Assembly: GCA_028678555.1 (NCBI GenBank)
Contig: JAJRDF010000006.1
Span: 1 to 26,247, forward strand
Direction of reading: 5' to 3'
Source of the DNA: Methanomicrobiales archaeon
GTDB lineage: Archaea > Halobacteriota > Methanomicrobia > Methanomicrobiales > JACTUA01
DNA length: 26,247 bases
The number at the start of each line of letters is the position of its first letter. Positions within the stretch are counted from its first letter, which is position 1. Position numbers and translations under genes: made by a program. The notes under the pieces are model-generated. The model worked only from the letters and a program-made list of their open reading frames with translations. It searched no databases and was not told where the DNA came from. Of this stretch, positions 1 through 26,247 are shown one piece after another.

Positions 1-19
1 CCTCTTCTGTGAGAGGAGA

Positions 20-188
20 CGGGAGGGGGCCAGCCCCCTCCCGGTCCCTCCCCCGTGAGGATGGCTGCTCCAAGTCGGTTTATTATCCAACTGGATCTTC
101 TCTTTGGAAGAACACCGAAGATCCGCCCATCCTCACCGGGGGGGGGCGCCCACGCGGCGGGGGGCGGAGCCCCCCTGGAGCGTCTCAC
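20..188 (-). repeat. Dispersed structured intergenic repeat, copy A
   Basis: Hairpin CGGGAGGGGG-ccag-CCCCCTCCCG at 20-43; internal 10-bp stem GTGAGGATGG(55-64)/CCATCCTCAC(127-136); end block CCCACGCGGCGGGGG...GAGCGTCTCAC shared with copies at 5133, 23608 and 25389. Strand is given for the GTGAGACG-first orientation. Confidence 0.9.
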
Positions 189-301
189 TCGTAGTATGAA
201 AATGAGAACAAACCGCAGACCCGATTCGTGAAATAATCGTCATCAGAAATCTAGATGTGGGGGGACCAGCTTCCTCCCGGCCCCGCTCACGACCTCCACG
301 G

Positions 302-3088
302 CTATTCCAGCACGATCGCCGGCTTGAACGGGAGCGCTGATCCCGCCTTCGCCTGGGTGGCCTCTTCTGCCGGGATAATCCGGACCGGAATCCCGAACTC
401 CTTCTCCAGGAACGGGAGGGCCGCGCCGAAGACGGCAGCCTCGTCCACGGCCCCGGCCAGGAGGTCCCTGACCAGCTCCGGAGGGAACCTGTGGATGAGT
501 GCGGTGATCTGCTTCACCGCATCGGCCGATGCCTTTCCCCGCTTCCGCATCCCTGCATCCTGCATGACGAGCCGGGTAGCATCCTTCTTCTCCGCCGCAC
601 CGGCGATGATGCGGAAGATCTCCCATTTCCATGCCGGTGCGGTGATCAGGACCACCGCCTTCGGGGTCATGGGGAGGAGCTTCCGGATGGACTCCACGTC
701 CTCCACGGTCCGGAGGAGCAGCTCCTCCGCGAGCTCGCTCTTCCGGTCCGCCCGCTTCTCATCGGGAACCGGCCAGGGGGCGAAGGCCACGGGCCCCTTC
801 CCCCCCGTGGCCTCCCAGAGGTCCTCGCAGGTGTAGGGGATGAAGGGGGCCAGCAGCCGGACCCAGGCAGAGCAGAGATCCCGGATGGCGTCTCCCTTCA
901 GGGTCCCGTCCGGGCTCCGGCGCCGGTACCACTTCAGGTCCGCCTCGATCCCGAACCAGGCCTCCTGGAGCGCCTGGCGGGTCTGGAAGTTCCGGAGGGC
1001 ATCTGTCGCCCGGGCAATCCTGCCCTGGAGCCGGGACGTGAGCCATGCATCGATCCCGCTCCCCTGACCGGCGCCTGCCTCAAGGCCCTCGTGGACCAGG
1101 TTCCAGAACCGCTCGATCTGGCGGCGGGTGGACGCCACCAGCTCGTTCCTCCAGTCAAAGTCCTGCCAGGGCTCTGCACTCCCGACAAGGAACATCCGGA
1201 CGGTATCTGCCCCGAACTCGTCGATGGCGTCCGAGAGGAGAACGACATTCCCCTTGGACGAGGACATCTTGGCGCCGTTCAGGAGGCCCATCCCGAAGAC
1301 CACCATCCCCTTCGGCTGGAATTCGGGGGGAAAGATGGCCCGGTGGTGAAAGAGCTGGAAGGTCAGGTGGTTGGAGATCAGGTCCTTTGCCGAGAACCGG
1401 AAGTTGTACGGGTACCAGTAGAGGAACTCCTTCCGGATCCGGTCCAGCGTCTCCCGGGGAACGGTGGCGGGGTTCCCCTTCCCCAGGAAGAGGTAATCAA
1501 AGACCTCCGGGGTGAGCTTCTCGGGCGGGATCGCCTTCATGTGGTGGGCGACCGTGTAGTAGGCCATGTAGATGGTGGAGTCCGAGAGGGGTTCCACGAT
1601 CCACTCCCTGTCCCAGGGGAGCCGGGTGCCGAGGCCCACCCTTCGGGTGCAGGCCCAGTCTTTCAGCCAGTCCACGGTGCGGGAGAACTCGGCCCGGGTC
1701 TCGGCCGGCACGAGAGCCATCTTCTCCAGCTGATCGTGGATCTCTGCCTTCCATTCGGGATTGCTGTACTGCAGGAACCACTGGTCGTGCAGGATCCGGA
1801 CCGTCACCCGCCCCCCGCACCGGCAGACTACCGGCCGGGTATCGAAGTCAAACATGGGAACAGATCCGTACTTGTCCTGCATCTCCACCGTCACCAGGTC
1901 CCGGGTTTCCCTGACAGACTTCCCGCCGAATTGCGGGAGCATCCGGCCCCGGGCGAACTCGGCGCTGTACACCTCCTGGGTGACCGACTCCAGCCGCGGG
2001 TCGTTCTGGTCTTGAATCCCGGCACGCTCCACCGCGTCCTTTGCCGGGAATTTCCCGTATCCCTCCACGGTGAGGAGGCTCACCGGTGTCACGCCGGCCG
2101 CCTGGCCTTTCTCCTGGAGGTCCCGGAGGGCGATGTAGTCAAAGGGTGCGTGGGCGGGAACCGACATCACGATCCCGCTGGCCATGTCCGGGTCCACGAA
2201 CGCTGCCGGAAATAGGGATACCTTCCCGCAGAGCGGGTGGGAGACGGTCTTTCCCACAAGGTCCGATCCCTTCACCTGGCCCACCTCCTCAACAGTATGG
2301 TCCTGGTTCCGGAGTTTCTCGGCTGCTTCCCGCGAGAGGATCCACTCCTTCCCGTCCACACGGGCCCTGACGTAGGTGACTGCCGGGTTCACCCAGAGGT
2401 TCGTGACGCCGTGGATGGTCTCGGGGCGGAGGGTGGCGGTGGGGATCAGCGCCCCGTCATACGAGAACATGACGAGGACAAACCGGATGATCTCGGACTT
2501 GTCTCCCTCCAGGAGGTCATGGTCCCCCACAGGGTTCTCGCACTGGGGGCAGTACTTCACCGGGTGGACGCCCTTCACCACGTAGCCCTTCCGGGAGAGG
2601 TGGCCGTACTGCCATTCGATGAACTTGCTGTACTGGGGGTCCACGGTGATGAACCGGCGGCGCCAGTCAATGGAGAGCCCCAGCCGGCGCATGATCTGCT
2701 CGTACTCCCCGGCAAAGTACCGGACGATCACCATGGGGTCCGTGAAGGTTTCCAGCACATCGGGCGGAACCCGGTACAGGTCCCGGTAGAGCCAGACCGC
2801 CTTCTCGTCCTTTTTCGCGATCCGCCGCGAGATGCCGATGACCGGAGTTCCCGTTACGTGGAATCCCATCGGGAACAGCACCTGCCGGCCCTGCATCCGG
2901 TGGAAACGGGCGATGATATCCGGCACCGTGTAGGTGCGGCCGTGGCCCACGTGCATGGCCCCGCTGGGATACGGGAACGCCACGTTGACGTAGCACTTCC
3001 CCTTTCCCGAGGGATCGGCCTCGAACTCCTTTCCCCACCGTGCCGAGAAACGCCCCTCCAGATCCTTGAGGTCCAGTGCCTTCTCCAT
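302..3088 (-). CDS. leuS: Leucyl-tRNA synthetase (archaeal type)
   Basis: FPYPSGAMHVGH (HIGH-like) and KMSSSKGN motifs, CxxC knuckles and an editing domain. ATG at 3088 has GGAGG upstream; the track's GTG at 3106, which overlaps the upstream stop, is an alternative start. Confidence 0.97.
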   Translation of the reverse strand: MEKALDLKDLEGRFSARWGKEFEADPSGKGKCYVNVAFPYPSGAMHVGHGRTYTVPDIIARFHRMQGRQVLFPMGFHVTGTPVIGISRRIAKKDEKAVWLYRDLYRVPPDVLETFTDPMVIVRYFAGEYEQIMRRLGLSIDWRRRFITVDPQYSKFIEWQYGHLSRKGYVVKGVHPVKYCPQCENPVGDHDLLEGDKSEIIRFVLVMFSYDGALIPTATLRPETIHGVTNLWVNPAVTYVRARVDGKEWILSREAAEKLRNQDHTVEEVGQVKGSDLVGKTVSHPLCGKVSLFPAAFVDPDMASGIVMSVPAHAPFDYIALRDLQEKGQAAGVTPVSLLTVEGYGKFPAKDAVERAGIQDQNDPRLESVTQEVYSAEFARGRMLPQFGGKSVRETRDLVTVEMQDKYGSVPMFDFDTRPVVCRCGGRVTVRILHDQWFLQYSNPEWKAEIHDQLEKMALVPAETRAEFSRTVDWLKDWACTRRVGLGTRLPWDREWIVEPLSDSTIYMAYYTVAHHMKAIPPEKLTPEVFDYLFLGKGNPATVPRETLDRIRKEFLYWYPYNFRFSAKDLISNHLTFQLFHHRAIFPPEFQPKGMVVFGMGLLNGAKMSSSKGNVVLLSDAIDEFGADTVRMFLVGSAEPWQDFDWRNELVASTRRQIERFWNLVHEGLEAGAGQGSGIDAWLTSRLQGRIARATDALRNFQTRQALQEAWFGIEADLKWYRRRSPDGTLKGDAIRDLCSAWVRLLAPFIPYTCEDLWEATGGKGPVAFAPWPVPDEKRADRKSELAEELLLRTVEDVESIRKLLPMTPKAVVLITAPAWKWEIFRIIAGAAEKKDATRLVMQDAGMRKRGKASADAVKQITALIHRFPPELVRDLLAGAVDEAAVFGAALPFLEKEFGIPVRIIPAEEATQAKAGSALPFKPAIVLE

Positions 3089-3102
3089 CCTGGAACCTCC
3101 GG

Positions 3103-4962
3103 TCACACCGGCCGCAGCCGGATGGCCTCGCCGTTCTGGAGCCTGCGGAGCAGTTCCTGGGCGATGGTGCTGGACCGGGCCAGGTGGATCTCCCCCTCGT
3201 CCGCCACCGTGGCGGTGAAGAGGTACTCCTTCCCGGCAAAGAGGTCCACGATCTTCCCGCGGTACTCGGGGGCGATGATGGCCAGGTTCTTCCGGTCGGT
3301 CTTCACCCGGACACCCCCTTCCAGCGGGATCTCCTCTTCCTGCGGCGGCTTCTCCAGCTCGGTACGGGGACGGATGTCGATCCCGACCCCCAGCTTGTTC
3401 ACGATGCCCGAGACGTTCTTCCCGCCCTTCCCGATGGCGGCGGGGACGTCCTTGTCATCGATATACACCACGGCTTTTGTGTCGGTGACCATCCGTACAT
3501 CCACGAAGCCGTCCGTGTACCGGCCCAGTTCCCGCTGGATCTCCTTTTCGGTCAGCTTCCGGGAGACCTTCTCCTCGCCCTTCTGTACCGGGGCTGTGGT
3601 GGCAGCCCCCTCCCCGCGGCCTGCAGGGAGGAGGATCGTCTCCCCGTCATACCGGAAAATCTCCAGTTCCGTCTCACCCGTTTCATGGTTCCGGACCGAG
3701 ATCACCGGTTTCATGTTCACCTCCCCGCTCATGCCGGAGGGGATCCGGAGGCCCAGGTCCAGCTCATAGACCCGGGTGATCTCCCCGTCGATCATGAAGA
3801 AGATCGTGTGGATCACCTGCGGGAGGACAGAGAAATCCACCCGGGCCAGGAACCGCTGGAGGGCATCCTTCACCTCCAGTGCATGGACCACCCCCACCAT
3901 GCCGATCCCGGCGAGGCGCATGTCGGTGAAGACCCCGAAATCCTCGTTCCTGCGCAGCTCGTCAAAGACGACGTACTCGGGCCGCATCAGCATCAGGACC
4001 TCGGCAGTGCCCTGCATGGATCCTTCCAGAGACGTGTACTGGGTGATCTGGTCCGGTACCTGCAGGTCCCGCGGAGACTCCATGGTCTTCACGACATAGC
4101 CGTGATCCGAGAGGAACGTGGCAATGGACTGGGCGAGCGTGGTCTTCCCGGAACCCGGCGGTCCCGCAATCAGTACTCCCCTTTTGTCGCCGATCAGGCG
4201 CTTCTTTAAGATCCCGTTCTTCTGGAAATCATCCAGCTTCATGGACCGGAGGGGCCGGATCGCCGAGATCTCGGTCCCGTCCGAGAAGGGTTTCCTGGCG
4301 ATGGCGATCCGCATGGCCCCGATCTGGACCACGGTGACCCCCCGCTTCTCCATCTCGATGAAGCCGGTGGGGTCCCGCTTCGCCCGCTCCAGGATCTCCT
4401 GCGCCATGGCCCGGAGTTCGTACTCCATGGAGGGGGCATCCCGGATCTTCACCAGGCGCATCTCCTTCATGGTCCCCTTCCGGGCTACGGGCGGCATCCG
4501 CTCCTTCAGGTAGACCGCCTGGGTCTGGTCATCGAAATACTGCTCGATCCCCAGGGGGGGAAATTCCCCCATCTGGGGTTTCAAATACAGGACATCCAGC
4601 CCCTTGGCCTTGGCCACCTCGGCCTGGACGATATCGCTCGTGATGAACCGGGCACCTGCCTCTATCGCCGCGTTCCGTATGATCGCATCGATCTCGCCGC
4701 CGCTGGCCAGCTTCACCTGGTCCAGGGTGGGGCGTACCCCCACGTACTGGATCGTGACCGCCCCCTCCCGGGACATCCGGGAGAGCTGCTGGAGTTCCGC
4801 GAGCCCCAGGAAGCCTATCTCCCTTCCCTGGTTTGCCTGGGCTTCCAGCTCCGCAACCACGGCCTCGGGGATGATTATCGTGGCATCCTTGTATTCCCCG
4901 GTCTTGAGCATGCCGGTGATCCGGCCGTCGATCACCGCACTGGTATCCGGCACCAGTTTCAT
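3103..4962 (-). CDS. PIN-domain/ATPase/KH protein (PINc/VapC family ATPase, PINA-like)
   Basis: N-terminal PIN (VPDTSAVIDG...AELE...FITSD), Walker A GPPGSGKTT, Walker B VVFDELR, C-terminal KH GxxG (AIGKGGKNV). RBS GAGGTGTGA upstream. Confidence 0.9.
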   Translation of the reverse strand: MKLVPDTSAVIDGRITGMLKTGEYKDATIIIPEAVVAELEAQANQGREIGFLGLAELQQLSRMSREGAVTIQYVGVRPTLDQVKLASGGEIDAIIRNAAIEAGARFITSDIVQAEVAKAKGLDVLYLKPQMGEFPPLGIEQYFDDQTQAVYLKERMPPVARKGTMKEMRLVKIRDAPSMEYELRAMAQEILERAKRDPTGFIEMEKRGVTVVQIGAMRIAIARKPFSDGTEISAIRPLRSMKLDDFQKNGILKKRLIGDKRGVLIAGPPGSGKTTLAQSIATFLSDHGYVVKTMESPRDLQVPDQITQYTSLEGSMQGTAEVLMLMRPEYVVFDELRRNEDFGVFTDMRLAGIGMVGVVHALEVKDALQRFLARVDFSVLPQVIHTIFFMIDGEITRVYELDLGLRIPSGMSGEVNMKPVISVRNHETGETELEIFRYDGETILLPAGRGEGAATTAPVQKGEEKVSRKLTEKEIQRELGRYTDGFVDVRMVTDTKAVVYIDDKDVPAAIGKGGKNVSGIVNKLGVGIDIRPRTELEKPPQEEEIPLEGGVRVKTDRKNLAIIAPEYRGKIVDLFAGKEYLFTATVADEGEIHLARSSTIAQELLRRLQNGEAIRLRPV

Positions 4963-5054
4963 AAAAACTTCACACCTCGGGTCTTCGCGCTATCGTATCA
5001 GGGCGTATTGTATCTCCCTGTCGTGCCCTGATGTGGAAGAGGTATCTCGGGTTC

Positions 5055-5080
5055 GGTATAATTTCCTTTTCTTTTTTATT
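5055..5080 (-). promoter_or_regulatory. Candidate BRE/TATA for the PIN-ATPase/leuS unit
   Basis: The minus strand reads AATAAAAAAGAAAAGGAAATTATACC, an AT-rich patch about 95 bp upstream of ATG 4962. Confidence 0.35.
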
Positions 5081-5132
5081 CCGGGTAATGAGGATCGCAA
5101 ACCGCAGGATCCGGGTCACAGGGCATATGCAG

Positions 5133-5274
5133 CGGGAGGGGGGACGCCCCCTCCCGACCTCCCCCGTGAGGATAGCCAGTTGTCCGGTTTATGACTCCGA
5201 AGCGGGGCAGTCCCGATCAACCGGGGGGGGCGCCCACGCGGCGGGGGGACCGTCAGGTCCCCCCCTGGAGCGTC
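5133..5274 (-). repeat. Dispersed structured intergenic repeat, copy B
   Basis: CGGGAGGGGG-gacg-CCCCCTCCCG (5133-5156), CCCCCGTGAGGATAG, ACCGGGGGGGGCGCCCACGCGGCGGGGGG and CCCCCTGGAGCGTC all match copy A. Confidence 0.9.
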
Positions 5275-5346
5275 CCCCTGGTAATCAACACTCCCGTGAA
5301 CCGGCCAAGGGCACATTGGAGACAGGAACGGCGTGGTACCTTGCGG

Positions 5347-5390
5347 CGGGAGGGGGCACACCCCCTCCCGGCCCCACCCCAGTGAGGATA
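5347..5390 (-). repeat. Half copy (hairpin end only) of the dispersed repeat, copy B'
   Basis: CGGGAGGGGG-caca-CCCCCTCCCG followed by GCCCCACCCCAGTGAGGATA; no GAGCGTC end block follows. Confidence 0.85.
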
Positions 5391-5445
5391 TCCTGACCCG
5401 TACCAATTTGTCAGAGCCGGCGAATGGATTACTGTGACCTGAATG

Positions 5446-5802
5446 CTACTTCCGGTACACCTGGTCGGGGTCAAAGACCTTCCTCGCGATCTCCCGGCCG
5501 TCCAGGGTGCGGAAGAAGCAGGAGTAGTGGCCGGTATGGCAGGCGGCCCCCTCCTGCTCCACCTCGTAGAGGAGGGTGTCCTCATCACAGTCCACGAGAA
5601 TCCGGACTACCCGCTGCAGGTGGCCGCTCTCCTCCCCCTTCTTCCAGATCTTCTTCCGGCTCCGGGAGTAATAGTGGGCATAACCGGTGGATCGTGTGAG
5701 ATCCACCGCTTCCCGGTTCGCCCAGGCCACCATCAGCACCTCCCGGCTGCCGTGGTCCACCACCACCACCGGGATCAGGTCATCGGTAAACTTCAGTTCC
5801 AT
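5446..5802 (-). CDS. hisI: Phosphoribosyl-AMP cyclohydrolase
   Basis: LIPVVVVD...[33 protein letters not shown] and [10 protein letters not shown] motifs. Confidence 0.97.
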
Positions 5803-5805
5803 GGC

Positions 5806-6591
5806 TCATGCTCCTGCGATAAGACTCAGCACCGCGTAGAGGATATCCCCGAAGATCAGGGCAGTGAAGAACCCTGCGGCGATGGGCACAATGAACGGCA
5901 CCCCGTAGGAGATCCAGACCTGCCCTGCCTTCCGGTAGAGGGCCAGTTCTCTTGCATACTGCTCCGGGTGCTCCCTCAGGTCCCGGGTATAGACCCTGCC
6001 CTCCCCCTTCATCATCCGGGAAAGCGCCGTCCCGATGGGGATGAACCGTCGCTGCAGCCCTTCCGGGGTCTCCTCGAACTCCTCCATCACAAACCCGAAC
6101 GTGCGCTGGATCCCATCGCCGGGGACCGGGAACCCGAAGAAGGGGTAGGGGAGGGGGGCCCGGTGTCCCTTCCGGAGGTTATGGAGGGCGATCCCCAGGG
6201 GGGTCACCAGGTTCAGGATCACGGCATTGACCAGGACCGAGAAGGGCAAGAATCCCAGGGGCGGGTACCCTAGGAGGGGACGGAACGGGAACAGGGGAAC
6301 GCAGCATGCAATGAAGATCAGGGCGTAGGCGTCCGCACCGCCGAAGAGGCGAAGGTACGCGAAGAGGTAGAAGACGGCAGAGAAGAGGAGGGAGAGAAAG
6401 AGGTACTGGAGGGCCAGTTTCCAGTCCTGGGAGAAGAGCGCTGCATAGGTGAGGATGACCATGGGGACGGCCACGATCAGCATGGGGTACCAGGTCCGGA
6501 CCGGCACCCGCCGGTCCCTCAGGTCCAGCACCGACGCGTAGAGGAGGGTGATACCAATGGCGAGGGCCCCGGCCAGGAGAGGGAGAATCAT
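5806..6591 (-). CDS. A24-family prepilin/preflagellin peptidase (PibD/FlaK-like)
   Basis: Multi-TM protein with the N-terminal catalytic Asp region LDLRDRRV, GGAD aspartic motif and C-terminal WISYGVPFIVPI. Confidence 0.9.
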   Translation of the reverse strand: MILPLLAGALAIGITLLYASVLDLRDRRVPVRTWYPMLIVAVPMVILTYAALFSQDWKLALQYLFLSLLFSAVFYLFAYLRLFGGADAYALIFIACCVPLFPFRPLLGYPPLGFLPFSVLVNAVILNLVTPLGIALHNLRKGHRAPLPYPFFGFPVPGDGIQRTFGFVMEEFEETPEGLQRRFIPIGTALSRMMKGEGRVYTRDLREHPEQYARELALYRKAGQVWISYGVPFIVPIAAGFFTALIFGDILYAVLSLIAGA

Positions 6592-6660
6592 CGGTACCAG
6601 TTATTTTCCGGAGGATCACTTTATGCCTGGCGGTTTGGATTTTCGATAAACCGGAAGGAT

Positions 6661-6674
6661 ACAAGATATTTAAC
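6661..6674 (+). promoter_or_regulatory. Candidate BRE-TATA for the ferredoxin-V4R-hydrogenase unit
   Basis: ACAAGA followed by TATTTAAC, 28 nt upstream of TTG 6703. Confidence 0.5.
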
Positions 6675-6702
6675 GGATCACCTCCCATGTACCCGGATAG
6701 GG

Positions 6703-6957
6703 TTGTTTTCCGTGATTGAGATCCGGGTCGACGAGAATGCCTGCAACGGCTGCGGCCTCTGCGTCAAGGACTGCCCGATGCAGGTCTACGAGATGCGGGA
6801 TACCGTCCCTGTCCCCGTCAGGGTGGCGAGCTGCATGGGGTGCCTCTCCTGCCACGAGATCTGTCCTGCCCAGGCACTGGAGCACCGGGGCGTCCACCCC
6901 TCGCGGCGGCACTACATCGATATCCGCGTCTGCGAGATGCTGAACCGGGTGATCTGA
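6703..6957 (+). CDS. 2x[4Fe-4S] ferredoxin
   Basis: CNGCGLCVKDCP and CMGCLSCHEICP motifs. TTG start is uncertain (GTG at 6712 is an alternative). TGA overlaps the next ATG (TGATG). Confidence 0.9.
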   Translation: MFSVIEIRVDENACNGCGLCVKDCPMQVYEMRDTVPVPVRVASCMGCLSCHEICPAQALEHRGVHPSRRHYIDIRVCEMLNRVI

Positions 6958-7520
6958 TGGCGGAAGGGACAGTCCCGCAGGCAAAGGAGGCCGGTTCCGC
7001 CCCCACCGTGTACCGGTCTGAGGATGTGCCCCTGCAGTGTATCCCTCCTCCGGACGAGCTGGAAGACACGCTCCACGGCCTGATGAAACTGAACGGGCTC
7101 ATCATCCGTTCCCTGGAGGAGATCGCCGGGAGGGGTGCCAACGCCGTGACCTACCGGGCCGGGCGGAAGTACGGCCACGAGGTTGCAAAATACTTCCGCA
7201 AGATCGAGGACGTGGAGGAGGCCCTGAAGGAACTCTCCTACATCCTCCACGGTCAGTATACCATCGAGATCTGGAAGCCGGCAGACAAGGACCGGTACAT
7301 CATCGAGGAGAACGGGTCCACGTTCATCTACCTCGTCTTCCATGACTGCATCGTCCGCCAGACGCTCCGGAGGAACGGGCAGCCCCAGGGGGGGCCCCTC
7401 TGCCTGACCCTCTTCGGGTACGTGGTGGGGGCCATCGAGGAGATCACCGGCCGGAAGGCAAAGCTGGAGATCGTGCATACCGGCCCGAACGCCTGCCTGA
7501 AGAAACTGATCCTCCAGTAA
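6957..7520 (+). CDS. V4R (4-vinyl-reductase / hydrocarbon-binding) domain protein, 187 aa
   Basis: Pattern LEEIAGRGANAVTYRAGRKYG...HDCIVR...GPLCLTLFGYVVGAIEEITG...NACL with three spaced Cys. ATG 6957 is coupled to the ferredoxin stop. Confidence 0.8.
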   Translation: MAEGTVPQAKEAGSAPTVYRSEDVPLQCIPPPDELEDTLHGLMKLNGLIIRSLEEIAGRGANAVTYRAGRKYGHEVAKYFRKIEDVEEALKELSYILHGQYTIEIWKPADKDRYIIEENGSTFIYLVFHDCIVRQTLRRNGQPQGGPLCLTLFGYVVGAIEEITGRKAKLEIVHTGPNACLKKLILQ

Positions 7521-7530
7521 GGGTTCCGCC

Positions 7531-8448
7531 ATGAAGATTGCCATCGAAGAACTGGCCGGTTGTTCCGGCTGCACCATCGCCGTCCTGGATCTTCACGAGG
7601 CGCTGCTCGATATCCTGGAGAAGGCCGAGATCGTCTATGCACCCGTGATCATGGACGTGAAGGAGCCACCGGAGGGGATCGATATCGCCTTCGTGACCGG
7701 TGCCGTCAGGAACCGGGAGAACGAGGAGCGGCTGACCCTGATCCGGAAGCGGGCAAAGACGCTGGTCGCCTTCGGCACCTGCGCCTGCTACGGGGGCATC
7801 TCGGGGCTCTCCATGCTGGATTCGCCGGAGCACCTGATCCAGCACGTCTTCCGGGGGGTCTCCACCACCCGCCCGGACGCACCGATCCCGAAGGATGTCC
7901 CGAAGTTCCTGTACCGGGCGTTCGCCGTCGGTGACCTGGCCAGGATGGACTACTACATCACCGGCTGCCCCCCGAAGGAGATGTATCTCTCAAAGATCCT
8001 CCCGGCGCTCATCGCCGGCGAGGTGCCGGCCCTCTCCCGGAAGTCCGTCTGCTCGGAGTGCGACCGGACCATGGGCTCGGTGGATGGGTGGAAACTGAGA
8101 CGCCGCCACGAGGGGGTGCCGGACCGGGAGCACTGCCTGCTGGGCCAGGGGTACCTCTGCCTGGGGGCTGTCACGTTCGGCCGGTGCGGGGCATCCTGCC
8201 CCCACAGCAACGTGCCGTGCCATGGCTGCAACGGCCCGTCCCTGGACATCCTCCGGGAACCCTGCCGGGACATCTACAACATGATGATCCGCCGGATCGC
8301 GGACCTGACCGGGCACACCGAGGCGGAGATCGAGAAGGAGATGTATGACGTGGCCCACACCTTCTACCCCTTCACCATCGGTTCCCTGATCATGGAAGAC
8401 AAGGGGATCTCCAAGATCCGCGACCTGGTGCGGGAGAGGAGCCTGTGA
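7531..8448 (+). CDS. [NiFe]-hydrogenase small subunit, MvhG-like (group 3), cytoplasmic
   Basis: LAGCSGC, FGTCACYGG, GCPP proximal ligands; SVCSECDR, CLLGQGYLCLG, CGASCP and PCHGCNGP for medial/distal clusters. No Tat signal. Confidence 0.9.
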   Translation: MKIAIEELAGCSGCTIAVLDLHEALLDILEKAEIVYAPVIMDVKEPPEGIDIAFVTGAVRNRENEERLTLIRKRAKTLVAFGTCACYGGISGLSMLDSPEHLIQHVFRGVSTTRPDAPIPKDVPKFLYRAFAVGDLARMDYYITGCPPKEMYLSKILPALIAGEVPALSRKSVCSECDRTMGSVDGWKLRRRHEGVPDREHCLLGQGYLCLGAVTFGRCGASCPHSNVPCHGCNGPSLDILREPCRDIYNMMIRRIADLTGHTEAEIEKEMYDVAHTFYPFTIGSLIMEDKGISKIRDLVRERSL

Positions 8449-9818
8449 CCCAGATCACCATCAGCCCGGTGACACGGATCGAGGGGCATGCCCAGGTCCG
8501 CATCCAGCTGAACGACCAGAAGCAGGTGGAACGGGCCCACTTCAGCGTCGTGGAACTCCGGGGCTTCGAGAAGTTCCTGATCGGGGCTGCGGTGGAGGAA
8601 GCCCCCCGGATCACGCCGCGGATCTGCGGCATCTGCCCCACCTCCCACCACCTGGCCTCGGCCATGGCCGTGGACCAGATCTTTGGCGTCACCCCGCCGG
8701 AGACCGGTCGGAAGCTCCGGGAACTCCTGGCCCATGCCCAGTGCATCCACTCCCATGCCATCCACTTCTTCATGCTGGCCGCCCCCGACTTCCTCATCGG
8801 TCACGATGCGCCGGCACAGGATCGGAACGTGCTGGGGATGGTGAAGAAGGCTCCTGCCATCGCCCGGAATGCCATCGAGGTCCGCAAGCTGGGGCAGCGG
8901 ATCACGGAAGCGGTGGGGGGAAAGCCCATCCATCCCTCCAACGCGGTGCCGGGGGGGATCTCCCGGCCGCTGGAGGAGGCGCAGCGGGCTGCCCTCCTCA
9001 CCCAGGCACGGAACGGGCTCTCCATCGCGGAGGAGGGGTGGGAACTGGCCCGGACCCTGCTGGATGCGACGGACCTCTCCCTGGGTGCCGTGGAGACGGC
9101 GTTCATGGGGATGTGCAGGGATGGTGAGTACACCCTCAGCGACGGCCAGGTCCTGATCGCAGGAAAGGACGGGAACCCCCTGGGATCCTTCGCCGGGGCC
9201 GACTACGTCCGGCACATCCAGGAGTATTCGGAGCCCTGGTCGTACCTGAAGTTCGTGAGGCTGGCCTCCGGTGAGCACTACCGGGTGGGGCCCCAGGCAC
9301 GGCTGAACCTCTGCCGGGCGATGGGCACCCCGCTCGCCGACGCGGCGCTGAAGGAGTACCGGGGACGCTTCGGGTCCTGGGTCCAGGCACCCCTGGCCGC
9401 CAACATGGCCCGGTACGTGGAGTTCCTGGCCTCCTGTGAACGGACCGTCCGGCTCCTGGAGGACCCCGCCATCACCGGGACCCGGGTCAGGGAGCCGGCA
9501 GGGAAGGTGGTGAACCACCGGGGCGTGGGGATCCTGGAAGCCCCCCGGGGCACCCTGATCCATGATTACACGGTCGATGAGCAGGGGTTCATCCGGGAAT
9601 GCAACCTGATCGTGGCCACCTGCCAGAACAGCTGGGCCATCGACCGGTCGGTGGAACAGGCGGCCCGGGGGCTGGTCAGGGACGGGGCGCTCACGGAAGC
9701 GGCGGGAAACCGCATCGAGATGGTGATCCGGTCCTATGATCCCTGTATCTCCTGTGCCACCCATGCCATCGGCAGGATGCCGGTGGCCGTTGAGGTCCGG
9801 GATGCAATAAATATTTGA
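8445..9818 (+). CDS. [NiFe]-hydrogenase large subunit, MvhA-like (group 3)
   Basis: TRIEGH, L1 RICGICPTSH, EAPRGTLIHDY, L2 YDPCISCATH plus a 17-aa C-terminal tail. GTGA overlap with the small subunit gene. Confidence 0.93.
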   Translation: MTQITISPVTRIEGHAQVRIQLNDQKQVERAHFSVVELRGFEKFLIGAAVEEAPRITPRICGICPTSHHLASAMAVDQIFGVTPPETGRKLRELLAHAQCIHSHAIHFFMLAAPDFLIGHDAPAQDRNVLGMVKKAPAIARNAIEVRKLGQRITEAVGGKPIHPSNAVPGGISRPLEEAQRAALLTQARNGLSIAEEGWELARTLLDATDLSLGAVETAFMGMCRDGEYTLSDGQVLIAGKDGNPLGSFAGADYVRHIQEYSEPWSYLKFVRLASGEHYRVGPQARLNLCRAMGTPLADAALKEYRGRFGSWVQAPLAANMARYVEFLASCERTVRLLEDPAITGTRVREPAGKVVNHRGVGILEAPRGTLIHDYTVDEQGFIRECNLIVATCQNSWAIDRSVEQAARGLVRDGALTEAAGNRIEMVIRSYDPCISCATHAIGRMPVAVEVRDAINI

Positions 9819-9858
9819 GAGTGGGAGAAGAAGATTGGATAAGGGGCGAAAAACCTGT

Positions 9859-10206
9859 ATGCTCAATCAGATTCTTGCCGAATTCCTGAAACTGGACGGG
9901 GTGTTTGCAGCGGTGGTTGTGGGCCGTGACGGGATTGTCATCGAGAGTGCGGTCTCGGGGAAGGTGGATATCGATGCGCTGGGCGCGATGGCATCCACCG
10001 GCATGGGCACTGCCGAGGCGATGGGCAACGAGCTGGGGAAAGGGGAACTCAACCAGATGATGGTGGAACTGGAGAAGGGACCGATTCTCCTCTCGCCCCT
10101 CTCGAAGGACGAGCTGATTGCCATCGTCTCGGACACCACGGGTAACATCGGCCGGATCAGGTACGAACTCAAGAAAAACAAGGAACGGATCATTGCTGCA
10201 CTCTGA
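9859..10206 (+). CDS. Roadblock/LC7 (MglB-like) protein, 115 aa
   Basis: L..FLKLDGVFAAVVVGRDGIVIES...LGAMAS...LGKGELNQMMVELEKGPILL...NIGRIR signature. ATG 9859 is preferred over the track's TTG 9835. Confidence 0.9.
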   Translation: MLNQILAEFLKLDGVFAAVVVGRDGIVIESAVSGKVDIDALGAMASTGMGTAEAMGNELGKGELNQMMVELEKGPILLSPLSKDELIAIVSDTTGNIGRIRYELKKNKERIIAAL

Positions 10207-10209
10207 CAC

Positions 10210-12142
10210 ATGATGCACACCGGGAAGGTAAGGGGCAGGTTCAGCGAGGTCCTGCCCAAGGTGAGGACTCTCAGGGGGGCGATGCGGGTGATCACCCCCG
10301 AGGGAAGGGGCGTGGTACTGGTGGACATGGGGAAACCGATGGCGTCCTACCTGAAGGCGGGAGAGACCACGTTCCGGGGCAGCGAGTCGCTGGAGCTCCT
10401 TGAATCCGAGCCGATGGCCGAGTACGACCTGGTGGCCTACGAAGAGGACGAGTTCCGCGAAGCGATGGGTATCTGTGCCAGCGAGGGCCTCCGGCTGGAG
10501 GATTACCGTGCCGCTGCGGCGGTGACCGGTGGGGCAGAGAAGGGAGGCGGCCTCCTGTCGAACCTCTTCCGGAGGTTCTCCGGCGTTGGGAATGAGGCAG
10601 AGACCGCTCCGTCCCCCCGTCCCCGGCCCCTGAAGGAGGAGAAGGTGCCGGAGCCGATCCCTCCCGTGGTGAGCCCTCCGGAGGCGGCCCCGCCGGTTGC
10701 GAAACCGCCGGAGCCGTCGGCCATGGAAGAGAAGGAACCCTTCCCGGTGGGAATTCCCGCGGCCTCCCCGTCCCCTCCCCCCGCCCCAGCGCAGGAGGAG
10801 TCCGAGCTCTCGGCCATCGTGAAAAGACTCTCCCGATCCCGCGGGGTATCCCCGCTACCCGCGGAGACACCTCCGCCTCCTCCCGTGTCCGCACCCTCCC
10901 CGGTCCCCGTAGGCACCCCCGCGCCCCGGGAGGAAGGAGCCCCCCTTTCCGCCGGTGAACCGGAGGAGGAGAAGGAGGAAGAGGAAGCAGCGGTCCCGGG
11001 CGATGACACCCTGGACGAGATTCTGAGACGGTACAAATCCGGCGGGCAGGCGCTGGTTGTGGCATGGGGAGAGCAGGGGGAACAGTCCCGGGTGGAAATG
11101 AATGCCATGATGAAACGGATCACACGGCTGGACATTGTCTCCTTCAGGAAGGAGATGGAGGACGTGAAATCCACTGCCCTCCGTGACAGCGCCGCAGGGC
11201 GGGAGGCCCGAGACCTTCCCGGGGAACCGGTTGCCCGCGGGGCGATTCCCCCTCCCCCTGCCCCGGAGAAAGAGATGGTGCCGGTGGAACCGGTCCCCCA
11301 GGAACCAACCCGGCCATCCACGGATATGGACGACCTGAAGGCATTCATCCGGCAGCTGGAGAGCCTGGATCTGCAGACCCGGGAGCCGGTGCCGGAGGAG
11401 ATACCGGTCGTGCCCGTGGAGCCCCCGGCCCCGTCTCTCCGGCCGAAGGAGACCCCCGCTCTCACGATCGTTCCCGGCGTGCTCGGCAGCCTGCCCCCCC
11501 GGCCGAAGGAGGTTCCCGAATCCCCGAAGGCCGGGTCCGGAAAGGCGCTGCCACCCATGAGATTCGGGGAGCCCCTGGAGGCGGACCGGAAAGTGGAACG
11601 CCGGCCAGTCGTTCTCCCGGAGTCCCCTGCAGGTGCGGAAACGCCCGCCCGGGAGGTGATCATCCAGTGGAAGGAGGATGAGCCGCTGTCGGGAGCCGCT
11701 GCGGGGACAGCCACCCTGCCGGGGGCCCCCCAGGCAGAGGCGCCCCGGGGCCGGCCGGTGATCCTGAAACGGGAGATCGATATCCGGAGGGTCGAACGCC
11801 GGCCGGAACGGCCACGGGCTGCCCTTCCGCTCCTGGATGAGACGAAGATGGAGAAGATCATGCGCCAGCCCGGAGTCATCGCCGTAGGAAGGGTTTGCGA
11901 TCCAGTCCGTCGGAAAGGCGGACTTCGACCAGGTGGCAGCGAATGCAGAGGACCTGCTCCGGGCCGGTACCAAGATTGCATCGGATATCCATATCGGAAC
12001 CCTCCACCAGATCATTCTCGAGAGCGCCGGAGGGAAGCTGATCATCTCCCCGTACGGGGATCTGAACCTCTGCGTCTTCACCGATGCCGATGCCAACCTG
12101 GGACTGATCCGCGTGGCAATCCGGTCCCTGCAGGCGGAGTGA
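10210..12142 (+). pseudogene. DUF2226/PATAN-like N-domain + Pro/Glu-rich linker + C-terminal Roadblock domain, interrupted by a frameshift at ~11887 (real lesion or sequence error)
   Basis: Frame 0 reads ...IMRQPGVIAV to 11886. The Roadblock sequence continues in the +1 frame from 11888 (EGFAIQSVGKADFDQVAANAEDLLRAG...NLGLIRVAIRSLQAE*, TGA ends 12142). Confidence 0.8.
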
Positions 12143-12147
12143 TCCGG

Positions 12148-12831
12148 ATGAAAATACCCCACTGCTCCACGACGGCGACCCGGAGGGGGGTAACGGTCAG
12201 GGAGCTCCTGGACCAGCTGACCACCGGCAGGTTCACCGGCTACTGTGCCATCCCTTTCGGCGAGAATATCACCTCCCTTGTCTTTGAGGGGGGCATCTGC
12301 CTCCTGGCCGAACACCTGGGGCAGGGGGGATATCCGGGCCTCCAGAAACTGGCGGTCATGGGAGAGGCCCGGGTGGATGCGGCACTCTGCGAATTCACGA
12401 CAACCCAGCTGGCCGTCACCCTGAAACTGAACGACCGGTGCCGGGTGGTCCTGCCGCCCGCCTCCCCCCAGGCCGGAGCCGGTACAGCCTCACGGGACAC
12501 TTTCGTGAGACCGGTGAAGCTTGCAGGGGTGGGCGCAAAACCGGTCCGGGTCACGAGCCTGCGGACGAAGGGGGTCCCTGCCGGGCATGCCGGGGCCGGG
12601 GGCCGGGGAAAGGCCGCCCCGGGCCAGATCGTGGACCGGAAGATAGGCCGGACCGAACAGCCCATCGGCAGGAAGGAGGAACCCATCACCAAGTCAGCCC
12701 TGGAGAGCCTGAAGACCATCAAGGATTCCTTCAAAACCGATGCCGCGGACCTGCTGGAGGAGCTGAACCTGGGCCACCTGGTGGTGAAGGGACAGCCCAA
12801 AAATGCCGGGAAAGAGGAAGAAAAAAGATGA
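12148..12831 (+). CDS. DUF2226/PATAN-like domain protein, 227 aa, with basic linker and helical C-terminus
   Basis: Own RBS GGAGTGA and ATG 12148. Pattern VRELLDQLTTGRFTGYCAI...LVFEGGICLLAE...GYPGLQKL. The domain name comes from pattern recognition only. Confidence 0.75.
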   Translation: MKIPHCSTTATRRGVTVRELLDQLTTGRFTGYCAIPFGENITSLVFEGGICLLAEHLGQGGYPGLQKLAVMGEARVDAALCEFTTTQLAVTLKLNDRCRVVLPPASPQAGAGTASRDTFVRPVKLAGVGAKPVRVTSLRTKGVPAGHAGAGGRGKAAPGQIVDRKIGRTEQPIGRKEEPITKSALESLKTIKDSFKTDAADLLEELNLGHLVVKGQPKNAGKEEEKR

Positions 12832-12890
12832 AATGCAAGGGAACCTGTGAGTGAAATGACAGCAACGTATAAGTATTTGGATAATGAGAA

Positions 12891-12909
12891 TTTTATAGAG
12901 TTTATAAAT
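12891..12909 (+). promoter_or_regulatory. TATA box(es) for minD
   Basis: TTTTATAG and TTTATAAAT (12901-12909) in an AT-rich gap. The second ends 23 nt before ATG 12933, consistent with a leaderless start. Confidence 0.6.
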
Positions 12910-12932
12910 CGCTCTGTATGAGCAGGTGCGAG

Positions 12933-13721
12933 ATGTTCAGAGCTTTCACCATTGCTTCCGGAAAAGGCGGTACCGGGAAAACCACAGTAACCGTCAATCT
13001 GGGCACATCACTGGCCCAGCTGGGAAAGGAGACCTTCATCCTGGATGCCGATATCGGCATGGCCAACCTGGGGCTGGTGCTGGGCCTCGAAAGTGTTCCC
13101 GTCACCCTCCACGAGGTACTGGCAGGAAAGGCCAGCATCGAGGATGCCATCTACGAGGGGCCCAACGGCCTCAAGGTGGTCCCGAGCGGCATCTCGCTCC
13201 AGGGATTCCAGAATGCCGATCCCGAGAAGATGAAGGATGTGATGAGGGACCTGGTGGGGAGGAGCGAGTTCCTCCTCATCGATGCCCCGGCCGGCATCAG
13301 CAAGGACGGTGTCGTTGCCCTCGCCATCGCCGATGAGGTGGTGCTCGTGGTGAACCCGGAGCTCTCCTCCATGGCCGATGCCCTGAAAACCAAGATCCTC
13401 ACCGAGATGGTGGGGGGGAAGGTCTACGGGGCCATCCTGAACCGGGCAGGGATGGAGAACACCGAGCTGCGCAGGCACAGCGTGGAGGACGTCCTGGGTG
13501 TCCGGGTCATCGACATGATCCCGGAGGACGCCAACGTGAGGAGGGCGGCCGCTTATAAGACACCGGTTGTGATCAAGTACCCCACCTCAGGCGCGTCGCG
13601 GGCATTCCGGCGGATTGCCGCTGACCTGGCCGGTTCCGAGTACAAGGAAGAGAAGACTGCGGTCCAGGAAGGGTTCGTGGATCGCCTGGCACGGACCCTC
13701 TTCGGGGGCGCCCAACGGTAG
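12933..13721 (+). CDS. minD: MinD/ParA-family ATPase (archaeal MinD-like)
   Basis: Deviant Walker A SGKGGTGKTT, DADIGMANL, LLIDAPAG and a C-terminal amphipathic helix GFVDRLARTLF. Start at 12933 is favoured by TATA spacing; 12918 is the alternative. Confidence 0.92.
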   Translation: MFRAFTIASGKGGTGKTTVTVNLGTSLAQLGKETFILDADIGMANLGLVLGLESVPVTLHEVLAGKASIEDAIYEGPNGLKVVPSGISLQGFQNADPEKMKDVMRDLVGRSEFLLIDAPAGISKDGVVALAIADEVVLVVNPELSSMADALKTKILTEMVGGKVYGAILNRAGMENTELRRHSVEDVLGVRVIDMIPEDANVRRAAAYKTPVVIKYPTSGASRAFRRIAADLAGSEYKEEKTAVQEGFVDRLARTLFGGAQR

Positions 13722-13760
13722 ATCGACGGAAATCTCGCACCAAATATCATTATTTCAATG

Positions 13761-13775
13761 TTTTTTTCTTTTTCT
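13761..13775 (+). terminator. Oligo-T tract, candidate archaeal terminator after minD
   Basis: T-rich run about 40 nt after the minD stop. Confidence 0.5.
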
Positions 13776-13816
13776 GACTCAATTCAATTACCAGTATAAA
13801 AGACAAAGTTTATTAC

Positions 13817-13843
13817 TATCATGACGATGATATATATTTATAT
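13817..13843 (+). promoter_or_regulatory. Inverted repeat abutting a TATA box upstream of the pilus ATPase unit
   Basis: TATCAT-gacg-ATGATA (13817-13832) immediately followed by TATATTTATAT (13833-13843). Confidence 0.55.
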
Positions 13844-13909
13844 CCGCAACATCCGTCAGAGGTTACACCCTCCCCAGGATTTCCGTTCCCGCGAGGTTGA
13901 GCGGATGAG

Positions 13910-14542
13910 GTGAACAACCGTACGTCTGAGATTTCCAGCATCATCGATGAGGTGCTCAGCAACGCGACCTTTGTCGCCAGTTATCCCCTGGACGAGCTGA
14001 TCCGTTCCGCCGAGGAATCCGGAGTGAACGGGATCGGCGTCTATGAGGAGAAGGAGCGGAAATTCTTTCTGATGTTCGAGGCGGGTCAGCCGGAAGGGGT
14101 CATCTACGTGGACCCCAAGGGAACCCTCTTTGGTGACAAGGCCGCATTCCTCCTCTCGGGGAAAGAGACCTTCGAATTCTTCCAGGTCAGCCAGCCGATG
14201 GTGAATGCCCTGGCATCCCGGTGCAGGGTCTTTGACAAGAGCCACCTGAAGAAGCGCCTCCGTGAGGAGCTCCCCACGTTCGGGGGAAAGAGGCCGAGCC
14301 CCGGGGTCCTCTGCCTGATCATTGTGAAAGACGGTGTCACCCAGACGGGGATCCGGGTATCCATCAAGAAGGGCCGTCAGATCATTGCGAGCGATATGAC
14401 CACATCCGATGGAAAGGTCTGCTTCAAGCTGCTCAACGGGAAATATGACTGCACGGCCGTGGACCGGGATCAGGCGATGTACACGTTCATGGTTGATTTC
14501 AATCACCGGTATGCGGAGACCACCATAGAAATTGGGGGGTAG
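13910..14542 (+). CDS. Hypothetical protein: DUF2226/PATAN-like N-domain plus beta-rich (carboxypeptidase-regulatory/transthyretin-like) C-domain
   Basis: GTG start with GAGG upstream. N-half VNGIGVY...FFLMFEAGQPEGVIY...GTLFGDKA; C-half GIRVSIKKG...TTSDGKVCFKLLNGKY. Only 3 nt separate it from the ATPase start. Confidence 0.7.
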   Translation: MNNRTSEISSIIDEVLSNATFVASYPLDELIRSAEESGVNGIGVYEEKERKFFLMFEAGQPEGVIYVDPKGTLFGDKAAFLLSGKETFEFFQVSQPMVNALASRCRVFDKSHLKKRLREELPTFGGKRPSPGVLCLIIVKDGVTQTGIRVSIKKGRQIIASDMTTSDGKVCFKLLNGKYDCTAVDRDQAMYTFMVDFNHRYAETTIEIGG

Positions 14543-14545
14543 CAG

Positions 14546-17500
14546 ATGTCTCAAATGGATCCAAAGAAGGAAGAACTGAATGCAATGATGAAACGCCTGG
14601 GCCTGCTCGGCATGGAGACCGCCGACGAGGCCCCGGCTGCACCGGCCGGACCGGTGGTCCAGGTGGAGAAACCGACTGTGGTCCGGGCAACGGCGCCGGA
14701 AAGTGCCAGGGAGCAGGAAGTACCCGTACGGCCGGGGGAGAGCATTCCTCCGGCCGCAGCGGCACCGAAGGCAAAGAAACCGTCTTCCCCGCCCTCCGTG
14801 GGCCCGGAGGATCTCTCGCCCATGATGGACCGGCTGAAGCGGCTGGACCTGTCCACATTCCGGCAGGAGATCGAGGAAGCGCCGGAACCCGCCGCGGTTC
14901 CTGTGAAATCCCCTCAGGCGGCACCCCAGCCAGCCCCCCAGGATGACCTCTCTCTCCTCATGAAGCGGCTGGAGGGGGCTGTCCCCCCGAAAGAACCTGC
15001 CCCCCAGGCCGTCAGGGCCACCCGGGCCGAGGCTGCCCCGCTCCCCCAGGCACCCCCCGCCCCGGCCGCGGCCGTCCCGGAGGATGACCTCTCTGCCCTC
15101 ATGAAGCGGCTCGGCGGCGGCCTGCCACCCAAGGAGGCCGGGAAGAAGACCGTCCGGGCCACCCGGGCCGAGACTGCCCCGCAGGCAGCCCCCGTTCCGC
15201 CCGCAGCGGCCCAGGAGGATGACCTCTCTGCCCTCATGACGCGGCTGGAAGGTGTCACGAAGGATACGGGAGCCGAGCCCGAGGTCCGTGCCGCGGAACC
15301 CCGGGCGGCTCCGGCACCGGCAAGAAAAGTCCCCCAGGCTCCTGCAGCTCCCCCCGCCGCACGAGACGGGGATCTCTCCACCATGATGGACCGCCTGAAG
15401 CAGCTGGATCTGGCCATCGGCGAGGAGAAGCCGGAGGCGAAAGCGAAGGAAACGCAGGCCCCGCCTCCCGCCCTGGAGCCCCCCACGGGTCCCGGCGACG
15501 AATACGAGGCCCTGGTGCAGCGCCTGGGATCCTTCCGGCAGGAGATGAAGGCTGCCAGGGATGCCCGGACCGCCGAGACCACTGGGAAGGAGGAGTCTGC
15601 CCCTGCGCCCCGCCAGCGGGTAGGGGGGACGAAGGCGGTCCAGGGCGCCGCGGTCACCGCCGGGAACCTGGACGCCATGGCCCGCAGTGCGGGCACGGCC
15701 TCAGCGGCGGACCAGGAGGTCACCCAGGTCATCGACGATATCTTCAAGGTCCACACGGACACGTCCCTCGCGGAAGGCAAGGTGAATGTCTTCGATTCGC
15801 TCCACGATATCGCCGAGTCGGGGACCGGGGAGGCGGCAATGGAGGAGACCCCGTCGAAGCCTGTCCAGGCCAAGCGCACGCGCTGGTCAGAGATGGAGAC
15901 TGAGGAGGCCGAGGAGGCTGAGGATACCATCGTCTCTGTGGACGAGATCAAGGATATCTCTGACCTAATCCTGCCCAAGGGAGCCACCTTTGCCATCGAC
16001 GAGGTAAAGCTCCACGAGAGGACCGCCGTCTTTGATGTGAAGGGTGGCGGTATCGCCGGGAAGGTGCCCTCCGAGATGATCGAGAGCTGGCACTCCCAGC
16101 TCCCCATGGGGGTCATCAAGGACGTGGTTATCGGTGGTGAAGGGGCCCCGGAACAGCCGAAGGGGAAGGCAGGGGGGATCCTCGGCAGACTGAACATCAT
16201 GAAGGTGATCCGGCCCGAGATCGAGGAGTACAACCCCAAGATCCACGGCCCCCTGGTGGACCTGAACATCCGGGCCCAGCCCACCATCGAGGAGGTGGAG
16301 ATCTACCCGGTGAACGAACCGTATGCCTATATCCGGATCATCCACGACAGCACCTCCCACGAGTACACCTACCAGGTGCTGGAGCCCCAGCTCTCCCCGG
16401 CCGAGAAGGAGCTCCTGGTGGAGATCAAGCAGCGACTCTTCGAGACCCTGGAGGTGAATACGAAGGACATCACCAAGGATTCGGCAAAGAAAGCCATCCG
16501 GGGTGCAGTGGACGGGATCCTCCGGGATTACGGCATCTCACTCTCCCCGGCAGGGAGGGAGAAGATCCTGTACAACATCGAGAAGGAGTTCCTGGGCGAC
16601 GGGCTCGTGGACCCCATCATGCACGACAAGTACATCGAGGATATCTCCTGTGACGGGATCAATATCCCCATCTTCGTGTACCACACCTCCTATGAGAATA
16701 CGAAGACCAACCTCATGTACCGGGACGAGGAGGACCTGGATTCCTTTGTCACCAAGATGGCGCAGCGGGCAGGCAAGCACATCTCCATCGCCGAGCCCAT
16801 CCTGGACGCCACCATGCCGGACGGGTCCCGTATCCAGATGACCCTGGGTGCCGAGGTCACGGCCCATGGATCCACCTTCACGATCCGGAAATTCCGTGAA
16901 GAGCCCATCACGCCAACGGATCTGATCGAGTGGTCCACCTTTTCGCCCCTCTCCATCGCCTACCTCTGGCTGGCGGTGGAGAGCGGGAAATCGGCGATCT
17001 TTGCCGGGGGTACCGCATCCGGGAAGACCACGTCGCTCAATGCCATCTCCCTCTTCATTCCCCCGATGGCCAAGATCGTTTCCCTGGAGGATACACGGGA
17101 ACTGAAGCTCCCCCACCCCAACTGGATAGCCTCGGTCACCCGGGACTCCTTTGACACGGCGGGGAAAGGGCAGATCGACATGTACGAGCTCCTGCGGGCT
17201 GCACTGCGGCAGCGGCCGGAGTACCTGGTGGTGGGCGAGGTGAGAGGCAAGGAGGCCCTCACCCTGTTCCAGGCCATGTCGACAGGCCACGTCACCTATT
17301 CCACCATCCACGCTGACTCAGTGGCGAGCGTCGTCCACCGTATCGAGAACGCGCCCATGGACGTGCCCCGCAACATGCTCTCTGCGCTGAACCTGGTGGC
17401 CGTCCAGACCCAGGCCCGGATCGGAGGCCAGCGGATCCGGCGCTCCAAGCAGATCATCGAGATTCTGGATATCGACCCGCGGACGAACGAGCTGATCACG

Positions 17501-17773
17501 AACGAGGTCTTCCGGTGGTATCCCTCCACGGACGAGATCCGGTACTCCGGCAAGTCCTACATCCTGGAGGAGATCATGGAAGAGCGCGGCTGGAGCGAGT
17601 CCCGGATGAAGGAGGAGCTGAAACGGCGCCAGGAGCTGCTGGAGTGGATGCGTCTCAAGATGATCCGGCACTACAAGGACGTGTCGAAGATGCTCATCTC
17701 CTACTTCCGGGATCCCGAGGCGGTCATTGAGATCGTGCGCAAGGACCTCTATGCCAAGGGAGAGGCCGCATGA
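14546..17773 (+). CDS. Type II/IV secretion (type IV pilus) ATPase, VirB11/PilB/ArlI family, with ~540-aa low-complexity N-terminal extension
   Basis: IEDISCDG, DATMPDGSRIQMT, FTIRKF, Walker A GGTASGKTT, SLEDTREL, ALRQRPEYLVVGEVRG and MSTGH...TIHA motifs. Confidence 0.95.
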   Translation: MSQMDPKKEELNAMMKRLGLLGMETADEAPAAPAGPVVQVEKPTVVRATAPESAREQEVPVRPGESIPPAAAAPKAKKPSSPPSVGPEDLSPMMDRLKRLDLSTFRQEIEEAPEPAAVPVKSPQAAPQPAPQDDLSLLMKRLEGAVPPKEPAPQAVRATRAEAAPLPQAPPAPAAAVPEDDLSALMKRLGGGLPPKEAGKKTVRATRAETAPQAAPVPPAAAQEDDLSALMTRLEGVTKDTGAEPEVRAAEPRAAPAPARKVPQAPAAPPAARDGDLSTMMDRLKQLDLAIGEEKPEAKAKETQAPPPALEPPTGPGDEYEALVQRLGSFRQEMKAARDARTAETTGKEESAPAPRQRVGGTKAVQGAAVTAGNLDAMARSAGTASAADQEVTQVIDDIFKVHTDTSLAEGKVNVFDSLHDIAESGTGEAAMEETPSKPVQAKRTRWSEMETEEAEEAEDTIVSVDEIKDISDLILPKGATFAIDEVKLHERTAVFDVKGGGIAGKVPSEMIESWHSQLPMGVIKDVVIGGEGAPEQPKGKAGGILGRLNIMKVIRPEIEEYNPKIHGPLVDLNIRAQPTIEEVEIYPVNEPYAYIRIIHDSTSHEYTYQVLEPQLSPAEKELLVEIKQRLFETLEVNTKDITKDSAKKAIRGAVDGILRDYGISLSPAGREKILYNIEKEFLGDGLVDPIMHDKYIEDISCDGINIPIFVYHTSYENTKTNLMYRDEEDLDSFVTKMAQRAGKHISIAEPILDATMPDGSRIQMTLGAEVTAHGSTFTIRKFREEPITPTDLIEWSTFSPLSIAYLWLAVESGKSAIFAGGTASGKTTSLNAISLFIPPMAKIVSLEDTRELKLPHPNWIASVTRDSFDTAGKGQIDMYELLRAALRQRPEYLVVGEVRGKEALTLFQAMSTGHVTYSTIHADSVASVVHRIENAPMDVPRNMLSALNLVAVQTQARIGGQRIRRSKQIIEILDIDPRTNELITNEVFRWYPSTDEIRYSGKSYILEEIMEERGWSESRMKEELKRRQELLEWMRLKMIRHYKDVSKMLISYFRDPEAVIEIVRKDLYAKGEAA
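14810..15412 (+). repeat. In-frame coding tandem repeat, five units of 132-153 nt
   Basis: GAT(GAC)CTCTC...ATG...CGGCT units start at 14810, 14942, 15083, 15218 and 15371, encoding DLS(P/L/A/T)(M/L)M(D/K/T)RL. A VRATRAE sub-repeat is also present. Confidence 0.85.
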
Positions 17774-18693
17774 ACAGTTACGAGCGGTTCTGTTTCAGGA
17801 TCCTGGGAGAGCGGGCCAAGAAGAGAAGGGAGGAGTTCCTCTCGCTCCGCAACAACCTGCTGAGGGGACGGATCAGCACCCCTTTTGAGGCGTACCTGGC
17901 CACGGCGTGGGTCAGTTCATTCCTCGGAGGGTTCCTGGCGGCTGCGATCCTGGGCCTCCTGAGTTTCTGGCTCAGGATCCCCGAGATGATCACCTACAAG
18001 GGGACGCTTCCTGAGTTCATGTACGGCATGTCGGATTACCGGCTGGTGGCAGGCACCATCCTCACCTTCCTCCTGGCCCTCCTCATCATCGGCGGGATCA
18101 TTTACCTGATCTTCATGGTGTACCCCAGCGTGGTGGCCGGGGAACGGCGCCGTAACATTGATGCCACGCTCCCCTACGCCATCAACTACGTCACCGCCAT
18201 GTCCACGGCAGGGATCACGCCGGCAGAGGTCTTCAGCCTCCTGGGAGACAGCCCCATCTACGGGGAGAGCTCGGTGGAGGCACGGTACATCACCCGGGAG
18301 GTCCGCGTCTTCGGTAAGGATCTCATGGACGCCATCCGCGTCGTCTCCACCGTGACCCCCAGTGAACGGATGAAGGAGTTCCTGCAGGGGGCGGTAGCCA
18401 GCATCTCCGCCGGGTCCAACCTCACCGAGTACTTCCGGAACAAGGCCCAGCAGTATACCCTGGAGAACCGGCAGTCCCAGAAGATGTTCCTGGAGACCCT
18501 GGGGCTCATCGCCGAATCCTACGTCACTGCGCTCGTCGCAGGGACGCTGTTCCTCATCATCCTGCAGTCCATCATGTCCATCATCGGCGGCGATACCAAC
18601 CCGTTCCTCCTCTACATCGTCATCTACCTGATCGTGCCCTTCGGGAGCATCATGTTCGTGGTCCTGATCTCCTCCATGACACCGGAGACGTAA
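17770..18693 (+). CDS. Type II secretion system F family (TadC/PilC-like) membrane platform protein
   Basis: ERRRNIDATLPYAINYVTAMSTAG...EARYITREVRVFGKDLMDAI with several TM helices. ATGA overlap with the ATPase. Confidence 0.92.
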   Translation: MNSYERFCFRILGERAKKRREEFLSLRNNLLRGRISTPFEAYLATAWVSSFLGGFLAAAILGLLSFWLRIPEMITYKGTLPEFMYGMSDYRLVAGTILTFLLALLIIGGIIYLIFMVYPSVVAGERRRNIDATLPYAINYVTAMSTAGITPAEVFSLLGDSPIYGESSVEARYITREVRVFGKDLMDAIRVVSTVTPSERMKEFLQGAVASISAGSNLTEYFRNKAQQYTLENRQSQKMFLETLGLIAESYVTALVAGTLFLIILQSIMSIIGGDTNPFLLYIVIYLIVPFGSIMFVVLISSMTPET

Positions 18694-18694
18694 C

Positions 18695-19735
18695 ATGAGC
18701 CTGAGTGAAACCTTCAACAATTTCCTGAACCGCAAGAGCTACAAGCGGGAGAATGTCCCGGAGATGGTGCTCAGCGATTTCGAACGCGATGAGGCCCATA
18801 TCCTGGAGAAGATCTCCTACCAGAAGAAGATCCGGGAAGGCCTGGGCAGGTTCATGAAACACCCGTTCCAGGTCATCCGCGAGAATCCCACCAACGTGCT
18901 GATCCTCTCCATCCCGATGGCAGCCCTGGTCTTCGTGGGCGGGCTCCTCCTCATGTTCATGAACAACAGCCTCCTGACCATCTTCACGGAAACGCTGGTT
19001 GACGACGTGATCTGCCTCGCGGTGCTGGTCGCCATCGTGCCCCTTGCCATCCTGGACTTCATGGAGTCAAAGCGGGTGAACAGCCTGGAGGAGGCCCTCC
19101 CCAACTTCTTCCGGGACGTGGCCGGTATGAACGACAGCGGGATGACACTGCCCAACGCCATCCACAACGTGTCCCAGGGCCATTACGGGGCCCTGACCCC
19201 CTACATCCGGCGGCTGAACTCCGAGATGTCCTGGTCGGTCCCCTTCGTGGAGGCCCTCCTCCGGTTCGGGAAACGGGTGGGGACCCCCCTGGCCCAGCGG
19301 GCGGTGGACCTGATCTCCAAGGCATCCAAGGCGGGGGGCGATGTCTCCGAGGTGCTCAGGGCGGCGGCCAACGACTCCTACGAGTTCTACAATCTGAAAC
19401 AGGAGCGGAGGAACAACATGCTCATCTACATGGTGATCGTGGTCATCTCGTTCCTGGTCTTCCTGTTCGTCATCGCCATCCTCTGTTCCACCTTCCTCAC
19501 CACCATGGCCGAGGCCGGGGCCAAGGCATCCTCGGCAGGCGCCGCGGCAGCCGGGTTCATGGGTGCTGTGGACATCCTCTTTTACAAGCGGATCTTCTCC
19601 CATGCCGCCCTGATCCAGGGATTCTTCTCGGGTCTCGTGGCAGGGCAGATGGGGGAGGGGAGCGCCGTCGCCGGCCTGAAATACTCGGCCATCATGCTCA
19701 CCATCGCCTGGATCACCTTCCGGTTCTTTATCTGA
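18695..19735 (+). CDS. Second type II secretion system F family (TadC/PilC-like) platform protein
   Basis: LEEALPNFFRDVAGMNDSGMTL, GGDVSEVL and HAALIQGFFSGLVAGQMGEG motifs. Confidence 0.92.
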   Translation: MSLSETFNNFLNRKSYKRENVPEMVLSDFERDEAHILEKISYQKKIREGLGRFMKHPFQVIRENPTNVLILSIPMAALVFVGGLLLMFMNNSLLTIFTETLVDDVICLAVLVAIVPLAILDFMESKRVNSLEEALPNFFRDVAGMNDSGMTLPNAIHNVSQGHYGALTPYIRRLNSEMSWSVPFVEALLRFGKRVGTPLAQRAVDLISKASKAGGDVSEVLRAAANDSYEFYNLKQERRNNMLIYMVIVVISFLVFLFVIAILCSTFLTTMAEAGAKASSAGAAAAGFMGAVDILFYKRIFSHAALIQGFFSGLVAGQMGEGSAVAGLKYSAIMLTIAWITFRFFI

Positions 19736-19833
19736 ATCCGGCGGACAGGACGCGGGGGGGGAACCCCGCCACCCCTCGTGTTTTCCCTGCGGGGGCGTGC
19801 AAGATGGGACGGGAAGTGCCCGGGCAGGTCACG

Positions 19834-19860
19834 GGAAGGGGAAAAGAAAGAAGAGGGGTG
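19834..19860 (-). terminator. Pyrimidine tract after sui1, candidate terminator
   Basis: The minus strand reads CACCCCTCTTCTTTCTTTTCCCCTTCC about 25 nt after the sui1 stop, between convergent genes. Confidence 0.4.
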
Positions 19861-19884
19861 ATTTCCGGGAGAGGAGGGAATCTT

Positions 19885-20190
19885 TCAGGAGATGTTATCC
19901 AGCTTGTAGCCCTTCTGGGTCAGCAGTTCCTTGACCCGTTCCAGGTGGTTCCCCTGGAGTTCGATGGAGGAGCCCTTGACGGTGCCGCCGCAGGCGAGCT
20001 TCCCCTTCAGGAATTTGGTCAGTTCATTCAGGTCGATATCAACGGGATCGAGGCCATCGATGATGGTGACTTCCTTCCCATACCGCCGTCTGTTGATCTT
20101 GACAGTGATTCGCTGCTGTTCCTTGGCAACTTCTTCACAGATGCAGAGTTCCTTTGGCAGTCCGCACGTTGGACAGATCCCACCATTCAT
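19885..20190 (-). CDS. sui1: Translation initiation factor SUI1 / aIF-1 (YciH family)
   Basis: [44 protein letters not shown] and IELQGNH motifs; GGAG RBS. Confidence 0.97.
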
Positions 20191-20211
20191 TACTCCTAGT
20201 GTTCAATGCTC

Positions 20212-20223
20212 TTTATTTATTAA
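20212..20223 (-). promoter_or_regulatory. Candidate TATA for sui1
   Basis: The minus strand reads TTAATAAATAAA about 22-33 nt upstream of ATG 20190. Confidence 0.5.
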
Positions 20224-20227
20224 TTGG

Positions 20228-20347
20228 ATGGTTATCCGTCGGCCATTGCATGGCCACCTGTCTGGCCACAGATATGGTCATCCGTCGGCCATTGCATGAC
20301 CGCCTGTCTGGCCACAGATATGGTCATCCGCCGGCCATTGCATGGCC
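20228..20347. repeat. Tandem repeat, 46-bp unit x 2.6
   Basis: ATGGT(T/C)ATCCG(T/C)CGGCCATTGCATG(G/A)CC(A/G)CCTGTCTGGCCACAGAT starting at 20228, 20274 and 20320 (partial). Confidence 0.92.
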
Positions 20348-20371
20348 TTTCCGTCCGCCCATCGGGCAGAA

Positions 20372-22015
20372 TCACTCATCGACCCTGCAGACATCGCAGC
20401 CGTGGGAGAGGACCTGTTCCGGCTTGCTCCCGTACCGGTACACGGTGATCCCCTTGCATCCCAGGCTCCTCGCAAGGGTATAGATCCGCTGGATGTCGGC
20501 AGAGGTCGCCTCCTCCGGGAGGTTCACCGTCTTTGAGACCGCGTTATCCACGTGCTTCTGCACCTCCGCCTGTATCCGGACATGGAACTCCGGGGAGATC
20601 TCCGGGGCGATCCGGAAGAGTTCCTTCAGGTGATCCGGGATGGGGAGGCCCTGGGCAGACCCCGTCTCCCTTACCCGGGCCAGGAAATCGGTACCGTGGG
20701 GGTTCGCTGAGATGGCCTGGAGGAAGAGGGGGCTTGTCACCACGACCTCCGTCCCCGCCATCTTCCGGGTGTAAGAGAGGGCAAAGTGGGGTTCGATTCC
20801 CGACGAGGTGCCGGCGATCAGGTGGAGGGAGCCCGTCGGTGCAACGGTGGTCACGGTGGCATTGCGCATCGCACCTCTGTACACGGAACGGTCGATGGCA
20901 GGGAACGATCCCTTCTCCTCGCCCAGTTCTCCGGACCTGGCATGACCCTCCTCCTGGATGATCGCCATCACCCTCCCGGCGAACCTGAGGGCTTCCTCTG
21001 ACTCGTAGGGGATCCCCAGGAGGATCAGGGCATCGGCGAGGCCCATCATGCCGAGACCTATCTTCCGGGTGAGCAGCGTCTGTGTTGTGATCTCCGGTAT
21101 CGGGAACCGGTTCACGTCGATCACTCCGTCCAGGAAATCCACGGCCGTCCGGCAGGTCTCCCGGAGAAGCGGCTCGTCCAGGTCATCCTTCCGGATGCAC
21201 GGTGCCAGATTCACCGAGCCCAGGTTGCAGCTTTCGTAGGGGTACAGGGGCTGCTCCCCGCAGGGGTTGGTGGCCTCCAGGGGACCCAGGCCAGGGGTGG
21301 GATTCCGCCGGTTGATCTCGTCGAAGAAGAGCATACCGGGATCGCCGGTCGCCCAGGCTTCCATGGCCACCTGCTCCCAGAGATCCCGCGGGTCCACGGA
21401 TCCCCAGATGCCCCCGTCCCTGGGATTCACAAGGGAGAAAGGCTTCCCCCCATCCAGGGACTGGAAATAGGGCCCGTCAAATCCCACCGAGATGTTGAAA
21501 TTCCGGAGGCCGCCGCCGTGCTTGCTCCGGATGAAAGCCATGATGTCCGGGTGGCTGGCCGCAAGGACGCCCATGTTGGCGCCCCTCCTCCTTCCCCCCT
21601 GCTTCACCGCGTCGGTGGCGCGGTCAAAGACCTGCATGAAGGAGACGGGCCCGCTGGCCACCCCGCCGGTCCCGCTCACCACGTCCCCCTCCGGGCGGAT
21701 ACGGGAGAAGGAGAACCCGGTACCGCCCCCGCTCTTGTGGATCTTGGCCATCTGGGCGAGGGCGGAAAAGATACTGTCAATGGAGTCCAGCACGGGGAGG
21801 ACAAAGCATGCAGAGAGCTGCCCGACCGGGGTCCCCGCGTTCATCAGGGTGGGGGTGTTGGGGAGGAAGAGGAGGTCCTCCATCATCCGGAGGAATGCCT
21901 CCTCCCTCGGGGTGTCCACCGCGTGCGCCACACGGGAGAAGAGCCCGGCCGGGGTCTCACCGGGGAGGAGGTACCGCCGGGCAAGCAGGGTCTCGGCCGT
22001 GGGGGTGAGGTGCAT
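20372..22015 (-). CDS. nrdJ: Class II (adenosylcobalamin-dependent) ribonucleotide reductase, compact, 547 aa
   Basis: [50 protein letters not shown] and a C-terminal CDVC. The start is set at [16 protein letters not shown] (22015). Confidence 0.93.
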
Positions 22016-22039
22016 ATATGGAGGAATGGTACCCGCCCC

Positions 22040-22049
22040 TTTTATAAAA
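22040..22049. promoter_or_regulatory. Palindromic TATA element between divergent nrdJ and cobQ
   Basis: TTTTATAAAA is a perfect palindrome, 24 nt from the nrdJ ATG and 23 nt from the cobQ ATG. Confidence 0.7.
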
Positions 22050-22072
22050 CCCCTGCCCATATCCGGGTACCG

Positions 22073-23554
22073 ATGTCGGTGATGGTCCTCGGAACGGCAT
22101 CCCACGCAGGGAAGAGTACGGTGGTCGCCGCCCTCTGCAGGGCCCTGTTCCGGAGGGGCATCCCGGTGGCGCCCTTCAAGTCACAGAACATGTCCCTCAA
22201 CTCCTATGTGACGGCGGACGGTGCCGAGATCGGGATCGCCCAGGCGGTCCAGTCCTTTGCCGCGGGCCTCCCGCCGCGGGCCGAGATGAACCCCATCCTC
22301 CTGAAGCCGAAGGGGGAGGGGATCTCGCAGGTCGTTCTCATGGGGAGACCCTACCGGGACGTGCCCATCGCCGAGTACTACCGGGAGTCGGACCGCCTGC
22401 TGGAGGTGGCCCTGGACGCCTACCGGACGCTGGAAGGGGAGTTCGGGAACGTCGTGGTGGAAGGGGCCGGCGGGGCCGCGGAGCTGAACCTCTACGACCG
22501 GGACATCGCGAACGTCCGGCTCGCGAGGGCGCTCCGGCTCCCTATCCTCCTCGTGGGGGACATCGAGCGGGGCGGCATCTTTGCCCAGCTGTACGGCACC
22601 CTCCAGCTGCTCCCCGGGGACCTCCGGCCCCGGGTGAAGGGACTGATCGTGAACAAGTTCCGGGGAGATCCCGCCCTGTTCGAGAACGGGATCACAGAGC
22701 TGGAGCGGATCTGCAGGGTGCCGGTGCTGGGGGTGCTCCCCTACGCCACCATCCCCCTCCCCAGCGAGGATTCCCTTTCCCTTCCGGACAAGAAACCCCT
22801 GGGCGGTGCGGTCCAGGTCGCCATCCTCCGCCTCCCCCACCTCTCCAACTTCACGGATTTCGAGGCACTGGAGCGGAGGGTCCCCGTGGAGTACGTGGTG
22901 CCGGGTGCCCCCCTGGACAGATTTGACTGCATCATCCTGCCCGGCACCAAGAACACGGTGGATGACCTGGAGGTCCTCCGTGACCGGGGAACGCTGGACC
23001 AGGTCCGGAAAGCCCGGGAGCGCGGGATCCCGGTCATTGGCATCTGCGGCGGGTACCAGATGCTGGGGAAGGAGATCATCGACGAGGGAATCGAATCCGG
23101 CCGACCGGGCGTCCACCCGGGCATCGGCCTCCTGGACTGTGTGACTTGGTTCCGCACCTACGGGAAGACCACCGAGCAGGTGCGCCGGACCGCCCGGCCG
23201 GTGGGGCCCATCCTTACCCCGATGGGAACGGTGACAGGCTATGAGATCCACATGGGGACCACGGAGCGGGGTGCGGATACCGAGGCGTTCGATGCTGAGG
23301 GAGCTGTCTCTCCCGACGGTCTCGTCATCGGCACCTACCTGCACGGGCTCTTCCAGAACGAATCGGCCATCCGGGCCCTGGTGGAGTTCCTGTACCGGAG
23401 GAAGGGGCTGGTCCCGCCAGGGGAGCAGGAGGGAGCAGCCGCTGTTCCGGGGAGCACGGGTGATCCCTACGAAGCGCTCGCCGACCTCTTCGAGGCCCAT
23501 ATCGACCTGGAGAAGATCCTGCCCTTCTTCACGGTGAAAACCGGGATGCAGTAA
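22073..23554 (+). CDS. cobQ: Cobyric acid synthase (CobQ/CbiP), 493 aa
   Basis: [67 protein letters not shown] and GTYLHGLF motifs. True start is ATG 22073, inside the track's 21518 ORF. Confidence 0.96.
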
Positions 23555-23607
23555 CGGAAGGATGATTCCTTTAGATGAAGCCGGTATTCCGGTTTCGTTG
23601 AGTACCA

Positions 23608-23754
23608 GTGAGACGCTCTCGGGGGCTCACCGCCCCCGCCGCGTGGGCACCCCCCGCCGGTGTGCTGGATCCGGTGATCCCTCTGTTCCCAAGGACCGAC
23701 GTGGCGGGACTATCCTCATCGGGGTGGGGCCGGGAGGGGGCTGGCCCCCTCCCG
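23608..23754 (+). repeat. Dispersed structured intergenic repeat, copy C
   Basis: GTGAGACGCTCTCGGGGGCTCACCGCCCCCGCCGCGTGG (39 nt identical to copy D) ... CTATCCTCAT ... CGGGAGGGGG-ctgg-CCCCCTCCCG. Confidence 0.92.
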
Positions 23755-23825
23755 CACCATATGACACCCTCCCCAGTCTTGCGCGACAATAATCGTCAAC
23801 AAAAAGAGGATTGGAAGGTCAGCGT

Positions 23826-24086
23826 TCAGCTGATGATATTCATGATGGAGCGGAATCCCTCGCTCCCGTCATCGTCGCACTGGACCGCCTCGACCTTTGA
23901 GAGGTCTATCTGCTGCACCACCCTGCTGCGGAGGCAGTAGGCCCGTGCAGGGGAGGTGATCCACTCCCCCTTCACCCGCATCGCCTTCGAATGGGCACAG
24001 AAACGGCAGTAGTCCAGGGTAACCACCACCCCATCCTGGCAGGCGACCTCCCCTTTCTTCACCGGAAGTTCCCTCACCTTACCCAT
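23826..24086 (-). CDS. Small Cys-rich hypothetical protein, 86 aa
   Basis: ATG preceded by GTGAGGA RBS; protein-like composition; 5 Cys including YCRFC; co-directional with the YkgJ-type gene. Confidence 0.7.
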   Translation of the reverse strand: MGKVRELPVKKGEVACQDGVVVTLDYCRFCAHSKAMRVKGEWITSPARAYCLRSRVVQQIDLSKVEAVQCDDDGSEGFRSIMNIIS

Positions 24087-24123
24087 CGGTCCTCACTCCG
24101 GTTCCTGTGCATCGTCCCTCTTC

Positions 24124-24615
24124 TCAGGAATAGATCTCCACACGGTATCCCTCTTTCGAAAGGGTATCCAGGACCCGTTCCCTCCAGCGGCCTTCGTCCC
24201 TGTCTGTCAGGAGGGTGACCCGTTCCTGCCAGCACCTGGCGAGATCTGCGTCTTTCGAGAGCAGCGCCCGGTTGCCGCCCACCGTTCCGATCTCCGTGCC
24301 ATCCCGGGAGAAGATCTTCATGGCATAGCACCGGAAGCTCCGGCAGAAGGGTGGCCGGGTGGCATGGATGGTGCAGACGAATCCATGAGCCTCCGGGTCC
24401 TTCCGGAGGAAGGTACACCACTCCGGATGGGCCGCAGCCGCTCCCTTCTCTTCAAAGAGGGCGCGGAACGCCGGATCCAGGTGGGCGCGGAAGAGCTCCC
24501 CCGTGATCTGGAACCGGCAGAAGAAGTCGCCGGGACCCAGGTTCCGCTCGATGGTCACGTACCTGCCGAAATTCACGCAGCATTTCCCGCACCGGGTACA
24601 CTGGAATTCTGGCAT
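24124..24615 (-). CDS. YkgJ-family cysteine-cluster (putative Fe-S/Zn) protein
   Basis: FQCTRCGKCC...WCTFL...CTIHATRPPFCRSFRC pattern. Confidence 0.85.
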   Translation of the reverse strand: MPEFQCTRCGKCCVNFGRYVTIERNLGPGDFFCRFQITGELFRAHLDPAFRALFEEKGAAAAHPEWCTFLRKDPEAHGFVCTIHATRPPFCRSFRCYAMKIFSRDGTEIGTVGGNRALLSKDADLARCWQERVTLLTDRDEGRWRERVLDTLSKEGYRVEIYS

Positions 24616-24728
24616 AACGGTCCGGGAAGAGGTTCCCCTGCCGCGGATAAAGGAGTATCGGAGACCGGAAAGCCGGAGGGAGATTGTCTCAGGGATTGAA
24701 AACCGCGATCTTCTTCACCTCCCGTTGC

Positions 24729-25340
24729 ATGGTACGGTACTGGATGTTGGTGCCCCGCTGGGCTGTTCTGGCAGGAGTTGCGGTCCTGTACCTCCTGGTC
24801 ATCTGGCGCGTCCTCGCCGGCGGCACTGATCCCTGGTCCGTGACCATCCGGCTCGCAGCCCTCACGGGCCTCCTCACCCTGCAGCTGGCCGCCATGATGT
24901 CCCCCTTCCTCCGTGAGATCCGGAAGGTCCTCGGCGCCCCGTTCCTGGCGGTCCACCACCGCGCAGCCCTGGCAGGCCTCATCCTCATCACCCTCCACCC
25001 GGTATCACTCGCGCTCCGGCTGGGGAGAGCGGACCTGTTCATCCCGGTGACACGATCTCTGGACGCGTTCCTGATGAATGGCGGGAGAGCCGCCCTCATC
25101 CTGGTGTACGCGGGAGTCCTTGCGGCCGTGTTCCAGGGGTGGCTGGGGAAGGGATGGCGCCCCGTTCATGCCCTCCTCTATATCGCCATCCTGCTGGGAA
25201 CCGTGCACGCCAACCTGATGGGATCCGACCTCTCTGATCCGGTCCTCTTCATTATCGTGAACGGGATGACGCTGCTCGTCGTGGCGGCATTCCTCGCGAA
25301 ACGGTGGCAGCGGCATTCTGCAGCCCCAGCAGCCCACTAG
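24729..25340 (+). CDS. Ferric-reductase-like transmembrane (cytochrome b-type) protein, ~203 aa
   Basis: About 6 TM segments, with HH-x12-H (AVHHRAALAGLILITLHP) and W..H-x12-H (GWRPVHALLYIAILLGTVHA) heme-ligand spacing. The start is uncertain. Confidence 0.75.
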   Translation: MVRYWMLVPRWAVLAGVAVLYLLVIWRVLAGGTDPWSVTIRLAALTGLLTLQLAAMMSPFLREIRKVLGAPFLAVHHRAALAGLILITLHPVSLALRLGRADLFIPVTRSLDAFLMNGGRAALILVYAGVLAAVFQGWLGKGWRPVHALLYIAILLGTVHANLMGSDLSDPVLFIIVNGMTLLVVAAFLAKRWQRHSAAPAAH

Positions 25341-25388
25341 GCATTCTGCGAGATTACCATCACCGTGTAGTATCACGCGTGATTTCTG

Positions 25389-25525
25389 GTGAGACGCTCT
25401 CGGGGGCTCACCGCCCCCGCCGCGTGGTCATCTCCCGCTGAGGATGGGAGGATCCTTCGGTGTACACTGACCTGGCGGATCTATCCTCATAGGGGAGGGA
25501 CCGGGAGGGGGCTCGCTCCCTCCCG
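25389..25525 (+). repeat. Dispersed structured intergenic repeat, copy D
   Basis: 39-nt block identical to copy C; stem TGAGGATGG/CTATCCTCA; ACACCGAAG(G)ATCC block shared with copy A; terminal hairpin CGGGAGGGGG-ctcg-CTCCCTCCCG. Confidence 0.92.
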
Positions 25526-25583
25526 CACGATGACAGGGAGCCGTTCCGGGTGAGAGATCCGGGGGTCGGCCGCATCCTCACCC

Positions 25584-25589
25584 TTAAAA
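25584..25589 (+). promoter_or_regulatory. Candidate TATA for the nucleotidyltransferase gene
   Basis: TTAAAA ends 23 nt before ATG 25613, the same spacing as for minD and cobQ. Confidence 0.45.
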
Positions 25590-25612
25590 CCCCCTGCGTC
25601 CTACTCCTACGC

Positions 25613-26247
25613 ATGAAGGTGTGCATCATGTGCGGGGGCGAGGGGACCCGCCTGCGCCCCCTCACGTTCGAGCGCCCCAAGCCCTGCATCCCTATCATGA
25701 ACATCCCCTCCATCCAGCACCTGGTCTCGCACCTCTCCAGCCTGGGATTCACCGATCTGGTGCTCACCGTGGGGTACATGGCAGAGGAGATCGAGCAGGC
25801 CCTGGGCGACGGGTCGCTCTTCAATGTCTCCCTGAAGTACGTCCGGGAAAAGACCAAGCTCGGGACCGCCGGATCGGTGAAGAATGCCCAGCGGTACCTG
25901 GAGGACGGGAAGTTCCTGGTGGTGGGCGGGGACCATGTCACGACCCTGAACCTGCTGGAGTTCTACCGGGAGCACCTGCATGGCCACGGGATCCTTTCCA
26001 TCGGCCTCGTCTCCATCGATGACCCCGGCGAGTACGGCATCGCCGAGATCGATGCCGATTACCATGTGAAACGGTTCCGGGAGAAACCGGCACCCGGGGA
26101 GATCTTCTCCAACCTGGCCAGCACGGGGATGTACGTCTGCAACCCGGAGGTGCTGGACCACATCCCTGCAGGGAAGAAGTACGACTTTGCCCGGGACCTG
26201 TTCCCTGCCCTCATGGAGGAAGGGAAGCTCCTGAAGGGCTGGCTGGC
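25613..26247 (+). CDS. NDP-sugar synthase / nucleotidyltransferase (mannose-1-P guanylyltransferase-like), 3'-truncated by the window end
   Basis: Missing from the ORF track because it has no stop. Translates MKVCIMCGGEGTRLRPLTFERPKPCIPIMN...KLGTAGSVKNA...VVGGDH...YGIAEID...FREKP...NLASTGMYV. Confidence 0.93.
   Translation, partial: MKVCIMCGGEGTRLRPLTFERPKPCIPIMNIPSIQHLVSHLSSLGFTDLVLTVGYMAEEIEQALGDGSLFNVSLKYVREKTKLGTAGSVKNAQRYLEDGKFLVVGGDHVTTLNLLEFYREHLHGHGILSIGLVSIDDPGEYGIAEIDADYHVKRFREKPAPGEIFSNLASTGMYVCNPEVLDHIPAGKKYDFARDLFPALMEEGKLLKGWL

Follow-up and report, generated by a model that had tools for sequence, protein, structure and literature searches.

The window, a stretch of 26,247 nt, carries between positions 5806 and 19735 a gene for an archaeal prepilin peptidase and, divergent from it, a run of genes on one strand that ends with two platform proteins (Table 1). 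All genes named in the first-pass annotation were present on the strands assigned there. The source organism is a wetland methanogen.

Table 1. Genes of the locus, with the evidence for each assignment
Feature	Position	Strand	Evidence
Archaeal prepilin (class III signal) peptidase, divergent from cluster	5806-6591	-	Pfam Arc_PepC_II 2.2e-22, Peptidase_A24 1e-7
Small 2x[4Fe-4S] ferredoxin	6703-6957	+	Fer4 family matches ~1e-10
V4R-superfamily protein, 187 aa	6957-7520	+	AF2 model and Foldseek
[NiFe]-hydrogenase small subunit HydS, MvhG/VhuG-like	7531-8448	+	NCBIfam VhuG 6e-71, Pfam Oxidored_q6
[NiFe]-hydrogenase large subunit HydL, MvhA/VhuA-like, group 3c/3d-like	8445-9818	+	NCBIfam VhuA 7e-114
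Roadblock/LC7 protein Robl1	9835-10206	+	Pfam Robl_LC7 4.2e-16
R2, PATAN-like and Roadblock protein	10210-12142	+	Reading of frames, hhalign, Robl_LC7 matches of orthologues
X3, PATAN/DUF2226-like N-domain protein with acidic helical tail	12148-12831	+	hhalign
Archaeal MinD/FleN-type ATPase	12918-13721	+	TIGR01969 1e-100, 336 bits (cut-off 201.75)
X210, PATAN-like-related N-domain and beta-sandwich	13910-14542	+	hhalign, AF2, Foldseek
Type IV pilus-type assembly ATPase, FlaI/PilB3-like	14546-17773	+	Pfam T2SSE 8e-37, PilB3_C 2.4e-6
TadC/FlaJ-like platform protein 1	17770-18693	+	Pfam T2SSF 5e-14
TadC/FlaJ-like platform protein 2, cluster end	18695-19735	+	Pfam T2SSF 1.6e-17
SUI1, after cluster end	19885-20190	-	

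The real start of the ferredoxin is probably GTG 6712, and that of Robl1 is likely ATG 9859. The junctions had been described as mostly overlapping or only a few bp long. Tight junctions of -4 to +16 nt were indeed found, including the overlap of the V4R gene start with the ferredoxin stop, but two AT-rich gaps of 86 nt and 188 nt interrupt the run, so three transcription units are likely. The 86-nt gap precedes MinD, which probably has its own promoter, judging from the TATA-like TTTATAGA/TTTATAAA just upstream of it. The 188-nt gap before X210 contains an oligo-T run and TATA-like boxes.

An 873-aa ORF at 10210-12831 was rejected as a single gene, as it is a chimera of two genes, R2 and X3. 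An 11-nt deletion at 11885/11886 breaks R2 in the copy in the window and fuses it with X3. The deletion is absent from the congener L018, and the missing ATCGGTCTTCC is kept in contigs of two independent public runs (X1 and X2), which are other assemblies of the same population. The corrected order in the middle of the run is R2 (PATAN-like and Roadblock), X3 (PATAN-like), MinD, and X210 (PATAN-like).

R2 begins with a PATAN-like domain and ends with a Roadblock domain; the long linker between them is rich in Pro and carries [DE][DE]LSxxMxRL motifs. Its Roadblock half matched Robl1 (hhalign 98.7%), and R2 orthologues matched Robl_LC7 at ~3e-7. One domain is common to R2, X3, and X210 (hhalign 90-94%): the R2 N-domain was matched by X3 at 94.5% (E 8e-8) and by X210 at 90% (E 1.5e-6). 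The label "PATAN-like" holds in part. The f5 orthologues of X3 matched DUF4388 only below threshold (7.6e-4 and 0.01). X3 matched DUF2226-positive proteins of two other archaeal lineages, f15 and f8 (hhalign 71-77%), and positional homologues in other lineages exceeded the DUF2226 cut-off. The best PDB match of MinD was A. fulgidus MinD-1 (1hyq, 264 bits), against ~100 bits for FleN/FlhG, and its C-terminal amphipathic helix was kept in all lineages.

For HydL, the best PDB matches were 7t2r_D (398 bits) and MvhA (5odc_F, 378 bits). The motifs RIEGH, RICGICPTSH, and DPCISCATH make up a complete ligand set, and the protein ends in a 17-residue C-terminal maturation tail. In HydS, the 12 Cys of three [4Fe-4S] clusters were invariant in the alignment with canonical MvhG. 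Judged by these residues, the hydrogenase looks catalytically complete. It resembles Mvh (group 3c) but adjoins neither MvhD nor Hdr, and the probable electron acceptor in place of MvhD is the ferredoxin. The ferredoxin gene always accompanies the hydrogenase; in other lineages, it is placed between the two subunit genes or behind HydL. Ferredoxin-V4R fusions were found in P0127, P0199, and P0214.

The protein encoded at 6957-7520 had no Pfam match. Its AF2 model (pLDDT 81) matched the V4R sensor domains of MopR/PoxR/DmpR (Foldseek E 2e-6), followed by TRAPPC3/Bet3 (E 3e-4) and the V4R protein MJ1460 (E 4e-3); C131, R134, C149, G154, and C180 are conserved. This V4R subfamily is rare, with 136 representatives among 1.84 billion sequences, and is the most constant partner of the hydrogenase, often with two per cluster. 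The branching of the HydL tree was not resolved, and a single clade of all V4R-linked enzymes was marginally rejected (p-AU 0.04).

On the pilus side, X210 combines an alpha/beta N-domain with a transthyretin/carboxypeptidase-regulatory-like beta-sandwich (AF2 pLDDT 83; C-domain by Foldseek). It was found in 35 of 41 Methanomicrobiales genomes, always directly upstream of the pilus ATPase. The ATPase has a FlaI/PilB3-like core at residues 586-1067, which matched NCBIfam FlaI at 1e-124, below the family cut-off, and an N-extension of 580 aa that is disordered, Pro-rich, and carries six [DE][DE]LSxxMxRL motifs.

The locus is composed of three modules that evolution repeatedly unites: H (ferredoxin, V4R, HydS, and HydL), R (Robl1, R2, X3, and MinD), and P (prepilin peptidase, X210, PilB3/FlaI-like ATPase, and two TadC). 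The order Fd-V4R-HydS-HydL-Robl1-R2 was invariant in 75/75 testable Methanomicrobiales loci, with Robl1 directly after HydL in all, and this HydL-Roadblock arrangement is far beyond chance. When we checked across genomes whether the hydrogenase block is unlinked from the Roadblock/MinD/pilus block in relatives, the blocks were found linked. The hydrogenase block was never separated from the Roadblock pair despite rearrangements. Several Methanomicrobiales families have it next to the pilus motor, with three different arrangements among them. By group, the gene order was pepA24 (divergent) H R X3 MinD X210 ATPase TadC in the organism's own family and Methanofollis, H R X210 ATPase TadC in the Methanogenium type, and X3 MinD H R in Methanoculleus/Methanomicrobiaceae, where a distance of ~1 Mb or more separates it from the pilus genes. 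In Methanomicrobiales families without H, the pilus locus itself contains Robl1 and R2, X3, and MinD, and in relatives without the insert (L002, L004, L006, and L015), pepA24 directly faces X210-ATPase-TadC. Methanomicrobiales have one copy of MvhD, distant from the cluster, whether or not they encode the H hydrogenase.

The same module was also found outside the order. Methanocellaceae have H R X3 MinD, which in Methanocella lies apart from the pilus locus. In the McrA-positive, methanogen-like f15, Fd V4R HydS HydL leads directly into the ATPase, a fused TadC, and a KaiC-like gene; genes for MinD, a small GTPase, a DUF2226 protein, and three Roadblocks lie beside them. The non-methanogen archaea of f8 have V4R V4R HydS Fd HydL, with MinD, Roadblock, and DUF2226/PATAN further along. 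A Roadblock protein was encoded with the V4R-linked hydrogenase in every lineage examined, usually with PATAN/DUF2226 and an NTPase too. In metagenome and bacterial contexts of the rare V4R subfamily, Roadblock was always adjacent; one context had a histidine kinase and a REC-PATAN regulator beside the module, and another had STAND NTPases. Methanocella and f8 possess a separate canonical mvhD-G-A/hdr set besides H, and therefore the H enzyme and the Hdr-linked Mvh are separate paralogues.

The first-pass annotation had proposed H2/redox sensing wired to a pilus. Linkage of the blocks, their recurrence, and the distinct paralogue favor this proposal, but the enzyme, in its active site and maturation tail, resembles a working hydrogenase and has no feature of known H2 sensors. 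We see about an even chance that a dedicated hydrogenase-ferredoxin-V4R complex feeds an H2/redox signal into a Roadblock/PATAN/MinD switch controlling the type IV pilus-like machine, a reading drawn from gene order and one transcriptome. HydSL would oxidise H2 and pass the electrons via its three clusters to the private ferredoxin bound to V4R. The Roadblock/PATAN proteins would read the redox or ligand state of Fd-V4R and in turn control MinD, through either its nucleotide state or its location at the membrane, and MinD with the PATAN-like adaptors would act on the pilus ATPase to determine when or where the machine assembles. Piliation or attachment would thereby be matched to the supply of H2 or to the redox state of the cell. 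Fd-V4R with Roadblock/PATAN can be likened to NTPase-regulating platforms, in which V4R subunits of the Bet3 type are found together with longin/Roadblock-fold subunits.

Several observations count against this signalling reading. The AT-rich gaps suggest that MinD and the pilus genes are transcribed apart from the hydrogenase operon, and no pilin gene was found in the whole window. The conserved Cys/His of V4R most likely bind Zn in a structural role, as in PoxR and Thor-TRAPPC3 (PMC10933270), rather than forming a redox centre. An unrelated flank, leuS-PIN ATPase-hisI, is also syntenic across the order, where regional synteny is generally sticky.

That flank also fits a plain metabolic enzyme: an F420-non-reducing MvhAG passing electrons via the separately encoded MvhD to HdrABC bifurcation, with the Roadblock/MinD/pilus genes as neighbors by inherited synteny. 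Such annotation is found everywhere, and Memar_1007-1008 were named the Mvh of M. marisnigri (Anderson 2009, PMC2686161). Nothing is missing from the active site, the clusters, or the maturation tail, and MvhD adjoins Hdr elsewhere. The H hydrogenase is also the only Mvh-like enzyme in Methanomicrobiales genomes, and so may also, or only, serve metabolism. The Roadblock link, however, has withstood all rearrangements and is seen again in bacteria, in Methanocellaceae, and in two other lineages of archaea. Methanocella and f8 retain their separate set, MvhD is still present in Methanomicrobiales families lacking the H enzyme, and in the cluster it is replaced by a private ferredoxin that is sometimes fused to V4R. 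With the low expression in M. conradii described below, these points make a purely metabolic role unlikely.

We consider it similarly improbable that HydSL-Fd-V4R works as a reductase or carrier system, dependent on H2, for a small hydrophobic molecule on V4R, with Roadblock/PATAN only regulating or scaffolding it and the pilus adjacency secondary. Phenolics and lipids are ligands of V4R domains, and the family name comes from a reductase. The best fold matches are ligand-binding sensor domains with a cavity, V4R has been described as a ligand-binding or enzymatic domain (bioRxiv 10.64898/2026.10.19.760177), and its constancy and frequent doubling would fit, as would the HycI maturation protease encoded in several hydrogenase-V4R clusters, which is expected of a real enzyme. 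This leaves the invariant Roadblock and the recurrent NTPase, PATAN, and two-component neighbors without a role, however, and no candidate substrate pathway was found near the module in any lineage. Moreover, on one short 6.6-kb contig, an Fd-V4R fusion follows a T2SSE ATPase with no hydrogenase on the contig.

The hydrogenase might instead be cargo, placed by MinD/Roadblock/PATAN-like proteins at the membrane or pole near the pilus base, where it could serve H2/electron exchange with syntrophic partners touched by the pilus. MinD/ParA ATPases do position protein cargo, the amphipathic helix of MinD fits such a role, and the repeated short motif that R2 shares with the pilus ATPase suggests that both dock to one partner; the cluster also rises in syntrophic co-culture. 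We hold this, too, to be doubtful: R and MinD are kept in the pilus locus of families without the hydrogenase, so there the switch must work without this cargo; in bacteria, the module is paired with kinases and STAND NTPases, partners more usual in signalling than in positioning; and cargo needs neither V4R nor a private ferredoxin.

No paper was found in the literature on a hydrogenase-to-Roadblock/PATAN/MinD-to-pilus system. For its parts, PATAN regulators bind the T4P motor in Synechocystis (bioRxiv 10.1101/2021.06.11.447907), PATAN proteins neighbor MglB homologues (PMC4316618), and Roadblock arCOG02603 and FleN/MinD are common in archaeal T4P loci (PMC4858521). The recurrence of hydrogenase and switch in distant archaea and bacteria points to an undescribed H2/redox steering of cell-surface machines. 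In the sole expression dataset, the supplement of PMC6046458, the whole M. conradii set (Mtc_0113-0104) was expressed at similar levels, several-fold below Mvh2/Hdr2. In syntrophic co-culture, expression was 1.2- to 3-fold higher, and the Roadblock/PATAN genes showed the largest increase. This co-expression and mild rise fit, without proving, the idea of an H2-to-pilus signal.

All of the genes named in the first-pass annotation were recovered by ORF listing and family scans of the window, which is a full 26-kb contig of a metagenome-assembled genome (MAG) of 78% completeness. The closest named relatives of the MAG are wetland MAGs and Methanolinea. The gene models are listed in the table below. 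The genome has 63% GC and many of its long ORFs are spurious; those at 19804-20199 and 22181-23500 are antisense shadows of SUI1/aIF1 (minus strand, 19885-20190) and cobQ (plus strand, about 22106-23554).

Gene models of the hydrogenase-pilus cluster and its flanks
Feature	Position	Strand	Remark
leuS, PIN-ATPase-KH protein, hisI	upstream flank	minus	
Archaeal prepilin peptidase (pepA24)	5806-6591	minus	
Ferredoxin (Fd), 2x[4Fe-4S]	6703-6957	plus	
V4R-like protein (V4R), 187 aa	6957-7520	plus	
HydS, MvhG-like small subunit	7531-8448	plus	
HydL, MvhA-like large subunit	8445-9818	plus	
Robl1, Roadblock protein	9835-10206	plus	Robl_LC7 4.2e-16
Long ORF, 873 aa	10210-12831	plus	false; R2 + X3
R2	10210-12142	plus	N-domain, Pro-rich linker, Roadblock domain
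X3	12148-12831	plus	
Archaeal MinD	12918-13721	plus	
X210, 210 aa	13910-14542	plus	
FlaI/PilB3-like ATPase, 1075 aa	14546-17773	plus	
Two TadC-like genes (TadC1, TadC2)	up to 19735	plus	
SUI1, class II ribonucleotide reductase, cobQ	downstream of cluster		

The long ORF between Robl1 and MinD required correction. Its Roadblock domain starts in frame 0 (...MRQPGVIAV) and resumes only in the +1 frame, and a congener carries 11 extra nt at the frame break. The missing 11 nt (ATCGGTCTTCC behind 11885) were carried, at 99% identity or more, by contigs of two independent public metagenome runs, and a loose contig end in a third run agreed with the insertion. Because other assemblies keep the 11 nt, the frameshift is peculiar to this assembly or a rare variant, and does not represent the population. 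The loss at 11885-11886, which created the false ORF, most likely reflects a mistake in assembly or consensus calling, or else a minor variant. The window is also 30 nt shorter than those near-identical contigs at 11058, in frame, in the Pro-rich linker of R2.

The tight gene junctions described earlier were confirmed from Fd to X3 and from X210 to TadC2, where they ranged from -4 to +16 nt. Two gaps are wider, one of 86 nt ahead of MinD and one of 188 nt ahead of X210. These gaps are rich in AT and contain TATA-like boxes, and the one ahead of X210 also has an oligo-T run; three transcripts are therefore expected. These gaps were judged by eye, a bacterial sigma-70 promoter/terminator scan being meaningless for an archaeon. 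RNA support for co-transcription was weak, consisting of small contigs from one run that was labelled metatranscriptomic and is probably DNA.

The gene-neighbourhood survey proposed in the first-pass annotation was carried out by searching 40 relatives with X210 and HydL. The window proteins were mapped onto the 16 regions taken in this way and onto 74 more obtained via the V4R-like protein. The order Fd-V4R-HydS-HydL-Robl1-R2 was invariant, and Robl1 directly followed HydL in all loci with enough contig (75/75). The complete gene order of the window was common to its own family, Methanolinea-like MAGs and Methanofollis. Methanogenium-type genomes lacked X3-MinD between R2 and X210, and some Methanomicrobiaceae had an additional Roadblock pair in inverted orientation. 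Methanoculleus, Methanoplanus and their relatives had X3-MinD-Fd-V4R-HydS-HydL-Robl1-R2 about 1 Mb or more from the pilus locus, which consisted of X210-ATPase-TadC1-TadC2 and the divergent pepA24. In families without a hydrogenase orthologue, Robl1-R2 and X3-MinD sat inside the pilus locus. Thus the hydrogenase block occurs with the Roadblock/MinD block without the pilus block, the Roadblock/MinD block occurs with the pilus block without the hydrogenase, and all three are joined in several families. The unrelated leuS-PIN-hisI flank was conserved equally well, so the argument stands on these rearrangements and not on conservation alone.

The flank contains a protein with a PIN domain, a PilT-like ATPase and a KH domain (3103-4962, minus strand), whose position between leuS and hisI is kept order-wide. 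Its T2SSE match notwithstanding, it does not belong to the pilus system.

The V4R-like protein, X3, X210, the N-domain of R2 and the N-extension of the ATPase matched nothing in Pfam or NCBIfam even at E 10, and the V4R-like protein thus had no match to Pfam V4R (PF02830) either. Fold prediction and profile-profile comparison were therefore used for these proteins. The AlphaFold model of the V4R-like protein (pLDDT 81, pTM 0.73) matched the V4R sensor domains of MopR/PoxR/DmpR in Foldseek (E 2e-6, TM 0.51-0.58, probability 1.00), and also TRAPPC3/Bet3 and the V4R protein MJ1460. The V4R identity assigned on first inspection was thus borne out by the two-layer alpha/beta V4R fold of the model, despite the Pfam result. 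A protein atlas labels the clusters of this protein 'hydrocarbon binding protein (contains V4R domain)', and distant subfamily members match Pfam V4R at 1e-4 to 1e-2, with one passing at 1.5e-17. C149 and C180 were invariant and C131 nearly so in all homologues, while E171 and H174 were conserved within the order. A Cys-rich Zn site, which in this superfamily ties the sheet to a helix, is known in the V4R folds of PoxR and Thor-TRAPPC3 (PMC10933270), and by analogy the conserved cysteines probably hold a structural zinc. The subfamily is rare, with 136 members at E <=1e-3 among 1.84 billion representative proteins. Three representatives (P0127, P0199 and P0214) are Fd-V4R fusions. One fusion gene (L115:5074-5769) directly follows a T2SSE-family ATPase gene, on a short contig that additionally carries HdrA-like and MvhD genes.

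HydL contains the motif RIEGH and both nickel-iron ligand motifs, N-terminal RICGICPTSH and C-terminal DPCISCATH, with 17 residues read beyond the last one. It scored 380 bits (7e-114) against the VhuA model, under the equivalog cut-off of 800. Among solved structures it came closest to a HydSL subunit from a bifurcating NiFe enzyme (7t2r, 398 bits), with MvhA next (5odc_F, 378 bits). The 12 cysteines of HydS, for three [4Fe-4S] clusters, were invariant with the canonical MvhG of Methanocella and of f8, an archaeal family outside the order. In these sequence features the hydrogenase is complete. The search for HydL homologues returned close orthologues only and no canonical MvhA. The backbone of a HydL tree made from the sequences at hand was unresolved. 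The AU test allowed a clade of Methanomicrobiales and Methanocella 'Mvh1' (p 0.50), marginally rejected the grouping of every V4R-linked enzyme in a single clade (p 0.04), and placed a recent Methanocella duplication as borderline disfavoured (p 0.05). We therefore make no claim of a single origin. In Methanomicrobiaceae a gene for a HycI/FrhD-like maturation endopeptidase (L003:3797-4264) lies directly upstream of X3-MinD-Fd-V4R-HydSL; the window has no HycI-type gene, unlike several bacterial clusters.

The N-domains of R2, X3 and X210 were mutually related (hhalign 94.5% and 90%). X3 orthologues reached DUF4388 (PATAN) at 7.6e-4 and 0.01, below the 25-bit cut-off. Positional homologues in f8 and in f15, another archaeal family outside the order, passed DUF2226 (59.8 and 26.4 bits, cut-off 22) and also touched DUF4388. 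X3 and R2 aligned with these DUF2226 proteins at 71-87% in hhalign; X210 showed no such alignment (5% and 0.4%), its sole link being through R2 (90%). The earlier label 'PATAN-like' thus has partial support from the shared N-domain and from the DUF2226-passing homologues; the window proteins themselves had no Pfam match. The C-terminal part of X210 is a transthyretin-like beta-sandwich according to its model and Foldseek, which matched this sandwich alone and nothing in the PDB for the N-domain. R2 orthologues matched Robl_LC7 at 3e-7 to 4e-8, and R2 aligned with Robl1 at 98.7% in hhalign. Family scans of the window detected no small Ras-like GTPase; the f15 relative has one, with Arf/Ras matches.

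MinD scored 336 bits against TIGR01969 (cut-off 201.75) and contains the deviant Walker A motif GKGGTGKTT. Its best PDB match was A. fulgidus MinD-1, with FleN also close. A role as an Mrp/MinD-type HypB nickel chaperone was rejected, the protein being a true archaeal MinD of the MinD-1/FleN-like type; its retention in the pilus locus of hydrogenase-less families is a further point against such a role.

The V4R-like profile was then run over 401 genomes of the phylum. Matches were found in four of the six Methanomicrobiales families, in 13 of the 15 genomes of a family that we take to be Methanocellaceae, because its gene order fits Mtc_0104-0113, and in three further families (f15, 2/54; f8, 4/64; f29, one weak match). 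The order in Methanocellaceae was Fd-V4R-HydS-HydL-Robl1-R2-X3-(237 aa)-MinD. In f15, which is McrA-positive, the gene directly after Fd-V4R-HydS-HydL encodes a T2SSE ATPase; genes for a fused double TadC and a protein of the KaiC/FlaH type come next, and MinD, three Roadblocks, a DUF2226 protein and a small GTPase resembling Arf/Ras are encoded alongside. Family f8, a non-methanogen lineage that has no McrA, showed two V4R genes, HydS, Fd and HydL, then MinD, a Roadblock and a DUF2226/PATAN protein. The V4R-linked HydL of f8 (L097-L100, e.g. L098:5548-6765) stops exactly at ...DPCLSC(A/S)(S/T)H, with no maturation tail; a tail-less large-subunit end is a trait of sensory hydrogenases. The same f8 genome encodes a canonical MvhA with the tail, adjacent to an endopeptidase gene (L103).

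The gene contexts of six distant members of the V4R subfamily, including the fusion described above, were also read. One was Roadblock-HycI-Fd-V4R-HydS-HydL-x-Roadblock. Another, V4R-V4R-HydS-HydL-Fd-DUF2226-Roadblock (L111:9001-18474), lies tail to tail with canonical MvhA-MvhG-MvhD-HdrB-HdrC-HdrA, and is a natural side-by-side of both hydrogenase paralogues. Two contexts were bacterial. The first, with sigma-70 and DnaG on the contig, was Roadblock-V4R-HydS-HydL-Fd-V4R-HycI followed by two STAND NTPases (L113:8596-16432); in the second, a HisKA histidine kinase and a REC-PATAN regulator were divergent from Roadblock-Roadblock-V4R-HydS-HydL-Fd-V4R-HycI (L116:5796-13201). The sixth was a 2.5-kb fragment with V4R-HydS, too short for neighbours. 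All large subunits from the distant contexts had full ligand motifs and the maturation tail. A pilus-type ATPase was associated in at least two independent archaeal lineages and in the one Fd-V4R fusion context. Overall, the linkage of the hydrogenase to Roadblock is strict, and it recurs with PATAN/DUF2226 and with MinD or other NTPases.

Published expression data were available for Methanocella conradii. Liu and Lu's transcriptome (supplementary file 2 of PMC6046458) puts most of Mtc_0113-Mtc_0104 at log2 of about 8.7-9.4, with Mtc_0105 lower at 6.5, which is several-fold below mvhD-2/hdr-2 at 11-12. During syntrophic co-culture, Fd, V4R, mvhG-1, mvhA-1 and minD-1 were up by log2 0.3-0.8, and both Roadblock genes and the homologue of X3 by 1.2-1.6, while the flanking Mtc_0114 fell (PMC6046458). 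In this single experiment the pattern fits one regulon responding to low-H2, partner-associated growth.

We tentatively propose that V4R, Fd, [NiFe]-hydrogenase and Roadblock may form a signal-transduction module of a separate type, ancient in origin and common to archaea and bacteria. Its H2/redox receptor would be a fully active hydrogenase, and V4R with Roadblock/PATAN proteins would relay the signal to interchangeable switches: MinD here, and small GTPases, STAND NTPases or REC-PATAN elsewhere. In methanogens the module would control a T4P-like machine, linking H2 supply to attachment or partner contact. Hydrogenase, Fd, V4R, Roadblock/PATAN, MinD and pilus ATPase would act as one pathway, in which H2 oxidation sets the state of Fd-V4R, and the Roadblock/PATAN proteins read this state and act on MinD and the ATPase. 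Such a pathway is plausible because Roadblock proteins are regulators of NTPases, PATAN regulators are known to bind the Synechocystis T4P motor, Roadblock and FleN/MinD genes are common in archaeal T4P loci, and V4R-fold and Roadblock/longin-fold subunits form NTPase-regulating platforms in eukaryotes.

An alternative is that the enzyme is an ordinary metabolic Mvh. All databases annotate it as F420-non-reducing hydrogenase (Mvh). For Methanoculleus, Anderson et al. (2009, PMC2686161) counted the orthologue as the Mvh of that organism, with MvhD elsewhere, together with Hdr. MvhAGD-HdrABC (group 3c, 5ODC) provides the closest sequences, with identical active-site motifs and a 12-Cys small subunit. 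However, neither the cluster nor its surroundings contain mvhD, mvhB or hdr, whose place is taken by Fd and V4R, and the V4R-linked enzyme always precedes Roadblock genes. FlpD/MvhD was absent from the window and from the 78%-complete MAG; complete relatives have a single MvhD on the same replicon, hundreds of kb or more from the cluster, and one relative (G004) has it on another contig. MvhD is also present in a family without this hydrogenase. Methanocella and f8 possess an extra canonical mvhD-mvhG-mvhA set beside hdr, and the V4R-linked enzyme is therefore a paralogue, the 'Mvh1' of M. conradii; 'Mvh1' and 'Mvh2' co-exist in Methanocella (PMC6046458). We consider a purely ordinary Mvh unlikely. 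The enzyme could well do metabolic work too in Methanomicrobiales.

The sensory reading resembles the group 2b regulatory hydrogenases (HoxBC-HoxJ of Cupriavidus necator; HupUV-HupT of Rhodobacter), which are cytoplasmic two-subunit enzymes with genes beside signalling proteins and no energy-conserving partner. They would share the proposed logic, that of a bound transducer whose state depends on H2 turnover. It is improbable, in our estimate, that H2 turnover serves instead to reduce a V4R-bound substrate, the hydrogenase acting as an H2-dependent reductase. Unlike group 2b, the window enzyme is closest to group 3 (MvhA, HydSL-type), and its HydL retains the C-terminal maturation tail, only the f8 relatives ending at His. 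Group 2b enzymes are in complex with, and linked by gene position to, a PAS-histidine kinase (HoxJ/HupT); family scans showed no kinase in the window. The distant bacterial relative L116 lies beside a histidine kinase. The transducers would be Fd, V4R and Roadblock/PATAN, and the output a MinD-type switch and pilus motor, not transcription of hydrogenase genes.

The association of Roadblock, PATAN-like protein and NTPase beside a T4P motor is also found in the MglA/MglB switch (Myxococcus, Thermus) and in PixG/PatA-type PATAN regulators (Synechocystis). PATAN-Roadblock gene neighbourhoods are known (PMC4316618), and the T4P motor of Synechocystis is a binding partner of PATAN regulators (bioRxiv 10.1101/2021.06.11.447907). 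The window differs in having no small GTPase, archaeal MinD being its sole NTPase, and its PATAN-like domains are below Pfam thresholds. No description of a hydrogenase neighbour for MglA/MglB-PATAN systems was found in the searchable literature. The hydrogenase might itself be the cargo positioned by such a system, to which we assign a small chance.

A further likeness is to TRAPP/Ragulator platforms, in which Bet3/TRAPPC3 subunits of V4R fold join longin/Roadblock-fold subunits to regulate small GTPases. The cluster likewise combines genes for one V4R-fold protein, two proteins with the Roadblock fold and an NTPase, and the V4R model matches TRAPPC3/Bet3. This likeness is of folds only and the assembly here is hypothetical; the NTPase belongs to the MinD (SIMIBI) type, and nothing in those platforms corresponds to the hydrogenase or the ferredoxin.

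H2-dependent gene regulation is known in methanogens, and we know of no H2 receptor in them. Hydrogenotaxis has also been reported (PMC3817446). A full-text literature search found no paper describing an association of hydrogenase with V4R, Roadblock/MglB, PATAN/DUF2226, MinD or type IV pili, in agreement with the first-pass annotation, which knew of no archaeal H2-sensor-to-pilus pathway. If true, the module would provide archaea with their first candidate for a route from H2 to behaviour; it would also represent a new class of sensory hydrogenase and tie syntrophic H2 supply to attachment. The 'Mvh' of Methanomicrobiales and 'Mvh1' of Methanocella, now counted in the methanogenic electron-bifurcation machinery, would have to be reread. 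The pairing of V4R with Roadblock, elsewhere treated chiefly as a precursor of eukaryotic TRAPP/Ragulator, would moreover gain a concrete setting in prokaryotes. Methanoculleus, Methanofollis and Methanocella are cultivable, so the idea is directly testable.

The pilus part of the window unites a T2SSE-family ATPase, a TadC/T2SSF platform and a prepilin peptidase at a single locus. It resembles euryarchaeal clade-2 T4P (Haloferax volcanii PilB3-PilC3, Methanococcus Epd pili) in its PilB3-like ATPase with a PilB3_C match, its two separate TadC genes, a prepilin peptidase of its own and pilin genes that presumably lie elsewhere. When every ORF of the window was scanned with a simple motif, no class III signal peptide pilins were found; archaeal T4P pilins are frequently encoded away from the motor locus (PMC4858521). 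The survey of Makarova et al. (2016, PMC4858521) reported FleN/MinD and the Roadblock arCOG02603 as frequent in archaeal T4P loci; it does not mention hydrogenase, ferredoxin or V4R, and 'hydrogenase' and 'V4R' have 0 occurrences each. The long, motif-bearing N-extension of the ATPase, unlike in clade-2 T4P, is specific to this lineage. Six copies of [DE][DE]LSxxMxRL were seen in this disordered extension (14546-15550) and two to three in the R2 linker (10800-11400). The motif is confined to this genus and a neighbouring genus, and may be a shared docking peptide that binds R2 and the ATPase to one partner.

Follow-up and report, generated by a model that had tools for sequence, protein, structure and literature searches.

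A [NiFe]-hydrogenase encoded with a ferredoxin, a V4R/Bet3-fold protein and Roadblock, MinD and pilus genes in Methanomicrobiales

Background

In metabolic models of Methanoculleus, Methanofollis and Methanocella, the enzyme that is the subject of this work is treated as the Hdr-coupled hydrogenase Mvh (PMC2686161, PMC3146512), a role that the same papers give to Memar_1007-1008 and to the 'Mvh1' of Methanocella. That Roadblock (arCOG02603) and MinD proteins occur with type IV pilus loci in archaea is known (PMC4858521). In the literature outside subscription journals we found no description of a link between a hydrogenase and V4R, Roadblock or pilus proteins. The regulatory [NiFe]-hydrogenases, i.e. 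those of group 2b, lack the C-terminal extension of the large subunit and have a partner histidine kinase. We know of no H2 sensor that has been identified in methanogens. Taxis toward H2 has been shown in these organisms (PMC3817446).

We analysed a window of 26,247 nucleotides, namely positions 1 to 26,247 of contig JAJRDF010000006.1 from a metagenome-assembled genome (MAG) of a Methanomicrobiales archaeon (GCA_028678555.1), and compared it with related loci. Because the clade to which its hydrogenase belongs is constantly associated with a ferredoxin, a V4R protein and Roadblock/MinD proteins, here at the head of a pilus operon, the enzyme may inform the machinery of the cell surface about hydrogen instead of feeding methanogenesis.

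Results and discussion

A cassette of four coupled genes

Positions 6712-9818 of the window hold four translationally coupled genes on the forward strand, whose translations are a ferredoxin, a V4R/Bet3-fold protein and the two subunits, small and large, of a [NiFe]-hydrogenase. The ferredoxin subunit (6712..6957, 81 aa; Pfam Fer4, E=1e-10) is of the 2x[4Fe-4S] type and has a conserved C-terminal tail; Cys 11/14/17/21 and 41/44/47/51 make up two CxxCxxCxxxC motifs, and all eight are invariant among 19 orthologues. It is followed by the V4R/Bet3-fold protein (6957..7520, 187 aa), the MvhG-like small subunit (7531..8448, 305 aa, three [4Fe-4S] sites; Pfam Oxidored_q6, E=3e-26) and the MvhA-like large subunit (8445..9818, 457 aa; Pfam NiFeSe_Hases, E=3.5e-36). 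The TGATG overlap between the ferredoxin stop and the V4R start, which was part of the original prediction, is real and lies at 6955-6959; 10 nt separate the V4R gene from that of the small subunit, and the two hydrogenase genes overlap by GTGA at 8445-8448. From the ferredoxin through the second Roadblock gene (see below), genes overlap or are separated by very short gaps. As had also been predicted, the V4R gene takes the position of mvhD in the canonical mvhD-G-A operons, and Pfam/NCBIfam scans and inspection of the locus revealed no mvhD, hdr or frhB gene in the window.

The same arrangement recurred in a survey of 84 V4R-family loci, for which the denominators vary by neighbour and most of which come from two related orders, so that many of the counts are non-independent. 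The small subunit follows the V4R protein in 81 of 81 loci and the large subunit comes next in 75 of 75, while the ferredoxin gene is found directly upstream of the V4R gene in 80/83. Roadblock 1 then follows the large subunit in 68 of the 71 loci and Roadblock 2 in 67 of the 70, and a MinD/ParA gene lies no more than 6 kb from the V4R gene in 59 of the 84. A hydrogenase pair also comes after the genes of more distant V4R homologues (34-48% identity), three out of four of which have a Roadblock gene adjacent; one of these homologues is encoded on a bacterial contig, beside STAND ATPases. The fixed encoded partners of the hydrogenase are the 2x[4Fe-4S] ferredoxin and the V4R/Bet3-fold protein.

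The V4R/Bet3-fold protein

The protein in the mvhD slot was without any family match in Pfam and NCBIfam, and the Pfam V4R profile (PF02830) did not match it even at E<=10. The same profile weakly matched 5 of 42 members of the V4R family (best E=4.5e-4), and a profile of the family searched against PDB sequences matched TRAPPC3 only, insignificantly (E=0.42). The AF2 model of the protein (pLDDT 90.8) had as its top Foldseek matches in the PDB the V4R sensor domains of MopR, PoxR and DmpR, followed by TRAPPC3, and in the AFDB MopR, XylR, MJ0207 and MJ0150. Although the Pfam profile misses the protein, the V4R label is thus supported by the predicted fold together with a public COG-based name.

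In the family alignments Cys131, Cys149 and His174 are invariant and Cys180 is invariant or nearly so. The protein is 71-93% identical across the order and is the most conserved component when Methanomicrobiales are compared to Methanocella (66%; the other subunits reach 53-59%). A predicted complex of the small subunit, the ferredoxin and the V4R protein scored 0.63, as compared to 0.53 for a control in which the small subunit was replaced, and was given no weight in either direction.

Motifs and class of the hydrogenase

The large subunit carries RIEGH at residue 11 (8475-8489), RICGIC at residue 59 (8619-8636), EAPRG at residue 365 (9537-9551) and DPCISC at residue 432 (9738-9755), the last within DPCISCATH, after which a 17-aa C-terminal (maturation) extension follows. 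When aligned with canonical MvhG homologues, the small subunit is seen to have kept all 13 of the shared cysteines, which cover the proximal, medial and distal clusters and are invariant among 19 orthologues. The translations and the MvhG alignment hence bear out the earlier claim that the nickel ligands, the RIEGH and EAPRG residues and the small-subunit cysteine ligands are intact; the V4R-linked enzyme is a soluble [NiFe]-hydrogenase that looks catalytically competent. Every mark of a catalyst is kept (i.e. the Ni-Fe and Fe-S ligands and the maturation extension), which speaks against a sensor reading; because of this full set, the features that mark the known sensory hydrogenases are absent.

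The best NCBIfam models are VhuA (379 bits versus a cut-off of 800) and VhuG (239 versus 450), both below the cut-off, and the best PDB matches of the large subunit are 7t2r_D and, in second place, MvhA (5odc_F, E=9e-112). The enzyme is not of the F420-reducing type (group 3a), FrhB being absent from the window and the FrhA-like gene of the MAG (contig C96) being only 28% identical. Nor is it of the regulatory type (group 2b): the C-terminal extension is retained, a histidine kinase is missing from the operon, and the closest family and structure matches belong to group 3. The sensory function that the original prediction suggested is plausible, although the enzyme is not a member of this known sensory class. 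In the alignment with canonical MvhG homologues, the small subunit differs by a clade-specific insert of 5 aa with an extra Cys245 and by a longer C-terminal tail, and it is at this insert and tail that a partner could dock.

Relation to MvhD-linked and Hdr-coupled enzymes

In the first of two large-subunit trees, both of which have no resolved root, the V4R-linked large subunits form a well-supported, starred clade of their own (96/92), apart from the MvhD-linked ones. This clade is sister (90/83) to one MvhD-linked clade, the other MvhD-linked clades falling outside; the second tree, a quick search, gives the most distant V4R-linked enzymes (L093/L107, L108/L109) no firm place. The proposed check of the large-subunit phylogeny therefore returned a separate clade, sister to an MvhD/Hdr-linked Mvh clade. 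Of the idea of a distinct group 3 subclass, the separate clade and the V4R protein in the mvhD slot stand, but the enzyme probably does not fall outside group 3c and appears to lie inside the Mvh-like radiation.

The original prediction had further described the hydrogenase as lacking MvhD and Hdr. This is shown at the locus, none of the 84 loci having MvhD or HdrA at a distance of up to 6 kb; it cannot be extended to the genome, the MAG being only 78% complete. A search for MvhD (PF02662) elsewhere in the MAG gave no match, and mcrA and a full-length hdrA are missing as well. In genome G004, some 10 kb separate hdrB-hdrA-mvhD from mcrA; in G002, of the same genus as the MAG, hdrB is found at a contig end. 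Because mcrA and hdrA are missing too and hdrB ends a contig in G002, the missing mvhD is best explained by an assembly gap in the hdrA-mvhD region, and genome-wide absence of mvhD was rejected as evidence. The gene is present in 19 of 20 high-quality relatives, carriers of the V4R-type hydrogenase included, and adjoins hdrA in all four loci inspected.

These data bear on the conventional explanation, namely that we are dealing with an MvhAG isoenzyme of the Hdr-coupled, electron-bifurcating, F420-non-reducing hydrogenase that docks on MvhD-HdrABC encoded elsewhere, the ferredoxin being an acceptor or an MvhB-like accessory and the V4R and Roadblock proteins unrelated or minor regulators. The VhuA/VhuG and 5odc matches, the sister relationship to an MvhD-linked clade, the conservation of all electron-relay cysteines, the mvhD genes of the relatives and the role assigned in the literature all agree with it, and because the V4R-type enzyme is the sole MvhAG homologue in Methanoculleus and relatives, with mvhD-hdrABC elsewhere in the genome, the textbook Hdr role can still be envisaged. 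We nevertheless consider this explanation rather unlikely. The complete absence of mvhD/hdr linkage in the 84 loci contrasts with the remaining 27 Mvh-like large subunits of the first tree, 18 of which have mvhD within 9 kb (4 more have a long HdrA-like gene only), and the small-subunit insert and tail offer a possible docking place for a different partner. Families f5 and f6 have mvhD and yet no V4R-type hydrogenase. Moreover, Methanocella genomes encode, next to the V4R-type hydrogenase, a canonical Mvh beside hdrA-mvhD. In RNA-seq data of M. conradii the V4R-type genes reach log2FPKM values of 9.1-9.4, like the adjacent Roadblock genes, whereas the canonical mvhAG genes reach 12.6-12.9, i.e. 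about 13-fold higher, and the 'Hdr1' genes Mtc_1469-1470 are almost silent with values of 3-4 (PMC6046458 supplement).

The operon continues into Roadblock, MinD and pilus genes

The strongest clue, of which the original prediction made no use, is that the operon continues, on the forward strand, into a Roadblock/LC7, MinD and PilB3 type IV pilus system. Roadblock/LC7 protein 1 (9859..10206; Pfam Robl_LC7, E=4e-16) comprises 115 aa when read from the ATG at 9859, and the listed ORF from TTG 9835 (9835-10206) scores 58.9 bits against a cut-off of 23; the protein is 70-95% identical across the order, the hydrogenase-less family f5 included. The long Roadblock protein 2 (10210..12142) has a Pro-rich linker and a C-terminal Roadblock domain, which is read in another frame (11888-12142) due to a frameshift near 11887 in the assembly. 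The gene is intact in G002 (666 aa), and among the few short contigs from metatranscriptome-labelled (probably DNA) libraries none spans the frameshift. The next product (12148..12831), of which G002 has an intact gene of 224 aa, has a Ua207/DUF2226-like N-terminus and is 30% identical to the Ua207 protein of Methanoculleus; it is possibly PATAN-like, given a weak DUF4388 match of the Ua207 protein below the cut-off (E=0.018). Then follow a MinD/ParA-family ATPase (12918..13721; Pfam CbiA, ParA, AAA_31), a conserved protein of 210 aa without a Pfam match (13910..14542), which is also found upstream of PilB3 in six surveyed loci, a PilB3-type type IV pilus assembly ATPase of 1075 aa with a long N-terminal extension (14546..17773; Pfam T2SSE, E=8e-37, and PilB3_C) and two PilC/TadC-like platform proteins (17770..19735; Pfam T2SSF). 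An archaeal class III signal (prepilin) peptidase (5806..6591, reverse strand; Pfam Arc_PepC_II, Peptidase_A24) is encoded divergently from the operon and has the same position in relatives. No window ORF that was scanned matched the small GTPase (MglA-type) family, a MinD-type ATPase being present instead, and the operon contains no kinase output gene.

The Roadblock/MinD module heads the PilB3/PilC operon in the window and in the nearest families; families f3 and f4 do not have the pilus genes next to the cassette. Family f5, without the hydrogenase, retains Robl1 (78-83% identity)-Robl2-PilB3-PilC with the MinD module, and one metagenomic locus has V4R-Robl1-Robl2-PilB3 and no hydrogenase. 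In M. conradii the Roadblock and DUF2226 genes are up by 1.2-1.6 log2 in syntrophic coculture (PMC6046458 supplement).

A putative hydrogen or redox input to a pilus switch

We tentatively favour, at a probability of roughly 0.4, the reading that the V4R-type enzyme feeds an H2 or redox signal into a Roadblock-MinD-pilus switch and is not a bulk electron donor to Hdr. H2 would be oxidised at the Ni-Fe site of the large subunit, and the electrons would run through the small subunit, via its three [4Fe-4S] clusters, to the ferredoxin subunit and to, or close to, the V4R residues Cys131/Cys149/His174/Cys180. The V4R protein might then hand on its redox or ligand state to the Roadblock pair, in a manner that resembles the Bet3-longin pairing of TRAPP, and the pair would determine how active the MinD ATPase and the pilus assembly machine are, or where they are placed. 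On this view the main task of the hydrogenase would be to feed a surface-structure or polarity switch. A more specific proposal, which we hold to be unlikely, is that V4R and the two Roadblock proteins constitute a prokaryotic TRAPP-like switch, in which electrons from H2 determine the state of V4R at a Cys3His site (metal or Fe-S) and Roadblock/MinD time and place the PilB3 pilus; with it, hydrogenotrophic methanogens would be able to sense H2 directly when adhering to syntrophic partners that produce it.

Alternatively, the four-subunit enzyme could equilibrate H2 with the ferredoxin pool (for anabolism or redox balance), with V4R as a structural or cofactor subunit and with Roadblock/MinD placing or regulating the enzyme as cargo, e.g. 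near the pilus base. The dedicated, translationally coupled ferredoxin gene, the full catalytic equipment and the moderate, steady transcripts in M. conradii are consistent with such a metabolic task. Even so, we judge it distinctly unlikely: Roadblock-MinD-PilB3 modules persist without the hydrogenase and are therefore not helpers dedicated to the hydrogenase, V4R folds usually serve to sense ligands, and methanogens already couple H2 to ferredoxin through Ech/Eha. Both of these are listed for Methanomicrobiales (PMC2686161), and MinD/ParA ATPases are, in favour of the cargo idea, known to position cargo (PMC4858521). Finally, that the cassette was inserted at a permissive site before the Roadblock genes and then inherited vertically, as the non-independence of loci from two related orders would allow, is highly improbable, given that the adjacency recurs with different flanks in distant lineages (L093, L107 and the bacterial L109), is kept in Methanoculleus and Methanocella despite a rearranged rest of the locus, and involves stop and start codons that overlap or nearly touch.

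If the enzyme indeed works with partners of its own in signalling or positioning, it would have to be asked anew what donates electrons to HdrABC in these methanogens, which abound in biogas plants and wetlands, and the H2-input reading would supply a concrete candidate for how methanogens perceive H2, a question of long standing.

Comparison with known systems

With MvhAGD/VhuAGDU (HydDB group 3c, PDB 5odc) the enzyme shares homologous subunits, the same Ni-Fe ligands and three sets of [4Fe-4S] ligands, a cytoplasmic location and the gene order partner-small subunit-large subunit. It differs in that the partner genes encode a V4R-fold protein and a ferredoxin instead of the [2Fe-2S] protein MvhD, in forming its own clade below the curated Vhu cut-offs, in never having been found beside hdr and in an operon that runs into Roadblock/MinD. 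The proposed output, a signal and not energy, is what it would have in common with the group 2b H2 sensors (HoxBC-HoxJ, HupUV-HupT), whereas its kinship to group 3, the C-terminal extension that group 2b lacks, the absence of a histidine kinase and the proposed V4R/Roadblock output pair set it apart.

As in the MglA/MglB polarity switch and the FleN/MinD pilus regulators, Roadblock and MinD-family ATPase genes accompany those of a PilB/PilC machine, but an MglA-type GTPase is absent here, and the hydrogenase-ferredoxin-V4R cassette in front is unmentioned in the census of archaeal type IV pili (PMC4858521). The V4R protein, lastly, has the same fold as the V4R domains of MopR, PoxR, DmpR and XylR and as TRAPPC3, i.e. 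the Bet3 of eukaryotic/Asgard TRAPP (Foldseek probability 1.0, TM 0.53-0.58), likewise has conserved cysteines in its C-terminal half and, like Bet3 in TRAPP, is paired with longin/Roadblock-like proteins, whereas it is a stand-alone protein of 187 aa without a sigma-54 activator module and with only 12-18% identity. The V4R-Roadblock pairing is also relevant to the question of where TRAPP-like modules have their roots among prokaryotes.

Organization of the hydrogenase cassette

The window is contig C18 of its source MAG, an assembly of 1.46 Mb that is 78% complete. Translation of the + strand reproduced the four genes described in the original prediction, i.e. an 81-aa ferredoxin with two CxxCxxCxxxC motifs (6712-6957), a V4R-like protein of 187 aa (6957-7520) and the small (7531-8448) and large (8445-9818) subunits of a [NiFe]-hydrogenase, together with the TGATG overlap between the first two; a GTGA overlap joins the subunit genes. 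The large subunit carries the Ni-Fe site motifs RIEGH, RICGIC, EAPRG and DPCISC-ATH, the last followed by a 17-aa extension, and in the small subunit all 13 cysteines of the alignment with canonical MvhG homologues are preserved, both as had been claimed; judged by these residues, the enzyme is predicted to be catalytically intact. The reported lack of mvhD, hdr and frhB at the locus was borne out by a family scan of the window ORFs, which recovered none of these genes.

V4R-linked small subunits have in common a 5-aa insert with an extra Cys245 ('LDILREPCRD'; window 8248-8448, residues ~240-305) and a longer conserved C-terminal tail, both absent from MvhD-linked ones; insert and tail form a candidate docking surface. 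In Methanolacinia (L003:3375-3857) and at a metagenomic locus (L107:997-1266) the cassette is immediately preceded by a gene for a HycI-type maturation endopeptidase, in keeping with processing of the C-terminal extension of the large subunit.

The V4R protein

Although the Pfam V4R model gave no match to the 187-aa protein, even at E<=10, its earlier assignment to the V4R fold holds at the level of the predicted structure. The AlphaFold model, computed from 42 family members, has high confidence (pLDDT 90.8), and the assignment follows from its best structural matches, namely the sensory V4R domains of MopR, PoxR and DmpR, then TRAPP Bet3/TRAPPC3 (a Thorarchaeota protein included) and, in AFDB, MopR, XylR and M. 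jannaschii V4R proteins. Orthologues are named 'hydrocarbon binding protein (contains V4R domain)' in public records. The family is small (73 clusters at 50% identity among 1.8 billion proteins searched); Cys131 and Cys149 are invariant throughout and Cys180 nearly so, while His174 is invariant among the orthologues.

Conserved genome context

ORFs were labelled around every fetched homologue, which gave 84 loci encoding a V4R-family protein; species-representative genomes account for 80 of these, and lower denominators refer to loci with sufficient flank. The V4R gene is followed by the small subunit at all 81 loci and then by the large subunit at all 75, and is preceded by the ferredoxin at 80 of 83. 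Behind the large subunit come a 115-aa Roadblock/LC7 protein (Robl1; 68/71) and a second, longer one (Robl2; 67/70), with a MinD/ParA ATPase within 6 kb of the V4R gene at 59 of the 84 loci. The linkage of the V4R-type hydrogenase to Roadblock and MinD genes is near-obligate. Neither MvhD nor a full-length HdrA is encoded within 6 kb of the V4R-family gene at any of the 84 loci. Among the 27 other Mvh-like large subunits in the first of the two trees described below, 18 have mvhD within 9 kb and a further four only a long HdrA-like gene in that range; an adjacent mvhD usually stands directly upstream of the small subunit, i.e. in the slot that V4R occupies in the window. The ferredoxin and V4R genes are dedicated partners of the hydrogenase, in mvhD's place.

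Four distant V4R homologues (34-48% identity) are all followed by the hydrogenase pair, with Roadblock genes adjacent in three; one comes from a bacterial contig with sigma-70, DnaG and STAND ATPases as neighbours. There (L109:6596-14432) the order is Roadblock-V4R-small-large-ferredoxin-second V4R/ATC_hydrolase-like protein-HycI protease, and then two STAND/NACHT-type ATPases with TPR repeats. In a distant lineage (family f15; L093:6084-11150), ferredoxin, V4R (34%), small and large (42%) subunits are directly followed by PilB3-like ATPase and PilC-like genes, with MinD and Roadblock genes nearby, which looks like an independent case of hydrogenase-pilus adjacency.

Relation to canonical Mvh

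In an IQ-TREE phylogeny of 62 large subunits, all V4R-linked enzymes of Methanomicrobiales and Methanocella and one metagenomic sequence form a starred clade (96/92); its sister (90/83) comprises enzymes from Methanocella and family f10 that are linked to MvhD/HdrA, and other MvhD-linked clades fall outside. A second, quick tree with distant V4R-linked sequences kept the core clade, joined there by a MAG labelled Methanobacteriaceae, and left two deeper V4R-linked pairs tentatively at the base. The proposed distinct subclass thus has a clade of its own but probably lies inside the Mvh-like (3c-type) radiation, not outside it; from its position in the tree the window enzyme appears to represent a distinct subclade of that radiation.

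PF02662 (mvhD) and full-length hdrA were found neither in the MAG nor in two same-genus MAGs, but this absence is best explained as an assembly gap: mcrA is likewise missing from the MAG, the closest good genome has hdrB-hdrA-mvhD about 10 kb away from mcrA, and in the same-genus genome G002 a contig breaks off at hdrB, just where hdrA-mvhD would be expected next. Of 20 high-quality relatives, 19 have mvhD.

The enzyme might therefore be a textbook Mvh that feeds Hdr via an unlinked MvhD, and in Methanoculleus the V4R-type enzyme is indeed the sole MvhAG homologue. Two genomes of family f14, which we take to be Methanocella arvoryzae and M. conradii, encode both the V4R-type hydrogenase and a canonical pair, the latter a few kb from hdrA-mvhD; the cassette also occurs in named Methanocella records. 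In one M. conradii RNA-seq data set (supplement of PMC6046458), where Mtc_0113 to Mtc_0103 were assigned to locus L060 by their identical gene order, mvhA-1, mvhG-1 and the hypothetical gene occupying the V4R slot have log2 mean FPKM of 9.1-9.4, close to the levels of the two adjacent 'bithoraxoid' (Roadblock) genes, against 12.6-12.9 for canonical mvhA-2/mvhG-2 and 3-4 for hdrB-1/hdrC-1; in syntrophic coculture the Roadblock genes and Mtc_0106 are up by 1.2-1.6 log2 (PMC6046458). V4R-type transcript levels match those of the neighbouring Roadblock genes, not of canonical Mvh. We regard the Hdr-feeding role as less likely than the one proposed below, though still plausible in Methanoculleus.

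The Roadblock-MinD-pilus system

In the window the large subunit is followed, at gaps of 3-190 nt, by Robl1, the long Robl2, a 224-aa unknown, MinD, a 210-aa unknown, a 1075-aa PilB3-type ATPase and two PilC/TadC-like genes, with a divergent prepilin peptidase gene upstream of the cassette; families f1 and f2 have this layout too. The 873-aa ORF at 10210-12831 is a chimera of two genes through a frameshift near 11887, either a fault of the assembly or a true pseudogene: the Roadblock C-terminus continues in another frame (11888-12142), a separate 224-aa-type gene begins at 12148, and in G002 the corresponding genes, of 666 and 224 aa, are intact. The PilB3-type ATPase (14546-17773) is unusually long, several relatives having about 770-870 aa; the additional length is an N-terminal extension with putative repeated helix motifs that would be shared with the long Roadblock protein. 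A second, paralogous Ua207-Ub171-MinD-U67 module, named after its uncharacterized proteins, lies elsewhere in the MAG (contig C1:1791-4249), and in Methanoculleus that module is directly upstream of the cassette.

In family f5, Robl1 (78-83% identical)-Robl2-PilB3-PilC is retained next to the MinD module, and neither the V4R-type hydrogenase nor the V4R protein was found in its genomes; at five of its loci (L098-L101, L103) the Robl1-Robl2-PilB3-PilCx2 operon is highly conserved, with prepilin peptidase and a divergent Ua207-Ub171-MinD module. A metagenomic Methanomicrobiales-like locus (L026:8001-14970) has V4R (57% identical)-Robl1-Robl2-PilB3-PilCx2 without ferredoxin or hydrogenase genes; it is flanked as in the window (LeuRS, PIN-ATPase, prepilin peptidase). 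Methanoculleus, Methanolacinia and relatives have the cassette with Roadblock and MinD, the pilus genes not being adjacent, and the Methanocella order is Fd-V4R-S-L-Robl1-Robl2-DUF2226-unknown-MinD. These arrangements make the Roadblock-MinD(-pilus) system the more ancient of the two, with Fd-V4R-hydrogenase as a module added to its front.

Proposed role and comparison with known systems

We propose, at a probability of roughly 40%, that electrons from H2 would reach the ferredoxin and a Cys3His site of V4R, which would pass its state to the Roadblock pair, and that this pair would modulate MinD and the pilus machine. An ordinary ferredoxin-linked metabolic enzyme, positioned or regulated by Roadblock/MinD, is an alternative that we consider unlikely. 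Co-location only is very improbable.

As to known systems, archaeal type IV pilus loci are already known to have Roadblock and MinD proteins associated with them (PMC4858521); we found no mention in the literature searched of a hydrogenase in such a setting. The solved relatives of the large subunit are 7t2r_D, the best, followed by MvhA of 5odc; scores against the curated NCBIfam VhuA/VhuG models fall far below the equivalog cut-offs. The V4R fold elsewhere serves in ligand sensing and, in TRAPP, is paired with longin/Roadblock-like proteins.

Follow-up and report, generated by a model that had tools for sequence, protein, structure and literature searches.

To our knowledge almost nothing is known about what positions or switches the motors of archaeal type IV pili. 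Genes for Roadblock proteins and MinD have been seen next to archaeal pilus loci, but we know of no mechanism offered for them. Roadblock genes and FleN/MinD genes turn up repeatedly next to such loci (PMC4858521). Among the closest described systems is a bacterial one. Dimers of CpaE, a MinD-family protein, form a ring round the Tad motor CpaF (PMC13170226). Deletion of CpaF NTD0 lowers retraction, not extension, and AlphaFold predicts that Helix 0 (H0) of this disordered region sits at the opening of the pocket (PMC11300603). PodJ, CpaE and PleC have been suggested to scaffold the Tad machine (PMC12637624).

The window analysed here, a 26,247-nucleotide stretch of DNA from a Methanomicrobiales archaeon (GCA_028678555.1 JAJRDF010000006.1:1-26247), carries a pilus locus with which these can be compared (Table 1). 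Compared by architecture, its motor is, like Caulobacter CpaF, a Tad/Epd-type ATPase with a short helix in a disordered N-terminal region, and the setting is also alike, with a MinD-family gene a short way upstream and a TadB/C platform encoded downstream. However, the extension is ~440 aa with seven helices, while that of CpaF is ~79 aa with one; the helix types recur here in a second protein; the MinD and ATPase genes are separated by an extra gene, g13910; and the locus MinD, unlike CpaE, has no receiver-like domain. The helix motif ties to the unexplained disordered N-terminus of CpaF and, being countable and conserved on the motor's disordered arm, is a concrete handle for mutation for which natural valency variants exist. 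In two genera the Roadblock scaffold also bears the motor-arm motif.

The ATPase displays the marks of a secretion ATPase (a T2SSE core, a PilB3-type C-terminus and TadB/C-like genes downstream), with the disordered N-extension (aa 1 to ~440) followed by an N-domain and then the core. Orthologs were found in 40 of 41 relatives' genomes, the N-extension in every one. The frame-1 part of the scaffold is a folded N-domain (~aa 1-95) and then a ~450-aa Pro/Ala/Glu-rich linker with motifs. The first-pass annotation had read the open reading frame 10210-12831 as a single 873-aa Roadblock scaffold, which is an artefact. DNA alignment with a same-genus genome reveals an 11-nt deletion after 11885 that pushes the Roadblock domain into frame 2 (it is in frame with the scaffold in four orthologs), and what had been fused on from 12148 is a separate gene whose orthologs stand alone. 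With a model of an intact scaffold ortholog, Foldseek returned TM ~0.8 to archaeal Roadblock, LAMTOR2 and MglB structures. The stand-alone Roadblock/LC7 protein, whose gene is kept immediately 5′ of the scaffold gene in orthologous loci, is the likely dimer partner of the scaffold Roadblock domain. MinD was found in every genome checked, and the locus MinD has an amphipathic C-terminal helix, conserved in the alignment of homologs. The label PATAN (DUF4388)-like, given at first to three of the locus proteins, found no support in sequence comparison: Pfam search of the three gave no match even at E<=10, and when the g13910 family was aligned with the scaffold N-domain in hhalign the probability was 0.1%.

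Table 1. Genes and motif copies of the locus, numbered from the first nucleotide of the window.
Feature	Position	Strand	Evidence or remark
Stand-alone Roadblock/LC7 protein, 123 aa	9835..10206	+	Pfam Robl_LC7 E=4e-16
Scaffold, frame-1 part: N-domain, then motif-bearing linker	10210..11886	+	translation and orthologs
Scaffold copy 1, ELSAIVKRL	10804..10830	+	same-genus ortholog AF2 helix 193-206, pLDDT ~70
Scaffold copy 2, DTLDEILRRY, weakest	11005..11034	+	ortholog AF2 helix 273-281
Scaffold copy 3, long type B, MNAMMKRITRLDIVSFRKEMED	11098..11163	+	BLASTP to ATPase aa 89-111; ortholog helix 309-341
Scaffold copy 4, acidic type C, DDLKAFIRQLESLDL	11329..11373	+	ortholog helix 390-403
Scaffold C-terminal Roadblock domain, frame 2	11888..12142	+	Pfam Robl_LC7 E=8.5e-8 on frame-2 piece
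g12148, separate gene, 227 aa	12148..12831	+	own ATG just after Roadblock stop codon; no Pfam family
MinD/FleN-type P-loop ATPase	12918..13721	+	Pfam CbiA/ParA/MipZ; Methanomicrobiales homologs named MinD
g13910, 210 aa, unnamed archaeal family	13910..14542	+	no Pfam match
Type IV pilus ATPase (Tad/Epd-like, PilB3-type), 1075 aa	14546..17773	+	Pfam T2SSE E=8e-37, PilB3_C
ATPase copy 1, ELNAMMKRL, N-terminal, ancestral	14573..14599	+	AF2 helix 6-17
ATPase copy 2, long type B	14810..14878	+	AF2 helix 91-98
ATPase copy 3, DDLSLLMKRLEG	14942..14977	+	in tandem ~138-nt repeat unit; AF2 helix 134-143
ATPase copy 4, DDLSALMKRLGG	15083..15118	+	tandem ~138-nt units; AF2 helix 182-188
ATPase copy 5, DDLSALMTRLEG	15218..15253	+	tandem ~138-nt units; AF2 helix 225-234
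ATPase copy 6, DLSTMMDRLKQLDL	15371..15412	+	AF2 helix 278-287
ATPase copy 7, DEYEALVQRLGSFRQEMK	15497..15550	+	AF2 helix 319-343
Two TadB/TadC-like platform membrane proteins	17770..19735	+	Pfam T2SSF on both

The eleven motif copies lie where the first-pass annotation had put them, ten of the peptides exactly and the eleventh at 15497 for a claimed ~15498. The core is [DE]-[DE]-L-S-x-[LM]-M-K-R-L-x-G, with a longer variant, MMxRLxRLD(L/I)xSFRxE, and an acidic one, D(D/E)LKxFIxxLExL; each of the three subtypes is common to ATPase and scaffold, and an element like acidic type C occurs in the sister-genus ATPase. Ten copies are internal, ATPase copy 1 alone being terminal (N-terminal and amphipathic). 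AF2 predicts an isolated helix at 7/7 ATPase copies and, in the model of a same-genus ortholog from which the scaffold helices were taken, at 4/4 scaffold copies, with the surrounding chain unstructured. In both proteins pLDDT rises from a baseline of ~30-35 to motif peaks of 66-87. The helix of copy 1 has the highest value within the disordered region of the ATPase; in the scaffold ortholog a 10-residue block of copy 4 reaches 87, the N-domain stands at ~95 and the linker outside the motif helices at ~35. Composition (P 13-18%, A 12-18%, E 10-13%) and AF2 agree with the description, already made at first pass, of motifs set like beads in Pro/Ala/Glu-rich disordered linkers.

That the sharing exceeds chance is borne out in several ways. 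NAMMKR is identical in both translated proteins and RLD..(S/T)FR.E is common to them; BLASTP aligns a 23-aa stretch of scaffold and ATPase with 83% positives (E=3e-4). At the DNA level scaffold 11095-11117 is 91% identical to ATPase 14573-14595, and 11105-11162 is 74% identical over 58 nt to 14820-14877, so that part of the similarity may be mere DNA copying. When the six-frame genome was searched with an HMM built from the ATPase copies alone, two scaffold copies ranked 2nd and 4th among non-self matches; with an HMM from the scaffold copies, ATPase copies tied for 1st and also came 5th and 11th. Shuffling either linker 1000 times with its composition preserved never gave scores as high as the real cross-scores. 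In a 98%-complete relative, the top five matches of a genome-wide motif search all fall within the ATPase and the scaffold, to which six-frame genome scans likewise confine the motif. It belongs specifically to this pair of proteins from a single locus.

Motif identity is 90% between congeners, against 55-65% for the linker, and 57% against 31% in comparison with the sister genus. Such conserved islands amid fast-evolving, compositionally biased flanks are what distinguishes short linear motifs, and this is a genuine one, helix-forming and selectively maintained in disordered linkers. Eight database orthologs have 4-7 copies in unchanged order, their N-extensions being 46-98% identical. Most Methanomicrobiales ATPase orthologs carry a copy inside the first ~25 residues, and in most families of the order this helix at the very N-terminus of the ATPase is the ancestral copy. 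Arrays in which the HMM detects 4-7 copies (by eye, the sister genus has more) arose by tandem duplication in the window's genus and the sister genus. ATPase arrays have expanded independently in another family, with ILGRIKKAE-type repeats, which argues that selection favours multivalency. Scaffold copies occur in only two related genera, both uncultured, inside the ~450-aa linker insertion, while the scaffold of most lineages is 220-235 aa long and has no motif. The motif is thus a lineage-specific addition and not the tie that originally joined the two halves of the locus; restricted to two genera, the scaffold copies perhaps go back to a single event, so that co-expansion counts as one observation.

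The motif probably tethers the ATPase and the scaffold either to one partner or to the membrane. The reading that we tentatively favour, while giving it somewhat less than an even chance, is that the helices dock on one shared protein partner. Short amphipathic helices within the disordered chain would fold upon binding and serve as multivalent docking ‘stickers’ for a single locus-encoded protein, thereby keeping the Roadblock scaffold together with the ATPase hexamer, which carries up to 42 copies, on the cytoplasmic side at the base of the pilus machine. The polar positions D, S, K and R are conserved, as are the acidic flanks; net charge is 0 to -2 in each of the seven ATPase copies and in half of the four scaffold copies (+2 in the other two), and types B and C are strongly acidic. 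The conserved polar positions, this charge and the acidic types fit protein recognition better than recognition of anionic lipid.

The first candidate for such a partner would be the g13910 family, since it adjoins the ATPase gene, directly 5′ of it, in most families of Methanomicrobiales, and also in a family outside the order (f16) whose ATPases have a KGLS..IK-like motif just N-terminal to the core; there it adjoins the ATPase in all three genomes with a g13910 match. A membrane-anchored MinD dimer may be put second, by analogy with the CpaE ring round CpaF. Outside the order MinD lies directly 5′ of ATPases without the motif, so MinD-ATPase coupling, if any, needs no motif. Among the peptides by which partners engage ParA/MinD proteins are the ParB N-terminus, the MinE contact helix and, with FlhG, the FliM/FliY N-terminus; as in these, a short N-terminal helix with basic residues is encoded here near a MinD-type ATPase, and ATPase copy 1 fits by its position and its K-R. 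However, most copies here are internal and acid-flanked, and the motif-less ATPases outside the order adjoin MinD. The third candidate, a Roadblock dimer, is suggested by analogy with Ragulator (LAMTOR1/p18; PDB 5Y39 and 6EHP, both Foldseek matches), which likewise combines Roadblock folds with a largely disordered scaffold bearing short helices. The short helices of LAMTOR1 bind, wrapping Roadblock heterodimers, whereas helix binding here is putative; the helices here belong to the linker of the Roadblock protein itself and to the motor ATPase, and the locus has no GTPase.

A serious rival to docking, though we judge it on the unlikely side, is that the motifs act as weak membrane anchors, amphipathic helices of the type known from MinD, FtsA and MreB, the ATPase and scaffold sharing a destination and not a protein partner. 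Avidity from many copies in each chain and hexamer would then keep motor and scaffold on the cytoplasmic membrane beside the TadB/C platform. Tandem membrane helices strengthen binding, and the archaeal ATPase FlaI is stimulated by lipids. The membrane helices of MinD, FtsA, MreB and SepF are short, terminal and amphipathic; the sole terminal copy here, copy 1, is the ancestral one, the C-terminus of the locus MinD is a similar helix, and the equivalent N-terminal copies of other families are basic and aromatic (KKGFKSLFKRK, KKGWRSLFRKRR and repeated RIFPFWKRKKK types). A basic amphipathic segment lies directly N-terminal to the ATPase core phylum-wide, and in a paralogous pilus ATPase a long disordered extension of its own contains the motifs GLFARLRSR and GFLSGLFGKK. 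The net positive charge and aromatics of MinD/FtsA-type helices, which those orthologs of other families possess, do not, however, characterise the window copies. These are mostly internal, neutral to acidic with the exception noted, and largely without aromatics (a single Tyr or Phe in three, otherwise none); they are methionine-rich, their hydrophobic moments are moderate (0.36-0.69), and the retention of specific polar residues, the conserved acidic flanks and the acidic B and C subtypes also tell against a membrane target.

Docking on a shared partner could be carried further. The arrays might be a recruitment code that brings the motor and the Roadblock/MinD module together in one multivalent hub at the membrane, possibly resembling a condensate, but we regard this as improbable. 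Valency would be set by tandem duplication, the Roadblock scaffold would compete with the motor or bridge to it via the same helices, and such a hub, if real, would be an archaeal equivalent of the polar hubs of bacteria. PopZ, HubP, FimV and PodJ are likewise multivalent disordered scaffolds tied to pilus or flagellum placement; there is, however, no sequence relation to them, and the motif occurs in two proteins only, with no sign of a set of clients. With six-frame scans finding it in just those two, a many-client polar hub of the FimV/HubP/PopZ type is unlikely.

That the helices instead regulate the motor, docking like Helix 0 of CpaF beside the nucleotide pocket of the ATPase core to tune activity or direction, with the scaffold copies acting in trans at that site as a signalling input, seems quite improbable. 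The layout does resemble CpaF in having a short helix in a disordered N-terminal region, the copies are on the ATPase's own chain, and control would have a simple route through a signalling-type scaffold that shares them; but one helix would suffice for control in cis, and arrays of 7-10 copies are left unexplained. Very unlikely is a mere trace of history, in which part of the ATPase extension was duplicated into the scaffold linker and the helices persist as structural spacers without common function: the DNA-level likeness of the two genes, the tandem ~138-nt units and the limitation of the scaffold insertion to two related genera would suit it, but the motifs hold while their flanks drift, both between congeners and towards the sister genus, copy order is kept among orthologs, and another family expanded its array independently.

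The shared motif had been put forward as the strongest evidence joining the two halves of the locus; the stronger evidence is gene order, since Roadblock, scaffold, g12148, MinD, g13910, ATPase and TadB/C follow one another in several families. In two families the Roadblock/MinD module is elsewhere in the genome, yet the ATPase retains its N-terminal motif copy.

The eleven peptides listed by the first-pass annotation as copies of a short amphipathic helix, seven in the N-terminal extension of the type IV pilus ATPase and four in the linker of the Roadblock scaffold protein, all translate at the coordinates claimed for them (one is off by 1 nt), and composition confirms that the linkers around them are Pro/Ala/Glu-rich. 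The likeness between the two proteins exceeds this shared composition. Over the 23 residues of the long variant, scaffold and ATPase have 83% positives (BLASTP, E=3e-4). When an HMM was built from the seven ATPase copies alone, scaffold copies ranked 2nd and 4th among the non-self matches in 16,356 six-frame ORFs; in the reverse test, with an HMM from the scaffold copies, ATPase copies tied for 1st and came 5th and 11th. The real cross-scores were reached by none of 1000 shuffles of either linker. Between the two genes, 21 of 23 nt match across the NAMMKR element, and DNA identity across a 58-nt part of the long variant is 74%. The core, long (RLD..FR.E) and acidic (LK.FI..LE.L) subtypes are each present in both proteins. 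Three consecutive ATPase copies lie within tandem units of ~138 nt, and therefore the motif arrays grew by duplication. The peptide GLLSNLFRRFSG (10549-10584) is a helix in the AF2 model at a position corresponding to a motif of the sister genus; at 0.2 bits with the motif HMM it was left out of the count as a fifth scaffold copy.

The motifs are conserved selectively. Between the window genome and its congener, motif residues are 90% identical, against 65% (ATPase) and 55% (scaffold) for the surrounding linkers; in the scaffold comparison with the sister genus, the values are 57% for the motif and 31% for the linker. Eight database orthologs, whose N-extensions are 46-98% identical, have 4-7 copies in unchanged order, and a word-based sequence database search that used the disordered region as query retrieved ATPase orthologs alone. 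The AlphaFold2 model of the full ATPase is poor overall (mean pLDDT 46, shallow alignment); its helices at residues 6-17, 91-98, 134-143, 182-188, 225-234, 278-287 and 319-343 are the seven copies, with coil elsewhere in the extension. For the intact scaffold of a same-genus genome, the N-domain and Roadblock domain are modelled at pLDDT ~95 and the linker near 35, with helices predicted at all four copies (pLDDT 69-87).

The window is an entire contig of 26 kb, assigned to the order Methanomicrobiales by the named homologs of its MinD. In its genome (1.46 Mb, 78% complete), other ORFs score at most 5.8 bits with the motif HMM and true copies 6-18 bits. In a six-frame scan of a 98%-complete sister-genus genome, four of the top five matches fell in the scaffold and the remaining one in the ATPase, and in another genus the top match was the ATPase. 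Across genome and relatives, the best matches are confined to these two proteins, and the motif is therefore not background of low-complexity proteins. The multivalent hub that was also envisaged lacks a repertoire of client proteins in the genome-wide motif scans. In the archaellum operon, ArlJ is followed by a gene (L053, contig C72 of the same genome, 6882-8138) whose product is anchored in the membrane and has a long disordered central region and a ~55-aa, three-helix tail, DDLLSxL...DDxSLLRxLKG...L.EL..L, conserved in each of the 24 complete orthologs compared. The tail is weakly similar to the motif (4.8 bits with the motif HMM, 16% probability with hhalign), and the protein was not counted as a third carrier. 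Mimicry of the FtsZ C-terminal peptide was rejected: this genome has two FtsZ proteins, and neither of their C-terminal endings, FEIDFMK and GGLIDFL, is like the motif.

Genes of the locus around the two motif-bearing proteins
Feature	Coordinates	Strand	Remarks
Roadblock protein	9835-10206	+	Pfam Robl_LC7
Scaffold	from 10210	+	N-domain and motif-bearing linker; Roadblock domain in frame 2
g12148, 227 aa, without known family	12148-12831	+	own start at 12148
MinD-type ATPase	12918-13721	+	Pfam
g13910, 210 aa, unnamed archaeal family	13910-14542	+	no Pfam match
Type IV pilus ATPase, 1075 aa	14546-17773	+	T2SSE and PilB3_C domains
Two TadB/C-like platform genes	downstream of ATPase	+	Pfam

An 873-aa ORF had been taken for a single Roadblock scaffold; it is a chimera of the scaffold and g12148, which starts at 12148. 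DNA alignment with the congener shows that 11 nt (CTCGGTCTTCC in the same-genus genome) are absent from the window after 11885, because of which the scaffold Roadblock domain is in frame 2 (11888-12142, Pfam E=8.5e-8). Frame 1 remains open past the deletion, in frame with g12148, to give the predicted fusion product. The deletion could be genuine or an assembly error. In four orthologs, N-domain, linker and Roadblock domain form one in-frame protein of 628-666 aa, and the Roadblock domain of the intact same-genus ortholog matches archaeal Roadblock, LAMTOR2 and MglB structures in Foldseek. The label PATAN-like, earlier attached to g13910, g12148 and the scaffold N-domain, was dropped: Pfam at E<=10 gave nothing for any of them, hhalign found no relation between g13910 and the scaffold N-domain, and a protein atlas search returned unnamed archaeal clusters alone.

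Of 41 relatives' genomes, 40 have an ATPase ortholog, in every case with an N-extension of ~200-600 aa, and in most of these ATPases a positionally equivalent helix lies within residues 1 to ~25. The forms of this helix run from ELNAMMKRLG through KGLNSLLKRLGK to the basic/aromatic KKGFKSLFKRK and KKGWRSLFRKRR. Most lineages have 1-3 copies and the window has 7; the sister-genus ATPase has ~9-10 by eye, of which the motif HMM detects only 1-2, and in another family a variant of the ILGRIKKAE type expanded separately. Ancestrally the scaffold is 220-235 aa long, its linker short and free of the motif. An insertion of ~450 aa that carries four to five copies is found only in this genus and the sister genus. 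The first interpretation is supported in part: that the motif is maintained and specific to two proteins stands, but to call it the strongest evidence that both halves of the locus belong to one system was an overstatement, since what the two proteins share was added late, in two genera. Immediately N-terminal to the ATPase core is a basic amphipathic segment, GGILGRLNIMKVIR (16172-16213), with counterparts phylum-wide, e.g. TWFERMFGG and KGLSQKIKGLFSR, and it may be the older source of the N-terminal motif.

In most families of Methanomicrobiales a g13910-like gene is immediately 5′ of the ATPase gene. Two families have the Roadblock/scaffold/MinD module elsewhere in the genome, with g13910 still directly upstream of the ATPase. 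In a family outside the order (f16), the g13910-like gene adjoins the ATPase in 3 of 4 genomes searched, and the ATPases have a KGLS..IK motif shortly N-terminal to the core. Several other loci outside the order (e.g. L119, L121, L123, L128) run MinD-ATPase-TadB without an intervening gene, an order resembling bacterial tadZ-tadA-tadB, and their ATPases lack the motif.

In anatomy the copies are multivalent helical "stickers" with flexible spacers between them. The favoured reading, held tentatively, is that the motifs dock to a shared protein partner. Docking is plausible, though unproven. It is preferred because specific polar residues are conserved, because 9 of the 11 window copies are neutral to acidic and aromatic residues are few (at most three copies have a single one), because two subtypes are strongly acidic and because every subtype is common to both proteins. 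By its co-occurrence with the motif, the best found, g13910 is a candidate partner; MinD and Roadblock dimers would also be attractive, the first on the model of the ring that CpaE forms around CpaF (PMC13170226), the second on that of Ragulator. Joint prediction of ATPase residues 1-36 together with g13910 and an ATP-bound MinD dimer scored 0.00, "no answer", which weighs neither way on binding.

The main rival, somewhat less likely, is that the copies are weak membrane-binding helices with avidity from their number. It draws on the basic/aromatic N-terminal forms of other families, the similar motifs of a paralogous pilus ATPase and the phylum-wide occurrence of the amphipathic pre-core segment. 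It is improbable that the motifs control the motor itself, as might be supposed from the proposal for Helix 0 of CpaF NTD0 (PMC11300603). Least probable is a historical remnant only, a poor fit with the selective conservation of the motifs.

A census of archaeal type IV pili describes FleN/MinD (arCOG00589) and Roadblock (arCOG02603) genes near such loci and mentions no motif (PMC4858521), and the literature searches turned up no account of the element. A paper on the Dip oscillator has no connection with Roadblock. The element is best filed with two known kinds, the disordered N-terminal regions of Tad-type ATPases and short-linear-motif arrays.

The paralogous pilus ATPase (~41% identity), found in L113-L118 (the sister genus and others), has a 220-420-aa disordered N-extension with repeats of its own, GFLQKKGIR, GLFARLRSR and GFLSGLFGKK. 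The C-terminus of MinD (EGFVDRLARTLFGG, 13668-13709) is a conserved amphipathic helix that resembles a membrane-targeting sequence and, loosely, the long motif variant. A 619-aa protein on the − strand (3103-4962), in which a PIN domain and a KH domain are combined with a P-loop ATPase weakly similar to T2SSE, is kept close to the locus in several relatives.
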